In this document: piece by piece, positions 1 to 64,000 of the stretch | Numbering within the stretch: the first letter of the stretch is position 1 | Layout: each line of letters opens with the position of its first letter | Assembly: GCA_030528565.1 (NCBI GenBank) | Contig: JAUMYP010000002.1 | Span: forward strand, 56,854 to 120,853 | Source of the DNA: Pseudomonadota bacterium | GTDB taxonomy: Bacteria; Pseudomonadota; Gammaproteobacteria; Xanthomonadales; Xanthomonadaceae | Direction: 5' to 3' | Length of the DNA: 64,000 nt | Position numbers and translations under genes: made by a program | Notes under the pieces: model-generated | Database searches by the model: none | What the model saw: the letters and a program-made list of their open reading frames with translations, nothing else | Told to the model about the DNA's origin: nothing

Positions 1-251
1 CTGGCGCTGGCATCCACCACCACATCGCCTGCGGAAAAGTCATGTTCTGCCAACCAGTTGCCGCTTGCTGGCGGCGCTTGCCGCAGCCTTTCCAGCACGG
101 CAGCGGCATCTCCCGCCACCGGCAGCAAGCCGCGCGAATTGGCAATCGCGGCAATCGGCGGCAGCCGCACACCCGCCTTCACAAGTCGCGCATGGCGATG
201 CACCAACGCGCTGCCGACCGTGCCGGTACCGAGCAGAATCAGACGTTTCAT
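1..251 (-). CDS. NAD(P)-binding oxidoreductase, homoserine-dehydrogenase-like (N-terminal fragment; runs off window)
   Basis: Minus-strand ATG at 251 overlaps the upstream TGA (ATGA). The translation MKRLILLGTGTVGSALV... has a Rossmann-type GxGxxG N-terminus, as in Hom-like dehydrogenases. Only about 83 aa are visible. Confidence 0.4.
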   Translation of the reverse strand, partial: MKRLILLGTGTVGSALVHRHARLVKAGVRLPPIAAIANSRGLLPVAGDAAAVLERLRQAPPASGNWLAEHDFSAGDVVVDASA

Positions 252-1405
252 GCTGCCACCCTGTCCAGCGCCCTGCGCATGTCAGCCAACAGGTCTTCGG
301 CCGCTTCAATGCCCACCGAAATACGCACCAAGCCATCGCCAATCCCGGCAGCTGCACGCGCCTCGGCGCTCATCGCGGCATGGGTCATGGTGGCCGGGTG
401 GGCAATCAGGCTCTCCACCCCGCCCAGGGATTCGGCCAGGGTGAAATATTCCAGTGCAGCGATAAAAGTGCGCACACTGGCGGCATCGGCCAGTTCGAAA
501 GACAGCATCGCGCCAAAGCCTTGCTGCTGGCGGGCGGCAACCGCATGCCCCGGATGGCTGGCAAGCCCCGGCCAGTGCAGTGCCTTCACCGCCGGATGGT
601 TTTGCAGCAGCTCCACCAGCGCCACGGTGTTTTCTTGATGCACACGCAGGCGCGCGGCCAGGGTGCGCAGCCCGCGCAGGGTCAGGAAGCTGTCAAACGG
701 TGCGCCGGTCAGCCCCAGGGCATTGCCCCACCAAGAGAATTGCTCGTGCAATTCGGCACTGCGGGCAATCAATGCGCCACCCACCACATCGCTATGACCA
801 TTGATGTATTTGGTGGTGGAATGCAGCACCGCATCAGCTCCAAAATCCAGCGGACGTTGCCACAGCGGTGAGAGGAAGGTGTTGTCGGCCACGCTCAAGG
901 CACCGGCGGCGCGCGCCTCGGCAATCACGGTTTCAAGGCAGGTGATGCGCAGCAGCGGGTTGGAAGGGGTTTCAATCCACACCAGTTTCGGCTTGCGGGC
1001 AAAGGCGGCCTGGCGCGCGGCCTCATCGTTGAAATTGACCGTGAGCAGCTCAAACGCCCCCTTGTTGGCCAGCGCATTGAACAGCCGCCAGCTACCGCCA
1101 TAGCAGTCATGCGGCACCACCAACACATCGCCGGGGGACAGCAGTGCGGCAAGCGCCAGATGGATGGCGGCCATGCCGCTGGCGGTAATCACCCCGCCCG
1201 CGCCGCCTTCAAGCTCGGCCAGCGCCTCCCCCAGCAGGTCGCGGGTGGGATTACCGCTGCGGGTGTAGTCATAGCGGCGTTTTTCGTTGAAACCGGCGAA
1301 ACTGAAATTGGAGGACAACACCAGGGGCGGCGTGACCGCACCAAAAGAAGTGTCGCTATCAATACCGGCGCGCACTGCGCGCGTGGGTAGCTGGGGCTGG
1401 GTCAT
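248..1405 (-). CDS. Cys/Met-metabolism PLP-dependent trans-sulfuration enzyme (cystathionine gamma-synthase/beta-lyase/O-succinylhomoserine sulfhydrylase family)
   Basis: About 385 aa. N-terminus MTQPQLPTRAVRAG, internal TKYINGHSDVVGG (PLP-lysine motif of the MetB/MetC/MetZ family). The start lies at 1405 or 1414. Tightly coupled to both neighbours. Confidence 0.8.
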   Translation of the reverse strand: MTQPQLPTRAVRAGIDSDTSFGAVTPPLVLSSNFSFAGFNEKRRYDYTRSGNPTRDLLGEALAELEGGAGGVITASGMAAIHLALAALLSPGDVLVVPHDCYGGSWRLFNALANKGAFELLTVNFNDEAARQAAFARKPKLVWIETPSNPLLRITCLETVIAEARAAGALSVADNTFLSPLWQRPLDFGADAVLHSTTKYINGHSDVVGGALIARSAELHEQFSWWGNALGLTGAPFDSFLTLRGLRTLAARLRVHQENTVALVELLQNHPAVKALHWPGLASHPGHAVAARQQQGFGAMLSFELADAASVRTFIAALEYFTLAESLGGVESLIAHPATMTHAAMSAEARAAAGIGDGLVRISVGIEAAEDLLADMRRALDRVAA

Positions 1406-1406
1406 T

Positions 1407-2138
1407 TCAATCATCCAAAGCAGTATTGAGGACGGCGGCAATCGCCGTGGTTTCTTTCAAATAGGCCGCATGGCCGTGTGCGGAGGCGATTTTTTGCAGC
1501 CACGCATCGGGCGCACGCACCGCCAGCTCCGCCAGCGCCCTTGCAGGCGCCAAGGTATCACCTTCCACGGCAATCACTGACAACGGTACAGCAATTTTTT
1601 CAGGTAAAACTTCGTGGCCGTGGATATTGATACCGGCCTTGGCCCATTGCCCGCTACACAGCGCATGCGCACCGCTGATGGCGATGACACGCCCGGCCAG
1701 GCGGGCATGGCGCGCGGCAAACTGCAAACCCACCAGCGCCCCGTAAGAAGCACCGATGAAAGCGCGCGCAGGTGGCAATGCCAGCGCCTTGCAAACCGCC
1801 GCAATGGCATCGGCCTGGGCGGCGGTACTGGCGTTCTCCAGCCAGTTGATGGCCAGCACCCGGTAACGGCCAAGCAGGCCAGCATGCGCCTGCCACCAGC
1901 CGGGTGTCGCATGCAAATCATTGCCGCATACATGGCGGCCTTCAGCCACGCCACCTGCGACAATCAGCAGCGGCGCATCAGCGCGACCGGCCAGCTCCCA
2001 GGCAATGCTGGCTTCCCGCCCGTCTATTTCACAGTGCAATTCCCCGCACCGGCTATGCGGCGCAGGCGGCCAATCCGCAGCGAGCTGACACGGAGCCTGG
2101 AGGGATTCGGCATTGTAAAAACTGGCAAGCAAACTCAT
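1407..2138 (-). CDS. alpha/beta-fold hydrolase
   Basis: GASYG nucleophile elbow (G-x-S-x-G). About 244 aa from the start MSLLASFYN. Its stop overlaps the start of the downstream PLP enzyme. Confidence 0.55.
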   Translation of the reverse strand: MSLLASFYNAESLQAPCQLAADWPPAPHSRCGELHCEIDGREASIAWELAGRADAPLLIVAGGVAEGRHVCGNDLHATPGWWQAHAGLLGRYRVLAINWLENASTAAQADAIAAVCKALALPPARAFIGASYGALVGLQFAARHARLAGRVIAISGAHALCSGQWAKAGINIHGHEVLPEKIAVPLSVIAVEGDTLAPARALAELAVRAPDAWLQKIASAHGHAAYLKETTAIAAVLNTALDD

Positions 2139-2403
2139 GACAGGACTCCCTGGGCAATCGAGTCCTGCGGTTGCAAACGTCGGGCGGCGCAATGCGCAGC
2201 TCAACCATCTGCGCGGTGAAGGCGTCACCGCAGGAATTGGCACCTTCGGGAACATCCCGGGTTGCCTCGGCTTCAAAGGGCCTGTCCCTCCGCCGATCTC
2301 GATGGATGCCGCGCAGCTTGCCAGCCGCCCCGGAAAAAGTCAATCTCTTTATGCGAATGAAAAGATTTTTGTTTGCCACACACAATCCGGCGATACTGCC
2401 GCG

Positions 2404-3231
2404 ATGTTTTTCCGCACCTCACTCACTCTGACCTGTCTGCTGCTTGCCGCGATACCAGCCAATACCCCGGCGCAATGGCTATCCTGGCCGCCCAAGCCCG
2501 CAGCCGACAGGCGCGCGCCAACACAGCCGCCCGCCGCTGCGCTGCGCCTTGATATCGAAAACCGCCACGGCCTGCGCCGTATCTGGGTGGAAAACAGCCT
2601 ACACGGCCCGGTGCAAGTGCGCATCGAAAACCGCCAGAGGCTGGCCGGTTTCCCCGTGCAGCGCCTCCTCAATGCACCGGGGCGGCATTTGCTGGCCGAA
2701 GTTGCACAGGAGGCCATGCTGGACTTGCAACTCACCGCCATCCCCGGCGCAGCGGCCGAACACCAGTCAGACTATCTGTACCCGTATCCCTTGCAGATGG
2801 ATGACATCCGCATCAGCCAGTTGCCGCGTGGCGCATTCAGCCATCACGATGCGGAAAATCTTGATGCCATCGACTTTGCCGCACCCATCGGCACGCCGGT
2901 TATCGCTGCCCGGGACGGGTTGGTAATGCAGGCCGAGGGCCGTTTCAGCGACCACGGCAGGCAGCGCGATGCCGTCAATCTGGTTCGCATCCTGCACGCA
3001 GATGGCAGCATGGCGGTCTATGCACATTTGCAGCAACACAGCCTGCAAATACGCGCCGGGCAGCATGTCCGCCGCGGTCAGGTCATCGCCCGTAGCGGCA
3101 ATTCCGGCTATTCCACCGCCCCGCACCTGCATTTCGTGGTGCAGGTCAATAACGGCCAGCGGCTGCAATCGGTGCCCTTCCGCATGGACAGCCCCAAGGG
3201 CGAGCTGCGCCTGCCGCGCAACCAGGATTGA
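2404..3231 (+). CDS. M23 family (LytM-domain) metallopeptidase, secreted
   Basis: N-terminal signal peptide MFFRTSLTLTCLLLAAIPA. C-terminal LytM motifs HHDAENLDAIDF...HLHF. Confidence 0.8.
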   Translation: MFFRTSLTLTCLLLAAIPANTPAQWLSWPPKPAADRRAPTQPPAAALRLDIENRHGLRRIWVENSLHGPVQVRIENRQRLAGFPVQRLLNAPGRHLLAEVAQEAMLDLQLTAIPGAAAEHQSDYLYPYPLQMDDIRISQLPRGAFSHHDAENLDAIDFAAPIGTPVIAARDGLVMQAEGRFSDHGRQRDAVNLVRILHADGSMAVYAHLQQHSLQIRAGQHVRRGQVIARSGNSGYSTAPHLHFVVQVNNGQRLQSVPFRMDSPKGELRLPRNQD

Positions 3232-3261
3232 GTTTGCCGGGCAATTCTGCTTGCCCCCATC

Positions 3262-3285
3262 CCGCGCCGTATAATTCGCGCTTTC
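3262..3285 (+). promoter_or_regulatory. candidate sigma70 -10 region (TATAAT) upstream of prfC
   Basis: cgTATAATtcg about 40 nt upstream of the prfC ATG. Confidence 0.3.
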
Positions 3286-3318
3286 GTTTCCAACAGGCGG
3301 CACGCTGCCGCCAGAAGC

Positions 3319-4911
3319 ATGTCCGACATCCAGCAACAAGCCGCAAGGCGGCGCACTTTCGCCATCATCTCCCACCCCGACGCGGGCAAGACCACGCTGA
3401 CTGAAAAGCTGCTGCTGTTCGGTGGTGCGATCCAGATGGCCGGTTCGGTGAAGGGGCGCAAAGCGGCACGGCATGCCACCTCCGACTGGATGGCGCTGGA
3501 AAAGGAACGCGGCATCTCCGTCACCAGCTCGGTGATGCAGTTCCCGTATCAGGGGCGCATCGTCAACCTGCTCGACACCCCCGGCCACGCCGACTTCGGC
3601 GAGGACACCTACCGGGTGCTTTCGGCAGTCGATTCGGCACTGATGGTGATTGACGTCGCCAAGGGCGTGGAGGAGCGCACCATCAAGCTGATGGAAGTCT
3701 GCCGCCTGCGCGATACCCCCATCATGAGCTTCATCAACAAGCTCGACCGCGAGGGCAAGAACCCGATCGAGCTGCTGGACGAGGTGGAAAGCATCCTGAA
3801 AATCCAGTGCGCCCCGGTGACCTGGCCAATCGGCATGGGCAAGCGCCTGCGCGGCGTGGTGCATCTGATTAGCGGCGAGGTGCATCTGTACGAGGCTGGC
3901 AAGAACCATACCCGGCAGGACTCCACCATCTACCCGTCGCTGGACGACCCGCGCGTGCTGGAGGCCATCGGCGCGGACATGCTGGCCGAGCTGCGCGAGG
4001 AGCTGGAACTGGTGGAAGGCGCTTCGCACCCGTTTGACCGCGAGAAATACCTGGCGGGCGAGCAGGCGCCGGTGTTCTTCGGCTCGGCGGTCAACAATTT
4101 TGGCGTTGAGCCACTGCTGGATTTCTTTGTCGAGCATGCGCCACCACCGCAGGCGCGCGCTACCACCAGCCGCACGGTCGAGGCCAGCGAGGAAAAGCTC
4201 ACCGGCTTCGTGTTCAAGATTCAGGCCAATATGGACCCGCAGCACCGCGACCGGGTGGCCTTCATGCGCGTGTGCTCGGGCAGGTTCAGTGCTGGCATGA
4301 AAGCCTTCCAGCCGCGCACCGGCAAGGAGGTCAAACTCGCCAATGCGCTGACCTTCATGGCGTCCGACCGTGAAATCGCCGCCGAAGCCTATCCGGGTGA
4401 TGTCATCGGCATCCACAACCACGGCACGATTGCCATTGGCGATACCTTTACCGAAGGCGAAATGCTGGCCTTCACCGGCATTCCCAACTTTGCCCCGGAA
4501 CTGTTCCGCCGCGCCCGGCTGCGCGACCCGCTGAAGCTCAAACAATTGCAGAAGGGACTGGCGCAGCTCTCCGAAGAAGGCGCCACCCAGTTCTTCCGCC
4601 CGCTGATGAGCAATGACCTGATTCTGGGCGCCGTGGGTGTATTGCAATTTGATGTGGCCGCCTACCGCCTGAAAGACGAATACGGCGTGGATGCCAGTTT
4701 TGAGCCGGTCAGCATCAGCACCGCCCGCTGGGTGCAGTGTGACGACCCCAAAGAGCTGGAAGCCTTCCGTGAAAAGAATGCCGCCAATCTGGCCGTGGAT
4801 GCCGCTGGCGAACTGGTCTATCTCGCCCCCAGCCGGGTCAACCTGCAACTGGCCGAGGAGCGCGCCCCGGCGGTGCAATTCCTTGCCACCCGCGAGCACG
4901 CCCATGCCTAA
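3319..4911 (+). CDS. prfC: peptide chain release factor 3
   Basis: [39 protein letters not shown]...; GTPase G-motifs; 530 aa, collinear with RF3. Confidence 0.95.
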
Positions 4912-5014
4912 CGGCACTTAAGGCCGCCACAGGCTGGCCTTGTCACTGCGCCCATCAATAGCCGCATGAAGCATCCATTGAAAACAAAAAATTAACCCTG
5001 ATCGCCATTATCAG

Positions 5015-5533
5015 ATGTACGCTCAAAACTCAAGCAATCAGAGAAGATTGATTGAAATGAGCACATCAGGCAATCACGGCAACCAGCCCCGTCCCTTGGG
5101 CACCATTGTTGTTATAGGCCGGGGGTTTTCAATTTCTCTCGGCACTGACTTTGGTGGCTCCGGCATGCATTCGGAGCCGCCATCGCAGCATGCCAGCATT
5201 GGCGATGATTTCTCCAGCAGCGACACTGACAAGAATGAAATCGAAATCAAGGTGGAATTTGAGCGCCCCTTGACTGACGATGAAAAGAAAGCACTTGATG
5301 ATTTGGCCAAATCCATCGCCGAAATCTCCAGGCTGCTTTCCAAACTACCTGCCGATGCCAGGATAAAGCTCAGCGACGGCAAGGAAATCACCGGCCAGGA
5401 GCTCAAGGATATCTGGAGCCGGACGGATTTTTTATTGATGAAAAAGGAACGCCATACAGGAACCGGACAGGCCGTGGAGAAGCCGATTACAACGGAGGAA
5501 ATCCCCGTGTCCGCTTCACGATTGAAACCGTGA
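5015..5533 (+). CDS. hypothetical protein (upstream frame of a split HExxH-protein gene); alternative start at 5057
   Basis: 172-aa ORF in an AT-rich islet with no recognisable domain. A Ser/Asp-rich acidic segment and a KKALDDLAKSIAEISRLL helix. Its 3' end overlaps the frame-1 ORF that carries the HExxH motif. Confidence 0.45.
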   Translation: MYAQNSSNQRRLIEMSTSGNHGNQPRPLGTIVVIGRGFSISLGTDFGGSGMHSEPPSQHASIGDDFSSSDTDKNEIEIKVEFERPLTDDEKKALDDLAKSIAEISRLLSKLPADARIKLSDGKEITGQELKDIWSRTDFLLMKKERHTGTGQAVEKPITTEEIPVSASRLKP

Positions 5534-5850
5534 GCAACTACGCAAGATTGAATAAAAACTCACTAGCAGGCACCAACTATATAGCCCTGCACGAATTGGC
5601 ACATATGACTGCAGCCGGGCGTGCAAACAATCAAGCACATGGGGGGCAACCTGACCACTCCCCGGGCTGGAAAAAAAACGAAAGTCTCGCCAACGATGTA
5701 GCTCATGCGCTTCTCGGCCATGCCGGATTGCCCACCCTGCCTATTGGGGAAAAACAGGGCGGCTTAAGCAACCCGCCGCCGCAAGTCACCTTGCCATCCC
5801 CCCCAGGTGGCGGTGGCGGTGGCGGCCATGATCATCAGGTGATTCACTGA
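5368..5850 (+). CDS. HExxH zinc-metallopeptidase-like protein segment (downstream frame of the split gene; track ORF begins at GTG 5530)
   Basis: Frame 1 is open from 5368. Translation ...PDGFFIDEKGTPYRNRTGRGEADYNGGNPRVRFTIETVSNYARLNKNSLAGTNYIALHELAHMTAAGR...PPGGGGGGGHDHQVIH contains a zincin HExxH motif. Confidence 0.45.
   Translation, partial: AQRRQGNHRPGAQGYLEPDGFFIDEKGTPYRNRTGRGEADYNGGNPRVRFTIETVSNYARLNKNSLAGTNYIALHELAHMTAAGRANNQAHGGQPDHSPGWKKNESLANDVAHALLGHAGLPTLPIGEKQGGLSNPPPQVTLPSPPGGGGGGGHDHQVIH
5428..5434 (+). other. T-TTT-TTA heptamer at the junction of the two frames: candidate -1 frameshift site or homopolymer indel
   Basis: The zero frame reads GAT-TTT-TTA, so the heptamer is phased as X XXY YYZ. 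A -1 slip joins ...KDIWSRTDFL to IDEKGTPYRN...HELAH. Confidence 0.4.
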
Positions 5851-5851
5851 A

Positions 5852-6706
5852 ATGAACAAGTCATTCCTTGCCGCTATCCTGCCTGCACTGCTTTGTATCG
5901 GCTGCGCTTCTTCTCCCTCTACACGCGACGCCATACAATCGCCATCATTATGCGAACCGCCTGAAAGGGCGCTGGAGCATATCACCATTGGCAAGCATAT
6001 TATCGGGGATGCCGTACTGGAAGGGATGCACTTCCCGCCCGGACAACCGCGACCGGAAACCTTGTATGACCAGGGCGAGACCTTTCATTTTGCATCTGCC
6101 TACCAGATGACTGGCGCTTGTTCGCACCGGATCAGCTATTACTCAGGTGCCCCTACCCCAATTTTCTATGTACTGGGCAGCCCAGACACCACACCTCGTA
6201 CTGCCGAGGTATTCATAATGGCAAAAGACAGCCCAACGCCATTTCATATAGAAATCATCGACAAAAAACCATTTTTTTACGACACCACTTATTCAACAGA
6301 CCCCCATCCCCACATCCCTGGCGCCACGTTCAAAATGGCAAGGGAAATCACCACCTTATTCCATGATGAATTGGAGTCAGTAAAAAAACATGGAAAATTC
6401 GAATTACCTCCTGACGGCAGACGCCCCTCTCCCGAGGATCACAAAGTCATGCTCGGGCTTTGGCAGACGCCACAGGGGGCTTTTATCGGCTCCTTCGTGC
6501 AAATGGCCGATGGCCGCTTTGGCCCGGTGATGGAAGAATTCAGCACCCGCTTCCCGGTTGACAGCCTGCTTTACTTTCCCGGCCATAATGCCCCGCTTGG
6601 CACAATCAGTCTTGTCGCCCGGAAAAACGGCGAGACTTGGCTGATCAGCCAGATCTGGTATCACCCAAGATACGAAGAACTGGAACAAATGGTGCTCCAA
6701 CCGTAG
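5852..6706 (+). CDS. putative lipoprotein (candidate cognate immunity/partner protein)
   Basis: [21 protein letters not shown] (signal peptide plus lipobox Cys). The start is coupled to the upstream stop (TGAAATG). No known domain; AT-rich. Confidence 0.6.
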
Positions 6707-6810
6707 CAGCAGGCCAGACCGGCGTTCCAAGGCAGGGAGTGTTACGGTCAATGGGATTTTTTCCCCGGTATCCCGGTGGCAAAATGGTGCCCCTTTTGCG
6801 GAGAGCGCCC

Positions 6811-7626
6811 ATGACCTTCATCGACCGCCTACACCAGCGCTGGCAATCGTCCCATTCCCTGCTGTGCGTGGGGCTTGACCCTGACCCGGCACGTTTCCCG
6901 GAGCATTACGCCAATGATGAAGATGCACTGTTTTCGTTCTGCCGCGATATCGCCGATGCCACGGCGGAATATGCCTGCGCGTTCAAGCCACAGATTGCCT
7001 ATTTCGCCGCGCACAATGGTGGCGAATCGGCCTTGCAGCGGCTGATTGCACATATCAATGCAGCGCATCCGGACGTCCCGGTGGTGCTGGACAGCAAGCG
7101 CGGTGATATCGGCAGCACCGCCGCACAATATGTAGTAGAAGCCTTTGACCGCTTTGGGGCCGATGCGGTCACGCTCAATCCCTATATGGGTTATGACAGT
7201 GCCGAGCCGTTCCTCTCTCGTGATGGTCGTGGCTGTGTGTTTCTGTGCCATACCTCCAATCCCGGAGCGCGGGATTTTCAGGAGCTACTGATTGATGGTG
7301 AGCCGCTGTATCAGCATGTGGCGCGCAGCATCGCGGAAAAATGGAATGGCAATGGCAATTGCGCGTTGGTGGTCGGTGCAACCTTCCCCGAAGAACTTGG
7401 CCGCATCCGCACCATTGTTGGCGACATGCCGCTGCTGATTCCCGGCGTCGGCGCGCAAGGGGGCGATGTGGCGGCTGTGGTGAAAAACGGTAAAACCGCT
7501 GATGGCACCGGGCTGATGATCAATTCCTCGCGCGGCATCCTGTATGCCTCAATGGATAGCGACTTCCTCGAAGCCGCCGCCCAGGCTGCCCGCAGCCTGC
7601 GTGACGAAATCAACCGCTATCGCTGA
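6811..7626 (+). CDS. pyrF: orotidine 5'-phosphate decarboxylase (type 2)
   Basis: [25 protein letters not shown]...[14 protein letters not shown], a typical long-form PyrF. Confidence 0.9.
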
Positions 7627-7757
7627 GATCACACCAAACGCCTGTCCAAAGGTTCCAAGAACCCGACAGGCAGCGCATCGTGATTACATCGTGCTCCATG
7701 GTGTGGCCGCTGAACTTGTGCACATCCTACGCGCCTCTAAGAGCCTGTTCAAAGGCT

Positions 7758-8234
7758 CTAACACCAGCGCCGTACCCGGCGCAGGTACTGGACATACAAC
7801 TCGCCAAACTTGTGCAGCAGGATGCGTTCCTCCGGCCTGATCTGGAACCAGTGCAGGCAGGCGATGAACAAGGCCACGCCGGGGAGCGCCAGCGGATGCG
7901 CCAGCCATAGCGCCCAGCCGGTCAAACAAAACACCATGCCCAGATACATCGGGTTGCGGCTATGGGCAAAGATGCCGGTCGTGACGAGCTGGCTGGAGCT
8001 ATCCGGCTGCAACGGGTTAAGCGTGGTAGGATGGCGACGGAATGCCAGCACCCCAAGCACAGCAATCAGCACACCTGCTACTATCCACAACCCGGCAAGC
8101 CCCGCGCGCATGGAGATGGGCAGCGGCAGTCGCCATTGCGGAAAAGCCAGTGCGATGCCGTACATCGCCGCCGCCGACAATACCAACCACAGTGGCGGGG
8201 GTAGCTTCAATTGCAGCGTGGACAAAGTAATCAT
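7758..8234 (-). CDS. isoprenylcysteine carboxyl methyltransferase (ICMT)/phospholipid methyltransferase family membrane protein
   Basis: 158 aa from MITLSTLQLKL. C-terminal FAHSRNPMYLGMV...RPEERILLHKFGELYVQY, the ICMT-family signature. Lies 48 nt downstream of pitA. Confidence 0.65.
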   Translation of the reverse strand: MITLSTLQLKLPPPLWLVLSAAAMYGIALAFPQWRLPLPISMRAGLAGLWIVAGVLIAVLGVLAFRRHPTTLNPLQPDSSSQLVTTGIFAHSRNPMYLGMVFCLTGWALWLAHPLALPGVALFIACLHWFQIRPEERILLHKFGELYVQYLRRVRRWC

Positions 8235-8281
8235 GGCAAAAAGCGACTGGCCTGGGCGTTTTAGATGCTGTTTAAAGCCGC

Positions 8282-9772
8282 TCAACGCATGGTATGGCTC
8301 AGCACCCAGAACAGTCCGCCCGAAAGCAGTGCCGATACCGGCACGGTAATCACCCAGGCTGCGGCTACGGTAACGAAGTGCGAGCGCCGTACCAGTTTGC
8401 GGCGGGCGCGTTCTTCCGGCGCCAGCGGCTTGCCCTTGCGGATGCCAAGCTCGCGGGCGCGGCGTTCGGCATGCCATTCGCGGAAGAAGCCGACGCCGAA
8501 AATCGCGCCCACGGCGATATGCGTGGAGCTGACCGGCAGTCCCAGCCAGGAAGCCAGAATCACCGTCACCGCTGCCGAGAGCGATACGCAATAGGCGCGC
8601 ATCGGGTTGAGTTTGGTGATTTGGCTGCCCACCAGGCGAATCAGCCGCGGGCCAAACAGCAGCAGGCCAAAGCTGATGCCGAGTGCGCCAATGGCCATCA
8701 CCCACAGCGGAATGCCGACCTGGCCTTGCACACTCCCGGCCTGTACGGCGTGCACAATCGCTGCCAGCGGGCCGACCGCATTGGCCACATCATTGGCGCC
8801 ATGCGCAAAGGAGAGCAGTGCCGCCGAGCACACCAGCGGGATACCGAACAGTTTGCGGATGGATTTTTTGCGGTTTTCCAGCCCCTCGGACTGACGCCTG
8901 ACCATTGGCACCGATGCCAGCCAGACCAGCACCCCGGTAACCAGACCAATCAGCAGCGACATCTGCAAGCCAATCTTGACCACCTTGGACAAGCCCTTCA
9001 GCGCCAGATAGGCACCAAAAGCGCCGGCCATGAGGCCAATCAATACCGGCACCCAGCGCCGGGCGGCGCTTATCTTGTCCTGCCGGTAAAGAATCCGTGT
9101 CTTGATGAAGGCCAGAAACACGGCGGCAATCAGGCCGCCAAGAACCGGCGAAATCACCCAGCTTGCCGCGATTTTGCCCAGCACTGACCACTTCACCGAG
9201 CTCATCCCGGCCGCCACCACTCCGGCACCGACCACGCCGCCGACAATCGAATGGGTGGTGGACACCGGCGCGCCAATCACCGTTGCCAGATTCAGCCACA
9301 GGGCGGCGGCCAGCAATGCGGCCAGCATCGCCAGCACAAAGGTGCGGCCATCGCTGACCGCATCCGGGGCGATGATGCCCGAGGCGATGGTATTGACCAC
9401 ATCGCCACCGGCAATCAGTGCGCCTGCGGTTTCAAAAATCGCGGCAATGATGAGCGCGCTGCCCAGCGTCAGCGCATTGGCGCCCACCGCCGGCCCCATA
9501 TTGTTGGCCACATCATTGGCACCGATATTGAGCGCCATATAGGCACCAATCACGGTGGCGGCGACCACCACGAAGGTGCCGGGCTGCACGCCGATAAAGG
9601 CCAGCGAGGCGGCGGCCACCAGCACCACGAAAGCAATGGCGATGCCCGGCGCAATCAGCGGTCTGGCAACAAAGGTGGTGGCGCGCTCCAGCAGGCCGAT
9701 ACGCCCCAGGTCCTTGTCGAGCGTTCTCCAGCGGGTGGGCGTACGGGCGTTGGGGTCGTTAGGCGATGACAT
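8282..9772 (-). CDS. pitA: inorganic phosphate transporter, PiT family
   Basis: Repeated GANDVAN motifs and multiple TM helices; 496 aa. Confidence 0.9.
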   Translation of the reverse strand: MSSPNDPNARTPTRWRTLDKDLGRIGLLERATTFVARPLIAPGIAIAFVVLVAAASLAFIGVQPGTFVVVAATVIGAYMALNIGANDVANNMGPAVGANALTLGSALIIAAIFETAGALIAGGDVVNTIASGIIAPDAVSDGRTFVLAMLAALLAAALWLNLATVIGAPVSTTHSIVGGVVGAGVVAAGMSSVKWSVLGKIAASWVISPVLGGLIAAVFLAFIKTRILYRQDKISAARRWVPVLIGLMAGAFGAYLALKGLSKVVKIGLQMSLLIGLVTGVLVWLASVPMVRRQSEGLENRKKSIRKLFGIPLVCSAALLSFAHGANDVANAVGPLAAIVHAVQAGSVQGQVGIPLWVMAIGALGISFGLLLFGPRLIRLVGSQITKLNPMRAYCVSLSAAVTVILASWLGLPVSSTHIAVGAIFGVGFFREWHAERRARELGIRKGKPLAPEERARRKLVRRSHFVTVAAAWVITVPVSALLSGGLFWVLSHTMR

Positions 9773-9830
9773 AAGCCAATTTTGTCATTACTTCGGCAGT
9801 TTGCGCTTGATTTTTGGCAAGCGCCGCGCA

Positions 9831-10295
9831 TCAGTGCGCAGGTTTGTCCAGGCTGCGCAGGATTTGCGCCAGCTCCGGCTCTTCCACTTCGGCAGCCGCC
9901 TCCTGCAACGGCCACCAGCGGCGCTCGCGCTGGCCGACCTCGGGATAGTCATCGGCCAGCTCGATTTCATCCATCTGAAACACCACCACTTCCACCGGCT
10001 GGGCAAAATCCTCGACCAGCACACTGGCATAGTGATAGCGGCCAAGCGGCTCGGGGCGCACCCGGCCACGCGCACCGGCCTCCTCCCAGGCTTCCTGCTG
10101 TACCGAGCCAGGCAGGTCACTGCCAGCCATCGGCCAGCCCTTGGGCAGAATCCAGCGTCCCCGGCGCTTGCTGGTAATCAGCAGCACTTCGCGGCGAGCC
10201 TCATGAACGCGCAGGCACAGAGCCGCCACTTGCAGGCGTTCTGGCCGCAGGCCAAGCAAATCCAGCAGCAGGCGTTTTAATCCCATTTTGCTCAT
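9831..10295 (-). CDS. NUDIX hydrolase
   Basis: Start MSKMGLKRLL. Nudix-box-like GSDLPGSVQQEAWEEAGARG. Confidence 0.6.
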   Translation of the reverse strand: MSKMGLKRLLLDLLGLRPERLQVAALCLRVHEARREVLLITSKRRGRWILPKGWPMAGSDLPGSVQQEAWEEAGARGRVRPEPLGRYHYASVLVEDFAQPVEVVVFQMDEIELADDYPEVGQRERRWWPLQEAAAEVEEPELAQILRSLDKPAH

Positions 10296-10316
10296 CCCTA
10301 AATCTTGTCTGCCATG

Positions 10317-10345
10317 GCGCCCGTACACCGCAGATGTACGGGCGC
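10317..10345 (-). terminator. 11-bp perfect stem-loop immediately downstream of ftsZ (no U-tract)
   Basis: gcgcccgtaca/tgtacgggcgc with a 7-nt loop between the ftsZ stop and the NUDIX start. Confidence 0.3.
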
Positions 10346-10356
10346 TGGCCTGTGCA

Positions 10357-11625
10357 TCAATCGGCCTGGCGACGCAGGAAGGCCGGGATGTCGAGGTAAT
10401 CCGCCCCGCCAAAATCCGCAGCCTTGGGTGCGGCCTCTGCTGCCGGGGCGCTGTTGCCCGGCGCGGCAGCGCGACGCAACCCCGAGGCCAGACCCTGTGC
10501 CGGATTGAAGCCGACGGCAGATACTTCATCAATCGGCAAGCCGGTAGTGCCATCGCGCTTGGCTACGCCCACATCCGGCACGATTTCCATTTGCGGCTTG
10601 GCGCGGCGCACCGGCTCGAAACCGCCACCGAAATCATTGCGCACCGAAGCACGCTGCTGGGCAGCCCGGTTGAGGCCGGTCGCCACCACGGTGACCTTGA
10701 TTTCGTCCTTCATTTCCGGGTCGAGCGAGGTACCGATGATGACCGTGGCATCTTCTGCGGCAAATTCGTCCACCGCACGGCCGATTTCTTCAAATTCGGC
10801 CATGGTGATATCCGAACCTGCAGTGATGTTGACCAGGATGCCATTGGCGCCATGCAGATTGACATCATCCAGCAGCGGGTTCTGGATGGCCATTTCCACG
10901 GCGGCCTGGGCGCGGTCATCACCGCGGGCAATGCCGGTGCCCATCATCGCCAACCCCATTTCGTTCATCACCGTTTTGACATCGGCAAAGTCCACGTTCA
11001 TTTCACCCGGACGCACGATGAGGTCGGCAATGCCCTGCACTGCGCCATGCAGCACGTTGTTGGCTTCGCGGAAGGCCTGCACCATGGTGGCATTGCGCCC
11101 CAGCACGGTCAGCAGTTTTTCGTTGGGGATGGTGATGAGCGAGTCCACATGCTGCGCCAGCTCTTCAATACCCTTCAGCGCTACCTGCATGCGGCGACGG
11201 CCTTCAAACGGGAACGGCTTGGTCACCACCGCCACGGTAAGGATGCCCATTTCCTTGGCAAGCTGCGCCACCACCGGCGCTGCGCCGGTGCCGGTGCCGC
11301 CGCCCATGCCCGCGGTGATGAACACCATGTCTGCGCCCTGCAGGGCATCCATGATGCGTTCGCGGTCTTCCAGCGCGGCCTGACGGCCGACTTCCGGATT
11401 GGCACCTGCGCCAAGCCCCTTGGTGACATTGCTACCCAATTGCAGCTGCAACTGGGTGCCGGAGCTGCCCAGTGCCTGCGCATCGGTATTGGCAGTAATC
11501 AGCTCAACACCCTGCAATTGGCTGGCCACCATATGCGCCACGGTATTGCCGCCGCCGCCGCCCACGCCAATCACCTTGATGACGGCATTGGGTGCCATTT
11601 TTTCCATCAGTTCAAAACTTGCCAT
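10357..11625 (-). CDS. ftsZ: cell division GTPase FtsZ
   Basis: [27 protein letters not shown] and the tubulin signature. The real start is at 11625; the track ORF extends upstream artefactually. Confidence 0.97.
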
Positions 11626-11834
11626 ATCTGTAGTCCTCTCTGTTTGCGCGTTGTTTTCTGTTGTGCAAGGCATTGGAACTTCTTGTACGGTTTCCGTCTG
11701 CCTTGCAGGCGTTGCTGCTTTCATGGCTTGCGCCACTAACTCCCGGGACTTTTCAGCCACCGATACCACTTTCACCACCATCCACCTCCTTCTTTGCCCG
11801 CTTCCCGCATTGCTCACCGGCAAACGGCCCGCCA

Positions 11835-13073
11835 TCAAAACTGGCCGCTGTACCAATCCTTCAATTTCTTGATGAAACCCAGGCTGCGCCCGGAAGGCAG
11901 CAGGCTGCGCGCTCTTGGCGCATCCATCCGGCTGCCCATCAGCAATAGCCCGACACCACTGGCATGCACCGGGTTGCCGACCACTTCGGCAAGACCGGCC
12001 ACATGCTGCGGAATGCCGATACGCACCGGCATTTGCAGCATTTCTTCAGCCAACTCGACCACGCCTTCCATCTTGGCGCCGCCGCCGGTCAGCACCATCC
12101 CGGCGCGTACCAGTTCTTCAAAGCCGGAACGGCGCAGCTCGGCCTGCACCATCTCGAAAATTTCTTCGTAACGCCCCTGCACCGCCTGCGCCAGCGCATG
12201 ACGCGGCAAGCGCCGTGGCGGACGGTCACCGACGCTGGGCACCTGGATGGACTCCTCAGCCGTGGCCAGCTGCGCCAGTGCACAGGCATAGCGCACCTTG
12301 ATTTGCTCGGCCTCCGGGGTCGGCGTGCGCAGCATATGGGCGATATCGCTGGTGACATGGTCGCCGGCAATCGGCAGCGAGGCGGTATGCGCAATCGCGC
12401 CCTGCACGAATACGGCGATATCGGTGGTGCCCGCGCCAATATCCACCAGCACCACGCCCAGCTCGCGCTCGTCATCGGTCAATACCGCTTCGCTGGAAGC
12501 CAGCGCCGAGAGAATCAGCTCATCCACCGCCAGGCCGCAACGCTGCACGCATTTGCTGATATTGGTGGCCGCCGACTGCGCACAGGTGACCAGATGGGCA
12601 TGCACTTCCAGACGGATGCCACTCATGCCGACCGGGTTCTTGATGCCCTCCTGCGAGCTGTCCAGCACGTATTCGCGGGCGATGGCATGCAGGATGCGCT
12701 GGTCGGAAGGAATCGCCACCGCCTTGGCCGCTTCCAGTGCGCGCGCCATGTCGCCATGCGTGACTTCGCCATCACGCAGCGGCTCCATGCCTTGCGAATT
12801 GCGGCATTGCACATGATTGCCGCTGATTGAGGCATGCACCGAACGAATCTCGCAACCAGCCATCAGCTCGGCTTCTTCCACCGCACGCTGGATGGACTGC
12901 ACGGTGGAGTCGATATCCACCACCACGCCGCGGCGCAGGCCGCGCGATTCATGGCTGCCCACGCCAATCACTTCAATCGGCAAGCCGGGGGTGTATTCGC
13001 CCACCAGCGCCGTCACCTTGGAAGTGCCGATATCAAGGCCAACGATGAGGGTTTTATCGCCTTTGCGGTTCAT
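11835..13073 (-). CDS. ftsA: cell division protein FtsA
   Basis: [20 protein letters not shown]..., actin-like ATPase. Confidence 0.95.
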
Positions 13074-13864
13074 GTTGCAGCACCCGGAAAAACATGAGGG
13101 GGGACAGGGGCAGGGCTGTTGCCTGCGGTTTTCGGAAAATCGCCCCAGCGCAGCGCGAAGCCATTGGCATAGCGCAGGTCTGCGCGCTGCAAGGTTTTGC
13201 CGGGCGGGGCAATCAGTTGCGGCAGCAAATGCGCAAAACGGCGGATACGCGGCTCGGCGTCATGGCGGCCGACAATCACCTCAAGGCCGCTGTCGAAATG
13301 AATCGACCAGCTACCACGGGCATCCAGCCGCAGGCCGGTGACATCCAGCCCTGCGGCGGCAAACAGCGCACGCGACTGGTTGTAGAGTGCGACCACCTCG
13401 CCCACCCGGTGGCGGTCGCCGCCCAGCTGCGGCAGCCCTTCGGGCAGGGCATCGCCCATCACTTCGCGCGGATACAGATTGCCGCGCTCGGACAGCAGCC
13501 AGTCTTCATCCCATTTTGCAAACGGCCGGTGCTCGACAATTTTCACTTGCAGCACATCCGGCCATTGCTTGCTGATTTCAGCCTGCTCCACCCACGGCAG
13601 CCGTTCCACGGCCTGTTGTGCGTCTTGCAGGCGCACGGCAAAAAAACCCTGCGCCGCATAGGGCTTGAGCGTCTGCTGCAACTGCGCCGCATCGACATGG
13701 CGGAACTCGCTGGTGACCTGCAACCGGGTCAGCGCAAACCGCTTGGCGCCCAGCCAGCCCTGCATCACCGCCACCAGCGGCAGCGCAATCACGGCGATGG
13801 CAAGCACGATGCCGAAGATACGGGTCAGGGCGCGCATAGTGTCTGCTCCAGAATCCGCCAGCAC
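13070..13864 (-). CDS. ftsQ: cell division protein FtsQ
   Basis: Single N-terminal TM helix plus POTRA/FtsQ domain. The start is at 13864 or 13837. Confidence 0.85.
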
Positions 13865-14775
13865 AGCTCATCGAACTCAACGCCAATGGCGCGCGCGGCC
13901 TTGGGCACCAGCGAAGTCGCGGTCATGCCCGGCGCGGTATTGATTTCAATCAGCTGCCAGCCGCGCTGCTTGTCGCGCATCACATCCACCCGGCCATAGC
14001 CGGTGCAGGCGGCGCTCCTGAAAGCCTGCAATACCAGCTGCCCCAGCGCGGCTTCTTCTTCGCCCTGCAACCCCGGCGTGATATAGCGGGTGGTATTGGA
14101 CTGGTATTTGGCCTTGTAGTCATACCACTGGCCTTCGGGCACGATATGGATGGACGGCAGGGCGATATCGCCCAGCACCGGCACCGAGAATTCCTCGCCC
14201 TCCACCATCTGCTCCATCAGCATTTCGCCGCCGTATGCGGCTGCGACCTCACAGGCATGCTCAAGGTCGGCCTCGCTCATGACCCGCGCCACGCCGACGC
14301 TGGAGCCTTCGCTGGAAGGCTTCAGGAATACCGGCAGCCCCAGTGCTTTTGCCGCTGCACGCACATCGCCACCGGGGGCGATGCGCAGATAGCGCGGCGT
14401 GGGCAAGCCTTCGGCAATCCATACCTGCTTGGTGCGGATTTTGTCCAGCGTCAGCGCCGCGCCGAGCACGCCGGTGCCGGTGCAAGGAATGTCCAGCGCA
14501 GCCAGCAAACCCTGCACCACGCCGTTTTCGCCATCACCGCCATGCAGGATATTGAAAACGCGGTCCACCCGGCCACCGGCAATGGCCTGCACCAGCGCCT
14601 TGACGCCATCGACCGCGAATGCATCCACCCCGCGCGACTGCAGTGCGGCCAGCACCGCCGCACCGGATTTGAGCGAGACTTCGCGCTCGCTGCTTTCGCC
14701 GCCCAGGAGCACCGCGACACGACCAAAGCCTTTCGCATCGGTGAGCTGCATGGCGGGCAGTTGCATCTGGCTCAT
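13825..14775 (-). CDS. ddl: D-alanine--D-alanine ligase
   Basis: [19 protein letters not shown]... ATP-grasp. Confidence 0.93.
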
Positions 14776-16229
14776 GCTGCACCTCCTGCATTTGCAAGCC
14801 CCGTAGCCGCCAATTGCTGCGCCAGCGCGCCGATATCGCCTGCCCCCATCACCAGCAACAAGTCGCCATCGCGCAGCACATCGGGCAGCACCTCCATCAG
14901 CTCGGCAGCACTGTTCACGACCACCGGGTCGATACGGCCACGGGTACGGATGGCGCGCGCCAGCGACTTGCCATCGGCACCGGCAATCGGCGCTTCGCCT
15001 GCCGGATAGACTTCCGTCAGCAGCAGCGCATCGACGCTGGAGAGCACTGCGGCAAAGTCATCGAACTGGTCACGGGTACGGCTGTAGCGGTGCGGCTGGA
15101 ACGCCACCACCAGACGGCGTTCCGGCCAGCCGCCGCGGGCGGCCTTGAATACCGCATCCAGTTCCACCGGATGATGGCCGTAGTCATCCACCAGCATGGC
15201 GCTGCCGCCGCCTGGCAGGCTGAGTTCCGCCAACTGGTTGAAGCGCCGACCTATGCCCTTGAATTTTTCAAAGGCGACGGACATCTGCGCCGGGGCAATG
15301 CCCAACTGCCAGCCTATCGCTGCGGCAGCCAGCGCATTCTGCACATTGTGGCGGCCGGGCAAGGCCAGCGTCATCGGCGTTTGCGAGCCATCGGGCAAAT
15401 GCAGGTCGAACTGCATCTGCGCGCCCTGCTGGCGCACATTGTCGGCGCGCACTTCGGCATGCTCGGCAAAACCATAGGTCAGCACATGGCGCGGCGTGGC
15501 AGCGGCCAGCCCGGCGACTTCCGGGTCATCCAGGCACAGCACCGCCAGTCCATAGAACGGCAGCCGGTGCAGGAACTCATTGAACGCCTGCTGCACCTTG
15601 GCAAAATCGTTGTCGTAGTTTTCCAGATGGTCGGCATCAATATTGGTGACCACCGCAATCAGCGGATTGAGCCGCAGAAAACTGCCATCGCTCTCGTCGG
15701 CCTCGGCCACCAGCCATTGCCCATCGCCCAGCTTGGCATTGGCGCCTGCGGCCAGCAGTTGCCCGCCAATCACGAAGGTCGGGTCTTTGCCGCCCTCATG
15801 CAGCACGCTGGCGACCAGCGAAGTGGTGGTGGTCTTGCCGTGGGTGCCGGCGATGGCGATGCCGCGGCGGAAGCGCATCAGCTCGGCCAGCATTTCCGCA
15901 CGCGGCACTATCGGGATGCGCTGCGCGCGCGCCTCCATCAGCTCCGGGTTGTCCGGCTTGATGGCCGAGGACACCACCACGCAGTCGCTGCCCAGCACAT
16001 TGGCGGCACTGTGTTCGCGGTCGATGCGTGCGCCCAGCGCCTGCAGGCGGCGGGTGGCGGCATTGTCGGCGCGGTCGGAGCCGGACACCTGATAGCCCAG
16101 GGTGCACAGCACTTCGGCAATGCCACTCATGCCAACGCCGCCGATACCGACAAAATGCACGCGGCGGAAGGCTTTGGCCAAATCGCCCGGGTCTTGCAGG
16201 CGGCGTTGCTTGACAGTGCTCATCATCAC
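14772..16229 (-). CDS. murC: UDP-N-acetylmuramate--L-alanine ligase
   Basis: [18 protein letters not shown]... Mur ligase. Confidence 0.93.
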
Positions 16230-17299
16230 TTGGCCGCCTCCAGTACGGCTTCGGCCACTTGCGCGGCAGCATCGGGGCGGGCGAGCTGACGCGCTGCCTG
16301 CCCGGTGGAAAGCAATCGTTCGGGGTGCCCGGCAAAATGCGCCAGGTGCCGCGCCAGTTGCGCCGCCAGCGCATCGCCCTGTTTCACCATCAAGGCAGCC
16401 TGGCGCGATACCAGATACTCGGCATTGCGGGTCTGGTGGTCATCCACCGCCTGCGGGAACGGCACCAGGATGGCAGCCACCCCGGCGGCGCAGACCTCGG
16501 CCAGCGTCAAGGCACCGGCGCGGCAAATCACCAGGTCTGCCGCCTGCCAGGCGGCGGCCATATCGGCGATAAAGGCTTCCGGCTCGATATTCACACCGGC
16601 CCTGGCATAGGCGGCGCGGGTTTCCTCCAGCATCACCTCACCGCACTGATGGCGCACCTGCCAGACATCGCCCCTGCCGCTGGCGGCAAGCTCGGCCAGC
16701 GCCTGCGGCACGGCCTGATTGAGTGCCCGTGCGCCCTGGCTGCCGCCAATCACCAGCAGTTTGAACGGCGCATCAGGCACGCGCTGACGCGGCGGCAGGG
16801 CGGCGATTTCTTCACGCACCGGGTTGCCGACCACCATTTCACCGGCAAAGGTATCGGGAAAGCCGGTCATCACCCGGCTTGCCAGACGCGAGAGCACCCG
16901 GTTGGTCATCCCGGCGGCGCGGTTTTGTTCGTGCACCAGCAGCGGCACGCCCAGCAGTTTCGCCGCCAGCCCGCCCGGGCCTGCGGCATAGCCGCCAAAG
17001 CTCACCACCGCACGCGGGCGATGCGCCAGCAAAACCGCGCGCGCGGCCATCACCGCCGAGAGCAGCTTGAACGGCAGGCCGAGCAGTTTGCCCAAGCCCT
17101 TGCCGCGTACACCGCTGACCCGGATGGTGTCCATCGGGATGTCATGCACAGGCACCAGCCGGGTTTCCATGCCGCCTTCGGCCCCCAGCCAGCGCACCGG
17201 CACGCCACGGGCGCGCAACGCCCTGGCGACGGCAATACCGGGGAAAATATGCCCGCCAGTGCCACCGGCCAGAATCATCACCGGACGCATATCGCTCAT
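16226..17299 (-). CDS. murG: UDP-GlcNAc:undecaprenyl-PP-MurNAc-pentapeptide GlcNAc transferase
   Basis: [21 protein letters not shown]... Confidence 0.93.
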
Positions 17300-18708
17300 G
17301 GCTGCCCTCCATTGCCAAACGATGGCTCAATGCGCTGCCGCCGGGCTTCATGGCGCACTCCGGGCTGATGCAGCCAGCCGCCCAGGCGCTGCCACAGCGG
17401 TTTTCCGGGCAGGCGTTCATTGACCGGCTTGCGCGGCGTGCTGGCCGCCGGAGCCGCCGGAGCCGGCGCAGCGGCGGCTTCCGCAGCCACGACTGCCCGG
17501 CCTTGCTGGCTCATTTCCCGGTGCAGCGCCACCTGGCGCCTGGCGCGCTCCAGCTCCCAGGAGACGCGCAACAGCAGCCCCATCGCCGCAAAGGTCACCA
17601 AAATGCTGGAGCCGCCAAAAGAAACCAGCGGCAGGGTCAGCCCCTTGGTCGGCAACAGGCCGATGTTCACGCCAATGGAGATAAAGGTCTGCAAGGCCAT
17701 CCACATGCCGATGCCAAAACACAGATAGCCGGGGAAATAGCGGCGCATTTGCACGCATTGCAGCCCCAGCCACAATATCCGGCCCACCAGCAGCGCATAC
17801 AGGGCAATCAGTGCGCATACGCCGATAAAGCCGAATTCTTCGGCCAGCACCGCCATGATGAAGTCGGTATAGGCTTCGGGCAGGTAATTGAGCTTCTGCA
17901 CCGAGCCGCCCAGCCCTACCCCCCAAAGCTCGCCGCGACCCACCGCCATCAGCGCATTGGTAAGCTGATAGCCATCGCCGAACGGGTCTTCCCAGGGGTT
18001 AATCCACAGCCGGATACGCCTCATCCGGTAGGCTTCACGCGCCACGAACCAAATCAGCACCGGCATCAGCAATGCCACCGGCATAATCATGCGCGGCAGA
18101 TGTACCCCGCCAATCACCAGCATCAGCGCCGCCGTTGCCAGCAGCAGTGCCGTGGTGCCGAAGTCTTTCTGCACCTCAACCAAAATAATGGACAGCACTG
18201 CTACGGCACCAAATACCTTGAACATCGAGCGCCAGGAGCCTTTGACCTCATCGGAAAAACGCGACAGGTAGCTGGCCAACCAGATGGTGAAAATCAGCTT
18301 GACCGCTTCTGCGGGCTGGAAGTTGATGATGCCCAGATTCAGCCAGCGCCGTGCCCCTTTGGCCGAATGCCCCAGCCCCGGCACCCAGACCAGCAGCAGC
18401 AATAAAACGCCCACAGCCAGCAACAGGCGGCTGTATTTTTCCAGTTGGCGAATATCGCCGCGATACATCAGCACCAGCATCACGCCCATGCCCATCAGCA
18501 CCGACAGGATATGGCGATAGAAGTAATACATCGGCCCCAGCCCGCGCGCCTCGGCCATGGCGATGGAGCTTGAAGCCACCATGACCAGGCCGACTGAAGT
18601 CAGTACCAGCACGCACAGCAGCAGCCACTCGTCAAAGCGGCCGCTTACCGCATCCAGACGGACCGCCTGATGCTCAGTATGGATGCGCGGGGCGTAGCGT
18701 CCGTCCAT
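17296..18708 (-). CDS. ftsW: peptidoglycan glycosyltransferase FtsW with about 80-aa Ala/Pro/Arg-rich C-terminal extension
   Basis: SEDS-family core. 470 aa versus roughly 390-400 typical. The start ATG overlaps the mraY stop (ATGA). Confidence 0.9.
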
Positions 18709-19796
18709 CAGCGCACCTTCAGGGTGGCAAGGCCGATGAGCACCAGCACCACGGCGATAATCCAGAAACGCACGATGACGCGCGGCTCCGGCCAGCCCTT
18801 GAGCTCGAAATGGTGATGAATCGGCGCCATGCGGAACACGCGCTTGCCGGTGAGCTTGAAGCTCGCCACCTGAATCATCACCGACAGCGTTTCAATCACG
18901 AACAGCCCGCCCATGATGACCAGCACCAGCTCCTGGCGGACAATCACCGCCAGCGTGCCCAGCACCGCACCCAGCGCCAGCGCGCCGATATCGCCCATGA
19001 ACACCATCGCCGGATAGGTGTTGAACCACAGAAAACCAAGACCCGCACCGGCAATCGCCGCACAGATGATGAGCAGCTCACCGGCGCCCGGCACGGCCGG
19101 GATTTGCAGGTAGCGGGCAAATTCCGCATGCCCCGAGGCATAGGCAAACACGCCCAGCGCACAGGCGACCATCACCGTCGGCATGATGGCCAGGCCGTCC
19201 AGGCCATCGGTGAGATTGACCGCATTGGAAAAGCCGACAATCCAGAAATAAGCAATCGCCACGAAGCTGATGCCCGCCAGCGGCAGCGCCACCGACTTGA
19301 ACAGCGGCAGATAGAAGGTGGTCGCCGCCGGTACATCGGCATACAGGTACAGGTACAGCCCGGCGGCCAGCCCCAGCAGCGATTGCAGCGCGTACTTGGT
19401 ACGCGAACGCATGCCGTTGGGGTCGCGCTTGACGATTTTTATCCAGTCATCCCACCAGCCGATAGCGCCAAAGCCGACCATCACAGCCAGCACCACCCAT
19501 ACATATTTATTGCGCAAATCCGCCCACAGCAGCACCGAGGCGAGGATGGTGATGAGAATCAACGCCCCGCCCATGGTCGGCGTCCCGGCCTTGGAGAAAT
19601 GCGATTGCGGCCCATCGCTGCGAATCGGCTGGCCGCCGGATTTGAGCGAGGCCAGATAGCGGATGACTGTCGGCCCCCACCACAGCGACAGCAGCAAGGC
19701 GGTCAATGCCGAGAGAATGGCGCGGAAAGTCAGGTAATTGAACAGCCCAAACAGGCTTTGCAACTGTTCCAGCCAGCGGCTCAATTCAAGCAGCAT
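18708..19796 (-). CDS. mraY: phospho-N-acetylmuramoyl-pentapeptide transferase
   Basis: [31 protein letters not shown]..., 362 aa. The track ORF is extended upstream. Confidence 0.93.
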
Positions 19797-21150
19797 CGCT
19801 ATGTTCTCCTTGTAGCAGGGTGACCACGCGCTCCATCGCACTGCCGCGCGAACCCTTGACCAATACCCGCACCCCGGCCTGCAAGTCGCTTTGCAAGGCC
19901 GCGGCCAGTGCTTCATGGCTGGCGAACACTTGCGCGCCATCGCCAAAACTGTTTGCCGCCTCTGCGCTCAGCTCACCCAGCGCATACAGGCGCTTGATAC
20001 CGGCAGCGCGGGCGCGGCGACCGGCCTCGGCATGCAGCCGCGCAGCATCGGTGCCCAGCTCGCGCATATCGCCGAGCACCAGCCAGGCTTCATTGCCGGA
20101 AGCGGCCAGGGTGTCGATGGCCGCGCCGAGCGAGCCGGGATTGGCGTTATAGCTGTCATCAACCAGCCAGGCGCCACTGGCCAGGCGCTGCGCCACCAGC
20201 CGCCCGGCGACCGGCGCAACGCTTTCAAGCCCGGCCTTGATGGCTGCCAGCGATACCCCGGCGGCCAATGCCATGCTGGCCGCCGCCAGTGCATTGGCGA
20301 TATTGTGGCGGCCTGCCAGCGCCAGGCGGATATCGGCCTCGCCCTGCGGGCATAGCAGCCGGAACTGGCTGCCCTCGGCATCAGTACGGATATTGTCCGC
20401 ACGCACATCGGCGCTGGCCTCAAGGCCAAAACGCAACACTTTGTGGCTGCCCGCACGCGCGACAAAATATTCGGCAAAGGCATCATCGGCATTGATGACG
20501 GCGGTGCCGCCTGCGCGCAGGTCGTCATAGATGGCCGCCTTGGTATCGGCAATGCCCAGCAGGCTGCCCATGCGCTCCAGATGCGCCGGGGCGATGTTAT
20601 TGACCAGCGCCACATCAGGCGCGGCCACGGCGGTCAGCCAGGCGATATCGCCCGGCTGGCCTGCCCCCATTTCATACACCGCGTACTGGCTGTCCTCCGG
20701 CGTGCCAATCACGGTCAACGGCAAGCCTATTTCGTTATTCAGATTGCCCGGTGTGGCATGGGTGGCGCCCACTTGCTGCAAAATCGCCGCAAGCAGGGTT
20801 TTGACACTGGTCTTGCCATTGCTGCCGGTGATGGCAAAGGCTTTCAGGCGGCGCGCCCGGTGCAGGCCGCGGGCGATATCGGCCAGCGCCGCCTGCGTGT
20901 CGCTCACCACTACCTGCGGCAGCGGCAACGGCAGCTCGCGGCTGACCAGTGCCGCGCAGGCACCGGCGGCGGCGGCCTGTTGCAGATGGTCATGACCATC
21001 AAAGTTTGCGCCCTTGAGCGCCACAAACAGCACTTGACCCTGCGGCAGCTTGCGGCTGTCGGTGGCGATGGCATCCACTTGCAGCGCGGCATCGCCCACG
21101 ACACGGCCTTGGGTGAGTTCGGCAATTTGTGCCAGCGTCATCGGCTTCAT
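19786..21150 (-). CDS. murF: UDP-MurNAc-tripeptide--D-alanyl-D-alanine ligase
   Basis: Mur ligase; [12 protein letters not shown]... Confidence 0.9.
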
Positions 21151-22619
21151 GCCCGCCCCTCCAGCGCCGCGCGCGCTACTGCCAGGTCATCGAAGTCATG
21201 CTTGACGCCGCATACGTCCTGATAGGTTTCATGGCCCTTGCCGGCAATCAGCACGATGTCATCGGCGCCGGCCTCGGCAACCGCCCGGATAATCGCCTGG
21301 CGGCGGTCGCGCTCGACCACCACATTCTGCATGGAAGCAAAACCGGCCAGGATATCGGCAACGATGCCATCGCCGTCTTCACCGCGCGGATTGTCGTCAG
21401 TGACATACACGCGCTCTGACAAGCGTTCGGCAATCGCCGCCATCTGCGGGCGCTTGCCACGGTCGCGCTCGCCACCGCAGCCAAATACGCAAATCAGCCG
21501 CCCCTGCAAATGCGCGCGCAGCGACTGCAAGGCTTGCTCCAGCGGGTCGGGCTTGTGCGAATAATCCACCACCAGCAGCGGCAGGCGGCCATCGCCGCCC
21601 AGCCGGTTCATGCGTCCGGCCACGGGTGCCAGTTGCGGCAGCACGGCCAGGATTTCTTCAAAACTGCGCCCCTGGGCATGCAGCACGGCCGCCACCGAGA
21701 GCAGGTTGTCGATATTGAAACGCCCCAGCAGCGGCGATTGCACTGGCGCACTCTGCGCGCCAATCCGCAACTGGAACGCAATGCCGCGTGCATTCAGCGT
21801 AATACGGCTTGCCGCCACATCGGCCGCTGCCGCATTGGATGCGGAAATGCCGATAGTGCGCACCGCCTGCGGTAGCGACTGCAACAAGCGCGCGCCATAG
21901 GCATCGTCGATATTGATGACCGCCGCCTGCAGGCCTTCCCGCTGGAACAGCCGCGCCTTGGCCGCGCCATAGGCGTCCATATCACCGTGATAGTCCAGAT
22001 GGTCGCGGGTGAGATTGGTAAACACCGCGATGTCGTAATGCACGCCATCCACGCGCCCCTGGTCGAGCGCATGCGAGCTGACCTCCATCGTCACCGCCGT
22101 TGCACCGGCATCGCGCAAGTTCGCCAGCATCTGCTGCATCGGCAGCACCAGCGGCGTGGTAAAGCCGGTCGCCACTTCCTGACCATACAGGCCAGTGCCC
22201 AGCGTGCCGATGGTGCCGCAACGCTCGCCAAGCAGCTCCAGAGCCTGCGCCAGCATCTGCACCGTGGAGGTTTTGCCACTGGTGCCGGTGACCCCCACCA
22301 TCTTCATGGCATGCGAAGGCGCGCCGTGGAAGGCGTTGCCCATCTGCCCGAGGCGCGCACGCAGGCCAGGCACGGCGATGGCATCGGCAGGGGCGGGCAG
22401 TTCCGCAGGCGCAGGCGGCTCAAACAGCACCGCCGCCGCGCCGCGCTCGCGGGCCTGCTGCACAAAACCCAGGCCATGCGCGCCAAACCCGGCAATGGCG
22501 ATAAAGGCATCGCCCGGACGCACTTCGCGGCTGTCCATCACCAGCCCGGAAACGGCAAGACCTGCGGGAATCCCCGGCACATCCGGCAACAAATCGGCAA
22601 GCAACAGGGTGCGGCTCAT
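21147..22619 (-). CDS. murE: UDP-MurNAc-L-Ala-D-Glu--2,6-diaminopimelate ligase
   Basis: [14 protein letters not shown]...; DNPR motif. Confidence 0.9.
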
Positions 22620-24448
22620 AGCTGGCGCTCCAGGGGTTGTGGCAGCGGCATGGCGGCAGCTACCTGCGGGCCGGCCGCTTTTTGCTGGGCGGCAATCCAG
22701 CTTTCTATATCGTCCGGCGGCACATCCATCAGCCGCAGCGCGCCTTCCATCACATTGCGAAATACCGGCGCTGCCAACTGCCCCCCGTAATAGCCCTTGG
22801 CAGGGTCGGGGTCATCGACCGTCACCACCATCGCATAGCGCGGGTTTTCTACCGGTACCACACCGGCAAAAAACGCCACATAGCGGCGCAAATAGCCGCT
22901 TTTGCCAGCAGATTTGCGCGCCGTGCCGGTCTTGCCAGCCACGTGATAGCCCAAAATGGCCGCCTGGGTGGCGGTGCCGCCGGGCTGGGTCACGGTTTGC
23001 ATCATCTGCATCACATTGCGGGCGATGGCCGGGTCAAGCACCTGGCGACGCGCGCGCGCCTCGCCTTTGATAAAGGTCGGACGCACCGCCACGCCGTCAT
23101 TGGCCAGCGTGGCGTAGGCATGCACGATTTGCATCGGGGTGACGTTTAAAGCATAGCCATAGGACATGGTTTGCTTGCTGGTGCCATCCCAGCGCGCCGG
23201 TTCGCGCAAAAGGCCTGCCGCTTCGCCCGGGAAATTGATGCCGGTGCGCTGGCCATAGCCGAACTTGTGCAGGAAGTCATAGAACTGCTGGTTGCTTAGC
23301 TGGCGCGCAATCAGCGCCATGCCCACGTTCGAGCTTTTCTGGATAAGTCCGGTCGTGGTCAGCGTGCCGTAATTGCGGGTATCGGTAGTGCGAAAACCGC
23401 CATTGGCAATCCAGCCGGGGCTGACATTGAAAGTGGAATTGACGGAAATCACCCCGGCCTCAAGTCCTGCCGCCACAGTCAGGGGCTTGATGGTCGAGCC
23501 TGGCTCCAGCAAGTCGGTCAGGGCGCGGTTGCGGCGTGCCTCAACGCTGACCGTGGCGATATTGTTGGGGTTGTAGGAGGGCAGGTTGGCCATCGCCAGC
23601 ACTTCGCCACTGCGCACATCCAGCACCACCGCCGAGCCGCTGGCTGCGCCGCTTTTTTCCAGCATCGCCTTCAGCTCACGATAGGTCAGGTACTGGATAC
23701 GCCGGTCAATGGTCAGTGTCACGTCCTGGCCCGGCTGGGCTGCACGCAACAAATCCAGATGCTCGACAAAACGGCCATCCCTGTCGCGCAGCACCTGCCT
23801 CAGACCGGGCTTTCCGGCCAGTACATCATTGAAGGCCAGCTCGATACCTTCCTGTCCCTTGTCATCGACATTGGTAAAACCCAGGATGTGGGCAAAGGCT
23901 TCCCCCTGCGGATAGAAGCGGGCAAATGCAGGCTCCTTGCCAACACCGGGAATCCCCAGGGCAATAATCGCATCCGCCTGTGCCGGGCTGAGCGCCTTGC
24001 GGTGAATCCGGATACCTTCTTGGGCTCTTTTCTGGAAAATTCTCTCGCGCAGCCCGGCAACCGGAATATCCAAAGCCTGCGCCAGCTGCTCAAGCTGCCG
24101 TTCAGCCGCCTGGCGTTGCGCCAGTTTTTCCGATTCCAGTGCTGCCGCCCAGTAGCCCGGCTCCAGCTTGATGAAAACCACCGGACTGGATACGGCCAGC
24201 GGCTCGCCATTGCGGTCGGCGATCATGCCGCGCATGGCCGGAATCTGCACGGTACGCAGGCTGCGGCTGTCGCCTTGCATCTGATAGAAGTCCTGGTTGA
24301 CAAGCTGCACCCATTCGGCGCGCAGTACCAGGGCACTGATAAGGACAATCAGCCCAACCCCCGTTAACAGCACGCGCTGACGCACATCCAGTGACAGCCA
24401 GCCACTGATAACTTCGCCCATGGTGCGCTTGCGACGGCTCTGCTTCAT
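22616..24448 (-). CDS. ftsI: penicillin-binding protein 3 (peptidoglycan D,D-transpeptidase FtsI)
   Basis: STIKP active-site motif, KTGT motif, N-terminal TM. Confidence 0.92.
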
Positions 24449-24708
24449 GGCCGCACCAGCACGATTTCATGCGCCTGCGGCGCCACCATGCCAAGCCTCT
24501 CGCGCGCTGCCTTGTCAATCAGCGTACTTTCGGCATACGTCGCCTGCTCAAGCTGCAACTGCTTGAATTCCAGCTCCAGCCGGTCACGCAGGTTTTCGGC
24601 CTTGACGATTTCGGCAAACACCTGCCGGTGACGATGACGCGCTTCAACACGCATCACCGCGGTCGCGATACAGGCCAGCAACAAAACCAGCAGCAACAGG
24701 CGCATCAT
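24445..24708 (-). CDS. ftsL: cell division protein FtsL
   Basis: 87 aa, one TM helix plus coiled coil, positioned between rsmH and ftsI. Confidence 0.85.
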
Positions 24709-25655
24709 GGCTGCACCTGCGCAATCTTTTCTGCCACCCGCAACACGGCGCTGCGCGCGCGCGGATTGGCGCGATTTTCTGCATCATCGGCCCTGATGGC
24801 CGAACCCACCAGCTTCAGCGTGGGCGTAAATGCCTGCAATTGCGGGCGACGGCGGTCACCCGGCGGCGCTTTGGCCTTGCCTGCCATGAACTGCTTGACG
24901 ATGCGGTCTTCCAGCGAATGGAAGCTGATGACCACCAGCCTTCCTGCCGGGCGCAGGGCATCATGCGCGGCGGCAAGACCGGCTTCCAAGTCCTGTAGCT
25001 CGCGGTTGATGTGGATGCGAATGGCCTGGAAGCTGCGCGTGGCCGGATGGCTGCTGTCCTTGCCACGCGGCACATTGGCAGCGATGACTTCGGCCAAATC
25101 CAGCGTGCGCAGGAACGGCTGGCGCACACGGCGCGCGACGATGGCACGGGCGATACGGCGGCTCATGCGCTCCTCGCCATAACGCCACAGCACATCGGCG
25201 ATTTCCTGCTCGTCCGCCTCCGCCAGCCACTGGGCAGCAGTTTGCCCGGCATCCCGGTTCATGCGCATATCCAGGGGGCCATCCTTGTTAAACGAAAAAC
25301 CGCGCTCGGCCACATCCAGTTGCGGTGAAGACACCCCCAAATCCAGCAGCACGCCATCCAGGCCATCCCCCACCGCCTGCCATTGCCCCAGTTCGGCAAA
25401 GCTGCCGTGGTATATCTGCACGCGGGCGTCGGTGCCGAAGCGTGCCCTGGCGGTTTCGATGGCGGCCATATCCTTGTCCATCACCAGCAATTTGCCGGTA
25501 GCGCCCAGTTGCGCCAGCACACCGGCCGCATGGCCGCCACGACCAAACGTGCCGTCCAGATAAACGCCATCAGCCTTGATACACAGACCCGCCAGCACCG
25601 GCTGATACAGCACCGGCACATGCGCGGTCGGGGTATGGCTCGCCGTGCCCATCAC
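24705..25655 (-). CDS. rsmH: 16S rRNA (cytosine1402-N4)-methyltransferase RsmH (MraW)
   Basis: [10 protein letters not shown]...DGTFGRGGH... Confidence 0.93.
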
Positions 25656-26101
25656 AAGCTCAGCCCCTCCAGTGCATCGCTGTCCATATCCTCATCGGAC
25701 AGCGTCTGCGCAATCTGCGCGGCATGTGCGTCCTCACTCCACAACTCGAATTTCTCACCCATGCCAATCAGGATGGCGCGGCGCTCGATACCGACCGCAT
25801 TGCGATGGCTGGCGCTGATGCTGATACGGGCACTGCCATCCAGCACCTGCAAGCTTGCCGAGCCGACCAGTTTCAGCTGCAACTGCCGCGAAGACTTCTT
25901 GGCGCGCGGCAAGGCATTGACCTCATCACGCAATTTTTCCCATGCCGGCTGCGGATAGATATACAGCGAGCCGGATTCAAACGGGTTGTAAGTCACCACC
26001 AAATGGCCGCCACAGACCTGCTCAACCTGCTCACGGAAGCAGGTCGGGATGGTCAGTCGCCCCTTTTCATCAAGGGTGATGGCGGTTTCGCCTTGGAACA
26101 T
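25652..26101 (-). CDS. mraZ: division/cell wall cluster transcriptional regulator MraZ
   Basis: [19 protein letters not shown]..., two SpoVT-AbrB domains. Confidence 0.93.
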
Positions 26102-26162
26102 GGCAGGTCAATGACTCACTCTGAGGAAATATGGGCATACATGAAAACCACCAAACTCCACG

Positions 26163-26201
26163 TTATCCCACGATTTGCCACAATAAGTTCCACCCCCCCC
26201 C
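26163..26201 (-). promoter_or_regulatory. mraZ leader: three GTGGN direct repeats at 11-nt spacing (candidate MraZ operator) abutting a G9 homopolymer
   Basis: Plus strand shows cccac (26167), gccac (26178), tccac (26189), then C9 (26193-26201), 65-100 nt upstream of the mraZ ATG. Confidence 0.4.
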
Positions 26202-26413
26202 TTGTCAACAGGCTTTACTGAACCGTTTTCCTTGGCACATCAATACCTTGCAAGAAACTTCAGAAATAACTCAAAGGTTTTCCTGCAAACAATTGTTGTG
26301 CATTGGTTCACATCTTTGACGCGCCTCGTGCGTTCGTCATCGAGTTAATTTCATGAATACGGGCAGGCAGCGGCCTGCCAGCTGAACGAAGGCCTATCTG
26401 CGAGAAAAATCCG

Positions 26414-26762
26414 TGAAGTGGCGGAGCCGGCCGATAAGCCGGGTTCTGTCGTGGACAGTCATTCTTCTAGGCCTGCCATCACTGACAGGCTCCAGCAACC
26501 TACCCGGTGCCGACGCGGGTCACGCCATGACACCCTATTTGGTCTTGCTCCCGATGGGGTTTGCCGTGCCGGTGGGTTGCCCCACTCGCGGTGCGCTCTT
26601 ACCGCACCATTTCACCCTTACCGCGCCCTGGGGCGTGGCGGTATCTTTCTGTTGCACTTTCCGTCGGCTCGCGCCGCCCAGGCGTTACCTGGCATCGCAC
26701 CCTGTGGAGCCCGGACTTTCCTCGGCACCGCAAAGGTGCCGCGACTGTCTGGCCGACTCCGC
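26414..26762 (-). ncRNA. rnpB: RNase P RNA (bacterial type A)
   Basis: The reverse complement contains GAGGAAAGUCCGGGCUCCACAGGG..GCCAGGUAACGCCUGGG...AGUGCAACAGAAAG...GGUAAGGGUGAAAUGGUGCGGUAAGAGCGCACC...ACAGAACCCGGCUUAUCGGCCGGCUCC, with a P1 pairing GGAGUCGGCC/GGCCGGCUCC. The ends are good to within about 5 nt. Confidence 0.93.
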
Positions 26763-26780
26763 CGCGTGCATTGTAGCGAC

Positions 26781-27617
26781 TTACTGCTGCCCGTAGAGCG
26801 CCTTGCGTGGTGCGCCACTCAGTTCTGCGGCAATCTTGGCCGCGCTTGAGGGCGGCAAATGCGCCAGCAGCGCACGATAGATGCGCAGGCCTTCGGCCAG
26901 CTGTCCCTCGGCGCTGTCCGCCGCGCCTTCCACCAGCACCACGAACTCGCCTTTTTGCTGGTTGGCATCGGCCTCCACCTGTGCCGTGATTTCGGCCAGG
27001 CTGCCATCCAGAACGGTTTCAAACAGTTTGGTCAACTCGCGCGCCACTGCCGCCTTGCGCTCGCCGCCGAATACTTCACCGGCATCGTGCAAGAACTCGC
27101 AAATGCGATGCGATGACTCATAAAAAATCATCGTCCGGCGCTCGCCTGCCAGCGCCTGCAAACGCTCGCGCCTGGCTCCCGCCTTGGCAGGCAAAAAGCC
27201 TTCAAACACGAAGCGGTCACTGGGCAGCCCCGCCACTGACAGCGCAGCAATCAGGGCCGAAGCCCCCGGCACCGGGCTGACCCGCACCCCGGCCTTGCGC
27301 GCGGCCTGCACCAGCCGGAAGCCCGGGTCACTCACCAGGGGCGTACCGGCATCGGAAATCAGGGCCAGCGATTCGCCAGCCAAGAGCCGCGCCACCAGCT
27401 TTTCCGCCAGCGCCGCCTCGTTATGCTCATGCAATGCCAGCAATGGCGTATCAATGCCAAACTGTTGCAGCAGGGGGCGGCTATGCCGCGTGTCCTCGGC
27501 ACAAATCGCTGCCACCATGCGCAAAGTCTCCACCGCGCGCGGGCTGAAATCGCCGGTATTGCCAATCGGGGTGGCTACCACATACAGGCTGGCAGGTGAA
27601 GCAGATACAGGCGGCAT
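26781..27617 (-). CDS. rsmI: 16S rRNA (cytidine1402-2'-O)-methyltransferase RsmI
   Basis: LYVVATPIGNTGDFSPRAVETL...AEDTRHS..., tetrapyrrole methylase fold. Confidence 0.93.
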   Translation of the reverse strand: MPPVSASPASLYVVATPIGNTGDFSPRAVETLRMVAAICAEDTRHSRPLLQQFGIDTPLLALHEHNEAALAEKLVARLLAGESLALISDAGTPLVSDPGFRLVQAARKAGVRVSPVPGASALIAALSVAGLPSDRFVFEGFLPAKAGARRERLQALAGERRTMIFYESSHRICEFLHDAGEVFGGERKAAVARELTKLFETVLDGSLAEITAQVEADANQQKGEFVVLVEGAADSAEGQLAEGLRIYRALLAHLPPSSAAKIAAELSGAPRKALYGQQ

Positions 27618-27679
27618 TCGTTTCTCCGGGGCAAGCGCGGGTAGAATCGTAAAGCAAACATCTCCGAGAGTTTCCAGAT

Positions 27680-28999
27680 ATGCGCAACGCTCATTTCCGT
27701 GTGCTTTTGCTGGCAGGCTTGCTGGGACTGGCTGGCTGCGCCAGCACGCCGAGCATCACCCCGGTCAAGGCGCCGCCCACCCCCAGCGCCTTCACCCAGG
27801 CACACCAACTGGCACAGAGCGATGTGCGCGGCAATGCCGCACAAATCGAAGCCCTGCTGGCCACACTGGACGATGCCAGCCTTGCCCGTCATACCACCGC
27901 CCTGGCCGCCAATGACCCGCTGTATGCCCTGGCTGGCCGCGCCATGCTGCGCCGTGGCCTGACACCGCCGCACCCGTTCAACCGTGGCCCCGAGCTGGGT
28001 CAGCGCGCTGCGGCCGCTGCCGATGGCTACCGCCCCCCCAATGCACTGGCTGTGCTGCTGCCCCTGACCGGCGCCATGGCCAATGCCGCCAAGCCGGTAC
28101 GTGACGGGCTGATGGCCGCCTACCACGCCGAACGCCGCACCCGCCCGCCAGTGCGCTTCTACGACACCAGCGCCGGGGTGATGGCCGCCTACCAGCGCGC
28201 CGTGGCAGAGGGCGCCGATTATGTAGTCGGGCCATTGCAGCGCGGCGAAGTGGATACGCTGTTTGCCCAGGGCCAGCTGCCGGTGCCGGTCTTGGCGCTC
28301 AACCGCGGCGAGCGCGACACCCCGGAAAGCCATATCGCCTTCTCGCTGGCTCCCGAAGACGAAGGCATCGCCGCTGCCGAATGGCTGATTGCCCGCCAGG
28401 CCAGCCGCGCGGTGGTGATTTTGAATCCCGGCGATGACGCCCTGCGCCGCGCAGCCAATGCGTTTTCCGAGCGCCTGCACCAGCGCGGCGGGCAAGTTGT
28501 CGAAACCGTACGGCTGGGCAATGCCGCCAGCCATCTCAACATCGCCACAACTGCGCCGGTGGATGCGGTGTATTTCGCCATCCGCGGCGAGCAGGCCCGC
28601 AACCTGATGGCCGCCATCAACCAGCACCCGGCACTGGCACGGGCAGCGCGCATTGCTGCCGCACAAATCACCAGCGGCATGGGCAATGCCGAAGAAGCCA
28701 GCGCACTGGACGGCATCGTTTTCCCCGGCGAATCGCTGCAAACCCGCAGCATATCCGGCCTGCCCGGCAATCCCGGCGCCCTTACCCCGAGCGCACGTGG
28801 CGCCGCCGCCCGCCTGTTCGCCTTCGGCCATGATGCCTGGCTGATTACCGCCTACCCCGAACGCCTCAGCCATCCCCGTGAAGGCGGCCTGGGCGGGGCA
28901 ACCGGCGTATTGAAGCTGGACGGCTTCGGCAATATCACCCGCAGCCCGGACTGGTCGGTACTGCGCGGCGGCGTTGCCCTGCCCTACAGTGGCCGCTGA
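27680..28999 (+). CDS. lpoA: penicillin-binding protein activator LpoA family lipoprotein (YraM/LppC)
   Basis: Lipoprotein signal [10 protein letters not shown]. Conserved rsmI-divergent-lpoA-yraN synteny. 439 aa, shorter than E. coli LpoA. Confidence 0.65.
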
Positions 29000-29357
29000 A
29001 CACCTGAAAACCGGGCAGGCAGCCGAACAGGCCGCCTGCCATTGGCTTGAAACCCATGGCCTGTGCCTGGTTGCCCGCAATCAACGCTGGCGCGATGGCG
29101 AACTGGATTTGGTGATGCGCGATGGCAATACCCTGGTGTTTGTCGAAGTACGCTACCGCGCAAGCAGCCACTACGGTGGCGCCGCCGCCTCCATCACCCG
29201 CAGCAAACAGCAGCGCCTGATTCGCGCTGCCGGACACTTCCTCGCCGCACACCCGGCACTGGCACAGCTGCCCTGCCGCTTCGACGTCATCACCGCCTGC
29301 GGCAACCCCGCCACCCCGGAAATCAACTGGCTGCGCGATGCGTTCACGGCGCAATAA
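28974..29357 (+). CDS. yraN: YraN family (UPF0102) endonuclease-like protein
   Basis: ...[31 protein letters not shown]... Confidence 0.8.
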
Positions 29358-30080
29358 TCACACCCAGTCGCGCATCGCTTCGCGCACTTCCGGCAGGCAG
29401 CGGCGGCTGACATCCAGTGGTTTGTCCACGCCATGCAGCCAGACATGCGCCTTGCCATTGCTGTCGCGTTGCAGCTCCCTGAGTGCGTCGCGAGCAATCA
29501 GACAATTGCGGTGGATGCGCAAAAAACGCTCGCCAAATTCTTCTTCCAGCGACTTCAGGCTTTCTTCAATCAAGTCCTCGCCACCGGCATGGTGAACCAC
29601 CACGTATTTTTCTTCGGCCTGCAAATAGCGGATATCCACCACCGGAATCAGCCGCATATGCCCGCCTAAGCGGACGCATAGCTGGGTTCTGACATGCACC
29701 GCTGGCGTGATTTGCGCCATCCCCAGCCGCTGCCGCGCCCGGCGCAGCGTTTCAGCCAGCCGTTCGCTGCGGAAAGGTTTGACCAGATAGTCCAGGGCGG
29801 CATTGTCAAACGCCGCCAGCGCGTGTTCATCATAGGCGGTGCAGAACGCAATCAGGGGAGGGGCGGCCAGTTGCTGCAATTGCCGCGCCACCTCCAGCCC
29901 ACTCATATCCGGCATATGGATGTCCAGCATCACCAAGTCCGGATGGTATCTATCACAGGCCAGAAGCGCGGTGTGCCCATCGACGGCTTCCGCCACCACT
30001 TCCACGTCCGCCTCGCGCTGCAACATGGTGCGCAATCTGGCGCGCGCCAGTGGCTCATCATCGACAATCAGCACTTTCAT
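29358..30080 (-). CDS. two-component response regulator, LytTR/AlgR family (orphan)
   Basis: MKVLIVDDEPLARARL...DIHMPDMSGLEV... receiver domain plus a C-terminal LytTR domain. No histidine kinase is adjacent. Confidence 0.85.
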   Translation of the reverse strand: MKVLIVDDEPLARARLRTMLQREADVEVVAEAVDGHTALLACDRYHPDLVMLDIHMPDMSGLEVARQLQQLAAPPLIAFCTAYDEHALAAFDNAALDYLVKPFRSERLAETLRRARQRLGMAQITPAVHVRTQLCVRLGGHMRLIPVVDIRYLQAEEKYVVVHHAGGEDLIEESLKSLEEEFGERFLRIHRNCLIARDALRELQRDSNGKAHVWLHGVDKPLDVSRRCLPEVREAMRDWV

Positions 30081-30103
30081 AAGCCCCCCTGTTTGCAGCC
30101 TGA

Positions 30104-30784
30104 TTAATTCTGCACGGAAAACCGCTGCGCAAACCAGGCGCCAAGGTCGGCAATTTCCTCGGCAGATACCTGATGCATCATCGGATAGGCATGCCAGTCC
30201 ACCTCGAAACCGGCATCACGCAACATATCGCGGCTACGCTTGCCGCCCGTGTAGGGCACCACCGCATCATGCAGGCCATGCGCCATGAATACCGGCTGCC
30301 TGCGCGCGGCATCGGTCAGTTTCGCCATGCTGGCTGAGCCCAGCGGCAGATAGGTGGACAAGGCCACCAGCCCGGCCAGCGGCTCGGCACGCTCAATCCC
30401 CGCCGCCAGCGTAATCGCCCCGCCTTGCGAGAACCCGGCCAGGAAAATACGGCTGGCCGGAATGCCGCGCTCAATTTCGCGCGCAATCAGAAGCTCGATT
30501 TGCGCCACCGACTCGGCCACGCCTTCGGCATCGGCGCGATTGGACAAGTCCATATCGCGGATGTCATACCAGCCACGCATCGGCACACCGCCATTGATGG
30601 TGATGGGGCGCACCGGCGCATTGGGAAACACAAAACGCAAGGCAGGCCAGTCCTGCTGAACCAGCTCCGGCACAATCGGCTCGAAATCATGGGCATCCGC
30701 GCCCAGGCCATGCAGCCAGATAACCGCCCATTGCGGCTGCTCGCCGGTTTCGCGCTCAATACAGTCAGGAATGGATACGTTCAT
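30104..30784 (-). CDS. phospholipase/carboxylesterase family alpha/beta hydrolase
   Basis: VIWLHGLGADAHDF...FLAGFSQGG (GFSQG nucleophile elbow). Confidence 0.8.
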   Translation of the reverse strand: MNVSIPDCIERETGEQPQWAVIWLHGLGADAHDFEPIVPELVQQDWPALRFVFPNAPVRPITINGGVPMRGWYDIRDMDLSNRADAEGVAESVAQIELLIAREIERGIPASRIFLAGFSQGGAITLAAGIERAEPLAGLVALSTYLPLGSASMAKLTDAARRQPVFMAHGLHDAVVPYTGGKRSRDMLRDAGFEVDWHAYPMMHQVSAEEIADLGAWFAQRFSVQN

Positions 30785-30848
30785 AACGCTCGCGATTTAA
30801 CCAAAGCCCATAGCCTGACATGATTTTTCGCTTGCGGCGAGATGGGTG

Positions 30849-30878
30849 CAAAACAAAACCCGGCAGCGGCGGCCGGGT
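30849..30878 (-). terminator. rho-independent terminator downstream of the tRNA/rpoD unit
   Basis: Minus strand: stem cccggcc/ggccggg followed by UUUUGUUUU. Confidence 0.6.
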
Positions 30879-30902
30879 TCTGTGCTGCAAACGCAGCGGG
30901 TT

Positions 30903-30978
30903 TGGTGGGCCCACCAGGATTCGAACCTGGAACCAAAGGATTATGAGTCCTCTGCTCTAACCGTTGAGCTATAGGCCC
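30903..30978 (-). tRNA. tRNA, anticodon CAU; probably tRNA-Ile2 (lysidine, ileX-like) rather than elongator Met
   Basis: 76-nt cloverleaf GGGCCUAUAGCUCAACGGUUAGAGCAGAGGACUCAUAAUCCUUUGGUUCCAGGUUCGAAUCCUGGUGGGCCCACCA. It has a 7-bp acceptor stem, a CAU anticodon and an encoded CCA. Closest in pattern to E. coli ileX and sits in the same place, directly 3' of rpoD. It lacks initiator features. Confidence 0.85.
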
Positions 30979-30984
30979 CTGCAA

Positions 30985-32853
30985 TCAGGTATCGAGGAAG
31001 CTGCGCAGGGTTTCGCTGCGCGAGGGGTGACGCAGTTTGCGCAGCGCCTTGGCTTCTATCTGGCGGATGCGCTCGCGGGTGACATCGAACTGCTTGCCGA
31101 CTTCTTCCAGGGTGTGGTCGGTGTTCATGTCGATGCCAAAGCGCATGCGCAGCACCTTGGCCTCGCGCGGGGTGAGGCCGGCCAGCACATCGCGCACGGT
31201 TTCCACCAGATTGATGTCGGTGGTGGCATCTACCGGCGACATGACATTGGTGTCTTCGATGAAGTCGCCAAGATGCGAGTCTTCGTCATCGCCAATCGGG
31301 GTTTCCATCGAAATCGGCTCCTTGGCGATTTTCATCACCTTGCGAATCTTGTCCTCGGGCATGTCCATCTCGCGCGCCAGTTCCTCGGGCGTGGCTTCGC
31401 GGCCATAGGTCTGCAACATCTGCCGCGAGATGCGGTTGAGCTTGTTGATGGTTTCAATCATGTGCACCGGGATGCGGATGGTGCGCGCCTGGTCGGCAAT
31501 CGAACGGGTGATGGCCTGGCGAATCCACCAGGTGGCATAGGTGGAGAACTTGAAGCCGCGGCGGAACTCGAACTTGTCCACCGCCTTCATCAGGCCGATA
31601 TTGCCTTCCTGAATCAGGTCGAGGAACTGCAAGCCGCGGTTGGTGTATTTCTTGGCAATGGAGATGACCAGGCGCAGGTTGGCCTCGACCATTTCCTTCT
31701 TGGCCTTGCGTGCCTGCACTTCGCCATAGGCCATGCTCTTGACCAGCTCGCGCATGTCCGCCAGGGTCATCGAGTTCTTGTCTTCCAGCGCCAGAATCAT
31801 CTCCTGCTGGGCGATGATGGGCTCGCGCATCTCACGCAAGCTGGAGCCCCACTTCTGTTTGCGCTTGAGCATTTCATCCACCCAGCCCAAGTCGATATTG
31901 TTGCCGTCCCAGGCTTTCAAAAAGTCCTTGCGCGGCATGCCTGCCTGGCGCACGGCCAGGTCCAGAATGCGGCGCTCGCGGGTTTTGATTTCTTCCTGCA
32001 CATCGCGCAGTTGCGCAACCAGGGCATCGAAATACGGCAGCGGGAACTTGAAGGTGACAAAGATATCGGCCATTTCCTGGCGCAGTTTGGCCACCGACTT
32101 GTGCGCCGGGCCATGCTTGGCATGTGCCTTTTCAAACTTGTTCCACAGCGCCGCCATTTCGGTCATGCGCAGCTTGACTTCTTCGGGGTCGGGCCCGGAG
32201 GGTGCAGGCTCGTCGGCCGCAGCGGCATCATCATCTTCGTCAGCATCTTCATCCAGCGCCTCGACCTCGTCCTCGACCTCCTCATCTTCAGCGGCGGCAG
32301 CGGCATTGGCTTCCTCGACATAGTCATTGAAGCCGACCACCACTTCCGGCAGGCGCTTTTTGCCATCCAGATGCTGCTGGTAATCCTCCAGCACCAGGCT
32401 GACCGAGGGCGGGAACAGCGCCAGCGAGGCCAGCATCTGGTTGATGCCCTCCTCGATACGCTTGGCGATGGCGATTTCGCCTTCACGGGTCAAAAGCTCA
32501 ACCGAGCCCATTTCGCGCATGTACATGCGCACCGGGTCGGTAGTGCGCCCGGTTTCGGTATCCAGCGCCGAGAGCGCGGCGGCGGCTTCTTCGGCGGCGG
32601 TTTCGTCCACATCACGGCCAGAGCCGGACTGACCGGCCAGCAGCAGGGTTTCAGCATCGGGCGCGACTTCATGCACGTCGATACCCATGCCGTTAATCAT
32701 GCTGATGATGTCTTCAATCTGCTCCGGGTCCACCAGGTCATCGGGCAGATGGTCGTTGACCTCAGCATAGGTCAGATAGCCCTGTTCCAGGCCCTTGCTG
32801 ATGAGCTGTTTGATTTCGGACTGGGCCTGACGGTCACTGGCCATGTGTTTCAC
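30985..32853 (-). CDS. rpoD: RNA polymerase sigma factor RpoD (sigma-70)
   Basis: 622 aa with an acidic insert and C-terminal regions 2-4 (...[33 protein letters not shown]...). Confidence 0.97.
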
Positions 32854-32905
32854 CTGAAAGAAACTGAACCCCCAATTATACTACTTTATCCCCATGCTGC
32901 CGGGC

Positions 32906-33346
32906 TCAGGTGCGCAGCATGAAGGTCACCGGGCCGTCATTGACCAGGCTCACCTGCATATGGGCGCCAAACCGGCCAATTTCCACCCCTGCCGGATGTC
33001 TTTGCCGGCATTCCGCTATCAATTGCGTATATAGCTGTTCAGCCAGCGCCGGTGATGCTGCACTGCTGAAACTTGGCCGCAGGCCGCTGCGGGTATCGGC
33101 CGCCAGGGTGAACTGGCTCACCAGCAGCAATTGCCCGCCGCTATCGCGCAGCGAGCGATTCATGCGTCCGGCCTCGTCGGCAAATATCCGGTAGCCCAGC
33201 AGCTTTTCCGCCATCCTGACCACGCTGGCCGCCGCATCATCCGGTTCGGCGCAGACCAGCGCCAAAAGTCCGGCGCCAATCCGGCCAACGGTTTCGCCCT
33301 CGACCTCCACTTTGGCGCTGGAGACGCGCTGAATCAAAGCCAACAT
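32906..33346 (-). CDS. dtd: D-aminoacyl-tRNA deacylase
   Basis: [15 protein letters not shown]...SQFTLAAD..., 146 aa. Confidence 0.88.
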
Positions 33347-33443
33347 ATGCACTTGCTCTTGAATCGGGTGCCGCAGATTAGCCAATCCACACGTTTTGGG
33401 CATATTTTCTCTACACTCAAGCGCCCTGCTCCATGCCCCGCCC

Positions 33444-34343
33444 ATGCTTTACTGGCTTGCCAAACTCATCGGCCTTTTGCCCCTGCCCGCATTGCGCTGG
33501 CTGGGCGGGCAGCTTGCCGCCTTCTGGCTGCGGGGCAACCGCCGCGAAAGCCGGGTGGCCTGGCGCAGCCTGGAGCTGGCTTTTCCGCATATGCCCGAGG
33601 CCGAACGCCGCGCCCTGCACCGGGCAGCCCTGCAAAGCACCGGCTGGCAAATGTTCGAAACCCTGCGCATCTGGACGCGCCCGGCAGCGGAAAACCTGCG
33701 CTTGCTGCGCGAAGGCGCCGGTATTGAGCTATTCGATGCGGCGCTCAGCAGCGGTCGCGGGGTGATTATCGCCGCCCCCCACCATGGCAACTGGGAGCTT
33801 CTGAACCAATGGCTGGCCTCCCGTACAGCACTTGCTATTTTGTACGCGCCGCCGGAATCGGCCAGGGTGGATGCATTCTTGCGCCGGGTACGCAAAGCAC
33901 AGGCGCAAGCGGGACGGGTGGAGCAAATCCGCGCCGAGGGCATCGGCATCCGGCAACTGTTCAAACGCCTGCAATCCGGCGGCGTGGTCGGCATCCTGCC
34001 CGACCAGCAGCCCAAGCAGGGCGAGGGTGTCTGGGCGCCATTTTTTTCCATGCCCGCCTCAACCATGACCCTGATTGGCCGCCTGGCCGAGCGCAGCGGC
34101 GCTCTCGTGCTATTTGCCTGGTGCGAGCGCGATGCCGATGGTTCGGGCTTTACCCTGCATATCGAGGCAGCCCCGGATGGCATCGCCTGCAAAGACCCAC
34201 AGGTTTCCGCCACGGCACTCAATGCCGGTATCGAGGCGCTGGTACGCCGCAACCCGGCGCAATATCAGTGGACTTACAAACGCTGGTCGCAGCAGCCCGA
34301 AGGCAGCGCACCCGGCAACCCCTATTGGCCAGATTGCTATTGA
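33444..34343 (+). CDS. lipid A biosynthesis lauroyl/myristoyl acyltransferase (LpxL/HtrB family)
   Basis: HHGNWE acyltransferase motif; about 300 aa. Confidence 0.8.
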
Positions 34344-34344
34344 T

Positions 34345-34875
34345 ATGACACAGCCCAATCCCCCGGTTTTGCCCTACCCAAACACCGATGCCTGGCAGCC
34401 CCTGCCCGCACGCGGGCGGATATTGTTCTGCCTGAGCCATGCCATCGGCCTTGCCATTTTGGGCGCTGTACTTGCCCTGGTTGCCGCGCTTTTGAGCGAG
34501 GCAAAACTCGGGGTTTCGCCATGGCTTTGGGCAGGGTTGCTGGCCGTGGCGGGTCTGCTGGCCGGAGGCGTATCCGGCATTTGGCTGGGCGCGCGCCGCC
34601 ACAGCTATTACCGCTGGCGGCTGGATGCGACCGGCTTTGCGGTGAGCAGCGGCAAGCTCTGGCAGCGGCATACGCATGTACCGGCCACCCGCGTACAGCA
34701 TCTGGATATCAGCCGCGGCCCGCTACAGCGCCACTACCGGCTTGCCACACTGACCGTACACACCGCAGGCACGCACGGCCATGCGCTCAGCCTGCCCTGC
34801 CTTGACCAGGCGGATGCCGAGGCGCTGCGCGCCGCGCTTGCCGCTGGCATTGAGCCTGAAAGCGATGATGACTGA
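34345..34875 (+). CDS. YdbS-like membrane protein with bPH_2 (DUF304) domain
   Basis: Two TM helices followed by YRWRLDATGFAVSSGKLWQRHTHVPATRVQHLDISRGPLQRHYRLATLTVHTAG (bPH_2 signature). Its start overlaps the lpxL-like stop. Confidence 0.7.
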   Translation: MTQPNPPVLPYPNTDAWQPLPARGRILFCLSHAIGLAILGAVLALVAALLSEAKLGVSPWLWAGLLAVAGLLAGGVSGIWLGARRHSYYRWRLDATGFAVSSGKLWQRHTHVPATRVQHLDISRGPLQRHYRLATLTVHTAGTHGHALSLPCLDQADAEALRAALAAGIEPESDDD

Positions 34876-36391
34876 AACGCCGCCGCCCATCCCCGCCCTG
34901 CCTGCCCGGGAGCACCGCCTGCACCCTTGGTCATGGCTGTTTGTCGCCTTACAACACCTCAAACAGTTCATCCTCCCGCTGCTGGTTCTGCTTATTGCCC
35001 GCCGTGGGGACGGCCATACGCTATGGCCACTCCTGGGGATTGGGGCATTGGTGCTGGTTTCAGTCTGGCAATACTTCACCTATCGCTACCGGCTGTTGCC
35101 CGAGCACATCGAAATCCGCAGCGGCCTGGTGGCGCGCAAACTGCGGCAAATCGCCTATGCGCGCATCCATAACGTCGCCCTGCACCAGACGCTGTTGCAC
35201 CGGCTGTTTGGCGTGGCCGAAGTGCGCCTGGAATCGGCCGGCGGCAACCAGCCAGAAGCGCAGATGCGCGTGCTGCGCATCGACAAGGCGCTGGCACTGG
35301 AGCATCTGGTGCGCGAGCGCGGCCAGCACAGCAGCGGCATTACGCCCGCCGACGTGACTGTAAAAGCGTCTGCCACGCCACTGCTGACCCTGCCCACCGC
35401 AGAAATCATCCGTCATGGCCTGATTTCCAATCGCGGCATGGTGGTGGTCGCCGCCGGGTTTGCCACCCTCGGCCAGTTCATGGACGAATTTGTCGAGCAC
35501 TATGCCGGGCAACTGGAGCGCAGCACCCGCGCCACACTCAATGGCCTGGATGTCCAGCGCCTGGAGCTTGGCTGGCTGGATTACAGCCTGATGGGCCTTG
35601 TCCTGCTGCTTGCCATGCTGGTGCTGCTGCGGCTGCTTTCGGTGGCGCTGTCACTGCTGCAATATCACGGCTTTGTACTGGGGGAGAGTGGTCGCCGCCT
35701 GACCATCAGCCGGGGGCTTCTGAGCCGGATTCGCAGCTCCATCCCCAAGCGCCGTATCCAGGCCTGGCAGCTACAGGAAAGCTGGCTGCACCGGCGCTTC
35801 AAACGCCGGGCGCTGTCAGTGGAAATCGCGGCCAGCCCGCAGTCGCAACAGCAACAGGACCGCGGCAGCCATGCACTGGCGCCTATCGCCCCTCCCGCCA
35901 GCTGCGATGCGCTCATCAACCATCTGCTGCCCGCCGCCCATTGGCCGCCCGAGAACTGGCAAACACTGCACCGCCTCGCCTGGCTGCGGCGCTGGCTGGG
36001 CAGCTGTGTCTGGCTGCTGCCACTGACCGCCGTGGCCGTATCGCTGCTGGGTATCCGTGGTTTGCTGCCGCTGGCATGGCTTCCGGTTTCCGCATTCCTG
36101 GCCTGGCAGGCCAGCCGTCATGCTGGCTGGAGCCTTGGCAGCACCCTCATCGCCACCCGGCGCGGCTGGCTATCAAAGCAATGGCGCTTTGCCGAAGTGG
36201 AAAAACTGCAAAGCCTGCGCCTGTCCGCCTCGCCAGTGGACAGGCTGTTTGGCATGTGCAGCCTGCTGCTGGATACCGCAGGCGCAAGCCCGTTTGCACC
36301 GTTGCACATCGACTACCTGGGCCGCGACGAGGCCGAACAATTGCTCGCCACCCTTGCCCGGCAACTGGCGCATAGCCCGCTGCGCTGGTAA
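34865..36391 (+). CDS. YdbT-like membrane protein with multiple bPH_2 domains
   Basis: About 508 aa with repeated bPH_2 modules (…IEIRSGLVARKLRQIAYARIHNVALHQTLLHRLFGVAEVRLESAG…; …RRLTISRGLLSRIRSSIPKRRIQAW…). Overlaps the ydbS-like stop by 11 nt. Confidence 0.7.
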   Translation: MMTETPPPIPALPAREHRLHPWSWLFVALQHLKQFILPLLVLLIARRGDGHTLWPLLGIGALVLVSVWQYFTYRYRLLPEHIEIRSGLVARKLRQIAYARIHNVALHQTLLHRLFGVAEVRLESAGGNQPEAQMRVLRIDKALALEHLVRERGQHSSGITPADVTVKASATPLLTLPTAEIIRHGLISNRGMVVVAAGFATLGQFMDEFVEHYAGQLERSTRATLNGLDVQRLELGWLDYSLMGLVLLLAMLVLLRLLSVALSLLQYHGFVLGESGRRLTISRGLLSRIRSSIPKRRIQAWQLQESWLHRRFKRRALSVEIAASPQSQQQQDRGSHALAPIAPPASCDALINHLLPAAHWPPENWQTLHRLAWLRRWLGSCVWLLPLTAVAVSLLGIRGLLPLAWLPVSAFLAWQASRHAGWSLGSTLIATRRGWLSKQWRFAEVEKLQSLRLSASPVDRLFGMCSLLLDTAGASPFAPLHIDYLGRDEAEQLLATLARQLAHSPLRW

Positions 36392-36395
36392 TGCG

Positions 36396-36860
36396 CTAAT
36401 CCAACAACTCCATCGCCATCACCAGGCCATCTTCCCGGCCATTGTTGGCAGCGGGGTAATAGCGCGGCCTGCGGCCAATTTCGTTGAAGCCCTCGTCCTG
36501 ATAGAGCTGCACCGCATGGCTATTGGAAGGCCGCACTTCCAGAAAAATCCGCTGCGCGCCCTGCGCCTGCGCCGCCTGGCGCACATCACGCAGCAAGCGC
36601 CTGCCAAGCCCGCGCGACTGCCAGGCCGGGTCGATGCAGATATTGAGCAAATGCGCTTCATCGGCCTGCACGCTGAGTACCGCATAGCCAATGATGCGCC
36701 GGTCAGCTTCCAGTACCCACATCGGATAGCCCGAACGCAGGCAGTCACGAAAATTGCCCTCTGACCAGGGCCACGGGTAGGCGCGCAATTCCACCTGCAT
36801 CACTTCCGCCAGGTCAGCCTCCTGCATGCGCCGCAGATTCACGGCCGTTTCCGTACTCAT
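36396..36860 (-). CDS. rimI: ribosomal-protein-alanine N-acetyltransferase (GNAT)
   Basis: QVELRAYPWPWSEGNF...QSRGLGRRLL... Confidence 0.8.
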   Translation of the reverse strand: MSTETAVNLRRMQEADLAEVMQVELRAYPWPWSEGNFRDCLRSGYPMWVLEADRRIIGYAVLSVQADEAHLLNICIDPAWQSRGLGRRLLRDVRQAAQAQGAQRIFLEVRPSNSHAVQLYQDEGFNEIGRRPRYYPAANNGREDGLVMAMELLD

Positions 36861-37105
36861 TGCCGGGCACGCAGGCGGCGCAATTGCGGCCACAGTGCCC
36901 GCTTGATAGCCGCATCGCGCAAGCCTTCGGCATCGGGCAGGACAATGCCCGATGCCAACAGCACTTCCGCTGCAATACCGGTGGCGGCGGCCAGCTGCGC
37001 CACCACAAACGGGTCAGGCGGCAAGGACGCTGCCGGCCAGACCTGCCGCCACGGCGTGCAGCCCAGCTCGCCCAGGACTTCCGTTTGCAGGCTGTCCCAA
37101 TTCAT
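36857..37105 (-). CDS. small protein, possibly DNA polymerase III psi subunit-like (HolD family)
   Basis: 82 aa, MNWDSLQTEVLGELGCTPWRQ..., weak resemblance to the HolD N-terminus. Sits immediately upstream of rimI, as holD does in E. coli. Confidence 0.3.
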   Translation of the reverse strand: MNWDSLQTEVLGELGCTPWRQVWPAASLPPDPFVVAQLAAATGIAAEVLLASGIVLPDAEGLRDAAIKRALWPQLRRLRARQ

Positions 37106-37869
37106 GCGGCCTCGGCCGTGCGCTTGCGAAACACCCTCATCAACGGCCCGGAAAGCGCATAGGCGGCAAACACCAGCAACAAGGTCTGTGGCGGGTATAG
37201 CGCCAGCGCAATCAGCACGCCCAGCAAAACCGGCAGGAAGAAAAACGGCACGCGCTCGCCCTGCTCACCACGCTGGCTGCCCTTGAAGCTGGTATAGCGG
37301 ATATTGCTCACCATCAACAGCGCCACCGCCACCGTGACCGCCAGCGCCGCGTAGCGCAGGCCGCGCCCGGCCACATCGTAGTCATGCAATGTCCAGACAA
37401 AGCTCGCCATCACCGCCGCTGCTGCCGGGCTTGCCAGACCAACAAACCAGCGTTTGTCCACCACCCCGACCTGGCTGTTGAAGCGGGCAAGCCGCAGTGC
37501 CGCACAGGCGGCATACAAGAATGCCGCGAGCCACCCCAGCCTTCCGGTGGTGGCGCCTTCCAGATGCATGTATTCCATCGCCCAGTGATACATCAGCATC
37601 GCCGGCGCCATGCCGAAGCTCACCAGGTCAGCCAGCGAATCGTATTGCACGCCAAACTCGCTCTGGGTATTGGTGAGCCGTGCCACCCGGCCATCCAGCC
37701 CGTCCAGCAGCGCAGCGACGAAAATCGCCACACAGGCATGGGTGAACTTGTCCTGGCTTGACGCAATGATGGCGTAGAAACCTGCAAACAAGCCCCCGGT
37801 AGTGAACAGGTTGGGGAGCAGGTAGTAAACCGCGCGCGGCGGGCGGGGATGGCTTTTGTTTTCTTCCAT
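37102..37869 (-). CDS. pssA: CDP-diacylglycerol--serine O-phosphatidyltransferase
   Basis: CDP-alcohol phosphatidyltransferase motif DGLDGRVAR...G...D...D. Confidence 0.85.
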   Translation of the reverse strand: MEENKSHPRPPRAVYYLLPNLFTTGGLFAGFYAIIASSQDKFTHACVAIFVAALLDGLDGRVARLTNTQSEFGVQYDSLADLVSFGMAPAMLMYHWAMEYMHLEGATTGRLGWLAAFLYAACAALRLARFNSQVGVVDKRWFVGLASPAAAAVMASFVWTLHDYDVAGRGLRYAALAVTVAVALLMVSNIRYTSFKGSQRGEQGERVPFFFLPVLLGVLIALALYPPQTLLLVFAAYALSGPLMRVFRKRTAEAA

Positions 37870-37982
37870 AACTGGCAAGTGTAGCGCCTTGCTGAGTCCA
37901 TGATGACTGCTGACCGGCGCCACGACTTGCAAGCCACCGGCTGCGATGTTGCAATGTGACCTTAGTCACAAGGAGCTGCGCC

Positions 37983-38363
37983 ATGTCCAAGCGTTTGCCA
38001 ATTCTCATCATGCTCGGCCTTTGCAGTGCTGCGGCGCTTTCGCCTGCTGCGGCCCAGCAGATTTACCAATGGAAAGATGCCCAGGGACGTACCCACTATT
38101 CCAGCACGCCGCCCAGTTCTGGCAATTACAGCGTGCGCGGCCTGAAGGCCGCACAGGCTGCCGATGCCCCTGCCGCCCCCGCCGCCGAAGCCAAGCCCGA
38201 AAGCGCGCAGTGCAAGCAGGCGCGCACCAACCTGGCCGTGCTGCGCGATAGTCCCAGCGTGCAGATGGCAGGCGCTGACGGCAACCCGCGCACGCTAAAT
38301 GATGAAGAACGCGCCGCACAAATGCGGCTTGCCCAGACCATCCTGGAAACCAACTGCAAGTAA
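37983..38363 (+). CDS. DUF4124 domain-containing periplasmic protein
   Basis: Signal peptide plus [18 protein letters not shown] (DUF4124 signature). Confidence 0.7.
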
Positions 38364-38440
38364 GCGCCTGTACAAAGCAGCGCAACAAAGCTGCAAGGCG
38401 CATGGCAAAATGCAGGGCTCACCCCAATCCGAGCCTTGCC

Positions 38441-40159
38441 ATGCGCCTGTCGCGTTTCCATCTGCGTACCGAAAAAGAAACCCCTGCCGAAGCCGAAATC
38501 ATCAGCCACAAGCTGATGCTCAAATCCGGCATGATTCGCAAACTGGCTGCCGGTCTTTATACCTGGTCGCCGCTGGGGCTGCGGGTATTGCGCAAGGTCG
38601 AGCGCGTGGTGCGCGAGGAAATGAACCGCGCCGGCGCCATCGAAGTGCTGATGCCGACCATCCAGCCGCAGGAGCTATGGCAGGAAACCGGCCGCTGGGA
38701 AAAGTTTGGCGGCCAGCTTTTGAAAATCCGCGACCGCAAGGAGGCCGGTTATTGCTATGCCCCCACCGCTGAAGAAGTGGTGACGGATTTTGCCCGGCAG
38801 GAACTTGCCAGCTACAAGCAGTTGCCGGTTAATTTCTATCAAATCCAGACCAAGTTCCGTGACGAAATCCGCCCGCGTTTTGGGGTGATGCGCGCACGCG
38901 AATTTCTCATGAAGGATGCCTATTCCTTCCATCTGGACGAGGCTTCATTGCAGGCCGAATATCGCAATATGTATGACACTTACAGCCGGATTTTCACCCG
39001 CCTGGGGCTGAAATTCCGCGCCGTATTTGCCGATACCGGCGCCATTGGCGGCTCGGCCTCGCACGAGTTTCATGTGCTGGCCGATTCAGGTGAAGACGCC
39101 ATCGCGTTTTCCGACGCCTCCGATTATGCCGCCAATGTTGAGCTGGCCGAGGCACTTGCCCCCGGCGCACGCCCGGCAGCTACCGAGGCACTACGCGATA
39201 TCGCCACGCCCACGCAAAAAACCTGCGAAGAAGTCGCCGCGCTGCTGCAAATCCCGCTTTCACGCACGGTGAAATCCATCGCCCTGATGGGCGAAGATAG
39301 TGAAGGCGCGCCGCAATTGGTGCTGGCGCTGGTGCGCGGCGACCATTCCGCCAATGAAATCAAACTGGGCAAGCTGCCCGGCCTTGGCGATTACCGCCTG
39401 GCCAGCGAAGAAGAAATCCGCACCTATCTGGGCGCATCGCCCGGTTTCCTCGGCCCACTCAACAGCGCCCAACCCGTTCGCGTGATTGCCGACCGCGCCG
39501 TGGCGGCCATGGCCGATTTTGTAGTCGGCGCCAATCGCGATGGTTTCCATATTGCCGGCGTAAATTGGGGGCGCGACTTGCCGGAGCCGGAAGTGGCCGA
39601 TATCCGCAATGTGGTGGCCGGTGACCCCTCGCCCGACGGCCAGGGCACACTCGGCATCGCCCGTGGTATTGAAGTCGGCCATGTATTTGCACTGGGCAAT
39701 AAATACTCCGAAGCGATGAATTGCACCGTGCTGGATGCACAAGGCAAACCGGCCAATCCGCTGATGGGCTGTTATGGCATCGGCGTTTCCCGCATCGTCG
39801 CTGCGGCCATCGAACAAAATCATGACCAAGCCGGGATTTGCTGGCCGGAAGCGATGGCGCCCTGGCAGGTCGCCATCTGCCTTATCAATCCGAAAAATAA
39901 TCCCGAAGTACTGGCCGCCGCCGAAGCCCTGTGCAGCGAGCTGAATGAAGCCGGGATTGATACCGTGCTTGATGACCGTGGCCTGCGTCCGGGCGCGATG
40001 TTTGCCGACATTGAACTGATTGGGATTCCGCACCGCGTGGTGGTTTCAGAGCGCGGCCTGGCCGCCGGCAGTTTTGAATATCGCCAGCGCAATGCCGCCG
40101 AAGCCGAAAACCTTGACCGCGCCAGCCTGCTTGCCCGGATTAGCGCCCGCAAACCGTGA
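38441..40159 (+). CDS. proS: proline--tRNA ligase
   Basis: [42 protein letters not shown]..., near-collinear with E. coli ProS. Confidence 0.96.
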
Positions 40160-40271
40160 GTTCAGCAACAATATGGGTTGTCAATTGCATAAAGATAATC
40201 CAGCCATTAATATCGCTTGCGGATGGCGAATGCGCCAGTTCCCGACAAACAATTAAACCCGTGGAGAGAAC

Positions 40272-40700
40272 GTGGATATCAGCAAACTGAGCAGCAAAGA
40301 GCTTGCCGATTTGATTAGCCAGGCACAAAAGCGCAAGCGGGTGCTGGCCAAGCGCAAGCCCATCAATCAGGTACGTGCGCAAATCAACAAGATTGTGCGC
40401 GCTTCCGGCTATAGCTTTGAAGAACTGTTTGGCAGCACTGGCGCAGGCATGGCGGCTCCCAAAGCGCCACGCAAAGCTGCCGGCAAGACCAAGGGGCCGC
40501 GCAAAGGTACCAAGGTGGAGGCCAAATACCGCGACCCGGCCAATGCCGAAAACACCTGGACAGGCCGTGGCAAGCAGCCGCGCTGGCTGGCAAGCTATAT
40601 CGAACAGGGGCGCCAACTGGCTGACTTCCTGATTGCCCCGCAGGCCGAAACCACGGCGGCAGCAGCGCCCGCCGCAGCTCCGGCCACCTCCGGCTACTAA
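40272..40700 (+). CDS. H-NS family nucleoid-associated protein
   Basis: N-terminal coiled coil plus C-terminal TWTGRGKQPRW DNA-binding motif. Likely a GTG start. Confidence 0.85.
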   Translation: MDISKLSSKELADLISQAQKRKRVLAKRKPINQVRAQINKIVRASGYSFEELFGSTGAGMAAPKAPRKAAGKTKGPRKGTKVEAKYRDPANAENTWTGRGKQPRWLASYIEQGRQLADFLIAPQAETTAAAAPAAAPATSGY

Positions 40701-40715
40701 TTTCAGCCCCCGCCA

Positions 40716-40746
40716 AAGCGCCGCGCCAGCGGCGCTTTGCTTTTGA
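40716..40746 (+). terminator. rho-independent terminator after the H-NS gene
   Basis: aaagcgccgc-gcca-gcggcgcttt (10-bp stem) followed by gcuuuug. Confidence 0.65.
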
Positions 40747-40754
40747 AAGCCTGT

Positions 40755-41999
40755 TCAAAGATTGCTGCGCGGCGGCGCCAGAAGGTTGCCAAACATCAGG
40801 CCGGCAATCAGCGCCAACAGGATATTGAGCACAGACATCAGGGCAGCCTGCCCGGCGCTGATATTCTGCTGCTGCATCAAGTCCATCAAGCCACGAAAAC
40901 TGACACTGCCCGGTACCAGCAAAATGATGCCAGGCACGCGAATCAATGCACCCGGACGGTTACGCAATCGCGCATACAAATTTCCCATCATGGTCAGCGC
41001 CAGCGCGCTCAGGAATACCCCGGCCACATTGCCAAGCGCAGCGCCTGTATAGCGGGAAATCAGATAGCCCGCAGCAGCGGCAGACATCACCAGAAAATAA
41101 TCCCGGAGCCCTGCACGGAATGCCACGGCAAAAGCAAAGCATGACAATACAAGACCTGTGGTTTCCACCCAGTCCGGCTGTGGACGCAAATACGCTACCT
41201 GCGGTTTGACTCCCAGCATTTTTGCCAGTGTGAGTGCAATCATGGTGCCGATAGTCACCTTCAGGATAGTGCTGAGCGCACCGGCAAAGCGCGCCACCCC
41301 GGCACCCAGATGCTGATTGGTCAGTTCACTGATGGCATTGGTCAGCGCCATACCCGGCAGCATCACGATGACCGAAGCGATAATCACGGTATTGAGATTG
41401 AGTGGCGCCACAAACCCTGCCACCAATACCGCCAGGGTTGCCGCCAGCATTCCCGCCAGGGCTTCCACCGATTCACGCAATAACGGCAGGCGGCTGACGG
41501 CATAATCCAGAAGACCGATTAATAGCCCGGCAACACTGGCAGTGGCGATATCCAGCCAGGGCAGGCGCAGCAGCATGGACACCCCGCCTGCCACCAGTAC
41601 AAATGACAGCACCTGCATCAACTGCCAGCGCCTGCCAGGCGGCAGGTCAAGCTTTTTCAGCGCCGCCTGGCCTTCGGCCAGGTCAATCTTTCCGGCCAGC
41701 ACATCCTCGGCAATGCGGTCGGTCATGCCAAGACGGGCCAAATCGACCTCGCCCGGTGGCAGGCGAATCACCCGGGTCACGTCATTGGCATCGGCATCGC
41801 CCAGGTCGCGGAAGGTCAGAATCATCCCGGTCGGGGTGACCCAGGGCTGGCATTCCAGATTGAGCCGCGCCGAAACCCCAAGCAATGCGCCTTCAAGGCG
41901 CTGCGCTGTGGTGCCATAGGCATGCAGGCGGGCGGCAAGCTCGGCGACGAAATCAATCCGGTTGCGGGCAGAAATTTTGGCAAGTGACAGTTCTGGCAT
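40755..41999 (-). CDS. threonine/serine exporter family protein (ThrE; DUF1212+DUF3815)
   Basis: 414-aa membrane protein with the DUF1212 N-domain signature. Confidence 0.75.
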   Translation of the reverse strand: MPELSLAKISARNRIDFVAELAARLHAYGTTAQRLEGALLGVSARLNLECQPWVTPTGMILTFRDLGDADANDVTRVIRLPPGEVDLARLGMTDRIAEDVLAGKIDLAEGQAALKKLDLPPGRRWQLMQVLSFVLVAGGVSMLLRLPWLDIATASVAGLLIGLLDYAVSRLPLLRESVEALAGMLAATLAVLVAGFVAPLNLNTVIIASVIVMLPGMALTNAISELTNQHLGAGVARFAGALSTILKVTIGTMIALTLAKMLGVKPQVAYLRPQPDWVETTGLVLSCFAFAVAFRAGLRDYFLVMSAAAAGYLISRYTGAALGNVAGVFLSALALTMMGNLYARLRNRPGALIRVPGIILLVPGSVSFRGLMDLMQQQNISAGQAALMSVLNILLALIAGLMFGNLLAPPRSNL

Positions 42000-42108
42000 G
42001 GCAAAAGCATGACATGGATAATCCTGACCGCAAGCATCATTATCATGACTATTTCACACGCCCATCCCGGACAATCTCTAAGATGCGCGGCTCACCGATT
42101 TTGCCTGC

Positions 42109-43218
42109 ATGACCGAACACACCGCCCCGACCGCCGAACTGGACCTTGCCAGCGGACAGCTCAGCCTGCATGGCAGCTGGACGCTGGCGCAGTCTGTCGC
42201 ACTTGAAAAAGCCCTGGCGCAGCTGCACGGTGAAATCCGGACGGTTGATGCGCGCGGCATCAGCGCACTGGACTCGCTGGGGGTTTTGCAGTTGCAGCGT
42301 TTTGCCAGCCAGCATCACCTGCAACGCGAGCAATTCCAGTTTCGCCATGAGCATGAGCCGCTGATTGCAGCGATTGCCGACGTCGCCCACAAGCCGCCCA
42401 GCCCCGTGCGCGACCTGGGCTTCAAGGCGGCGATTGCCCGGCTTGGCTTTGCGGTGGTCGATAATTACCGGGAAATCACCGCCCTGGTGGCGTTTTTTGG
42501 CGAGCTGATGGTCAAGCTGCTGCGCCTTGTGCACCAGCCGCGCCGCCTGCGCATCACCAGCGTGGTGCATCACATGGAACAGGTCGGGCTGGATGCAGTG
42601 CCACTGGTACTGCTGCTGACTTATCTGGTGGGTGCGGTACTGGCATTTCTGGGCGCCAATATCCTGCAAGACTTTGGCGCCACCATTCTGGTGGTGGACC
42701 TGGTGAACATCGCCTTTTTGCGCGAGTTCGGCGTGCTTTTGACCGCCATCTTGCTGGCTGGCCGCACCGCCAGTGCATTTACCGCACAAATTGGCGCGAT
42801 GGTCAGCCGCGAAGAAGTCGATGCCATCCGCACCCTGGGGCTTGACCCGGTTGACTTGCTGGTGATTCCGCGCGTGCTGGCGCTGCTGCTGATGCTGCCC
42901 TTGCTGACCTTCCTGGCGATGATTGCCGGGCTGCTGGGTGGCCTGACAGTAGGCGCGGTCAGCCTGGACATCCCGCCGCAGGCCTATATCACCAAGATTT
43001 ATGAGGGCATCGACATTACCGATTTCTGGGTGGGCATGTCCAAAACCCCGGTATTTGCCCTGGTGATTGCCCTGATTGGCTGTCTGGAAGGTCTGCAAGT
43101 CACCGGCACTGCGCAGTCGGTGGGCGAGCGCACCACCTCCAGCGTGGTGCAGACCATTTCCCTGGTCATCATTTTTGATGCAATCTTTGCGCTGTGGTTC
43201 ATGCACATGGGCTGGTAA
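42109..43218 (+). CDS. MlaE-family ABC permease with N-terminal STAS (MlaB-like) domain
   Basis: N-terminal about 100-aa STAS-like region fused to a YrbE/MlaE permease core. Confidence 0.8.
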   Translation: MTEHTAPTAELDLASGQLSLHGSWTLAQSVALEKALAQLHGEIRTVDARGISALDSLGVLQLQRFASQHHLQREQFQFRHEHEPLIAAIADVAHKPPSPVRDLGFKAAIARLGFAVVDNYREITALVAFFGELMVKLLRLVHQPRRLRITSVVHHMEQVGLDAVPLVLLLTYLVGAVLAFLGANILQDFGATILVVDLVNIAFLREFGVLLTAILLAGRTASAFTAQIGAMVSREEVDAIRTLGLDPVDLLVIPRVLALLLMLPLLTFLAMIAGLLGGLTVGAVSLDIPPQAYITKIYEGIDITDFWVGMSKTPVFALVIALIGCLEGLQVTGTAQSVGERTTSSVVQTISLVIIFDAIFALWFMHMGW

Positions 43219-43221
43219 GGG

Positions 43222-44037
43222 ATGGCAATGCATCAGGACACCCACATCAGCAACGCTGCGCCCATCATCCGGGTGCGCGGCCTTGTCAACCGCTTCGGCG
43301 CGCAAACCGTACATGACGGGCTGGACCTGGATGTGCATCGCGGCGAAATTCTCGGCGTGGTCGGCGGCTCGGGCACCGGCAAGTCGGTGCTGATGCGCTC
43401 AATCATCGGCCTGCGTCGCCCCAATGCCGGCCAGGTGCAGGTGATGGGCATTGATGCGCTCTCGCCCAGCCGCCGCGACCGGCAGCAGGTCAGGCGCAAT
43501 ACCGGCGTGCTGTTTCAGGATGGCGCGCTGTTTTCATCACTCAGCGTCGGTGAAAACATCGAAGTGCCGCTACGCGAGCATTACCCGCAGCTGGACGCTG
43601 AATTGCGTCATGAGCTGGCGCTGCTGAAAACCAGGCTTGCCGGCCTGCCAGCCGAGGCCATCGACAAGCTGCCCTCACAACTTTCCGGCGGCATGCGCAA
43701 GCGCGCCGGGCTTGCCCGCGCACTGGCACTGGACCCGCCGCTGCTGTTCCTGGACGAGCCAACCGCCGGGCTGGACCCCATCGGCGCGGCCGCGTTTGAC
43801 GAACTATTGCTTACCCTCTCCCGCGCACTCGGGCTGACAGTATTTTTGATTACCCACGACCTCGACACGCTGTACGCCATCTGTGACCGCATCGCGGTGC
43901 TGGCGGAGAAGCGCGTCATCATCAATGCGCCACTGGCTGAAGTGGAAAAATTCGACCACCCCTGGGTGCAGGAATATTTTCACGGCCCGCGCGCACGCGC
44001 CGCGCGCGCCACCGCACAGCGTTCAAACAGGGATTGA
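43222..44037 (+). CDS. ABC transporter ATP-binding protein (MlaF-like)
   Basis: Walker A GGSGTGKS, LSGGMRKR signature, Walker B LLFLDEP. Confidence 0.9.
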   Translation: MAMHQDTHISNAAPIIRVRGLVNRFGAQTVHDGLDLDVHRGEILGVVGGSGTGKSVLMRSIIGLRRPNAGQVQVMGIDALSPSRRDRQQVRRNTGVLFQDGALFSSLSVGENIEVPLREHYPQLDAELRHELALLKTRLAGLPAEAIDKLPSQLSGGMRKRAGLARALALDPPLLFLDEPTAGLDPIGAAAFDELLLTLSRALGLTVFLITHDLDTLYAICDRIAVLAEKRVIINAPLAEVEKFDHPWVQEYFHGPRARAARATAQRSNRD

Positions 44038-44966
44038 TTATGGAAACCCGCGCCAATTACGTCTTGATAGGCAGCTTCACCATTTTGGTCATGGCCTTTT
44101 TGTTCGGCTTCATCCTGTGGGCGGCCAAATACTCATCCGATGCCACCTGGGATCGCTACCAGGTGATATTCAACGAGCCGGTCACTGGCCTCAGCGAAGG
44201 CAGCAGCGTGCAGTACAACGGCATTTCGGTCGGGACAGTCGAGCAGCTCAGACTTGACCCCGACGACCCGCGCCGGGTGGTGGCACAGCTCAGGCTCAAA
44301 GACGAAGCGCCAGTGAAGGTCGATACCCGCGCCAAGATGTCGCAGTCCGGCATTGCCGGCAGCCCGTTCATCCAGCTCACCGGCGGCAGCCCCGCTGCGC
44401 CGCGCCTGCGCCCTTCCACGCGCAATGAAATCCCGATCATCCTGACCGAGCCTTCTGCACTGCAAAACATCGCCGATACCGCCAATAAGCTGGTGGCACG
44501 ACTTGACAAGGCACTCAGCGAAGAAAACATCGCGCACATCTCCGAAACCCTGGAAAACCTGCGCGCCACCACTGCCAGCATCAGTGAGCAACGTGATGAC
44601 ATCGAAAAGCTCATCAGCAATGCCCGGCTGGCCAGCGATGAGCTGCGCGCCATGCTGGCGCAGGTGAATGGTTCGGTGGAGAAGGTCGACCGCGAGGTGC
44701 TGGCGCGGCTGCCGGCCACCATGGACAAACTCGATGCCGCCATCGCCTCGTTCGAGGCCGCTGGCCACAACGCCAATGCACTGGTATCGGAAAACCGCGC
44801 GCCCATCAACCAGTTCACCCGTGATGGCCTGCAACAACTCGGCCCGACACTGGGCGAGCTGCGCATGCTGATGCGTGATTTGCGCCAGGTCACCGACCGG
44901 CTGGACAGCAACCCGGCAGGCTATCTGCTGGGCCGTGAGCAACCCAAGGAGTTCACCCCGAAATGA
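44034..44966 (+). CDS. MCE-domain substrate-binding protein (MlaD/PqiB-like)
   Basis: N-terminal TM plus MCE domain (VTGLSEGSSVQYNGISVGTVEQL). Confidence 0.85.
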   Translation: MIMETRANYVLIGSFTILVMAFLFGFILWAAKYSSDATWDRYQVIFNEPVTGLSEGSSVQYNGISVGTVEQLRLDPDDPRRVVAQLRLKDEAPVKVDTRAKMSQSGIAGSPFIQLTGGSPAAPRLRPSTRNEIPIILTEPSALQNIADTANKLVARLDKALSEENIAHISETLENLRATTASISEQRDDIEKLISNARLASDELRAMLAQVNGSVEKVDREVLARLPATMDKLDAAIASFEAAGHNANALVSENRAPINQFTRDGLQQLGPTLGELRMLMRDLRQVTDRLDSNPAGYLLGREQPKEFTPK

Positions 44967-45580
44967 ACAACCCAATCCCTGCACGCGCATTATCGCTATT
45001 GCTGCTGGCGGCGCTGGCCGGCTGCGGCGTGCTGCCCCAGAAAAACGAAATCAGCCTGCATGACCCGCAACCTGTGGTGCAGTCAGATGCGGCCTGGCCA
45101 CAGGTGGCTGCCCAGCTTGTCGTGCAGCGCCCGCTTGCCAGCCGCATACTCGATGGCAACCGCATCGTGGTACGCCCGCAACCGGGCGAGCTGCAAGTCT
45201 ATCGCGGCGCCAGCTGGGTGCAGCCTGCCCCGGACATGCTGCAAACCGCGCTGGTGCGCGCGCTGGCGCATAGCGGCAAACTCGATGGCGTGGCGCGACG
45301 TGGCGGCAGCATTGCCGGGCAGTACGAGCTGGCGCTGGAACTGCACCGCTTCGAGGCCGACTACAGCAGCGGCGGCAATCCCCACGCCAAACTGGAAGTC
45401 TCCGCGCAGCTGATTCGTACCGACCGCAACCAAATCCTTGCCCACCGGGTTTTTCATGCCGAAAGTCCGGCTAGCGGCGTGAATGCTGCGGAAGTTTCGC
45501 ACGCCTTCGAGCAGGCGCTTGCAAAAGTGACCCATGAAATTTCCGGCTGGTCACTGCAAACCCTGCATCGCCAGCCCTGA
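44963..45580 (+). CDS. ABC-type transport auxiliary lipoprotein (DUF330)
   Basis: Lipoprotein signal LLLAALAGCG. Confidence 0.7.
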   Translation: MNNPIPARALSLLLLAALAGCGVLPQKNEISLHDPQPVVQSDAAWPQVAAQLVVQRPLASRILDGNRIVVRPQPGELQVYRGASWVQPAPDMLQTALVRALAHSGKLDGVARRGGSIAGQYELALELHRFEADYSSGGNPHAKLEVSAQLIRTDRNQILAHRVFHAESPASGVNAAEVSHAFEQALAKVTHEISGWSLQTLHRQP

Positions 45581-45635
45581 TTTGCCCCCCTGCCGCTAAA
45601 CCCGGACAATTCGCGCCTGTACCGAAGGAGCCACG

Positions 45636-47264
45636 ATGAACCACATCCAGCCAGAAATCGAACGCGACGTCATGGAATATGACGTTGTGACCGTCGGTGC
45701 AGGGCCCTCCGGCCTTGCCTTTGCCATTCGCCTGAAACAGCTGAACCCTGAGCTTTCGGTGTGCATCATCGAAAAAGGCAGCACCGTCGGCGCGCATATC
45801 CTCTCCGGCGCGGTGATTGAGCCGGAGCCGCTGGATGCGCTCCTGCCCGGCTGGCGCGACAACCCGCCGCCGGTATGCGTGCCGGCGCGCGAGGACGAAT
45901 TCTGGCTGCTGTCCAGAACCGGCCAGCGCAAGCTGCCGCTGCCGCCGGGCATGAACAACCACGGCAACTTCATCGTCTCGCTCGGCGGCCTGTGCGCCTG
46001 GCTGGCGCCGCAGGCCGAAGCCCTGGGGGTGGAAATCTTCCCCGGCTTTGCCGCTGCCGAAACCCTGCACGATGACAGCGGCCGGGTGATTGGCGTGCGC
46101 ATCGGCGACATGGGCGTGGCCAAGGACGGAACCCCCAAGGACAGCTATACCCCCGGCATCGACATCCACGCCAAGGTCACGGTGCTGGCCGAAGGCGCGC
46201 GCGGACACCTCAGCAAACGCCTTATCAAGCGTTTTGGCCTGGATAAAGACAGCGACCCGCAGACTTATTCCATCGGCATCAAAGAACTGTGGCAGGTGGA
46301 CGAATCACGGGTTTCCCCCGGAAAAATCGTGCATACCCTGGGCTGGCCGGCCGACAGCCATATCTATGGCGGCAGCTTCCTGTATCACCTGGAAGGCGGG
46401 CGCATTGCGCTTGGCTATGTCAGCGGGCTGGACTACCGCGACCCGCATTACCGGCCCTGGGAAGCCTTCCAGCAGTGGAAGGCGCATCCGATGATTGCGC
46501 CCTTGCTGGAAGGCGGCAGCATCGTCTCCGCCGGCGCCCGCGCCATCGTCACCGGCGGCTGGCAATCGCTGCCGAAAGTGGAAATGCCGGGCGCACTGCT
46601 GATTGGCGATACCGCTGGCCTGCTCAATGTGCCCAAGGTCAAGGGCACCCACCAGGCAGTCCGCAGCGGCATGCTGGCCGCCGAGCATCTGGCTGCCAAT
46701 GCGCTCTCCAGCACCGGCTTTGATGCGCGGCTGCGCGATTCGGCGGTGATGGCCGAACTCAAGAAAGTGCGCAATATCAAGCCCGGCTTCAAGAAGGGGC
46801 TGTGGTTCGGCATGCTCAATGCCGGCTGGGAAACCGTCACCGGCGGCGCCTCGCCGTGGACGCTGGCGCAGACCGCCGACCACGCCGCGCTGCGCAAGGT
46901 CGGCGAAGCCCCGGCTGTGGACTACGACTATGTCGAGCGCAGCCTGCCGCCGCGCGACCGCCTGCAAGGCGTGTTCTATGCCGCCACCTCGCATGACGAA
47001 GACCAGCCGGTGCATCTGCAGATGCTCGAACCCGACCTGTGCGCCACCCGCTGCCTGGAGGAATACGACAACCCCTGCACCCGCTACTGCCCGGCCTCGG
47101 TCTATGAGATGGTCGATGATGCCAGCCAGCCGCACGGCAAACGCCTGCAAATCAATGCCGCCAACTGCGTGCACTGCAAGACCTGCGACATCAAGGACCC
47201 GTACCAGAACATCAACTGGGTCACTCCCGAGGGCGGCAGCGGGCCGAATTACCAGGGCATGTGA
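45636..47264 (+). CDS. electron transfer flavoprotein-ubiquinone oxidoreductase
   Basis: FAD motif DVVTVGAGPSGL plus C-terminal 4Fe-4S CVHCKTCDIKDP. Confidence 0.93.
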   Translation: MNHIQPEIERDVMEYDVVTVGAGPSGLAFAIRLKQLNPELSVCIIEKGSTVGAHILSGAVIEPEPLDALLPGWRDNPPPVCVPAREDEFWLLSRTGQRKLPLPPGMNNHGNFIVSLGGLCAWLAPQAEALGVEIFPGFAAAETLHDDSGRVIGVRIGDMGVAKDGTPKDSYTPGIDIHAKVTVLAEGARGHLSKRLIKRFGLDKDSDPQTYSIGIKELWQVDESRVSPGKIVHTLGWPADSHIYGGSFLYHLEGGRIALGYVSGLDYRDPHYRPWEAFQQWKAHPMIAPLLEGGSIVSAGARAIVTGGWQSLPKVEMPGALLIGDTAGLLNVPKVKGTHQAVRSGMLAAEHLAANALSSTGFDARLRDSAVMAELKKVRNIKPGFKKGLWFGMLNAGWETVTGGASPWTLAQTADHAALRKVGEAPAVDYDYVERSLPPRDRLQGVFYAATSHDEDQPVHLQMLEPDLCATRCLEEYDNPCTRYCPASVYEMVDDASQPHGKRLQINAANCVHCKTCDIKDPYQNINWVTPEGGSGPNYQGM

Positions 47265-49312
47265 TGGACGCGCAACAGGTGAATTCCGGTGCGCGTGATG
47301 CGGCGTTCCGCCTGCTGCGCGCCGGTTTTCGCCTGCTGCCGCTGTCCGAGCTGCGCCGCGATGCGCTGCGGCAATGGTTCCTGCAACGCTTCCCCGGTAT
47401 CCGCCCGGCCAGCCAGCCGCTGATTATCGGCAGCGCGCCCGGCCAGCGCCGCGCCCTGCAAGCGGCCGGCAGCCGGGCACTCGGCTACCGCGAGGACAGC
47501 CCCCCCGCACTACCCGCCCCCCTGCCAGCGCGGCTGGTGGCGTTCTACCTGCCGCAATTCCACCCGCTGGCCGAAAACGATACCGCCTGGGGCGCGGGCT
47601 ATACCGAATGGCGCGCCGTCAGCCGCGCCCTGCCACAGTTCGAAGGTCATGTGCAGCCGCGCCTGCCCGGCGCACTGGGCTTTTACGACCTGCGCCTGCC
47701 GGATGTGCTGCGCCAGCAGGCGGCGCTGGCCCGGCGTTACGGCATCAGCGCGTTTTGCAGCTATTTCTACTGGTTTCATGGCCGCACCGTGCTGGAAACC
47801 CCGCTGCGGCACTGGCTGGACAATCCGGACATCGACTTTCCGCTTTGCCTGTGCTGGGCCAATGAACCCTGGACGCGCACCTGGGATGGCAGCGCCGAGC
47901 AGGTACTGATTGCCCAGGCGCACGATGCCGAGGACGACCTGGCCTTTATCGCCCATGTGGCCGACTATCTGCGCGATGCGCGCTATCTGCGCGTCGATGG
48001 CAAGCCAGTGTTGTTGGTGTACCGCCCCGGCAAACTTCCCGATGCCCGCGCCACCGCCGGACGCTGGCGCCACTGGTGCCGCGACCACGGCATCGGCGAG
48101 ATTTACCTGGCCTATACCCAATCCTTCGAACGCCCCGACCCGCGCGATATCGGCTTTGATGCGGCGGTGGAGTTTCCGCCCAATCTGGTTGCGGCCACGA
48201 GCTTGAACGCCACCCAGCAGGCACTGAACCCGGCCTATCAGGGCAGCCTGCTGGACTGGCGCGAGCTGCCACCGCATTACCTTGGCAAACCGGCCAGCCC
48301 CTACCCGCTGCATCGCGCGGTGAACTGCGGCTGGGACAACGAACCGCGCCGCCCCGGACATGGACGCACCTGGCTGCATGCCGCCCCGCGCCGCTACCGC
48401 GACTGGCTGCGCGATGCCATCGCGCTATCGCCCCGCCACGGCACTGAGCCACCGCTGCTGTTCATCAATGCCTGGAACGAATGGGGCGAAGGCGCAGTGC
48501 TGGAGCCGGACAGCCGCCTGGGTCATGCCTGGCTCGCCGCCACCGCCGAGGCGCTGCGACCGCCACCGCCCAAGCCCGCCCGCCCCTGCGTGCTGATTCA
48601 CGCCTTCTACCCGGAAGTACTGGCGGAAATCCTCGATGTGCTGGCAAAGAGTGCATTGCAGGCGCGCCTTGTGATTACCACCGTGCCGGAAAAGTCCGCG
48701 GCCATCCGCCGCATGCTGACACAGCGCAGCCTGCAGGCCGAGGTGCATGTTGCCGAAAACCGTGGCCGCGACATCCTGCCGTTCCTGCAGCTTGCCAACC
48801 AACTGCTGGACGAGGGCGAGGACATCGTGCTGAAGCTGCATACCAAACGCTCCACCCATCGCGGTGATGGCGATGCCTGGCGACGCGAATTCACCGATGC
48901 ACTGCTGGGCGAGAACAGCGCCGCCATCCTGGCCGCCTTCGATGCCGACCCCAGGCTCGGCCTGCTCGCTCCGGCCAACCATCTGCAACCGATGCACTAT
49001 TACTGGGGCGCAAACGCGGCCAATGTCGATTACCTCTGCCGCCGCCTCGGGCTTGCCAGCGCCGATACCGAAAACGAACTATTCGCCGCCGGCAGCATGT
49101 ACTGGCTGCGGTTGGAAGCCCTGCGGCCACTGCTGGATGCGCATCTTGAGGAATGGGAGTTCGAGGCCGAGGCCGGACAAGTCGATGGCACCCTCGCCCA
49201 CGCCATCGAACGCATCGTGCTCAAAACCGTTCACGCCGCCGGTTACAGCCACCGCGCCTGGCCCGAGGATGACCAGAGCGACCTGCCCTACCGCTACGCC
49301 CGGCGTGATTGA
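47264..49312 (+). CDS. polysaccharide biosynthesis protein, WbsX-like domain fused to rhamnan-synthesis RgpF domain
   Basis: N-terminal WbsX/GH99-like domain (LPQFHPLAENDTAWGAGYTEWR...NAWNEWGEG) and C-terminal RgpF-like domain. Start GTG 47261 or ATG 47264 overlaps the ETF-QO stop. Confidence 0.7.
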   Translation: MDAQQVNSGARDAAFRLLRAGFRLLPLSELRRDALRQWFLQRFPGIRPASQPLIIGSAPGQRRALQAAGSRALGYREDSPPALPAPLPARLVAFYLPQFHPLAENDTAWGAGYTEWRAVSRALPQFEGHVQPRLPGALGFYDLRLPDVLRQQAALARRYGISAFCSYFYWFHGRTVLETPLRHWLDNPDIDFPLCLCWANEPWTRTWDGSAEQVLIAQAHDAEDDLAFIAHVADYLRDARYLRVDGKPVLLVYRPGKLPDARATAGRWRHWCRDHGIGEIYLAYTQSFERPDPRDIGFDAAVEFPPNLVAATSLNATQQALNPAYQGSLLDWRELPPHYLGKPASPYPLHRAVNCGWDNEPRRPGHGRTWLHAAPRRYRDWLRDAIALSPRHGTEPPLLFINAWNEWGEGAVLEPDSRLGHAWLAATAEALRPPPPKPARPCVLIHAFYPEVLAEILDVLAKSALQARLVITTVPEKSAAIRRMLTQRSLQAEVHVAENRGRDILPFLQLANQLLDEGEDIVLKLHTKRSTHRGDGDAWRREFTDALLGENSAAILAAFDADPRLGLLAPANHLQPMHYYWGANAANVDYLCRRLGLASADTENELFAAGSMYWLRLEALRPLLDAHLEEWEFEAEAGQVDGTLAHAIERIVLKTVHAAGYSHRAWPEDDQSDLPYRYARRD

Positions 49313-49417
49313 GCCACTACAGAAAGCCCCCGACATAGCCCCTAGCGTCTGCTTCTGCCAAGGCACCGGCTCTCCAAAACCGCAAATAATGGCAAACCGT
49401 GCCCCTCATGCCTTGCC

Positions 49418-49750
49418 TTATTTTGGGCAAAAAACCTCGTGCAGCGTCTGCAAAAGCCGCAGCGCCTCCGCGCTCGCTATCGCGTAGTGGATGTGCTTGC
49501 CCTCTCGGCGGGTGCTGACCAGTCCTTCGTTGCGCAGCACGGCCAGCTGTTGCGACAGGGTCGGCTGGCGAATCTGCAACGCCGCCTCCAGCGCCCCGAC
49601 CGTGGACTCGCCTTGCGAGAGCTGGCACAGCAGCATCAGCCGGTCGTGATTGGCCAATGCTTTCAGCAAGACCAGGGCTGCCTCAGCCCCGGCGCGCATC
49701 TGCTCGGGTGCAATCTGGGCGGCTGCTGGGGATGGCAGGGCGTGCGTCAT
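49418..49750 (-). CDS. ArsR/SmtB family transcriptional regulator
   Basis: HTH region ...LANHDRLMLLCQLSQGESTVGALEAAL... Confidence 0.85.
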   Translation of the reverse strand: MTHALPSPAAAQIAPEQMRAGAEAALVLLKALANHDRLMLLCQLSQGESTVGALEAALQIRQPTLSQQLAVLRNEGLVSTRREGKHIHYAIASAEALRLLQTLHEVFCPK

Positions 49751-49776
49751 GGCATTGCAAACAATTTACTTGAAAA

Positions 49777-49785
49777 TATAATATA
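49777..49785. promoter_or_regulatory. perfect palindrome TATAATATA in the divergent ArsR/AhpD-like promoter region
   Basis: Lies in an AT-rich 67-nt divergent intergenic region. Candidate ArsR-type operator overlapping a -10 element. Confidence 0.35.
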
Positions 49786-49817
49786 AAATCATGTATTCAA
49801 TCACAAGCGAGGTTCAC

Positions 49818-50180
49818 ATGAGCAAGAGCTACAAAGAAATCATCGGCCACACCTCCTCCTGGCTGGCGCCGCTGCGCCGCGACATCCCCGCCACCACCCA
49901 GGGCTTCTCGGCGCTGGCACAGGCAGCCATTTCCGATGGCGTGCTGGACAAGAAAACCAAGGAGCTGATTGCCATGGCGCTGGCCGTGGCCTCGCGCTGC
50001 GACCCCTGCCTTGGCTATCACGCCCAGGCGCTGGTAAAACTCGGTTGCAGCCGCGCCGAACTGGAAGAAATGCTCTCGGTATGCGTGTACATGGGCGGCG
50101 GCCCCTCGCTGATGTATGCTGCCAACGCACTGGCCGCCTATGAAGAATTCGGCGGCGAAAAAGCCACTGCCAACAACTGA
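49818..50180 (+). CDS. carboxymuconolactone decarboxylase family protein (AhpD-like, CxxC)
   Basis: RCDPCLGYH, i.e. a C-x-x-C-x-x-x-H AhpD-core motif. Confidence 0.8.
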   Translation: MSKSYKEIIGHTSSWLAPLRRDIPATTQGFSALAQAAISDGVLDKKTKELIAMALAVASRCDPCLGYHAQALVKLGCSRAELEEMLSVCVYMGGGPSLMYAANALAAYEEFGGEKATANN

Positions 50181-50196
50181 TTCGGAGGTATTCATC

Positions 50197-50391
50197 ATGA
50201 AGTTCAATGTCGGCGGCATCGACCGCCTGCTGCGCATCGTGCTCGGTCTGGCGCTGATTGGCCTGACCCTCACCGGCCATATCGGCGTCTGGGGCTGGCT
50301 TGGCCTGTTGCCACTCATCACCGGCCTGGTACGCTTCTGCCCGGCCTATCTGCCGTTCGGCCTCAGCACCTGCAAGCACAAGCCGAAGTAA
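50197..50391 (+). CDS. DUF2892 (YgaP-like) small membrane protein
   Basis: 64 aa, MKFNVGGIDRLLRIVLGLALIGL..., two TM helices. Confidence 0.65.
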   Translation: MKFNVGGIDRLLRIVLGLALIGLTLTGHIGVWGWLGLLPLITGLVRFCPAYLPFGLSTCKHKPK

Positions 50392-50433
50392 AACCGGGTA
50401 TGGGGAAACACCTCCCCTGTCCCCTGATATGAC

Positions 50434-50466
50434 AAACGCCGGGCACACCCGGCGTTTGTTGTTTGT
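50434..50466 (+). terminator. rho-independent terminator after the DUF2892 gene
   Basis: aaacgccggg-caca-cccggcguuu followed by guuguuugu. Confidence 0.65.
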
Positions 50467-50515
50467 CCCAAGCGCAAAGGCGCACGGCTTGCATGCGCCT
50501 TGCCGCATCAAGCCC

Positions 50516-51142
50516 TCACAGCAGCGGCACGCCGGTTTTTTCGCGCACTTCGGCCTCGCTCACGCCTTCGGCCAGTTCCACCAGCACAAGGCCCGCTGCG
50601 CTGACATCAAATACACCAAGGTCGGTGATGATGCGGTTGACCACGCCCACACCGGTCAGCGGCAGGGTGCATTCGGGCAGGATTTTCGGGCTGCCACTCT
50701 TGGTGGTGTGCTCCATCAGCACCACCACGCGCTTGACCCCGGCTACCAAGTCCATCGCCCCGCCCATGCCCTTGACCATCTTGCCCGGCACCATCCAGTT
50801 GGCCAGGTCGCCCTTGCCGGTAACTTCCATTGCGCCGAGGATGGCAAGGTCGATATGCCCGCCGCGAATCATCGCAAAGCTGTCATGGCTGCCGAAATAG
50901 CTGGCACCGGCCACCGCGGTGACGGTCTGCTTGCCGGCATTGATAAGGTCGGCATCGACTTCCGCCTCGGTCGGGAACGGGCCGATGCCGAGCAGGCCGT
51001 TTTCGCTTTGCAGCCAGACTTCCATGCCTGCGGGGATGTAATTGGCCACCAGGGTCGGCAGGCCGATGCCAAGGTTGACATAGGCGCCGTCGCTCAATTC
51101 TTGGGCGGCGCGTTGCGCCATCTGCTCACGCGTCCAGGCCAT
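50516..51142 (-). CDS. 3-oxoacid CoA-transferase subunit B
   Basis: [30 protein letters not shown]... The 367-aa track ORF is a frame artefact extending into scoA. Confidence 0.88.
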
Positions 51143-51143
51143 C

Positions 51144-51866
51144 TCAGTTACCTCCTTCGCTGCGCACGGTGCGCTGTTCGATGCGTTTTTCCGGGCTGGC
51201 ATTGACCACGATGCGGTCAACATAAATGCCGGGCAGATGTACCTGGTCGGGGTCGAGCTGGCCGGTTTCCACCAGTTCCTCCACTTCCGCGATGCACACC
51301 TCGCCCGCCATGGCACAGGCCGGGTTGAAGTTGCGCGCGGTCTTGCGGAACACGAGGTTCCCGGCCTTGTCGGCCTTCCAGGCCTTGACCAGCGACACAT
51401 CGGCACGCAGCGCGGTTTCCAGCACATAGTGCTTGCCGTCGAATTCGCGGGTTTCCTTGCCCTCGGCCACCACGGTGCCATAGCCGGTGGCGGTGAAGAA
51501 CGCCGGGATGCCAGCGCCACCTGCGCGCAGGCGCTCGGCCAGGGTGCCCTGCGGGTTGAATTCCAGCTCCAGCTCGCCAGAGAGGAACTGGCGCTCGAAC
51601 TCCTTGTTCTCGCCCACATAGGAGGAAATCATTTTCCTGATTTGCCGGGTTTCCAGCAGCAGGCCAAGGCCAAAGCCATCGACCCCGGCGTTATTGGAAA
51701 TCGCGGTCAGCCCTTTCACGCCGGAATCGCGCAGCGCCGCAATCAGGGCTTCGGGAATGCCGCACAGGCCAAACCCGCCCACGGCGAGCGTTTGCCCATC
51801 GGCCACCACATCGGCCAAGGCAGCCTTGGCATCGGGATACAGCTTGCTTCGACTCATCGGGAACAC
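51144..51866 (-). CDS. 3-oxoacid CoA-transferase subunit A
   Basis: ...[19 protein letters not shown]..., CoA-transferase family I. Confidence 0.88.
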
Positions 51867-52232
51867 CTTGCTGGGAACTGCGCCAAGTTTAGCCGCCCAG
51901 CGGCAGAAACTGCACTGTACGTTTGTATTTGGAGCTTTGGAATGGCGCCATTACGGCCTCCCCTGCAGCAAGAGCCACGGGGAAGCGCTTGCTTTGAAGC
52001 AAGCGTGGATATTGTTGCGTCTTCAACATCGAAATATGCGCCCGGCAACGCACTCACTTTCTTTTGTGGACAAAATGACGCGTCTTGCGCCGCAAAATTC
52101 CTCGTGCAGAACAGACCGGAAAGTTAAGAACAAAAGCACCGAGTCCTTATCTTCTCCAAGCTAGCGGCAGCTGGAAGTACATTGCCATCAGCACAAATAA
52201 ACGTCTCTAACAATTCCAATCAGGACGCAGCT

Positions 52233-53645
52233 TCAACTGCGCCCGTAAACATCTTCCAGGCGTTCAATATCGTCTTCGCCAAGATAACTGCCGGACTGCA
52301 CTTCAATCAGCTCCACAGCTGTCTGCGTGGTATTGCGCAGGCGGTGGATGCTGCCCTGCGGGATATAGGTACTCTGGTTTTCGTGCAATTCGAATACCTG
52401 CTCATCGCAGGTGACCTCGGCCACGCCAGACACCACAATCCAGTGCTCGGCACGGTGCTGGTGGCGTTGCAGGCTGAGCGAGGCACCGGGTTTGACCACG
52501 ATGCGTTTGACCTGGAAACGCTCGCCCATTGCCAGCGAGTCATAGCTGCCCCAGGGACGGTATACCTTGCGGTGGTGCAGATGCTCGGTGCGGCCCTCGG
52601 CTTTCAGCGTGTCCACCAGTTTTTTCACATCCTGCACGCGCTCACGATGCGCCACCAGCACCGCATCGGCAGTATCGACCACAATCAAATCTTCCACGCC
52701 CAGCGCCGCCAACAGGCGGTCATCCGCCGCTTGCAGATAGGTATTGCGGCTATCAATGGCAATGGTATCGCCCAGTTGCACATTGCCCATCGGGTCGCGT
52801 GTGGCGACGCTCCACAGCGATGACCAGGAGCCGACATCACTCCAGCCGCAGTCCACCGGCACCACTGCGGCATTCGCGGCGCGCTCCATCACCGCATAGT
52901 CGATGGAGTCATCCGGGCTTTGCGCAAAGGCGTCCTTATCGACCCGGATAAAGTCCAGGTCACGCCGGGCAAGCTGCCATGCCTTGCGCGCCGCCGCCGC
53001 AATCGCCGGGGCATGGGTTTGCAAGGCGGCCAGATAGCTGTCGGCACGGAACAGGAACATCCCCGAGTTCCAGAGGTAATCGCCACTTTCAAGATATTGC
53101 CTGGCGCGCTCGGCATCGGGTTTTTCCACAAACGCCGCGATACGCTGCACGCCATCCCCCAGTGTTTCGCCACTGCGGATATAGCCATAGCCGGTTTCCG
53201 GGTATTCCGGGCGGATACCGAAAGTCACCAGCAGCCCTTGCTGCGCCTTGGGCAAGCCCGCCGCCACTGCTGCATGAAAGGCAGCCTCGTTGCGAATCAG
53301 ATGGTCGGCCGGCAACACCAGCAGTACACCCTCTGCATCGTCTGCCAGCACCTGCAAGGCGGCCAGAGCGATGGCCGGGGCAGTATTGCGCGCCACCGGC
53401 TCCAGCAGGATGCCGCTGCTTCCAAGGCCGATTTGCTGCAACTGCTCGCCGACCATGAAGCGGTGATCCTCGGCACAGACAGTCAGCACCGGGCGGGCAT
53501 CGGGCAGGCCCGCCACGCGCCGGGCGGTGGCCTGGAACAGGGTGTCATCGCCGGTCAACGCAAGGAACTGCTTGGGGGTATTGCTGCGCGAGCGCGGCCA
53601 AAGACGGGTGCCACTGCCGCCGCTCAAAATGACAGGATGAATCAT
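52233..53645 (-). CDS. manC: mannose-1-phosphate guanylyltransferase/mannose-6-phosphate isomerase (bifunctional, XanB/CpsB type)
   Basis: MIHPVILSGGSGTRLWP... plus a C-terminal cupin PMI domain; 470 aa. Confidence 0.9.
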   Translation of the reverse strand: MIHPVILSGGSGTRLWPRSRSNTPKQFLALTGDDTLFQATARRVAGLPDARPVLTVCAEDHRFMVGEQLQQIGLGSSGILLEPVARNTAPAIALAALQVLADDAEGVLLVLPADHLIRNEAAFHAAVAAGLPKAQQGLLVTFGIRPEYPETGYGYIRSGETLGDGVQRIAAFVEKPDAERARQYLESGDYLWNSGMFLFRADSYLAALQTHAPAIAAAARKAWQLARRDLDFIRVDKDAFAQSPDDSIDYAVMERAANAAVVPVDCGWSDVGSWSSLWSVATRDPMGNVQLGDTIAIDSRNTYLQAADDRLLAALGVEDLIVVDTADAVLVAHRERVQDVKKLVDTLKAEGRTEHLHHRKVYRPWGSYDSLAMGERFQVKRIVVKPGASLSLQRHQHRAEHWIVVSGVAEVTCDEQVFELHENQSTYIPQGSIHRLRNTTQTAVELIEVQSGSYLGEDDIERLEDVYGRS

Positions 53646-53679
53646 GTGTGATGATGCGTGCTCCAAGATACCGGCAAGA

Positions 53680-55584
53680 TTAGCCCAATGAAGCGATATC
53701 TGGCGGGCTATCTGCCTCAATACTCGCCAACAAGTCCAGCACGGCTTGAACCGCTTGTGAAGGCGAAAGCCGGTCTGCGGCAATCCTCAGCTCAGGGGAC
53801 TGCGGAGGTTCATAAGGCGAATCAATACCAGTGAAATTCGGCAGCTGTCCAGCGCGCGCCCTGGCATATAGCCCTTTCACATCGCGCGCCTCAGCGACTG
53901 CAAGCGGCACATCCACATGGACTTCCAGAAAGTCACCCGGCACAAACAGCTCACGTGCCATCTGTCGTTCGGCACGGAACGGTGAAATAAAGCTCACCAA
54001 TACCACCAATCCAGCATCGACCATCAGCTTTGCCACTTCAGCCACACGGCGGATGTTCTCCACCCGATCGGTATCGGTAAACCCCAAGTCGCGGTTCAGG
54101 CCATGCCGGATATTGTCCCCATCCAGCAAAATCGTATGGATACCGCGTGTATTGAGTTGAACCTCCACCTGATCGGCAATGGTCGATTTGCCTGCGCCAG
54201 ACAGGCCGGTAAACCAGATGCAGCGTGCTGCATGGCCTTTTATCCGGCTACGTGCGGCACGGCTCACCTGCAATGCCTGCCGGTGCAAATGACTCGCACC
54301 GCGCAACGGATGGTCAATCACTCCGGCAGCCACCGTGGCATTGGTAACGCGATCAATCAGAATGAACGCGCCCAGCTCGCGGTTATCGACAAATGCGGTA
54401 AAAGCCAGCGCACGATCCAGTTGCAGATTGCATATGCCAATCTCGTTGAGCTCGAGCTGCCTGGCTGCCAACGGCGCCAGTATTTCCGAGTCCAGCCGGT
54501 GCTTGAGGGTAGTCACACGCGCCAGCGTGCTGGCCGTACCTAACTGCAGCTGGTAGCTGCGACCAGGTATCAAAGCATTCTCATGCATCCACAGCAGGTG
54601 TGCAGCAAACTGGTCAGCTACCTCAACCGCTGTGCCTTCGCTGGCCGCAAGCACATCCCCTCGAGCCACATCGCATTCCCGATCCAGCAATACCGTTACA
54701 GCTTCACCCGCCTGTGCACTCATGACTTCGCCACGCGCAGTCAGTACCTGGCGCACCTGCGCCCGCTCCCCGCCCGGGAAAATTCGCACACTATCACCGC
54801 AGGCAAGACAGCCAGAAACAAGGTTGCCGCAATACCCACGAAAATCCTGGTGTGGACGGTTGACCCACTGCACCGGCAAAATCATGGCTGCAGAGTTGAG
54901 CTGTGCATCCTTGCCCTGTGCACTTTCCAGAAGCTGCAGCAAACTCGCCCCCTGATACCAGGGCATTCGCTGCGAGGGCTCGACCACGTTATCGCCAGCC
55001 AGCGCCGATAACGGGACCGCCTGCACCGAGGCAATCCCGATCCGCTGTGCAAGCTGTGCATACGCTCCGGCAATATCATCAAAGACTTCCTGTGCATAAC
55101 CCACGCAGTCCATCTTGTTGACTGCCAGCACTACCTGACGCACGCCGAACAACGACACAATCAGACTGTGACGGCGAGTCTGCGGCAGTAACCCCTTGCG
55201 GGCGTCCACCAACACCACCGCCAAATCTGCAGTGGATGCCCCCGTCGCCATGTTGCGGGTGTACTGCACATGCCCCGGACAATCGGCAACGATAAAGCGG
55301 CGTGAAGGCGTGGCGAAATAACGGTACGCCACATCAATGGTAATACCCTGGCTGCGCTCATCCTCCAGCCCATCCAGCAACAGGGCGTAATCCAGCACCT
55401 GACCCTGCGTACCCATGCGCGCACTGTCAGAACGCAATGCCAGCAACTGATCATCCTTGAGTGCACCGCAATCATGCAGCAAGCGGCCAATCAGGGTGCT
55501 TTTGCCATCATCCACGCTGCCGCAGGTGATAAAGCGCAACAGCCCAGCCGTCTGCCGGGCACCTGACTCATCCGAGAATACCAT
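53680..55584 (-). CDS. cysNC: bifunctional sulfate adenylyltransferase subunit 1 / adenylyl-sulfate kinase (CysN-CysC fusion, NodQ-like)
   Basis: N-terminal GTPase ([18 protein letters not shown]) plus C-terminal APS kinase P-loop (GLSGAGKST). 634 aa. Confidence 0.9.
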
Positions 55585-56483
55585 CAGAAATAGCCCTCGC
55601 GTTTTTTCTTCTCCATGGATGCTGACGGGTCATGGTCAATCACGCGCCCCTGGCGTTCCGAGTTTCGCGCCATGCGCATTTCCTCAATCACCTCATCAAG
55701 CGTGGCTGCCGTGGAATCAATCGCACCCGTCAACGGATAACAACCCAAGCTGCGAAAGCGAACCTGCCGCTGCTGCCAGTACTCTCCGGGACGTAGTTGC
55801 AAACGCTCATCATCACGCAAGATCAAATGACCATCTCGCTCCACCACTTCACGCCAGCGCGCAAAATACAGTTCGGGTACTTCAATTGATTCCCGCCGGA
55901 TGTATTCCCACACATCCAGCTCGGTCCAGTTGGACAACGGAAACACACGCACACGCTCACCGGCATGAATGCGGGTATTGAACAAACGCCACAACTCCGG
56001 GCGCTGTCGGCGCGGCTCCCAGTGATGCTGATGATTACGGAAGGAGAAAATCCGCTCCTTGGCACGAGAAGCTTCTTCATCACGCCTCGCCCCACCAATG
56101 ACCGCATCAAAGCCATGCGCATCCAGTACCTGACGCAATGCCTGGGTTTTCATGACATCGGTATGTACGGTTGCGCCGTGGGTCAGCGGCCCGATGCCGG
56201 CTGCCACACCTTCCGGGTTGCGGTATATGTGCAAATTCAAGCCAGTCTGTGCTGCACGCCGGTCGCGCAAGGCAATCATTTCCCGGAATTTCCAGCCAGT
56301 ATCCACATGCAGCAACGGGATTGTCGGACGTGCAGGCGCAAAAGCCTTGAGCAAAAGGTGCAACAACACCGCACTGTCTTTACCGATGGAATACAACAGC
56401 ACCGGATTGCAGAAGCAGGCCGCCACTTCCCGCAAGACAAACAGGCTTTCGTCCTCCAGCGCGTCCAGATAGTGGCGGCTCAC
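55584..56483 (-). CDS. cysD: sulfate adenylyltransferase subunit 2
   Basis: [14 protein letters not shown]... PAPS-reductase-like fold. Zero-gap junction with rmlD, 1-nt overlap with cysNC. Confidence 0.9.
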
Positions 56484-57383
56484 CTAGCCCGATCCGTGCC
56501 GTGTCATAACCAAATGATTCAGCGTAGTGGCAAGCCCGCTGCGCCAATCGGGCAGAGTCAGCGCAAAGTCATGCTCAAGGCTGCTCGCATCCAGCACCGA
56601 ATAGGCCGGGCGTTTGGCCGGGGTCGGGAAATCTGCCGTAGTGATGGGTAACACCGGCGTTTTTCTGGCCAGCAAACCCTGTGCGTGTGCGCCTTCGATA
56701 ATGGCCTTGGCAAAGCCATGCCAGGTGGTGCTGCCGGTCGGGGTCAGATGCCAGGTGCCGCTGGGGCGTTCAGGTTTTGCAAGGATTTGCGCAGTGACAT
56801 CGGCAATCAGCGCGGCAGGCGTGGGCGTGCCCTGCTGGTCGGCGACCACGCGCAGCGCATCGCGCTCGGCGGCCAGGCGCAGCATGGTGAGCAGGAAATT
56901 CTTGCCGTGATGCGCATATACCCAGGCGGTGCGCAGGATGGCGTGCTGGCAGCGGCTATCGCGGATGGCTTCCTCGCCAGCCAGCTTGCTTTCCCCGTAA
57001 GCCCCCAGTGGCGCGGTGGCATCTTCTGGCCGGTACGGGCGCTGCCCCTGTCCGTCGAAAACGTAGTCGGTGGAGTAATGCAGCAAATAAGCGTCCTGTG
57101 CCTTACAGGTTTCGGCCAGCACACGCGGGCTTTCGGCATTGACCAGGAACGCCAGGTCGCGCTCGCTTTCGGCCTTGTCCACCGCCGTGTAGGCAGCGGC
57201 ATTCACCACCACATCGGGTGCGGTTGCCTGCACCAAGGCACGCAGGGTTTCGGGCGCGGCAAAGTCCGCCACTACGCCATGCTCACCGGCACGGGTGGCG
57301 ACAATCAGCTCCCCCAAACCGGCCAGCGCGCGTCGGCATTCGGTGCCGACCTGGCCATTGCCTCCCAGGAGCAGAATTTTCAT
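56484..57383 (-). CDS. rmlD: dTDP-4-dehydrorhamnose reductase
   Basis: [15 protein letters not shown]...YSTDYVFDG... Confidence 0.9.
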   Translation of the reverse strand: MKILLLGGNGQVGTECRRALAGLGELIVATRAGEHGVVADFAAPETLRALVQATAPDVVVNAAAYTAVDKAESERDLAFLVNAESPRVLAETCKAQDAYLLHYSTDYVFDGQGQRPYRPEDATAPLGAYGESKLAGEEAIRDSRCQHAILRTAWVYAHHGKNFLLTMLRLAAERDALRVVADQQGTPTPAALIADVTAQILAKPERPSGTWHLTPTGSTTWHGFAKAIIEGAHAQGLLARKTPVLPITTADFPTPAKRPAYSVLDASSLEHDFALTLPDWRSGLATTLNHLVMTRHGSG

Positions 57384-57937
57384 GGCTGATATACCGGCAG
57401 GCGCTCGGCGGGAATATCGGCCAGGAACGGCGCAGTGCTATCTTTGGCCGAAAGCTGCGGCGCCGACAGCGGCCAGTCAATCGCAAGCTGGCCGTCATTC
57501 CAGGCGATATTGGCATCGGCAGCAGCATCGTAGGTTTCCGTGCACAAATAGGTAAACAGCGCACGCTCGCTCAGCACCACAAAGCCATGCGCAAAGCCCT
57601 CGGGTATCCAGAAGTGCCGCTTGTTTTCTGCACTCAATAGCGCCGCGACCCACTGTCCGAAGGTCGGCGAGCCGCGGCGGATATCCACCGCCACGTCCCA
57701 CACCTCGCCTTCCAGCACCGAAACCAGCTTGCCCTGCGGCTTGGGCCACTGGTAATGCAGGCCGCGCAGCACACCCCTGGCCGACTGCGAAACATTGCCC
57801 TGCTTGAAATTCAGCGGCAGGCCATGCCCGGCCAGCTTGTCGGCATTGAAGGACTCATAGAAAAACCCGCGCTCATCGGCAAATACCCGTGGCTCGATGA
57901 TGCGGCAGCCGGGCAACTCGGTTTCAATGATTTTCAC
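57380..57937 (-). CDS. rmlC: dTDP-4-dehydrorhamnose 3,5-epimerase
   Basis: ...[12 protein letters not shown]...RGLHYQ... Confidence 0.92.
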
Positions 57938-58839
57938 GGTACATAACCTCGCTCCGGCAGGCTCATCAGGTAGCGGCCATAACCGTTTTTGAGCAGCGGC
58001 CTGGCGAGTTTTTCCAGTTGTGCTGCATCAATCCAGCCACTCATGAAGGCGATTTCTTCCGGGCAACACACTCTCAGCCCCTGACGCGCCTCGATGGTTT
58101 CAATGTAGTTCGCCGCTTCCAGCAGGGACTGGTGCGTTCCGGTATCCAGCCAGGCATAGCCGCGTCCCAGTCGCTCCAGATGCAGCGCGCCTTCCTGCAG
58201 ATAGATTTTATTAAGGTCGGTGATTTCCAGCTCGCCGCGTGGCGAAGGTTTGAGATTGGCAGCCAATTCCGGCGCGCGGCCATCGTAGAAATACAGGCCG
58301 GTCACCGCGTAATTGGAGCGCGGATTCTGCGGCTTTTCTTCCAGGCCAATCACCCGGCCATCGGCATCGAATTCGGCCACGCCATAACGCTCCGGGTCCT
58401 GCACCCAGTAGCCGAACACCGTCGCCCCCTCACTGCGGGCGTCGGCACGCTTCAGCATCGCAGTCAGGCCCGGGCCGTGGAAGATGTTGTCGCCCAGCAC
58501 CAGACAGCTCGGTGCGCCACCCAGAAACTCCGCACCAATAGTGAACGCCTGCGCCAGGCCATCAGGGCTGGGCTGCACCGCATATTCAAACTTCATCCCC
58601 CATTGCGCGCCATCGCCCAGCAGGCTCTTGAACAGCGCCTGCTCGTGCGGGGTGTTGATAATCAGCACTTCACGAATCCCGGCCAGCATCAGCACGCTAA
58701 GCGGGTAATAAATCATCGGTTTGTCATACACCGGCAGCAGCTGCTTGCTGATGCCCTGGGTGATGGGATAGAGCCGGGTGCCGGAGCCACCGGCCAGAAT
58801 GATGCCTTTGCGCTGCATAGTGCGATATTCCTCTGTCAT
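57934..58839 (-). CDS. rmlA: glucose-1-phosphate thymidylyltransferase
   Basis: [20 protein letters not shown]...; the probable start is at 58818. Confidence 0.93.
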
Positions 58840-58929
58840 TTATCTGCGCCCTCACTGGCGCAGCTACTTGATGTTTGCAACTCCTGCCCGCCCTTCCTTG
58901 GCCGGGCGCTTGATGGTGAAACAAATGTG

Positions 58930-59991
58930 TCAGTTCTCCCCATCTCGCCCCATGCGCTCCAGACGGTAGCTGCCATCCAGCACCCGCTGCACCCACGCCT
59001 GGTTGTCCAGATACCAGCGCACGGTATCGGCAATGCCCTGTTCAAAGGTATGCGCAGGCTCCCAGCCCAGCTCACGCTTGAGCTTGGAAGCATCAATCGC
59101 ATAACGGCGGTCATGGCCGGGACGGTCGCGCACATAGGTGATTTGCGCCTGATACTTCTGGCCGTCGGCGCGCGGGCGCAGCTCGTCCAGCAGGGCGCAG
59201 ATGGTCATCACCACCTCGATGTTCTGGCGCTCGGCATTGCCGCCGACATTGTAGGTTTCGCCCACCTGCCCCTTGGCAAGCACAGTGCGGATGGCCGCGC
59301 AGTGGTCGCCCACATACAGCCAGTCGCGCACATTCTTGCCATCGCCATAAATCGGCAGCGGCTCACCGGCCAGCGCCCGGGCGATGATGAGCGGGATGAG
59401 CTTCTCCGGAAACTGGAACGGGCCGTAATTATTGGAGCAATTGGTGGTCAGCACCGGCAGGCCATAGGTATGGTGGAAGGCGCGCACCAGATGGTCAGAC
59501 GCAGCCTTGGAGGCCGAGTATGGCGAATTCGGCGCATAGGCGGTCTCTTCGGTAAACAGGCCAGTCTCGCCCAGCGAGCCATACACTTCATCGGTGGACA
59601 CATGCAGGAAGCGGAACGCCGCCTGTCCGGCCTCATCCAGACCGCGCCAGTAATCGCGCGTGGCCTCCAGCAAGCCCAGCGTCCCCACCACATTGGTGTG
59701 CACAAACGCCGCCGGGCCATCAATGGAACGGTCCACATGGCTTTCGGCAGCGAAATTAATCACCGCATCCGGGCGGTGCCCGGCAAGCAAGCGCGCCACC
59801 AGCTCGCGGTCACCGATATCGCCCTTGACGAATACATGATTGGCATTGTCGGCAAGCTCGGCCAGGGTATCGAGATTGCCCGCATAGGTCAGCAAATCCA
59901 GATTCACCACCTTGACCCCGGCCTTGACCGCCTCCAGCACGAAATTGCCGCCAATGAAGCCGGCGCCGCCGGTCACCAACCATGTTTGCAT
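58930..59991 (-). CDS. rmlB: dTDP-glucose 4,6-dehydratase
   Basis: [18 protein letters not shown]..., an SDR with the YxxxK motif. Confidence 0.93.
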
Positions 59992-60059
59992 TGCATGTTT
60001 TCCATATTCACAAAAAAACTTTGATTATAAGCACTCAAGCAACCCTACTCCAAGCGACA

Positions 60060-62330
60060 TCAGAAACGTGGCGGAAACGCGAGCATAAACTCCTGCTGCA
60101 AATGCAAGGATAGATTTGGATTGTAGAAGGGATCGTAGTTCAGAGAATCCCCATAACGAGCCCTCATAAACTCAATCTCCCCAGCAAATCTAGCTTGCTT
60201 TTCAGGATTATCATCACGCCCACGCGAGGCGGACTCATGATGATACAGCTCAGCAAATGGAGTCCATATATTCCTGTAGCCCGCATCCCTCAGTCGCAAG
60301 CAAAAATCCACATCATTGAAAGCCACTGCCAATTGCTCATCCAGCCCGGAAACAGCTTCAAAAGCGCTGCGACTTACAACGAGACATGCGCCCGTAACTA
60401 TACTCACCACCTGCGTCAATCGCCCCCGACAAAAATAACCATCAAAACCACGCGACGCACAGCTGTAAATATGACCTGCAATTCCCCCCAACCCACTCAC
60501 AACCCCTGCATGCTGAATGGTGTCATCCGGATAATAAAGCATCGCCCCAACTGCACCCACACCCGGCTTTAACGCATGCGAAACCATTTCATCAAGCCAC
60601 CCCTCAGAAATCACCTCGATATCATTATTAATAAGCCCTAAAACCTCACCTCTCGCAATCGATGCAGCATAATTATTGATTGCCGAATAATTAAATTCAG
60701 CATCATAGGGAACCACCCTAACCCTAAAGTCATCCTGTATATAGCTAAAGTATTCTAACGTCTCAGACTCCACAGAGCCATTATCAACAATGATAATATC
60801 AAAATTTTCATATCTTGTTTTTTCAATAATACTGCCAACACAAACCTTGAGCAGATCCACCTTATCACGGGTCGGAATAATAAGGCTAACCAAAGGCTTC
60901 CGTTCCGGCAAAATTATTTCCGACCTGATATAGCCATCATTTCCACCTACCACATTCGCCCTTACACCAATCCTTTCAAAATGCTGACTAACTGCACTTT
61001 CCGCCGCAACAGCTGCATAGCTCTTTTCATGAACCCCCATTGAAGTCGAACCTGGAATGGTTCTCCAGTGATAAAGAACCTTAGGAATATGAATAATCTG
61101 TGACGATTTAATTTTCTCAATACAGCGCAATGCCAAATCCCAATCCTGAGAACCTTCCATCCCCACTCTAAAACCACCGACTTCACGAACCAGGCCAGCC
61201 TCATAGACACCCAGATGAGAAATGCAATTCTGACCAAGAAACAGCTCGTAATTCCAGTCCGTTTTGAAATAAGGACCAAACCTAACCCCATCTTCGTCAA
61301 TCTTATCCTCATCACTGTAAATTACTTTTGCATCTGGATTCTTATCCAATGCCTCGGCCACACATAACAATGCCTCGGGATGCAACTCATCATCATGATC
61401 AAGCAAAACCAAAAAATCCCCCCGGGCAATTTCCAGCGCAGAATTTGACGCTTCAGATATATGCCCATTTTTATTGCGGGAAATGTATTTTACCCGACCA
61501 TCCTTACTTGAATATTCCTCCAGAACCTTCAACACATGCCTCTCGGTAGAGGCATCATCCGCAACACAAATCTCCCAATTCTCATAAACCTGCGCCAAGA
61601 CACTATCCAGCGCCTTCCTGAACCATTTTTCCGGAGGATTATAAACAGGCATAATTACAGAAAAAAGAGGCAGCCCTGACAACCCCCTTTTGCGCTCCTC
61701 CAGCTCCCGAGAGCGCCACTCAACCGGAGGATCGTAAATTCTTACCCATCCCTGATAACTTGAGCAAACATTCGAGAATTTACTCAAATAACTTACCCTC
61801 AACTCCGCGACTGCCTGCCGTACACCTTGCCGCCTTGCCACAAGAAAGAGACTTCTTATGAAGGCGTACCAAACACTACCAGCCTGCCCTCCCCTACTTT
61901 CACAAACAGAGCTTATCATCCCCCAATAAGCAGCCACCCTAGGAATACGACGAATACAGGCATCCCCAAGCGAGAAAAACGCCTTACGAACAGTAGGATC
62001 AAACCTCAATGACTTTGCAGGCTTTATCAAGACAATAATGCAGTCAATCTTATCCTCATCCTGACGATACCAAAGAGGCACTATGTTTATTTCACCAAAC
62101 CCCCCTCCATAGTCAGGGTATATACAAGGTCCTACAATCCCTCCAAGCTCCCCAGTCAGCTGAATTTGCAAGTGATACCACCCCTGCTCCCAATCACCCT
62201 CCCCTTCTTTACAAATCAGGAATTGAGGATCATTGTCCACTGATTGCCACCGGCTCCACCTATCTCCTTCCCCACCCTCTCGACGCAGACCCAACAAAGG
62301 ATTAAAACCGATTTTTATTTTCTTCATCAT
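60060..62330 (-). CDS. multidomain glycosyltransferase: unknown about 230-aa N-domain plus two tandem GT2 (GT-A) domains; low-GC
   Basis: GT2 domain 1: FSVIMPVYNPPEKWFRKALDSVLAQ...LLDHDDE. GT2 domain 2: VSLIIPTRDK...IIIVDNGS...LINNDIEV. The N-terminal 230 aa have no recognisable motifs. GC is clearly below the flanks. Confidence 0.75.
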   Translation of the reverse strand: MMKKIKIGFNPLLGLRREGGEGDRWSRWQSVDNDPQFLICKEGEGDWEQGWYHLQIQLTGELGGIVGPCIYPDYGGGFGEINIVPLWYRQDEDKIDCIIVLIKPAKSLRFDPTVRKAFFSLGDACIRRIPRVAAYWGMISSVCESRGGQAGSVWYAFIRSLFLVARRQGVRQAVAELRVSYLSKFSNVCSSYQGWVRIYDPPVEWRSRELEERKRGLSGLPLFSVIMPVYNPPEKWFRKALDSVLAQVYENWEICVADDASTERHVLKVLEEYSSKDGRVKYISRNKNGHISEASNSALEIARGDFLVLLDHDDELHPEALLCVAEALDKNPDAKVIYSDEDKIDEDGVRFGPYFKTDWNYELFLGQNCISHLGVYEAGLVREVGGFRVGMEGSQDWDLALRCIEKIKSSQIIHIPKVLYHWRTIPGSTSMGVHEKSYAAVAAESAVSQHFERIGVRANVVGGNDGYIRSEIILPERKPLVSLIIPTRDKVDLLKVCVGSIIEKTRYENFDIIIVDNGSVESETLEYFSYIQDDFRVRVVPYDAEFNYSAINNYAASIARGEVLGLINNDIEVISEGWLDEMVSHALKPGVGAVGAMLYYPDDTIQHAGVVSGLGGIAGHIYSCASRGFDGYFCRGRLTQVVSIVTGACLVVSRSAFEAVSGLDEQLAVAFNDVDFCLRLRDAGYRNIWTPFAELYHHESASRGRDDNPEKQARFAGEIEFMRARYGDSLNYDPFYNPNLSLHLQQEFMLAFPPRF

Positions 62331-62542
62331 AAATCACATCCAGGATAAATCTTCCAAGGCTTAACTAAATATAGATATAAAATATTCAAAGCCCCGACAA
62401 AGGCCCGTTCTTCTCCATTCAGACAACACCCTACTTCTTAGCGCGCAGATGCAGCCCATGATCAATAGCCTCACTCTCCCGAGCTTTAGTCTGTAGAATA
62501 CTACTCCCTACAGTCTGTGTTCTCCCTAAGGTAGCCCTCCAG

Positions 62543-63289
62543 ATGAGAATTCTTGTTGCATACAAGCGGGTCATCGACTCCGATGTCCGTGTACAGGTCA
62601 AGCCGGATAACAGCGGCGTAGTCAGTGAAGGCGTCAAGCTCTCGGCCAACCCGTTTGACGATATCGCCCTGGAAGAAGCCCTGCGCCTGCGCGACAAGGG
62701 CATTGCCACAGAAGTGATTGTCGCCACCATCGCCCCGTCCGATGCCCAGCCACATCTGCGCAATGGCCTGGCCATGGGCGCCAACCGCGCCTTGCACGTG
62801 GTGTCCGACACTCCGGTACAACCACTGACCGCCGCCCGCGTACTGCTGAAGCTGGTTGAAAAAGAGCAGCCCGACATCGTACTGATGGGCAAGCAGGCGA
62901 TTGACGATGACGCAAGCCAGACCGGGCAAATGCTAGCCACCCTGTGGCAGCGCCCGCAGGCCACCTTTGCCAGCCAGGTGGAAGTCGCTGATGGCAAGGC
63001 CACCGTGGTGCGCGAGGTCGATGCCGGCCTTGAAACGCTGGAAGTGGACCTGCCGGCGGTCATCACCACCGACCTGCGCCTCAACAAGCCGCGTTTCATC
63101 AAGCTGCCGGACATCATGAAAGCCAAGAGCAAGCCGCTGGAAACCATCGCCCTGGCCGAGCTTGGCGTGGCCAGCGCCGACACCCTGAAAACCACCCACT
63201 ACGCCCCGCCCGCGCAGCGCAGCCGCGGCGTGATGGTCAAAGACGCCGCAGAACTTGTCGCCAAACTCAAAGAAAAAGGGCTGCTGTAA
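62543..63289 (+). CDS. etfB: electron transfer flavoprotein subunit beta
   Basis: MRILVAYKRVIDSDVRVQVKPD... Confidence 0.93.
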   Translation: MRILVAYKRVIDSDVRVQVKPDNSGVVSEGVKLSANPFDDIALEEALRLRDKGIATEVIVATIAPSDAQPHLRNGLAMGANRALHVVSDTPVQPLTAARVLLKLVEKEQPDIVLMGKQAIDDDASQTGQMLATLWQRPQATFASQVEVADGKATVVREVDAGLETLEVDLPAVITTDLRLNKPRFIKLPDIMKAKSKPLETIALAELGVASADTLKTTHYAPPAQRSRGVMVKDAAELVAKLKEKGLL

Positions 63290-64000
63290 TGAGCAAGGTA
63301 TTGATTGTTGCCGAACACCTGGATGGTCAACTGAATGCCGCCACCGGCAAATGCGTCAGCGCCGCCAAGGCACTGAACCCCGAAGCCATCGACATTGTGG
63401 TACTGGCGGCCGACCCGGCCTCTGTCGCCGCACAAGCTGCGCAAATTGAAGGCGTTACCCGCGTACTGAGCATTGCCAACCCGGCCAACCAGAACGCCAT
63501 CGCACAAGTGCTGGCGCCACAAGTGACCGAAGTAGCCAAGGGCTATAGCCATGTATTTGGCCCCAGCACCACCTTCGGCAAAGACCTGATGCCCTGTATC
63601 GCCGCCCTGCTGGGCGTGGCACAGGTTTCCGACCTGATGGCCGTGGACGGCCCCTACAGTTTCAAGCGCCCGATGTATGCCGGTAACGCCATCGTCAGCG
63701 TCGAAGCCCCGGCCGACCAGATTCTGGTCGCCACCGTGCGTAGCGCCTCCTGGCCTGCCGCCGCACAAGGCGGCAATGCTGCGGTTGAAACCGTCAGCGT
63801 GAATGCCGCCCTGCCCAGCCACACCCGCTTTGTAAAACTTGAAAGCGGCGCATCCGACCGCCCCGACCTGCAAAGCGCCCGCCGCGTGGTGTCTGGTGGC
63901 CGCGGTGTGGGCTCAGAAGAAAACTTCCGCGTCATCTACCAACTCGCCGACAAGCTCGGCGCCGGTGTCGGCGCCTCACGAGCCGCCGTTGACGCTGGCT
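63289..64000 (+). CDS. etfA: electron transfer flavoprotein subunit alpha (5' part; runs off window)
   Basis: MSKVLIVAEHLDGQLNAATGKCVSAA... The ATG overlaps the etfB stop (TAATG). Confidence 0.9.
   Translation, partial: MSKVLIVAEHLDGQLNAATGKCVSAAKALNPEAIDIVVLAADPASVAAQAAQIEGVTRVLSIANPANQNAIAQVLAPQVTEVAKGYSHVFGPSTTFGKDLMPCIAALLGVAQVSDLMAVDGPYSFKRPMYAGNAIVSVEAPADQILVATVRSASWPAAAQGGNAAVETVSVNAALPSHTRFVKLESGASDRPDLQSARRVVSGGRGVGSEENFRVIYQLADKLGAGVGASRAAVDAG

Follow-up and report, generated by a model that had tools for sequence, protein, structure and literature searches.

What does the AT-rich islet between prfC and pyrF encode, and how did it come to lie there? A sequence-only reading of the locus had described a horizontally acquired insertion with three ORFs, and had likened it to a cassette of an effector-like metallopeptidase and a lipoprotein. 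The islet occupies positions 4912–6810 of the window, the 64-kb stretch of DNA analysed here. Our preferred reading, to which we give a probability of about 60%, is that it is a copy of a bacteriocin-like module of two genes, exchanged horizontally and by now partly decayed. The pair of an HExxH protein and a lipoprotein is a very rare, undescribed family. The locus is laid out as follows.

3319–4911, + strand: prfC (peptide chain release factor 3; Pfam GTP_EFTU and RF3_C), the left flank, outside the islet
4912–5014, + strand: spacer between prfC and the islet genes, with the left islet boundary at ~4976–4985
5015–5850, + strand: single zincin-like HExxH gene, the toxin candidate, frameshifted; start at ATG 5015 or ATG 5057
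5852–6706, + strand: intact lipoprotein gene, 284 aa, conserved as partner to the HExxH gene; its product is a candidate for a periplasmic immunity protein or an inhibitor of the protease
6707–6810, + strand: spacer between the islet genes and pyrF, in which the high-identity block ends on the right at ~6724
6811–7626, + strand: pyrF (OMP decarboxylase; Pfam OMPdecase), the right flank, outside the islet

The islet carries two genes, not three

ORF1 (5015/5057–5533) and ORF2 (5530–5850) are the two halves of one HExxH gene, whose reading passes from frame 2 to frame 1 between positions 5433 and 5434 and ends with the TGA at 5848–5850. Sister genomes and homologs span the ORF1/ORF2 junction in one frame, which reduces the earlier count of three ORFs to two genes. 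Where the window has GGATTTTTTATTG, the sister genome NML07-0707 has GGATTTTTTCATTG and encodes one unbroken 264/278-aa protein. An intact orthologue of this length is present in L001 and L101, homologs P0002–P0005 are also continuous across the frameshift point, and all distant homologs read through it. Of the translational coupling proposed for the three ORFs, the TGAaATG junction (5848–5854) stands, whereas the GTGA overlap is an artefact of the frameshift inside one gene. The GenBank entries give the HExxH gene as two hypothetical proteins, Q4B94_01005 and Q4B94_01010, which ought to be joined into one entry marked as frameshifted, and the lipoprotein as hypothetical protein Q4B94_01015. 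The features within the HExxH gene are listed below.

5428–5434, + strand: frameshift site TTTTTTA, with one base missing after 5433 (C in both sister genomes, from pairwise and three-way alignments)
5470–5505, + strand: GRGEADYNGGNP, the most conserved family motif, 3′ of the frameshift and 5′ of the ‘ORF2’ GTG
5590–5604, + strand: HELAH, the HExxH zinc-binding/catalytic motif, residues 179–183
5677–5697, + strand: NESLAND, with E209, a candidate for the third zinc ligand as in gluzincins
5807–5827, + strand: (GGT GGC)n tract; the C-terminal poly-Gly run that it encodes is hypervariable in length

The HExxH protein is a predicted gluzincin-type zincin

Across 13 sequences, the GRGEADYNGGNP motif has five invariant residues (G141, A143, D144, G148 and P150) and three with conservation of 90% or more (Y145, N146 and G147). 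H179, E180 and H183 of HELAH are also invariant in these sequences and lie on helix 171–184 of the AF2 model, confirming the zincin motif noticed earlier. In gluzincins, the third zinc ligand is a Glu on the next helix (HExxH…E), often within NExxxD as in thermolysin. The HExxH protein has an invariant E209 within NE(S/R)xAN(D/S), 26 residues past H183 and on model helix 203–222, and sequence and model together suggest that E209 would be a zinc ligand. The active-site helix motif, the candidate third-ligand Glu and the overall alpha+beta zincin fold expected of a gluzincin are all present. The poly-Gly run near the C-terminus has 7 Gly in the window, 9 in L003, 6 in NML07-0707 and 40 in NML95-0200.

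Scans of both islet proteins and their homologs against Pfam, NCBIfam and PADLOC returned no family, in agreement with the earlier view that none could be named. The Pfam threshold was reached in 0 of 12 members, the best match being Peptidase_M91 (E = 0.095, one member). Scores for the named zincin toxin and effector families (Tox-MPTase2-5, Peptidase_M91/NleD-HopH1, ATLF) stayed below the gathering score, and PDB sequence searches with profiles of both families gave nothing meaningful.

The partner is a signal-peptide protein that travels with the HExxH gene

The lipoprotein ATG lies 1 nt past the stop codon of the toxin candidate. A signal peptide followed by a lipobox-like LLCIG↓C, then ↓CASS, with the Cys codon at 5903–5905, is in keeping with the earlier assignment of the last ORF as a lipoprotein. 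Measured against the lipobox [LVI][ASTVI][GAS]C, the Gly at −1 and the Ile at −2 fit, but −3 is Cys (Gly in NML07-0707). Some partner homologs have a canonical lipobox (LTSAC, LPAC, LTGC or ITSGC) and others an ordinary signal peptide, and one or the other is always present; the family also has two conserved Cys. The model of the lipoprotein is all-beta with no specific structural match, and searches against Pfam and PDB found no match.

The partner lies directly downstream of the HExxH gene in nine loci (window, L001, L101, L084, L087, L089, L090, L091 and L099). The two families are therefore adjacent across unrelated genomes, as toxin–immunity pairs are, with two exceptions: in L088 (P0004) the toxin candidate stands alone, with no partner directly downstream, and in L098 (P0010) the partner has no toxin gene nearby. 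This gene pairing, together with the ever-present signal peptide or lipobox on the partner, argues for a toxin/periplasmic-immunity, or a protease/inhibitor, arrangement.

Relatives link the pair to double-glycine leaders and type I export

A double-glycine leader ends in GG, GA or GS and has hydrophobic residues at −4, −7 and −12 and Glu at −8. Canonical leaders were found in five homologs: P0002 (MEDELDFIAGG), P0032 (LTPEECEFIAGG), L095 (LTLQELELIAGG), L096 (LTLEEMELITGG) and L099 (LHETDLRWVAGG). The window protein departs from this pattern. Translation from ATG 5015 gives MYAQNSSNQRRLIEMSTSG↓NHG…, ending in SG with Ser at −4, a degenerate leader (…LIEMSTSG versus …ELxxIxGG), and translation from ATG 5057 gives none.

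Genes for a C39-peptidase ABC exporter (PCAT) and an HlyD-type membrane-fusion protein (MFP) are present in L084–L086 and L099. In L084 and in Asticcacaulis L099, the HExxH gene shares an operon with the PCAT and MFP genes. The sequence-only reading had suggested a search for T6SS or T3SS loci elsewhere in the genome; the relatives instead tie the gene to a type I system with a C39-peptidase ABC exporter. The 64-kb window contains no cognate PCAT or HlyD-type MFP, its sole match being a generic ABC ATPase at 43267–43944.

The family is thinly spread. A metagenome scan with the family motifs yielded only three further loci, and neither protein had a tblastn match among plasmids. The five-gene module of L084 is an AT-rich island, with a GC content of 0.44–0.49 within 0.63. 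N-terminal regions vary among members while the C-terminal domain is constant, as in polymorphic toxins, and in Lysobacter sp. CA199 the pair adjoins a giant protein with Tle1-like lipase and PG-binding regions. The ~95-aa N-terminal domain of Lysobacter members P0003, P0026 and P0027 was suspected of being a secretion-targeting domain, an assignment we dropped; PDB and Pfam searches with it were blank. Overall, the gene pair, the zincin fold, the double-glycine leaders and the PCAT/HlyD genes in homologous loci support the resemblance to a metallopeptidase and lipoprotein cassette that had been drawn at the outset.

The same pair could be read as an ordinary secreted extracellular protease with a periplasmic self-protection inhibitor, in the style of serralysin/AprA with AprI/Inh, serving nutrition or host interaction. 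An ABC/HlyD-exported zinc protease encoded in one operon with a signal-peptide partner follows the same logic, the L084 fusion protein matches the AprE-type barrel family, and the sister genomes come from isolates labelled NML, which we take to be clinical. We nevertheless consider this unlikely. The leaders are N-terminal and of the double-glycine, bacteriocin/microcin type rather than C-terminal RTX-type signals, the N-terminal regions are swapped among members, and the CA199 pair sits beside a lipase/PG-binding giant protein. Moreover, the module behaves like a small mobile islet, rich in AT, whose partners also occur as orphans, and serralysins and AprI are unrelated to it by sequence or fold.

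The copy in the window is probably a remnant

The frameshift recurs in the Logan assembly L003. This assembly and the GenBank MAG have the T6A in common and differ elsewhere by a 6-nt repeat unit. The two may derive from the same reads, and the frameshift could be an assembly error. We considered whether the gene is in fact unbroken, either because the base was lost through an error in sequencing or assembly or because full-length protein is made by −1 ribosomal slippage on T_TTT_TTA. The lesion does sit in a homopolymer, and an X_XXY_YYZ heptamer, arisen by coincidence from the deletion, fits exactly in the upstream frame. A −1 shift there restores the family-conserved reading (…TDFLIDEKG…), and the downstream frame runs without a stop to the normal terminus. 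However, a single frame encodes the protein in the two sister genomes and in every homolog, and frameshifting is thus not conserved. A downstream stimulatory structure is absent (fold no better than shuffles, z = −0.15), and the T6A appears in two assemblies that differ elsewhere. We regard an unbroken gene as improbable, and programmed −1 frameshifting at the 5428–5434 heptamer was rejected.

Constraint was estimated from dN/dS. For the intact toxin alleles of the two NML isolates it is 0.2–0.8 on 11–12 substitutions, a weak constraint, and the HExxH gene may therefore be drifting in the whole lineage. For the lipoprotein it is 0.28–0.45.

The window lacks an exporter and the leader is degenerate, so this copy of the module most likely survives as a decaying remnant in which the immunity gene is retained. 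With toxin and immunity genes only, and with the 1-nt deletion in the former, the functional remnant is probably the immunity lipoprotein. In this genome the toxin gene is likely inactive and the cassette is probably a remnant rather than a working effector locus. The lipoprotein may guard the cell against related toxins that competitors make.

The islet moves horizontally between related genomes

Mean GC content is 0.530 at 4912–6810 versus 0.614 ± 0.039 across the 64 kb (1.8-kb windows), and GC3 is 0.60 and 0.56 in the islet ORFs versus 0.81 in prfC and 0.70–0.85 in most genes, a compositional deviation of the kind that marks genomic islands. Only one other region of the 64 kb, at 60.0–62.5 kb, has a lower GC content. 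In 300-nt windows, GC is 0.46–0.57 at ~4950–6750, compared with ~0.60–0.65 in prfC. An exact drop from ~65% to ~48% between the prfC stop and the pyrF start had been claimed. The dip and its sharp left edge, at the prfC stop, are real, whereas the right edge is soft because the GC content of pyrF is itself only 0.57–0.60.

The boundaries can be placed more closely by comparison. Lysobacteraceae synteny extends to the prfC stop codon and breaks off exactly there. Relative to NML07-0707, positions 4912–4975 are indel-rich and 84% identical, and identity is 97–100% from 4976 on; in NML95-0200, homology to the window starts only at ~4985. Past ~6724, identity drops from 99% to 93% and, within pyrF, further to 80–90%. 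A + strand scan of 4912–5014 found no sigma-70-like promoter or terminator. As had been stated, no tRNA, integrase or transposase lies beside the islet within the window, and direct or inverted repeats flanking it are only short matches at chance level. The mobility genes, tRNA target and flanking direct repeats of many genomic islands are thus absent from the window.

Three sister genomes (window, NML07-0707 and NML95-0200) were compared in three pairs; the assemblies of the two NML isolates are GCA_002798295.1 and GCA_002798255.1. Islet dS is 0.018–0.099 versus 0.165–0.67 for pyrF, PHO4 and prfC, 3- to 30-fold below the flanking core genes in all three comparisons, and pyrF alone has a dS of 0.41–0.67 against the sister genomes. 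The islet is 96–98% identical among the three genomes and the flanking genes 86–95%; nucleotide identity is 96.7% for the islet versus 86.5–88% (Fisher p = 2e-23 on nucleotide differences). The islet thus has a history discordant with its flanks, and its low dS indicates recent horizontal exchange. The earlier claim of a horizontally acquired insertion holds in the sense that the islet is a horizontally moving unit (dS 0.02–0.10 versus 0.17–0.67 in the flanks). An IS481 fragment lies inside prfC of NML07-0707. We searched for an empty prfC–pyrF junction, and pyrF lay within 6 kb of prfC in 0 of 80 species-representative genomes; no empty junction was found in relatives because the adjacency exists only in this small clade.

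That these are vertically inherited, lineage-specific genes of incidentally low GC, and no mobile islet, is very improbable: prfC–islet–pyrF order is identical in all three available clade genomes and integrase, att-like repeat and tRNA are all absent, but the dS deficit holds in every pair, the boundaries of the identity profile coincide with the GC dip, the homologous L084 module likewise forms a low-GC island in another genome, the family is scattered over Gamma- and Alphaproteobacteria, and IS elements adjoin the islet or prfC in both NML isolates.

A proposed two-gene bacteriocin-like module

In our preferred reading of the islet as a bacteriocin-like module, gene 1 would encode a ~26 kDa protein whose C-terminal ~190 residues form a minimal gluzincin-type zincin metallopeptidase domain. 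In intact relatives, an N-terminal double-glycine leader would direct one-step export via PCAT and an HlyD-type membrane-fusion protein. The product of gene 2, a periplasm-exposed (lipo)protein, most likely binds and blocks the peptidase, which would shield the envelope of producer and kin cells. Envelope protection by gene 2 implies that the enzyme would act in the periplasm or envelope of target Gram-negative cells. The architecture of the locus suggests the toxicity of gene 1 and the immunity conferred by gene 2; we likewise presume that the enzyme is an active peptidase with a target in the periplasm, that immunity works through direct binding and that this copy has lost its function.

A broader proposal is more tentative, and we put it at slightly less than even odds. 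The family may represent an unrecognised class of enzymatic bacteriocins, ~25-kDa zincin peptidases that are delivered via microcin-type double-glycine/PCAT type I systems, act in the periplasm of the target and are countered by a dedicated, beta-rich periplasmic lipoprotein, with a toxin–immunity core that passes between species as a tiny AT-rich islet and can decay to an immunity-only remnant. If true, this would bring two new families, one of enzymes and one of immunity proteins, into the interbacterial weaponry of Gram-negative bacteria and would widen the cargo range of double-glycine/PCAT systems from peptides to folded-enzyme-sized proteins. It would also offer a clean natural case in which a cassette has spread horizontally between related species and its immunity gene has outlasted the toxin. 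The biological consequence for this particular genome is probably modest.

Comparison with known systems

Class III bacteriocins such as lysostaphin, zoocin A and enterolysin A are large zinc-dependent peptidase bacteriocins with a linked immunity determinant. The proposed module would share with them large, enzymatic, zinc-dependent peptidases next to such a determinant. They differ in having an M23 (LytM) fold without HExxH, in being Sec-secreted and Gram-positive, and in conferring immunity by cell-wall modification rather than by a binding protein.

In AprA/AprI and PrtA/Inh, genes for the zinc protease, a signal-peptide inhibitor and ABC/HlyD export are clustered, and the inhibitor guards the periplasm of the producer. 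The clustering of a zinc protease, a signal-peptide partner and ABC/HlyD genes is alike. Serralysins, however, are metzincins (M10) that contain RTX repeats and carry their secretion signal at the C-terminus, and their inhibitor is a small beta-barrel; no homology of either islet protein to serralysins or AprI was found.

Among the zincin domains of polymorphic toxins, the relevant part of the survey by Zhang et al. 2012 (PMC3482391) names Tox-MPTase1-5, HopH1/NleD M91, ALF-MPTase and PVC-metallopeptidase. The organization it describes there, a small C-terminal HExxH domain, interchangeable N-terminal trafficking regions and then a dedicated partner gene, resembles that of the HExxH family (PMC3482391). 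The same part gives metallopeptidase toxin families without dedicated immunity proteins (Zhang et al. 2012; PMC3482391). None of the Pfam models for these domains matches the HExxH family, M91 being the nearest at the E-value given above, and the family is without RHS, PAAR, WXG or LXG N-terminal modules.

[quoted passage not shown] It is neutralised in a complex with a downstream-encoded, periplasm-exposed immunity protein with conserved cysteines; depending on the species, Tpi is periplasmic, a lipoprotein or membrane-anchored (PMC6899460). Membership of the HExxH/lipoprotein family in Tpe–Tpi is not supported, and delivery differs, by fusion to the T6SS spike there and by a GG leader with PCAT in the relatives here. 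The partner family is similar to Tpi in its two conserved Cys and its signal peptide or lipobox.

The MccV locus encodes the cargo CvaC, the immunity protein Cvi, the HlyD-type MFP CvaA and the C39-peptidase ABC exporter CvaB. Compared with such class II microcin loci, the cargo here is an enzyme-sized zincin domain, ~24–30 kDa when mature, the immunity candidate is a periplasmic (lipo)protein of 230–285 aa where those loci have a small protein of the inner membrane, and the window has a degenerate leader and no exporter. Type I systems with GG leaders have been described as exporting cargos of <10 kDa (PMC10231218). In the relatives, the LxxxELxxIxGG leader, the order of cargo and then immunity-like gene, and the placement of MFP and PCAT in the same operon all follow the class II microcin plan, and the L084 module, a small AT-rich mobile island, is again like these loci.

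Composition and probable exchange of the islet

The islet lies between two genes whose identities, prfC and pyrF, were confirmed by Pfam:

3319-4911, prfC
4912-6810, low-GC islet
5015-5850, gene 1, HExxH protein and toxin candidate
5852-6706, gene 2, partner lipoprotein
6811-7626, pyrF

In a 300-nt sliding window, GC is 0.60-0.65 throughout prfC, falls to 0.48-0.52 at 4951-5700 and 0.46 at 6151-6450, and recovers only to 0.56-0.60 in pyrF. The whole islet has a GC of 0.530, whereas the 1.8-kb windows of the 64 kb taken together give 0.614 ± 0.039, and only one other region of the window, 60.0-62.5 kb, falls lower. The islet ORFs have GC3 values of 0.60 and 0.56, compared with 0.81 in prfC and 0.70-0.85 in most of the remaining long ORFs. 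The drop from prfC stop to pyrF start described by the sequence-only reading is real and sharp on the left, but its right edge is gradual. The lack of landmarks noted there also stands, as no integrase or transposase was found near the islet in the window and the sole tRNA gene is at 30.9 kb.

Several other features of the window were recorded:

2202-2308 (minus strand), SAM riboswitch, 89 bits
26419-26760 (minus strand), RNase P RNA (class A)
30903-30978 (minus strand), tRNA-Met
60060-62330 (minus strand) with 58930-59991, second, stronger low-GC island (GC 0.44-0.52)

No further RNA genes were detected. The riboswitch overlaps the 5' part of the listed ORF 2137-3231, so the true start of this M23 peptidase gene must sit further downstream. 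In the second island, a gene for a 756-aa protein that carries a pair of GT2 glycosyltransferase domains adjoins an NDP-sugar 4,6-dehydratase gene (Pfam GDP_Man_Dehyd/Epimerase), and the region looks like a surface-polysaccharide locus.

Synteny with other Lysobacteraceae breaks off exactly at the prfC stop codon. None of 80 other genomes has pyrF within 6 kb of prfC, and the islet is present in all three genomes sharing the prfC-pyrF junction. Between the window and the closest genome, Lysobacteraceae bacterium NML07-0707 (contig L001; about 92% nucleotide identity overall), the islet (4976-6724) is 96.7% identical, compared with 88.0% for the last 382 nt of prfC and 86.5% for pyrF (Fisher p = 2e-23, islet versus flanks). 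Synonymous divergence follows the same pattern.

Table. dS across the three genome pairs of the window, NML07-0707 and NML95-0200 (contig L101)
Toxin gene: 0.018-0.042
Lipoprotein gene: 0.040-0.099
PHO4: 0.165-0.28
prfC 3' end: 0.45
pyrF: 0.41-0.67

This low divergence indicates that the common ancestor of the islet is much more recent than that of its surroundings. We regard the divergence data as decisive for the predicted horizontal origin of the islet, in agreement with the acquisition first proposed. By inference, the islet was most likely exchanged among these lineages by recombination via conserved flanks. Mobility is further supported by the complete five-gene module of the homologous locus L084, a GC island of 0.44-0.49 in a 0.63-GC genome, and by NML07-0707, where prfC beside the islet appears to be interrupted by an IS481-type element, or by an assembly break. 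There, prfC homology starts only at about residue 398, and the contig end (L001:1-330) encodes the N-terminus of an IS481-family transposase (Pfam LZ_Tnp_IS481).

NML95-0200 adds to this supporting context, in that unrelated sequence meets the islet there some 30 nt ahead of ATG 5015. This contig begins about 165 nt 5' of the islet ATG; L101:1-140 is unrelated to prfC and resembles the 3' end of an ORF, with no Pfam hit, and homology to the window runs from about 4985. Between pyrF and PEMT/PHO4, both NML genomes carry genes absent from the window (L001:3516-7096 and L101:2935-6448). Both have an esterase and an ADH/metal-repressor pair; L001 also has a PLD-like gene, and L101 a PIN/PhdYeFM toxin-antitoxin pair. 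Overall, this is a plastic neighbourhood.

Gene 1 is a single, frameshifted gene

The islet had been read as three coupled ORFs, but it contains two genes, which carry three tags, Q4B94_01005/01010/01015, in the GenBank MAG that the window belongs to. Three-frame translation of the window showed that the frame of ORF2, the second half of gene 1 as first split, is open well 5' of its GTG, where it encodes …DGFFIDEKGTPYRNRTGRGEADYNGGNPRVRFTIETVSNY…, while the C-terminal tail of ORF1, the first half, is similar to nothing. With the conceptually fused ORF1+ORF2 protein as query, we retrieved homologs P0002-P0005, single proteins of 34-45% identity whose alignment spans the junction (…W(S/K)xTDF(V/A)INExG…RGEADYNGGNP…HE(L/I)(A/G)HMT…). 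Gene 1 of NML07-0707 is an uninterrupted ORF (264/278 aa), and the sole indel relative to the window is one base, a C absent after 5433 (NML07-0707 GGATTTTTTCATTG, window GGATTTTTTATTG). The C and an unbroken ORF are likewise present in NML95-0200, the third genome of the clade. A single frame is the ancestral condition, and the 'GTGA' coupling between ORF1 and ORF2 therefore arose as a side effect of the frameshift.

The same 1-base lesion occurs in an independent Logan assembly, L003, whose sequence departs from that of the window by one GGTGGC unit. A pure assembly artefact is less likely on this account, although L003 may share reads with the MAG. In the upstream frame the deletion also produces T_TTT_TTA, a classic slippery heptamer for -1 frameshifting, at which a -1 shift would restore the full protein. 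Since no downstream structure was found (z = -0.15) and the one-frame state is ancestral, programmed frameshifting was rejected and the heptamer is treated as coincidence.

A small zincin-type family with probable export in relatives

The HExxH family has extremely few members. Searching 5.8 billion clustered proteins with a profile gave 14 clusters, two of them the window's own fragments; a metagenome scan added three loci, and one further, diverged member is found in Asticcacaulis. As first suspected, no named family applies, with nothing significant in Pfam, NCBIfam, PADLOC or a PDB sequence search. Invariant residues are G141, A143, D144, G148 and P150 (within GxADYNGGNP), H179, E180 and H183 (HExxH), and E209, A212 and N213 (NExxAN). 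The HExxH motif lies on one helix and the invariant Glu 26 residues further, on the next, which is the gluzincin arrangement. From this we conclude that gene 1 encodes a new, minimal zincin-type domain, presumably catalytic.

The C-terminal poly-Gly is encoded by a (GGTGGC)n repeat (5807-5827) of hypervariable length, with 7 glycines in the window, 9 in L003, 6 in NML07-0707 and 40 in NML95-0200 (L101 about 990-1090). Gly-rich tails also end distant members (P0030 GGGGGGEYEEHPSH, window protein GGGGGGGHDHQVIH).

Five family members begin with canonical double-glycine leaders.

Table. Double-glycine leaders of HExxH family members
P0002: MRHFSGDFDGLRLLMEDELDFIAGG
P0032: MRKLTPEECEFIAGG
L096: MRELTLEEMELITGG
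L095: …RELTLQELELIAGG
L099 (Asticcacaulis sp. SL142): MRLLHETDLRWVAGG

In loci L084-L086 the operon order is toxin gene, partner, JmjC/cupin, HlyD-type fusion protein and Peptidase_C39-ABC exporter (PCAT). In L099 it is toxin, partner, beta-lactamase-fold protein, AMP-binding protein, unknown gene, carrier protein, HlyD-type protein and C39-ABC exporter. This layout is that of microcin/bacteriocin type I export. Such systems are described as exporting cargos <10 kDa (PMC10231218), and the predicted mature cargo here, at 24-30 kDa, would be unusual. Putative modification genes sit in both PCAT operons and differ between them, being JmjC/cupin-8 hydroxylase-like in L084 (7952-9109) and a beta-lactamase-fold protein, AMP-binding enzyme and carrier protein in L099 (7044-10930); they may point to modification of the cargo or of a product exported along with it.

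Other members have unrelated N-terminal regions in place of the leader, a ~95-aa domain in P0003, P0026 and P0027 (Lysobacter) and long low-complexity regions in P0029-P0031. Swapping of N-terminal regions in this way is the modularity known from polymorphic toxins (PMC3482391). At a distance of 2 kb from the P0026 toxin-partner pair of Lysobacter sp. CA199, L090:3853-8046 encodes a 1397-aa protein with Tle1-like lipase (phospholipase) and PG_binding_1 domains, surrounded by small unknown ORFs; this may be an antibacterial effector neighbourhood. In most members the leader gives way to an (I/V)VV(I/T)G strand and then to a Gly/Pro-rich linker. The window protein retains this arrangement (…LGTIVVIG…), and its N-terminus, MYAQNSSNQRRLIEMSTSG-NHG…, can at best be called a degenerate leader. 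No PCAT was found within the 64-kb window.

The partner lipoprotein

Gene 2 starts 1 nt past the gene 1 stop and encodes 284 aa with a signal peptide and a lipobox-like LLCIG|C. GenBank lists its NML95-0200 counterpart as a 123-aa fragment; the full 284-codon frame is open (L101:1101-1955). HMMER, run in full against 1.84 billion representatives, detected 19 relatives of 180-310 aa, almost all with a signal peptide or canonical lipobox. Common to them are two conserved Cys, a PHPxxxGxxFxMA motif and, towards the C-terminus, the motif GLW…F…PLRSVSYFPxPDxPxGxLGLVQ…RLISxDWxHP. Pfam and PDB searches gave no match, and the AF2 model (pLDDT 74) is all-beta and resembles generic propeller blades only.

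A family member lies directly 3' of the HExxH gene in L084, L087, L090, L091 and L099, and a more distantly related one in L089, so that conservation of the pair extends over Gamma- and Alphaproteobacteria. There are two exceptions, on syntenic metagenomic contigs (PTR2/MFS transporter, glyoxalase, CBU_0592). In L088, PTR2 and glyoxalase flank a toxin homolog that lacks a leader and has no adjacent partner, and L098 has the partner alone on the other side of PTR2, with no toxin gene nearby. The pair is thus not always adjacent, and decay may differ among related genomes.

State and likely function of the cassette

The toxin gene is under weak constraint (dN/dS 0.17-0.79, from 11-12 substitutions per pair, too few to prove relaxed selection) and the lipoprotein gene under moderate constraint (0.28-0.45), with core genes at 0.05-0.08. 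The frameshift, degenerate leader, lack of exporter genes in the window and hypervariable poly-Gly together point to a remnant. On the most economical reading, a toxin-immunity core would have become detached from its export genes, and the islet would now be kept mainly for the immunity gene while the toxin gene decays in this lineage.

A gene pair encoding first a secreted hydrolase and then a periplasm-exposed binding protein is the usual mark of envelope-acting toxins and their immunity proteins. By this analogy we predict a toxin/immunity mechanism for genes 1 and 2, with a probability of roughly 0.6; our confidence in the structural facts is high. The main alternative, a protease/inhibitor pair of the AprA/AprI type, would involve the same binding mechanism. 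The acquired orphan toxin-immunity-like cassette of the sequence-only reading is largely borne out, with three corrections: two genes instead of three, a frameshifted toxin gene, and PCAT type I export in relatives in place of the T6SS/T3SS route suggested for checking.

The best functional precedent for the toxin-immunity reading is the C-terminal HExxH peptidase of VgrG2b with PA0261, whose orthologues are periplasmic, lipoprotein or membrane-anchored, and disulfide-dependent (PMC6899460). Bacteriocins or effectors encoded together with immunity proteins are a known kind of system. What appears to be undescribed is the two protein families themselves and the joining of a double-glycine leader to a zincin cargo of enzyme size.

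Follow-up and report, generated by a model that had tools for sequence, protein, structure and literature searches.

A dcw cluster devoid of murD in a Lysobacteraceae bacterium and its probable relationship to the MurD2/MurL pathway

The dcw cluster carried by a 64 kb window (the whole stretch of DNA that was analyzed) contains no murD gene. This raises the question of whether the gap is a fault of the assembly, a peculiarity of the strain, or a property of the lineage, and of how glutamate is incorporated into the peptidoglycan stem peptide of this organism.

Organization of the dcw cluster and of the mraY-ftsW junction

Gene identities were assigned to the open reading frames (ORFs) of the window with Pfam and NCBIfam profiles and, for the upstream genes, also with orthologues in related genomes. 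The cluster is located on the minus strand in the order mraZ-rsmH-ftsL-ftsI-murE-murF-mraY-ftsW-murG-murC-ddl-ftsQ-ftsA-ftsZ. The ORF identified as mraZ (25652..26101) displayed 84-96% identity with the genes located at the mraZ position in three strains designated NML, and its orthologues in Pseudoxanthomonas koreensis and Lysobacter pythonis matched the Pfam MraZ family. The rsmH (mraW) ORF (24705..25655) likewise had orthologues in the three NML strains, and those of P. koreensis and L. pythonis matched Methyltransf_5. Identification of ftsL (24445..24708) was based on orthologues, the P. koreensis and L. pythonis counterparts being recognized by Pfam FtsL. The ftsI gene, encoding PBP3 (22616..24448), was assigned from orthologues containing the PBP_dimer and Transpeptidase domains. 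The murE gene (21147..22619) is a Mur ligase paralogue orthologous to the gene present at the murE position in all loci, and murF (19786..21150) contains the Pfam domains Mur_ligase, Mur_ligase_M, and Mur_ligase_C. The mraY gene (18708..19796; 362 amino acids) starts with an ATG at 19796, overlaps the end of murF by 11 nucleotides, and was identified by Pfam Glycos_transf_4 and MraY_sig1 and by TIGR00445 (429 bits). All genes of this block, from mraZ to mraY, are on one strand in the same order as in the E. coli-type cluster.

The second block, from ftsW to ftsZ, is also present as in the E. coli-type order. FtsW (17296..18708; 470 amino acids) matched Pfam FTSW_RODA_SPOVE (1e-104) and TIGR02614 (397 bits for a cut-off of 337.5); the protein consists of a SEDS core (residues 26-385) followed by a tail of ca. 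85 residues rich in Ala, Pro, and Arg. The genes that follow are murG (16226..17299; Pfam Glyco_transf_28 and Glyco_tran_28_C), murC (14772..16229; Pfam Mur_ligase N, M, and C domains), ddl (13825..14775; Pfam Dala_Dala_lig_N and Dala_Dala_lig_C), ftsQ (13070..13864; Pfam POTRA_1 and FtsQ_DivIB_C), ftsA (11835..13073; Pfam FtsA and SHS2_FTSA), and ftsZ (10357..11625 for the start MASFELMEK; Pfam Tubulin and FtsZ_C). The description of the cluster as otherwise canonical in the first-pass annotation was thus confirmed, all remaining genes being present in the E. coli-type order apart from the position of lpxC after ftsZ. Upstream, the cluster is flanked by rsmI (26781..27617, minus strand; Pfam TP_methylase and RsmI_C), which is adjoined by a divergent lpoA-like (LppC) gene (27680-28999, plus strand; Pfam LppC). 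Both neighbors are also present in P. koreensis.

The interval between mraY and ftsW contains neither an ORF nor space for a gene. At the junction (18706..18710, minus strand), which reads GTGCGC-TGATG-GACGGA on the minus strand, the TGA codon of mraY (18710-18708) and the ATG codon of ftsW (18708-18706) share one base. The earlier claim that this position leaves no room for murD therefore stands, although the overlap is a one-base TGATG rather than the four-base ATGA originally reported at 18706-18710. A genuine ATGA overlap is present at the ftsW/murG junction (17296-17299).

The absence of murD from the cluster was verified with profiles and tblastn across the 64 kb window. The E. coli MurD probe, validated by a full-length match of 979 bits with the MurD protein of the PDB, matched solely the paralogues murC, murE, and murF in the window. 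As a positive control, the same probe located the murD genes of Mannheimia and Thaumasiovibrio (55-59% identity), which lie between mraY and ftsW. When MurC, MurE, MurF, and E. coli MurD were used as tblastn queries, no fourth Mur ligase was found in the window. Searches of the window with Xanthomonas oryzae MurD2 gave only cross-matches with paralogues, as did those with X. oryzae MurL, LysCA, DLH, and IspB. The proposal that the function of murD must be encoded elsewhere is supported, the window containing no MurD-like gene.

In E. coli, lpxC follows ftsZ. In the window, ftsZ is followed by a gene encoding a NUDIX hydrolase (9831-10286, minus strand; 151 amino acids; Pfam NUDIX), which occupies the lpxC position of other Lysobacteraceae, and then by a gene for a phosphate transporter of the PHO4 family (8282-9772, minus strand; Pfam PHO4, 3e-110), in agreement with what had been noted from the sequence. 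These two genes are conserved after ftsZ in the three NML strains and in a Logan contig encoding an FtsW with 67% identity, and no LpxC homologue was found in the 64 kb window or in the loci of the three NML strains. In contrast, P. koreensis and L. pythonis carry lpxC-dciA-M23 peptidase-secA downstream of ftsZ. The displacement of lpxC from ftsZ is a genuine local rearrangement in the NML subclade. Since the window contains a gene for a lipid A acyltransferase (33396-34343), lipid A synthesis is presumably intact and lpxC presumably located elsewhere.

Taxonomic position and conservation of the murD-less order

The organism had been taken for a relative of Neisseriales, an assignment that does not hold, as the closest FtsW proteins are those of Lysobacteraceae. 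In a scan based on one genome per species, identity to FtsW was 95% for Lysobacteraceae bacterium NML95-0200 (NWQQ01), 83% for NML07-0707 (NWQT01), and 82% for NML03-0222 (NWQM01), and the top match outside the family was below 40%. A large protein database contributed L. pythonis (61%), followed by Luteimonas, Marilutibacter, and Pseudoxanthomonas; Lysobacteraceae was the sole family named among the best 120 FtsW homologues listed. The closest named species is L. pythonis, whose dcw proteins displayed 61-95% identity with those of the window. The GC content is 61% in the window and 61-63% in the NML subclade, which is poorly sampled. These protein comparisons identify the host as a Lysobacteraceae bacterium of the Xanthomonadales (Gammaproteobacteria; the order is now Lysobacterales, formerly Xanthomonadales).

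The mraY-ftsW order without murD was found in all of the seven related assemblies examined, which comprised the three NML strains, two Logan contigs, P. koreensis (complete chromosome CP169056), and L. pythonis (RFLY01000003). The TGATG junction is identical in the window, in a Logan assembly with 100% identity to it, in the three NML strains, in P. koreensis, and in L. pythonis; in the second Logan contig (FtsW 67%), the mraY and ftsW gene calls abut likewise. Identity to the MurF of the window ranged from 59 to 92% across these relatives, which represent different species and come from different projects. Thus, the murD-less order of the dcw cluster is normal in Lysobacteraceae, and it was already visible in public assemblies of this family. 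The first-pass annotation had considered the order as an unusual rearrangement and had itself named its being the norm of the clade as the observation that would refute this view; the order shared by all seven relatives is that observation.

The same data bear on the possibility that a segment containing murD was collapsed or lost during assembly at ca. 18.7 kb, as had been suspected. The junction is a clean in-frame overlap of stop and start codons, and neither GC content nor GC skew shows a break at this position. The identical junction is found in the independent Logan assembly, which is 100% identical to the window, and it recurs in six more assemblies that represent various species and projects, one of them a complete chromosome. 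The occurrence of the same junction in independent assemblies therefore excludes a collapsed assembly, and we regard an artefact of any kind at this site as extremely improbable.

The glutamate step of peptidoglycan synthesis

X. oryzae possesses neither a glutamate racemase nor a D-amino-acid aminotransferase (PMC8788868). In this species, L-Glu is added by MurD2 (XOO_1320) (Feng et al. 2017 JACS; reviewed in PMC8788868 and PMC5808125), and the terminal L-Glu is converted to D-Glu by MurL (XOO_1319), an ATP-dependent epimerase (PMC8788868; PMC5808125). Complementation of a D-Glu auxotroph requires XOO_1320 and XOO_1319 together (PMC8788868; PMC5808125). The combination of MurD2 and MurL without murI has been reported throughout the order (PMC8788868), and Lysobacter and Pseudoxanthomonas, the genera nearest to the organism of the window, are among the cases.

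Sequences and loci of this pathway were compared. The MurD2 protein of X. oryzae (P0121) has the residues E197, R358, P433, and F435, as published, E197 and R358 being the determinants of specificity for L-Glu. Another Xanthomonas MurD sequence, 96% identical to the database protein P0121, has the same four residues. The MurD2 signature was present in 126 of 151 sequences (the X. oryzae query and its 150 best representatives of clusters at 50% identity). The motifs of MurD2 are NDSISTT and PSFG, whereas the pattern used for metagenomes had been built on NDSKATN...PSFD; it retrieved six canonical MurD proteins, the longer contigs also carrying murE- or murF-like genes, but no MurD2. Among the best 120 homologues of X. 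oryzae MurD2 listed, only Xanthomonas and Stenotrophomonas were represented, and no solved MurD2 structure was found among the PDB matches to E. coli MurD. The relocated ligase is routinely mis-named D-glutamate ligase in databases.

The X. oryzae locus consists of a lysC/lysA fusion (869 amino acids), an ORF of 152 codons, murL, murD2, a gene of the DLH family, and ispB, the latter on the opposite strand. The murD2 gene overlaps murL by 20 nucleotides. The product of murL carries PF26299 and PF26298 and matched the NCBIfam equivalog NF041275 "MurL_Xanthmoales" with 827 bits. Lysobacteraceae bacterium SCN 69-123 shares this lysCA-murL-murD2-(DLH)-ispB layout, as do three Logan contigs retrieved via the cluster representatives P0241, P0242, and P0245; two of these contigs have a GC content of 53-55%, versus 61% for the window. 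The murL gene adjoins murD2 in all five contexts (X. oryzae, SCN 69-123, and the three Logan contigs), and the two enzymes also occur fused in a natural MurL-MurD2 protein (P0267). None of the five murL-murD2 loci contains dcw genes. Conversely, murD2, murL, and their conserved neighbors were found neither in the window nor within 10 kb of the dcw clusters of its relatives. Comparison of the window with the five murD2 neighborhoods by tblastx detected no shared synteny, only spurious low-bit matches, and therefore gave no hint of a murD2 gene located just outside the window.

Very probably, then, the window contains a normal Lysobacteraceae dcw cluster, and the glutamate step proceeds via separately encoded murL and murD2 genes located outside of it. 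The mraY gene is translationally coupled directly to ftsW through the TGATG overlap, as in the family members examined, and the second residue of the stem peptide would not come from a canonical D-Glu ligase that depends on a glutamate racemase. Instead, MurD2 would add L-Glu, and MurL would then epimerise the terminal L-Glu to D-Glu with ATP, the overlapping murL and murD2 genes being expected behind the lysC/lysA fusion, far from the dcw cluster. Since L. pythonis is the nearest named species and the pathway has been reported for its genus, we infer by phylogenetic bracketing that the genome of the window most probably contains murL and murD2 and lacks murI.

The main alternative is that a canonical murD has simply moved elsewhere in the genome, D-Glu being produced by an ordinary glutamate racemase without involvement of MurD2 and MurL. 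The window alone cannot separate a MurD from a MurD2 encoded elsewhere. Against this alternative, the Lysobacteraceae MurD-family proteins that were recovered all carry the MurD2 signature and are encoded next to murL, and the order-wide reports of MurD2 and MurL in the absence of murI include the nearest genera (PMC8788868). A relocated canonical murD is accordingly unlikely. The NML subclade might also have neither a canonical murD nor the murD2-murL pair and add D-Glu by an undescribed route, which we consider very unlikely. We know of no precedent for the addition of Glu by a MurC, MurE, or MurF of broadened specificity or by an unrelated ligase. Such a solution, which would dispense with any enzyme of the MurD family, is disfavored by the ordinary lengths and domain structures of MurC, MurE, and MurF, by their identity to the L. 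pythonis enzymes (87%, 72%, and 65%, respectively), and by the report of MurD2 and MurL in the genus of L. pythonis (PMC8788868); the chance that it applies is slight in the extreme.

A weaker version of this speculation on the NML subclade is that murD might have left the dcw cluster and been captured behind lysC/lysA, together with murL, in a single ancient event. If true, this event would characterize a family much broader than the small number of published genera, given the signature found in 126 of the 151 sequences.

Significance and comparison with known systems

The mechanism behind the empty slot has been in the literature since 2017 and is covered by curated NCBIfam and Pfam families. 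No open-access text was found in which the absence of murD from the Xanthomonadales dcw cluster is connected with MurD2 and MurL; on murD and the dcw cluster in Xanthomonas, Xylella, or Xanthomonadales, and on the genomic neighbors of XOO_1319 and XOO_1320, the literature searched yielded only the two reviews. The connection between the two is our own synthesis, which is small and does not amount to a discovery. The observation has little weight as a discovery, and its value is that of a lesson for annotation: in this order, a dcw cluster whose murD slot is empty points to an alternative, pathogen-restricted peptidoglycan pathway. The MurD2/MurL pathway has been put forward as a target for narrow-spectrum drugs.

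The MurD2/MurL system of X. oryzae belongs to the same bacterial family as the organism of the window, but the papers on MurD2 and MurL are concerned with the enzymes rather than with the vacant murD position of the dcw cluster. The clusters of P. koreensis and L. pythonis are identical in order to that of the window, from rsmI and mraZ to ftsZ, with the TGATG junction and without murD. In the E. coli-type clusters of Mannheimia cairinae and Thaumasiovibrio occultus, murD is located between mraY and ftsW, whereas it is absent from this position in the window; all other genes of the E. coli-type cluster are common to the window and are arranged in the same order.

Breadth of the MurD2-type family and candidate fusions

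The MurD2-type family was assessed by comparing 151 sequences, consisting of MurD2 from X. oryzae, the L-Glu-adding ligase, and the 150 representatives of 50%-identity clusters that matched it best. Glu and Arg were present at both specificity positions in 126 of these sequences. At the site of the DSKAT motif of canonical MurD, most of 70 aligned sequences among the 151 displayed DSI[SA]T. This site corresponds to K319 of the E. coli enzyme, the K319T mutant of which accepts L-Glu. Judging from the sequences, the MurD2-type family looks far wider than the few genera for which MurD2 and MurL, the ATP-dependent epimerase, are listed in a review (PMC8788868). The database names of the X. oryzae MurD2 homologues (P0121 to P0240) look like a systematic mis-annotation of an L-Glu ligase.

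Three of the representatives, P0267 (893 aa), P0289 (889 aa), and P0384 (856 aa), look like putative natural MurL-MurD2 fusions, the comparison with MurL covering P0267. The N-terminal 444 residues of this protein aligned without gaps to X. oryzae MurL (40% identity), and its C-terminal half was a MurD2-type ligase. The MurL half of P0267 had no match in the local Pfam copy.

The lysC/lysA gene beside murL-murD2

A lysC/lysA fusion gene, encoding a protein of about 865 aa that combines aspartokinase and diaminopimelate decarboxylase, was located upstream from murL-murD2 in all five contexts (L028 to L032). It directly adjoined murL in four of them, and a 152-aa ORF separated the two genes in X. 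oryzae (L028). The lysC/lysA-murL-murD2 arrangement suggests an operon joining the lysine/DAP branch to stem-peptide synthesis.

FtsW and murD-less junctions

Past the SEDS core, FtsW of the window is extended at its C terminus by about 85 aa rich in Ala, Pro, and Arg (residues about 386–470; positions 17296–17553). FtsW of the relatives was likewise long (430–485 aa). Among the NML strains, it was the least conserved of the dcw proteins, with 83% identity versus 98% for MraY. Direct succession of mraY and ftsW was also observed in four loci from unrelated phyla (L007, L013, L014, and L018; hosts Lawsonibacter, Saccharibacteria, and an unclassified gut MAG), with no MurD match in the fetched stretches. 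Thus, the murD-less junction is not confined to Lysobacterales.

Other regions of the window

Positions 60001–62000 displayed a GC content of 46%, versus about 62% elsewhere, and a strongly negative GC skew. This stretch is overlapped by a minus-strand gene (60060–62330), probably a polysaccharide gene gained horizontally, whose 756-aa product contains two glycosyltransferase domains of family 2. Genes for a WbsX/RgpF glycosyltransferase, ManC, and CysNC were found close to it.

The lpxC gene was not found in the entire 64 kb window or in the flanks of the relatives. Downstream from ftsZ, the window (ftsZ and these genes at 8282–11625), the three NML strains (L002 to L004), and the Logan contig relative (L033) harbored NUDIX and PHO4 genes, in contrast to Pseudoxanthomonas and L. 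pythonis, in which ftsZ is followed by lpxC-dciA-M23-secA.

Follow-up and report, generated by a model that had tools for sequence, protein, structure and literature searches.

The ETF-QO–etfB interval of a Pseudomonadota bacterium is probably a variant of the Xanthomonas/Lysobacter LPS sugar-precursor region with three added modules

Results

Gene content of the interval

The window is the whole 64,000-nucleotide stretch of DNA that was analyzed (JAUMYP010000002.1:56854-120853), and its genes were identified by Pfam and NCBIfam profile scans. The left flank is the ETF-ubiquinone oxidoreductase gene (ETF-QO; 45636-47264, + strand; Pfam Fer4_ETF_QO 2e-43, ETFQO_UQ-bd 3e-35), whose product shares 76-84% amino acid identity with Lysobacteraceae orthologues. 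The right flank is formed by etfB (62543-63289, + strand; Pfam ETF 2.7e-38) and etfA (63289 to beyond 64000, + strand; Pfam ETF, ETF_alpha), the latter cut by the window end and found in full length (312 aa) on a Logan contig (L081). The ETF-QO stop and the etfB start lie 15,278 nt apart, in agreement with the separation of about 15 kb given in the initial annotation; the end point of 62430 chosen there is arbitrary, as the interval runs up to etfB at 62543.

The first gene of the interval encodes a WbsX-RgpF fusion (47264-49312, + strand; Pfam Glyco_tran_WbsX 3.5e-122, RgpF 4e-40), and its ATG shares bases with the stop codon of ETF-QO (TGATG). In an AF2 model (pLDDT 84.8) a GH99-like (WbsX) TIM barrel is joined to an RgpF-type GT-A domain, and Foldseek matches the model to the GH99 endo-alpha-mannosidase 4ad0 (E 6e-9) and weakly to GT-A structures. 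The protein therefore resembles both the WbsX family and the streptococcal RgpF rhamnan synthesis protein in Pfam matches and predicted folds, but differs from RgpF in having only the C-terminal half of that profile (positions 270-503) attached to a GH99-like barrel; our literature search found no protein of this architecture with a tested function. Beyond it lie genes for a BigR-like repressor of the ArsR/SmtB family (49418-49750, - strand; Pfam HTH_5 1.7e-12), an AhpD/CMD-family protein with a CxxC motif (49818-50180, + strand; Pfam CMD 8e-22; TIGR00778 ahpD_dom), whose start was set by alignment with the gene of strain NML91-0268, and a YgaP-like small membrane protein (DUF2892; 50197-50391, + strand; Pfam YgaP-like_TM 1.6e-22). 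Divergent promoter-like sites at 49755-49806 precede the repressor gene and the CMD gene. The trio does not match a BigR operon: the repressor scores 102.6 bits against the NCBIfam BigR model, below the 155-bit cutoff, and its neighbors are AhpD-like and YgaP-like rather than the persulfide dioxygenase Blh.

The 3-oxoacid CoA-transferase genes scoB (subunit B; 50516-51142, - strand; Pfam CoA_trans 7.7e-49) and scoA (subunit A; 51144-51857, - strand; Pfam CoA_trans 2.8e-82) are followed by a non-coding junction (51918-52232) with terminator-like hairpins at 51985-52006 (+) and 52091-52077 (-). On its far side stands a run of minus-strand genes: manC, or xanB, for a GDP-mannose pyrophosphorylase/mannose-6-phosphate isomerase (52233-53645; Pfam; TIGR01479 685 bits, above cutoff); cysNC, a fusion of the ATP sulfurylase large subunit and APS kinase that makes PAPS (53680-55584; NF004035 914 bits, above cutoff; Pfam GTP_EFTU, APS_kinase); cysD, for the ATP sulfurylase small subunit (55584-56483; NF009214 484 bits, above cutoff); the dTDP-L-rhamnose pathway genes rmlDCAB (56484-59991), comprising rmlD (56484-57383; Pfam RmlD_sub_bind 2e-105), rmlC (57380-57937; Pfam dTDP_sugar_isom 7e-69), rmlA (57934-58818; Pfam NTP_transferase 7e-76) and rmlB (58930-59991; Pfam GDP_Man_Dehyd/Epimerase 3e-96); and a tandem GT2 glycosyltransferase (GT) gene (60060-62330; two copies of Pfam Glycos_transf_2). 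Neighboring genes from the GT to manC overlap or are separated by 0-111 nt, and terminator-like sites show no excess there; judged by this spacing, the whole run from the GT to manC may be a single transcription unit. Because cysD and cysNC are placed between manC and rmlD, such a unit could supply dTDP-L-rhamnose, GDP-mannose and PAPS together. An AT-rich divergent intergenic region (62331-62542), conserved with strain NML95-0200, separates it from etfBA.

GC content along the interval ranges from 0.43 to 0.67, and by gene from 0.458 for the GT through 0.56-0.58 for cysD and cysNC and 0.60-0.64 for the rml genes and manC to about 0.67 for the fusion. The scans thus bore out every gene and strand that had been named from the sequence, the uneven composition with a markedly low-GC GT, and the description of the interval as a mosaic of glycan-precursor and unrelated genes. 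Among the interval genes only the GT is strongly atypical, and it looks foreign by composition.

A two-domain glycosyltransferase

The GT is an intact open reading frame of 756 aa whose AF2 model (pLDDT 87.5) comprises an N-terminal beta-sandwich, a helical linker and two GT2 (GT-A) domains. NCBIfam gives only sub-threshold matches. The best matches in sequence and in fold are two-domain polymerases with tandem GT-A domains in one chain, the E. coli K4 chondroitin polymerase (K4CP; 2z86) and Pasteurella heparosan synthase 2 (PmHS2; 8vh7), and in having two catalytic domains the protein is built like a multi-domain O-antigen polymerase. It differs from K4CP and PmHS2 in its low identity (13-16%) and its additional beta-sandwich and linker; its genomic context points to O-antigen and not to a glycosaminoglycan capsule. 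The motifs DHDD (311-314) and NND (568-570) are invariant in 38 homologues. NML95-0200 shares the gene at 95% amino acid identity, and it is under purifying selection (dN/dS 0.10) at a dS of 0.2, similar to that of its housekeeping neighbors. In NML08-0793 a homologue neighbors wzt, in Lysobacter koreensis one follows metB-wzm-wzt-methyltransferase, and in a Luteimonas (L041) a 45% homologue lies downstream of etfA, so that wzm/wzt genes accompany the family in NML08-0793 and L. koreensis and are lacking beside the gene in the window and in NML95-0200.

Conservation of the interval across relatives

The synteny set consisted of 65 usable ETF-QO loci from Lysobacteraceae and Rhodanobacteraceae. 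Downstream of ETF-QO, scoBA was found in 52/65, manC in 30/65, rmlA in 12/65 and etfB in 37/65, with etfB in collinear orientation in 36 of these 37 loci. The initial annotation had described the polysaccharide genes as inserted between ETF-QO and etfBA. That description is not supported: scoBA normally lies between the flanks in relatives, often with manC, rmlBACD or cysDNC, etfB follows within 1.6-9.1 kb in the 36 collinear loci, and the order mlaEFD–ETF-QO–scoBA–manC–rmlDCAB–etfBA is collinear with that of Solilutibacter tolerans. Backbone proteins are 58-94% identical and syntenic across many genera; scoB shares 76-90% and scoA 83-94% amino acid identity with syntenic copies, those of scoB coming from 52 relatives with Xanthomonas included. 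Comparison across strains, which had been proposed as a check, did not show close and distant relatives to be devoid of the scoBA-manC-rml backbone at this site; it found a conserved backbone in which only three sub-modules are lineage-specific.

These modules coincide exactly with the gaps in a blastn comparison with S. tolerans (L002), in which ETF-QO, scoBA, manC, rmlDCA, rmlB and etfBA match. The slot between manC and rmlD, occupied here by cysD-cysNC, is about 29 nt in S. tolerans, and the slot between rmlB and etfB, which holds the GT, is 124-216 nt in three loci (L002, L025, L030). After ETF-QO, the fusion is present in 13/65 relatives, mostly directly downstream (two Rhodanobacter copies lie 2-3 kb further on), and is 85-88% identical in the NML strains; of all loci fetched, NML91-0268 alone has the ArsR/CMD/YgaP trio within its interval. 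The interval of the window, 15.3 kb long, exceeds that of any of the 36 collinear relatives.

Among close relatives, the manC-to-etfA block shows 90% nucleotide conservation with NML95-0200 (blastn), in which manC has the same length (470 aa). Synteny with NML91-0268 stops at 51918 and that with NML95-0200 begins at 52233, and the junction in between has no blastn match in either. Clade breakpoints fall at 49.3, 51.9 and 52.2 kb in comparisons with genomes of other species.

Relation to the Xanthomonas LPS loci

In Xanthomonas, a conserved LPS region of about 11 kb upstream of etfA holds rmlABCD, xanAB and the 3-oxoacid CoA-transferase genes lpsIJ, and a hypervariable O-antigen locus lies on the downstream side, between etfA and metB (PMC2585010, PMC2238763), where atypical GC content is typical (PMC2585010). 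The likeness to etfA-flanked O-antigen hot spots that had been suggested is accordingly half right: the link to an LPS region beside etfA is real, but the interval is homologous to the conserved precursor locus and lies upstream of etfB, not between etfA and metB. The interval shares with X. campestris the site between mlaEFD/ETF-QO and etfBA and the orthologous genes scoA/scoB (=lpsI/lpsJ; 78-90% identity to syntenic Xanthomonas copies), manC (=xanB) and rmlDCAB, with rmlBACD divergent from etfBA and rmlB facing etfB across one inserted GT gene. The X. campestris LPS-precursor locus, lpsIJ - xanAB - rmlABCD, was reportedly described by Köplin in 1992 and 1993 and by Steinmann in 1997, work that PMC2238763 and PMC2585010 summarize. 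Unlike it, the window has manC on the rml strand, cysD-cysNC between manC and rmlD, the tandem GT2 between rmlB and etfB, a BigR-like module after the ETF-QO-proximal transferase, and no xanA (tblastn of the Xanthomonas protein against the window gave no match better than E 3.9). The xanA gene occupies this position in 15 loci (Xanthomonas, Stenotrophomonas, some Pseudoxanthomonas and others) and is absent from most Lysobacter-type loci.

The scoAB pair had been set aside as not polysaccharide-related. By sequence and position, scoA and scoB are orthologues of lpsI and lpsJ, which are reported to be required for LPS (cited in PMC2585010 and PMC2238763), so the pair cannot be called unrelated to polysaccharide. 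An LPS role for scoAB would nevertheless derive from one Xanthomonas mutant study, as cited in later papers, and 3-oxoacid catabolism would fit the position between ETF genes equally well.

The low-GC GT family resides in the etfA-metB O-antigen locus known from Xanthomonas and Stenotrophomonas in relatives such as L. koreensis, NML08-0793 and Luteimonas; the interval differs from that locus in lying on the opposite side of etfBA, in its conserved backbone and in its lack of wzm/wzt. Profile scans found no wzm, wzt, wzx or wzy among the scanned genes of the window (a dcw-like gene run lay outside the scan), and tblastn with a relative's Wzt matched mlaF only; the initial annotation was right on this point. 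The other larger ORFs outside the dcw-like run gave only Pfam matches of housekeeping type or none, and the window contains no initiating transferase (WecA/WbaP type), ligase or chain terminator, so that the pathway as seen is incomplete. Relatives carry wzm/wzt on the etfA/metB side, and the lack of an exporter is expected on this side of etfBA. In the window metB (248-1441; TIGR02080 568 bits) lies on the other side, 62 kb from etfA, with no wzm after it. The initial annotation had also proposed to look for exporter genes downstream of etfA; in NML95-0200, the closest genome, etfA is followed by an IS element and housekeeping genes and not by wzm/wzt.

Discussion

The ETF-QO–etfB interval is very probably this organism's version of the conserved Xanthomonas/Lysobacter LPS sugar-precursor region, to which three modules have been added; as the usual region with extra modules, it is a variant of a known locus rather than a glycan island of recent insertion. 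The ancestral backbone would consist of scoBA, manC, rmlDCAB and the divergently transcribed etfBA, and the lineage additions of the fusion with ArsR/AhpD/YgaP, cysD-cysNC, and the low-GC tandem GT2. The fusion gene, putatively coupled in translation to ETF-QO, is probably an old resident of its slot that is sporadically retained, and the BigR-like trio a clade-specific module for sulfur or redox stress. The GT, whose family normally neighbors wzm/wzt in the etfA-metB cluster, would here have come to head the minus-strand unit between rmlB and etfB. Most likely it acts at the cytoplasmic face as the polymerase of an O-polysaccharide that has two linkages and probably contains rhamnose; the chain would be built on undecaprenyl-PP and exported by an ABC transporter whose genes lie elsewhere.

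Horizontal acquisition of the entire 15 kb as a glycan island between ETF-QO and etfBA would suit the wide GC range and an interval longer than in the collinear relatives, yet we hold it to be extremely improbable. Clearly foreign composition is limited to the GT, no integrase, transposase, tRNA gene or flanking direct repeats were found in 45-64 kb, and the synteny of the backbone over many genera rules out an island for the interval as a whole. The GT by itself might be what is left, stranded, of an etfA-metB O-antigen cluster that was dismantled, and might no longer contribute to any exported polymer, in a lineage that is rough or makes another glycan. Its detachment from wzm/wzt, the IS element after etfA in NML95-0200, the distant metB and the frequent rearrangement of this site in the clade are in line with such a history, but an intact reading frame, conserved catalytic motifs, purifying selection at a housekeeping-like dS and a position as first gene of the rml operon make it improbable, and we favor a functional polymerase.

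The embedded cysD-cysNC pair raises the possibility, which we regard as tentative and doubtful, that PAPS is used for sulfation of the O-polysaccharide or of its chain end and that the locus supplies precursors of a sulfated glycan. Both ATP sulfurylase and APS kinase are encoded, and the genes directly adjoin rmlD and manC in the same orientation, with spacing from an overlap to a 34-nt gap. cysDNC recurs at differing positions in this interval in five Lysobacter-type loci; a low-GC ORF between cysD and rmlD in locus L007 combines Sulfotransfer_2 and Wzt_C domains, and a distant homologue is found in L055; in NML08-0793, wzt and the GT homologue are accompanied by one or two sulfotransferase genes; and a Sulfotransfer_3 domain is part of some GT homologues as a fusion (P0031, P0068). 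The pair also resembles NodPQ- or RaxPQ-type PAPS supply, in which CysD and a CysN-CysC fusion are clustered with genes for secreted or surface products. Unlike those systems, however, the scanned genes of the window include no sulfotransferase domain or homologue, and cysDNC is also the ordinary enzyme of sulfate assimilation, so that this may be a housekeeping pair. One interval (L057) has cysDNC without rml or manC, and Rhodanobacter has it upstream of ETF-QO; the position may therefore reflect synteny only. Less likely still is a fuller scheme in which O-antigen assembly has partly moved upstream of etfBA, PAPS synthesis belongs to the operon because the O-polysaccharide or a chain-terminating residue is sulfated, and the sulfate is the non-reducing-end signal for a Wzt-type carbohydrate-binding domain, a role suggested by the sulfotransferase-Wzt_C fusion that neighbors cysD in a Lysobacter MAG.

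The main value of the analysis is a corrected interpretation, in which the region is the family's well-known LPS-precursor block and the genuinely variable O-antigen locus is outside the window. Across genera, three slots of the block vary recurrently: after ETF-QO, in the scoA/rml gap and in the rmlB/etfB gap. The finding is an ordinary one, with glycan sulfation as a minor lead: PAPS genes and sulfotransferase/Wzt_C fusions recur in or beside the block in Lysobacteraceae, which hints that some members make sulfated O-antigens.

Gene content and synteny of the interval

The gene map proposed in the initial annotation for the DNA between ETF-QO and etfB was confirmed by ORF listing together with Pfam and NCBIfam scans. 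ETF-QO (45636-47264, +) is followed by a gene fusing WbsX (GH99-like) and RgpF-type domains (47264-49312, +), ArsR (49418-49750, -), a CMD/AhpD-like gene (49818-50180, +), a YgaP-like membrane protein (50197-50391, +), scoB (50516-51142, -), scoA (51144-51857, -), manC (52233-53645, -), cysNC (53680-55584, -), cysD (55584-56483, -), rmlD, rmlC, rmlA and rmlB (56484-59991, -), a 756-aa glycosyltransferase (GT) with two GT2 domains (60060-62330, -), etfB (62543-63289, +) and etfA (from 63289, +, cut at 64000). A long plus-strand ORF at 58018-60024, without a Pfam family, was rejected as antisense noise. The GC heterogeneity noted earlier was reproduced, with values of 0.458 in the GT, 0.56-0.58 in cysD and cysNC, 0.60-0.64 in the rml genes and manC, and ~0.67 in the fusion. 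No integrase or transposase was found in the interval, searches for flanking repeats around it or around the GT returned only short chance-level matches, and the sole tRNA of the window, a tRNA-Met (CAT) at 30903-30978 (-) just downstream of rpoD, lies 15 kb upstream. Promoter and terminator scans gave counts at background level, the exceptions of note being a divergent promoter-like pair between ArsR and CMD and hairpins after manC.

We mapped the window proteins onto 80 ETF-QO loci from different species, and the counts given here refer to the 65 with enough downstream DNA. A family-wide order was found: mlaEFD-aux, ETF-QO, a variable slot, scoBA, varied combinations of manC, rmlDCAB and cysDNC, and etfBA. 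The scoBA pair is present in 52/65 loci, manC in 30/65 and rmlA in 12/65; etfB was reached in 37/65, and in the 36 of these that are collinear in orientation its spacing from ETF-QO is 1.6-9.1 kb (median 5.7 kb), with no case of zero spacing. At its smallest, the arrangement reads ETF-QO–scoBA–etfBA, and the idea that the ETF genes are normally adjacent was rejected because the 1.6-kb minimum spacing in relatives already holds scoBA. At the DNA level, the Solilutibacter tolerans locus (L002; L-numbers denote loci fetched from relatives) aligns with the window through ETF-QO, scoBA, manC, rmlDCA, rmlB and etfBA in the same order, and the gaps in this alignment define three window-specific modules. 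The first (47264-50516) is replaced in S. tolerans by a GT1-family gene; the second (53680-56483) is cysNC-cysD, where the manC–rmlD gap of S. tolerans is only ~29 nt; the third (about 60000-62530) is the GT, where the rmlB–etfB gap is 124 nt in S. tolerans and 176-216 nt in L025 and L030. A glycan island spanning the whole interval was rejected on this synteny, and the earlier claim that the locus had been inserted between ETF-QO and etfBA does not hold, the order being family-wide and collinear with S. tolerans.

In Xanthomonas, high variability and low GC characterise the LPS cluster that etfA and metB delimit (PMC2585010), and an LPS-precursor region upstream of etfA is conserved in all xanthomonads and Stenotrophomonas (PMC2238763). 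The Xanthomonas loci in our set read ETF-QO – (fusion) – scoBA – xanA – manC – rmlDCAB. Because they match the published layout, the interval is the orthologue of the conserved precursor locus, and the etfA-flanked O-antigen hot spot to which it had been likened lies across etfBA. The observations of the initial annotation therefore stand and its interpretation stands in part, without the insertion and the hot-spot analogy: the locus belongs to a known, conserved type of LPS-precursor region and carries three modules specific to its lineage. Two genes set aside at that stage as unrelated to polysaccharide, scoA and scoB, encode 3-oxoacid CoA-transferase subunits and are orthologues of Xanthomonas lpsIJ, so they cannot be treated as unconnected to it; their place between ETF-QO and etfBA would equally suit ordinary 3-oxoacid catabolism.

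Rearrangement among the closest genomes

Every relative of ETF-QO comes from the Lysobacteraceae or Rhodanobacteraceae, none above 84% amino acid identity, and the nearest genomes are clinical-collection strains labelled "Lysobacteraceae bacterium NML...", on which our search found no usable literature. NML95-0200 has 52233-64000 in common with the window at ~90% nucleotide identity, NML91-0268 has 37253-49315 and 49414-51918 at 87-91%, and NML08-0793 has 37229-49323 at 83%. Rearrangement at this site is frequent in the clade, and the window retains the family-typical order. At the scoA/manC junction (51918-52233) the closest relatives show breaks: scoA leads to a two-component system and a TonB receptor in NML91-0268, manC to creD in NML95-0200, and the fusion directly to iscR/suf in NML08-0793. 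Between the fusion and the ArsR module, NML91-0268 carries an 842-aa UvrD-like helicase with a Top1 zinc ribbon (L085:12363-14891), of which the window has no equivalent. A 4.6-kb Logan contig from the window's own genome (SRR24915846) matches 59690-64000 at 100% identity and ends 89 nt past etfA; its tail beyond etfA has no copy elsewhere in the window and does not match the IS element after etfA in NML95-0200, and there may be a repeat at the break.

A displaced polymerase-type glycosyltransferase

The most distinctive module is the low-GC, polymerase-type GT, which is under selection and displaced from the canonical O-antigen site. Many homologues share about 50-60% identity with it, the named ones almost all from Lysobacteraceae; many are about 750 aa long, some about 1300 aa with extra domains, and some are fused to Sulfotransfer_3. 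Its first 220 aa matched no Pfam family. An AlphaFold model based on an input of 38 sequences (pLDDT 87.5) places a beta-sandwich at residues 1-129, a helical linker at 131-215 and two GT-A domains at about 220-455 and 480-730. Sequence and fold searches both gave K4CP and PmHS2 as best matches; the modelled GT shares the tandem GT-A arrangement with these two-domain polymerases, and the motifs DHDD (311-314) and NND (568-570) are invariant across the family.

The Lysobacter koreensis cluster runs metB, wzm, wzt (with Wzt_C), a methyltransferase and a GT homologue; in NML08-0793 a 58% homologue belongs to an etfA-side O-antigen cluster (L083:12465-16169) with wzt (ABC_tran and a weak Wzt_C), GT1, sulfotransferase and GDP-heptose pathway genes; and a homologue at 45% identity comes after etfA in a Luteimonas MAG. 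From these contexts, the family is typical of ABC-transporter-dependent O-antigen clusters at the canonical etfA-metB site. By contrast, the GT of the window and of NML95-0200 is found across etfBA from that site, heading the putative rml operon. The two copies share 95% amino acid identity (dN/dS 0.10, dS 0.20; 0.05-0.13 for dN/dS of the neighbours) and a GC content of 0.45-0.46, and judged by this comparison the GT is not decaying.

Export genes and the etfA-metB site

As stated in the initial annotation, wzm, wzt, wzx and wzy are absent from the window among the genes scanned (in the dcw-like run, ftsZ only), and the Wzt of a relative matched only mlaF. The proposed search downstream of etfA found no wzm/wzt within reach in NML95-0200, where etfA is followed by an IS5-type transposase, ykuD, DUF3297, xerC, DUF484 and dapF. 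This transposase (DDE_Tnp_1/DUF4096; L082:7190-8002) lies directly after etfA, a position taken by glycan genes in other family members. In other genera, glycan genes follow etfA in L015, L021, L041, L046 and L078, and a reprolysin-like protease does so in L036 and L049. Large reprolysin-like metalloproteases, mostly with FG-GAP repeats, recur in the variable slots flanking the ETF block in several genera, including after ETF-QO in L010, L021, L053 and L058.

The gene metB, which bounds the Xanthomonas O-antigen locus at its other end, is at 248-1441 in the window and thus 62 kb away from etfA; the canonical etfA-metB site appears rearranged in this clade. The next gene beyond metB is not wzm; it is homoserine-dehydrogenase-like and is truncated by the start of the window. 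Within 248-2308 (-), metB is preceded by an alpha/beta-hydrolase-like ORF that probably encodes a homoserine acyltransferase, and this ORF in turn by a SAM riboswitch (RF00162, 89 bits) at 2202-2308.

PAPS synthesis and glycan sulfation

Both cysD and cysNC score above NCBIfam cutoffs, and given the CysC (APS kinase) domain the product is PAPS. The genes are tightly packed between rmlD and manC, with overlaps or gaps of at most 34 nt. Elsewhere cysDNC occupies varied places in this interval, beside other precursor genes (L007, L010, L038, L074) or without rml or manC (L057), and Rhodanobacter carries it just upstream of ETF-QO; by gene context, this pattern fits a housekeeping pair resident in the neighbourhood. 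A sulfation signal also recurs nearby. Between cysD and rmlD, a Lysobacter sp. MAG (DAHUXS010000018.1) carries a low-GC (0.51) ORF combining Sulfotransfer_2 and Wzt_C (L007:16936-18915, +), whose true start is probably near residue 76 and which has a distant homologue at L055:18466-19632; judging by its domains, it may be an O-antigen chain terminator or reader with sulfating activity. NML08-0793 has one or two sulfotransferases beside wzt, one clear (262 aa) and one weak, sulfotransferase-like (286 aa). Since no sulfotransferase was found among the scanned genes of the window, we regard glycan sulfation in this organism as possible and rather improbable. The one lead worth following is that, in Lysobacteraceae, genes for PAPS synthesis and sulfotransferase/Wzt_C genes are associated with those for O-antigen.

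The ETF-QO-proximal module

The ATG of the fusion overlaps the ETF-QO stop codon (TGATG). Its model (pLDDT 84.8) contains a GH99-like TIM barrel (Foldseek hit 4ad0, E 6e-9), and the C-terminal GT-A-like domain corresponds, by Pfam and the model, to the C-terminal half of the RgpF profile. This architecture follows ETF-QO in 13/65 relatives, mostly directly and in Rhodanobacter 2-3 kb downstream; carriers include Xanthomonas prunicola, Stenotrophomonas, Pseudoxanthomonas and Vulcaniibacterium. The fusion is widespread in Lysobacterales under the annotations "GH99-like domain-containing" and "lipopolysaccharide biosynthesis protein", and our literature search found no experimental work on it. 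The same slot elsewhere holds a GT1 gene (S. tolerans, L007), a different RgpF-containing protein (X. vasicola, L075) or a reprolysin-like protease. ArsR is BigR-like, below the NCBIfam equivalog cutoff, and stands opposite the AhpD-like gene, which has a CxxC motif, across the promoter-like pair. Among all fetched loci, only NML91-0268 has the ArsR/CMD/YgaP trio in this interval; the trio is a clade-specific passenger without evident glycan role.

Remainder of the window

Scans outside the interval found housekeeping genes: the metB operon with its riboswitch, prfC, pyrF, a phosphate transporter, rsmI, rpoD, a lipid A acyltransferase, proS, an H-NS-like gene, thrE and an mlaEFD-type transporter. 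Coding signal is weak at 4911-5852 and 7626-8282, and ORFs tried near these stretches (5852-6706) gave no Pfam match. A putative dcw cell-division/cell-wall cluster starts from ftsZ, which alone was scanned, the remainder being assigned from ORF sizes and order; between it and rsmI lies the RNase P RNA (RF00010, 319 bits) at 26419-26760 (-).

Follow-up and report, generated by a model that had tools for sequence, protein, structure and literature searches.

Sulfate-activation genes cysD and cysNC embedded in an rml/manC operon of a Lysobacteraceae lineage

The 64,000-nt window analysed here (the whole stretch of DNA under study) carries the genes for PAPS synthesis, cysD and cysNC, inside an rml/manC operon for nucleotide sugars, an embedding that was proposed in an earlier note on this DNA and is borne out by gapless junctions and by the same block in relatives. 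On balance, these genes are probably, though far from certainly, the ordinary sulfate-activation genes of the lineage, relocated, and the counterparts of RaxP and RaxQ (that is, CysD and CysNC) of Xanthomonas. The relocated PAPS genes may also feed strain-specific sulfation. Within the 64 kb of the window strain, nothing able to put sulfate on a sugar was found.

Structure of the operon and integrity of its enzymes

All operon genes from rmlB to manC lie on the minus strand, as the earlier note had it for rml, cysD, cysNC and manC; its coordinates hold throughout (its interval 53680-57383 takes in rmlD too), and every gene scores above a curated HMM cut-off. The upstream border is marked by the divergent gene etfB for the electron-transfer flavoprotein beta subunit (62543..63289, plus strand), identified by homology to L030 and L001 and by a protein of identical sequence, assigned to ETF by Pfam, on a single 4.6-kb contig (L082), the only exact match to this protein. 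Exact-protein look-ups for the window CysNC and RmlA returned no record. Next to etfB lies the 5' part of etfA (63289..64000, plus strand), cut by the window end and 90-94% identical to EtfA of the NML strains; in relatives, a hypervariable O-antigen locus begins past this gene. Two minus-strand open reading frames (62431-63195 and 63199-63873), considered as upstream operon genes, are shadows of the plus-strand etfB and etfA. Upstream of the gene string, the divergent region between etfB and the glycosyltransferase (62331..62542) is the one non-coding stretch of appreciable size, and it is the presumed operon promoter region.

On the minus strand, the string starts with the bifunctional polymerase-type glycosyltransferase GT756 (60060..62330; two Pfam GT2 matches, an AlphaFold model and Foldseek matches). 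It continues with rmlB, dTDP-glucose 4,6-dehydratase (58930..59991; TIGR01181, 507 bits versus a cut-off of 365), rmlA, glucose-1-phosphate thymidylyltransferase (57934..58839; TIGR01207, 504 versus 361), rmlC, dTDP-4-dehydrorhamnose 3,5-epimerase (57380..57937; TIGR01221, 248 versus 156), and rmlD, dTDP-4-dehydrorhamnose reductase (56484..57383; TIGR01214, 347 versus 224). The dTDP-L-rhamnose pathway is complete, with four of four enzymes above their equivalog cut-offs. Then follow cysD, the ATP sulfurylase small subunit (55584..56483), and the fused gene cysNC (53680-55584), composed of the ATP sulfurylase GTPase subunit CysN (aa 1-430, 54295..55584) and the APS kinase domain CysC (aa 453-620, 53725..54228). 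After a 34-nt spacer conserved in relatives (53646..53679, minus strand), the conserved block closes with manC/xanB, bifunctional mannose-1-phosphate guanylyltransferase/mannose-6-phosphate isomerase (52233..53645; TIGR01479, 685 versus 373, and Pfam), and similarity to the related loci L001 and L002 stops exactly at 52232-52233. A weak terminator-like hairpin on the minus strand about 140 nt downstream of manC (52077..52091) is a possible operon end, of low confidence; the promoter and terminator consensus scan that yielded it was uninformative, because its counts were no higher than in shuffled sequence.

The junctions along rmlA-rmlC-rmlD-cysD-cysNC are a 4-nt overlap, a second 4-nt overlap, zero gap and a 1-nt overlap; with rmlA/rmlC and rmlC/rmlD overlapping, five consecutive genes therefore form a gapless run. 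At the rmlD/cysD junction (...GGGC TAG GTG AGC...), the TAG stop of rmlD abuts the cysD start, and the GTG is in the rmlD frame, as the first codon past the stop. Since this GTG is the sole canonical start (ATG, GTG or TTG) upstream of the conserved CysD N-terminus, the gap is zero, which agrees with the earlier reading, as do the 1-nt overlap of cysD and cysNC (...TTC TGATG GTA...) and the 34 nt from the cysNC TAA to the manC ATG. The cysNC start is preceded by the Shine-Dalgarno sequence GAGGG about 9 nt upstream. The pair is thus likely to be transcribed with the rml genes, and translation along rmlA-rmlC-rmlD-cysD-cysNC may be coupled by termination and reinitiation.

Both PAPS-synthesis proteins appear intact. 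CysD matches two equivalog models (NF009214, 484.4 bits versus 413; TIGR02039, 466.8 versus 396.6) and has the PP-loop ATP-pyrophosphatase motif S-x-G-K-D-S as SIGKDS at residues 32-37. The assignment of the CysN-CysC fusion to PAPS synthesis is well supported by the bifunctional CysN/CysC model NF004035 (914.5 versus 715) and by the models for its parts, TIGR02034 for CysN (583.9 versus 336.1) and TIGR00455 for CysC (238.6 versus 138.7). In the alignment to CysN of P. syringae (1ZUN_B, E 8.5e-128), the GTPase motifs G1, G3 (DCPGH) and G4 (NKMD) are intact, and the CysC domain, aligned to solved APS kinases from plant, human and M. tuberculosis, has the P-loop GLSGAGKST and the substrate motif LDGD. 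In the clade comparison, dN/dS is 0.04-0.07 for cysD, 0.09 for the CysN part and 0.07-0.08 for the APS-kinase domain: the block is under strong purifying selection, APS-kinase domain included. CysD and the CysN GTPase would thus form APS from sulfate and ATP, and the fused CysC domain would phosphorylate APS to PAPS.

The lack of a promoter region of its own for cysD (0-1 nt past rmlD) is a point against the relocation of assimilation genes. The enterobacterial cysDNC operon catalyzes the same conversion of sulfate to APS and PAPS and likewise couples translation of cysN to that of cysD; there, cysC stands alone as a gene, and a CysB-dependent promoter serves the operon. In the window, by contrast, CysN and CysC form one protein, and the pair is without a promoter region of its own, so that any local control of the CysB type has been lost. 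Such a loss is unexpected for assimilation genes, whereas genes for a glycan precursor would naturally lack this control. The linkage might also couple envelope polysaccharide synthesis to the APS/PAPS pool, with PAPS as a metabolic signal. Its sole support is a precedent in Vibrio vulnificus, where accumulation of PAPS drives expression of the brp exopolysaccharide via c-di-GMP (PMC6113621); neither a regulator nor a c-di-GMP gene is linked to the operon, and we regard such coupling as very improbable.

Conservation of the block and ancestry of cysD-cysNC

The window belongs to a member of the Lysobacteraceae that stands near the clinical "NML" isolates, on which a literature search found nothing relevant. 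The rmlBACD-cysD-cysNC-manC block stands beside etfBA in at least nine related assemblies (NML95-0200, NML03-0222, NML75-0749, NML71-0210, two Logan assemblies and three ENA metagenome contigs), with the rmlD/cysD junction reading TAG-GTG, TAA-GTG or TAG-G-TTG. As relatives share the block, junctions included, the arrangement is more than an accident of a single genome. In at least nine assemblies the block is invariant while the locus past etfA varies, holding an IS5 element, DegT/GT2/WxcM genes, or GT2/ACP/KR/AMP-ligase genes. When metagenomes were scanned with CysD, the best match was 77% identical, and no additional member of the window clade came to light. Two candidates were discarded. 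What looked like a gene between cysNC and etfB in L030 is the 3' end of cysNC, repeated in tandem, and P0002, considered as an intermediate relative near Wza/Wzc/Wzy genes, is a chimeric CysNC whose internal duplication inflates its score and which is no closer than other matches.

The host cluster has a counterpart in the rmlBACD-xanB(A) nucleotide-sugar cluster of Stenotrophomonas and Xanthomonas, with rmlB-A-C-D followed by the bifunctional manC/xanB near etfBA and the O-antigen locus. The window clade differs in having cysD-cysNC inserted precisely at the rmlD/manC boundary.

Window CysNC and the CysNC of Lysobacteraceae (RaxQ of Xanthomonas) are monophyletic with respect to the outgroups in 99 of 100 neighbor-joining bootstraps, and window CysNC has diverged in step with the Rml and CysD proteins encoded beside it. 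The earlier comparison with NodPQ and RaxPQ holds for the chemistry of PAPS synthesis; the CysNC groups with the RaxQ orthologues, and a NodPQ-like import from outside the family is unlikely. RaxP and RaxQ of Xanthomonas oryzae pv. oryzae come from the same bacterial family and share the two-gene layout, in which CysN and the APS kinase form one protein; identity of the Xanthomonas proteins to those of the window is about 65% for CysNC and 68-72% for CysD. In X. oryzae pv. oryzae, one RaxP/RaxQ pair supplies PAPS both to assimilation and to the sulfotransferase RaxST. Unlike the window, where the pair follows rmlD without a gap and no raxST-like gene is present, the fetched Xanthomonas loci have it divergent from cysJIH with an intergenic control region of its own.

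The position beside cysJIH is the common one: in 47 of 80 related genome loci, cysJ-cysI-cysH and cysD are divergently oriented and 212-1030 bp apart. The one CysH that was scored, from L027, is of the PAPS-reductase type (TIGR02057, 288 bits versus a cut-off of 254; APS_reductase model, 144 bits, below its cut-off of 235), so that the CysN-CysC fusion is needed for ordinary cysteine synthesis in Lysobacteraceae. Given such a CysH, PAPS would be an obligatory intermediate of cysteine synthesis in most of the family, where cysD-cysNC stands back-to-back with cysJIH. None of cysH, cysI and cysJ is found within the 64-kb window. In the genus-level clade of the window, the pair would have left the cysJIH position for its place between rmlD and manC (xanB), beside etfBA, and in a few other deep lineages of Lysobacteraceae it appears to have moved too, in other forms. 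In different arrangements, cysDNC is linked to rml and/or manC in several deep lineages (L030, L070, L049/L061, L097, L107 and L121), and this recurrence itself counts against relocation of plain assimilation genes. The neighbors of manC-cysD-cysNC in some of these loci, amgK/murU-like genes (APH and NTP_transferase domains) in L061 and L107 and scoAB in L097, speak for it.

So does the codon composition: GC3 of cysD and cysNC is 0.58-0.62, about 10 points lower than in the rml and manC genes on either side, a pattern that holds for the window as well as for L166. This dip against both flanks, conserved in the clade, and the long branch of the window clade in the CysNC tree would suit an extra cysD-cysNC pair of the NodPQ kind, acquired with glycan genes and serving sulfation only, while a housekeeping system lies elsewhere. 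In Sinorhizobium meliloti, NodP and NodQ are encoded by extra plasmid-borne copies linked to the dedicated sulfotransferase NodH; the likeness to the window, CysD plus a CysN-CysC fusion making PAPS, is at the level of enzyme chemistry, whereas the window genes group with the chromosomal set of the family and have no linked sulfotransferase. A precedent for second copies is the capsule locus of Vibrio sp. KMM 8419, where an rml operon is combined with cysD, cysN and cysC, these being second copies, and with three sulfotransferase genes, and where the polymer contains sulfated L-rhamnose (PMC11641403). The combination of PAPS genes with sulfotransferase genes was named by its authors as the hallmark of sulfated-polysaccharide loci (PMC11641403); the window has the PAPS half of it, cysD and cysNC between rmlD and manC, and the sulfotransferase half is missing. 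Moreover, the tree places CysNC within the family and not with outsiders, its divergence scales with that of its Rml neighbors, and the block belongs to an invariant core while the glycan-specific genes around it vary. Among the best 80 matches of the genome scan there is one cysNC locus per genome and no second locus from the same genomes, which is weak evidence, as a peptide-pattern scan could miss a divergent copy. A dedicated second copy therefore seems distinctly unlikely, and we infer that the relocated pair is single-copy and assimilatory.

Sulfotransferases and the glycosyltransferase GT756

The earlier note reported no recognizable sulfotransferase in the window, and our scans concur: about 48 window open reading frames outside the dcw genes have no Pfam match to Sulfotransfer_1/2/3 or Stf0, and the PSB-loop motif is absent from all window open reading frames of at least 150 aa. 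Sulfotransferases are likewise missing from the flanks of L001 and L002 and from the visible 1.5-7 kb past etfA in eight other clade members.

Two proteins had been suggested as candidates, and neither withstood analysis. Glycosyltransferase models cover residues 93-662 of the WbsX/RgpF protein, all but 92 residues. In the AlphaFold model of GT756 (pLDDT 87), a beta-sandwich (residues 5-129, all-beta) and a helical bundle (131-215) are followed by two GT-A (GT2) domains. The N-terminal domain thus differs in fold from a sulfotransferase; it has no PSB loop, no Pfam match at E<=1 and, taken alone, no word-index homologues. In addition, the metagenomic locus L144 has a separate sulfotransferase gene next to its GT756 homologue, and the long forms described below add a further domain. 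The best Foldseek matches of GT756 are the dual GT-A polymerases PmHS2 and K4CP, and all fold matches listed are glycosyltransferases. The gene has a low GC content (45.8%) and is strain-variable, being absent from L002, L166, L167, L168 and L172.

Sulfotransferases do occur in relatives. About 20 of the best 120 GT756 homologues carry a fused N-terminal sulfotransferase domain: these 120 include 22 long forms of at least 1200 aa, 20 of which begin with a sulfotransferase PSB loop, VLGMHRSGTSAL, and each of four long forms scanned against Pfam has an N-terminal Sulfotransfer_3 match, two of them at or near the gathering score. These fused polymerases come from Stenotrophomonas and Pseudoxanthomonas, whose sampled genomes have cysDNC beside cysJIH; sulfation in Lysobacteraceae therefore need not require a dedicated cysDNC copy. 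NML08-0793, a strain of the window clade whose EtfA is 90% identical, encodes a bona fide sulfotransferase directly after Wzt and GT1, within the O-antigen locus that adjoins etfBA. This enzyme has 262 aa (L163:15381-16169), the PSB loop VQKGGTTAL, the 3'-PB motif RDPVARAYS and a Sulfotransfer_3 match at 1e-13, and is adjoined by a second, weak sulfotransferase-like open reading frame. L144 and L130 likewise have a sulfotransferase gene in the locus. In L144, this Sulfotransfer_2 gene is accompanied by cysD, cysN and cysC, by rmlC, by a full-length homologue of GT756 at 46% identity, and by genes for a KpsC/S-like protein, a protein with a DHHA1 domain and a transporter that includes a sulfate-symporter domain.

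These observations favor a possible, though not probable, double use, in which PAPS is also an O-antigen precursor and the pair was captured by the rml/manC operon, and retained there by selection, because O-antigens of this clade would often be sulfated by strain-specific sulfotransferases encoded past etfA, assimilation being served as well. The NML08-0793 enzyme, the fused long homologues, the combination in L144, the missing cysD promoter region and the recurring rml/manC-cysDNC linkage all speak for it. Nevertheless, no sulfotransferase is seen in the window or the visible flanks of the eight clade members, the closest relative, NML95-0200, has an IS5 element and housekeeping genes past etfA, and GT756 of the window is the short form, devoid of the sulfotransferase domain. 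Furthermore, CysNC from NML08-0793 is absent among the best matches and from the 90% cluster, and this strain is hence not placed among the block carriers.

In a stronger version, which we think unlikely, PAPS is a committed O-antigen precursor: the only sulfate-activation genes of the family would have been captured because rhamnan-type O-antigens built by polymerases of the GT756 type are sulfated, and the sulfotransferase of the window strain would lie outside the 64 kb. The sulfate could then be a non-reducing-end cap for Wzm/Wzt export, and the sulfotransferase would be fused to the polymerase (Stenotrophomonas, Pseudoxanthomonas) or encoded in the variable locus (NML08-0793). In a search for literature on sulfotransferase-terminated O-antigens, none of the 12 titles listed was relevant.

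Implications for sulfur assimilation and surface glycans

We return to the relocation of ordinary sulfate-activation genes, which has against it the absent cysD promoter region, the recurrent linkage, the GC3 dip and the NML08-0793 sulfotransferase. On this explanation, PAPS would enter a general pool that serves assimilation and any sulfotransferase encoded in the variable O-antigen locus of a strain. The earlier note had argued from co-transcription with nucleotide-sugar genes to a sulfated glycan. Intact PAPS genes do lie in the rml/manC unit, and to that extent the argument stands. Its milder form, sulfation in addition to assimilation, is the double use judged possible above. The step to sulfation as the note took it lacks support, given the family-type CysNC, the cysJIH position in 47 of 80 loci, the window without a sulfotransferase and a block that stays constant despite differing O-antigen loci.

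At the least, the locus is a curiosity of gene order, a core sulfur-assimilation pair without a control region of its own riding on a sugar-nucleotide operon, and a caution that the position of cysDN(C) alone is no basis for inferring sulfated glycans. If the linkage is functional, it would carry greater weight. To our knowledge, no sulfated O-antigens have been described for Lysobacteraceae, a family that includes clinical isolates and the pathogens of Stenotrophomonas and Xanthomonas, and we know of no description of sulfate marking the chain end where O-antigen assembly depends on an ABC transporter. Polymerases with a fused sulfotransferase domain offer a direct experimental handle on O-antigen sulfation.

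The sulfate-activation genes in the rml-manC operon

The observation of cysD and cysNC within the rml-manC operon is correct and robust. The operon lies on the minus strand in the 3' third of the window and contains eight genes, which were identified by NCBIfam equivalog models, every operon member scoring above the curated cut-off. It starts with the gene for a 756-aa glycosyltransferase (GT756, 60060-62330) and continues with rmlB (58930-59991), rmlA (57934-58839), rmlC (57380-57937), rmlD (56484-57383), cysD (55584-56483), cysNC, encoding a CysN-CysC fusion (53680-55584), and the bifunctional manC/xanB (52233-53645). The junctions agree with the earlier note: there is no gap between rmlD and cysD, cysD and cysNC overlap by 1 nt, and the start of manC follows 34 nt after the stop of cysNC. 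The GTG start of cysD comes at once, and in frame, after the TAG stop of rmlD, and no other canonical start (ATG, GTG or TTG) was found upstream of the conserved CysD N-terminus; the cysD/cysNC junction is TGATG, with one base in common and a GAGGG ribosome-binding site upstream. Together with the 4-nt overlaps of rmlA/rmlC and rmlC/rmlD, these junctions make rmlA-rmlC-rmlD-cysD-cysNC a single uninterrupted coding string. On its upstream side GT756 is bordered by the plus-strand genes etfB and etfA, and the minus-strand ORFs found there were rejected as operon genes, being shadow ORFs of etfB/etfA. Elsewhere in the window (45636-49312, plus strand), the gene for ETF-ubiquinone oxidoreductase shares its last 4 nt (47261-47264) with the start of a gene for a 683-aa WbsX/RgpF-type glycosyltransferase; translational coupling between a respiratory gene and one for a rhamnan-type glycosyltransferase is odd.

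Judged by sequence, both CysD and CysNC look functional. CysD has the PP-loop SIGKDS; the alignment of CysN with the solved structure of P. syringae CysN covers the full length, and the G1, G3 and G4 motifs are retained; and the C-terminal 170 residues of CysNC align with solved APS kinases, with the P-loop and the LDGD motif retained. The dN/dS ratios against close relatives (0.04-0.07 for cysD and 0.09 for cysNC) are similar to those of the rml genes and manC, and the GTPase and kinase halves of cysNC are under equal constraint (omega ~0.08-0.09 each).

When one genome per prokaryotic species was scanned for CysNC homologues, two matches were found at 90% identity, in 'Lysobacteraceae bacterium' NML95-0200 (GCA_002798255.1) and NML03-0222; identity was 62-67% to the remaining Lysobacteraceae and 56-61% to other phyla and classes. 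In both isolates rmlBACD-cysD-cysNC-manC is collinear with the window at ~90% DNA identity, and the same block and junctions recur in NML75-0749 (GCA_002798155.1) and NML71-0210 (GCA_002798235.1), in two Logan assemblies and in three ENA metagenome contigs. GT756 is strain-variable: of the clade members, only the window, NML95-0200 and a single Logan contig have it, and in the rest etfB abuts rmlB. Its low GC content (45.8%, GC3 0.43, versus ~62% GC for the genome) suggests horizontal acquisition, as an insert at the operon head between etfB and rmlB. The DNA past etfA also varies by strain, consisting of IS5 and housekeeping genes, of DegT/GT2/WxcM-like genes, of GT2/ACP/ketoreductase/AMP-ligase genes, or of a full ABC-transporter O-antigen locus. 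Thus the block that contains cysD-cysNC is a conserved core next to a hypervariable O-antigen region, and the pair is outside the serotype-specific gene set. Directly after manC (window 51867-52232) there is a rearrangement breakpoint, where similarity to the relatives ends (52232-52233); the window continues with scoA/scoB (3-oxoacid CoA-transferase), whereas all sequenced relatives have creD.

Ancestry and probable role of cysD-cysNC

Among the best 80 genome loci, 47 have cysJ-cysI-cysH upstream of cysD on the other strand, at a distance of 212-1030 bp, and these include essentially every Xanthomonas, Lysobacter, Stenotrophomonas and Pseudoxanthomonas genome of the 80. In the sole locus annotated (L027), a CysB-like LysR regulator is located 3.5 kb from cysH, and its cluster was found again in ~26 loci. 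The CysH protein of the same locus, the one CysH scored, passed the PAPS-reductase model (288 bits, cut-off 254) and failed the APS-reductase model (144 bits, cut-off 235), which implies that Lysobacteraceae assimilate sulfate via PAPS. On these comparisons the Lysobacteraceae use the CysN-CysC fusion as their ordinary housekeeping enzyme, and it does not mark an accessory system of NodQ type. With respect to sulfur metabolism, a SAM riboswitch (Rfam RF00162, 89 bits) was observed at 2202-2308 (minus strand); downstream are an ORF with a weak alpha/beta-hydrolase match only (1407-2276, minus strand) and a cystathionine gamma-synthase gene (248-1441, minus strand; best PDB match 6LD9, E 2e-180), from which it follows that methionine is made from cysteine by transsulfuration.

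The window CysNC and its Lysobacteraceae counterparts form a clade against all outgroups in 99 of 100 neighbor-joining bootstraps, the window protein being sister to the Lysobacteraceae in 54 replicates and nested among them in 45. Its extra divergence rises in proportion with that seen for the Rml and CysD proteins encoded next to it. Such a tree and such scaling are to be expected of an orthologue that a deep-branching lineage has inherited vertically. We lean, with slightly better than even confidence, to the reading that cysD-cysNC are ordinary sulfate-activation genes, orthologues of RaxP/RaxQ, which moved into the constitutive rml-manC operon. The relocated genes would be translationally coupled to this precursor operon, and their PAPS would go into a general pool.

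A purely housekeeping role does not sit easily with two features: cysD-cysNC lacks a control region of its own, and GC3 is 0.58-0.62 in cysD and cysNC versus 0.66-0.78 in the rml, manC, etf and sco genes around them. This drop of ~10 points under both flanks is seen in the window (53680-56483) and in NML75-0749 (L166:9102-11905); it is conserved in the clade and possibly reflects a codon-usage difference or an older transfer out of a relative with lower GC. That the pair is a dedicated, acquired second copy is improbable beside relocation or a link to the O-antigen. A signalling role of PAPS, for which there is a precedent in V. vulnificus (PMC6113621), would be less probable still.

Linkage of these genes to sugar genes recurs in other lineages. 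The arrangement rmlBACD-cysD-cysNC was found in L030 and L070, both MAGs of deep-branching Lysobacteraceae, and manC-cysD-cysNC in five further loci (L049, L061, L097, L107 and L121). Since L097 shares etfBA, scoAB and ETF-QO with the window, the neighborhood must be old in this branch of the family; the O-antigen-type protein past etfBA in L097 has a methyltransferase domain and no sulfotransferase domain. L061 and L107 are flanked by amgK/murU-like genes (APH and NTP_transferase domains). With such neighbors, the recurrent linkage allows two readings, synteny by descent and selection for co-expression. Three peculiarities of single loci were observed in addition: a DcsG-like ATP-grasp gene between rmlD and cysD of an uncultured Lysobacter MAG (L070:5931-6848; NCBIfam D-cycloserine synthetase 302 bits, under the cut-off of 360); tandem repeats of the cysNC 3'-end between cysNC and etfB (L030:11836-13236), which are either an assembly artefact or a genuine repeat array; and a 722-aa CysNC (P0002; L081, ENA contig k127_20119667), probably chimeric by assembly, in which ~100 residues are duplicated internally and whose gene lies directly upstream of the exopolysaccharide genes for Wza, Wzc, Wzy and Ugd.

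Sulfotransferases in the window and in related loci

The statement of the earlier note that the window contains no recognizable sulfotransferase was upheld: no Pfam match to one was found in the ~48 ORFs scanned outside the dcw cluster, and no window ORF of at least 150 aa has the PSB-loop motif. Neither of its two candidates survived. In the structure model of GT756 (alignment of 50 sequences, pLDDT 87), residues 5-129 are all-beta and residues 131-215 helical, followed by two GT-A domains; by fold it most resembles the dual-GT-A polymerases PmHS2 and K4CP, and the N-terminal domain has no Pfam match even at E<=1. In the WbsX/RgpF protein, residues 93-662 are spanned by glycosyltransferase models. 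As published for Vibrio sp. KMM 8419 (PMC11641403), the hallmark of sulfated-polysaccharide loci is the co-occurrence of PAPS genes, as second copies, with sulfotransferase genes; the window shows only half of it. Other observations in the window are a segment of lower GC (4001-8000, 0.57), in which the ORFs 5015-5533 (172 aa) and 5852-6706 (284 aa) have no Pfam match, the RNase P RNA (class A, 319 bits; 26419-26760, minus strand) between the dcw cluster and rsmI, and a tRNA gene adjoining rpoD (30906-30978, minus strand).

Relocation has a serious rival in the reading that, for part of the strains in the clade, cysD-cysNC is functionally linked to sulfation of the O-antigen; we consider this possible if rather doubtful. 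The link is favored by the O-antigen locus that adjoins etfA in NML08-0793 (GCA_002798275.1; L163:12465-16169, NWQR01000003.1), whose EtfA is 90% identical to that of the window. This locus contains genes for Wzt, GT1 and a GT756 homologue (58% identity) and heptose-nucleotide genes, as well as a bona fide 262-aa sulfotransferase with textbook motifs for PAPS binding (Sulfotransfer_3, 1e-13; PSB loop VQKGGTTAL, 3'-PB RDPVARAYS) beside a weaker sulfotransferase-like ORF of 286 aa. It also encodes a 1245-aa glycosyltransferase that has a faint P-loop match at the N-terminus and is predicted to contain a helical, coiled-coil-like segment.

In addition, long forms (at least 1200 aa) make up 22 of the 120 best GT756 homologues; they come from Stenotrophomonas, Pseudoxanthomonas and others, and 20 of the 22 have the PSB loop VLGMHRSGTSAL at their start. 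All four long forms scanned with Pfam show an N-terminal Sulfotransfer_3 match (at or near the gathering score in two), then a linker of ~350 aa and a complete GT756-like module. In Stenotrophomonas and Pseudoxanthomonas this subfamily of ~1300-aa O-antigen polymerase-like proteins is well populated (P0188 from Pseudoxanthomonas jiangsuensis, P0151, P0162, P0141 and ~16 more). Its layout suggests that O-antigens in this family are sulfated, possibly as a chain-end cap, and we know of no description of this.

Sulfotransferase, rml and cys genes are combined in two JGI metagenome loci. The first (L144:1725-15270) has a Sulfotransfer_2 gene and a full-length GT756 homologue (46% identity, N-terminal domain included) together with rmlC, KpsC/S-like and DHHA1-domain genes, cysD, cysN, cysC and a transporter gene with a sulfate-symporter domain; in the second (L130:2044-10894), a 1054-aa sulfotransferase-GT2-GT2 fusion is encoded between rmlBDAC and cysD. 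Both have the look of genuine sulfated-polysaccharide loci. Against the link stands the position of cysDNC in the sampled Stenotrophomonas and Pseudoxanthomonas genomes, where it stays beside cysJIH; sulfation in the Lysobacteraceae may thus do without a copy that is dedicated or relocated. Overall, the polymers made by glycosyltransferases of the GT756 family are probably sulfated in some organisms.
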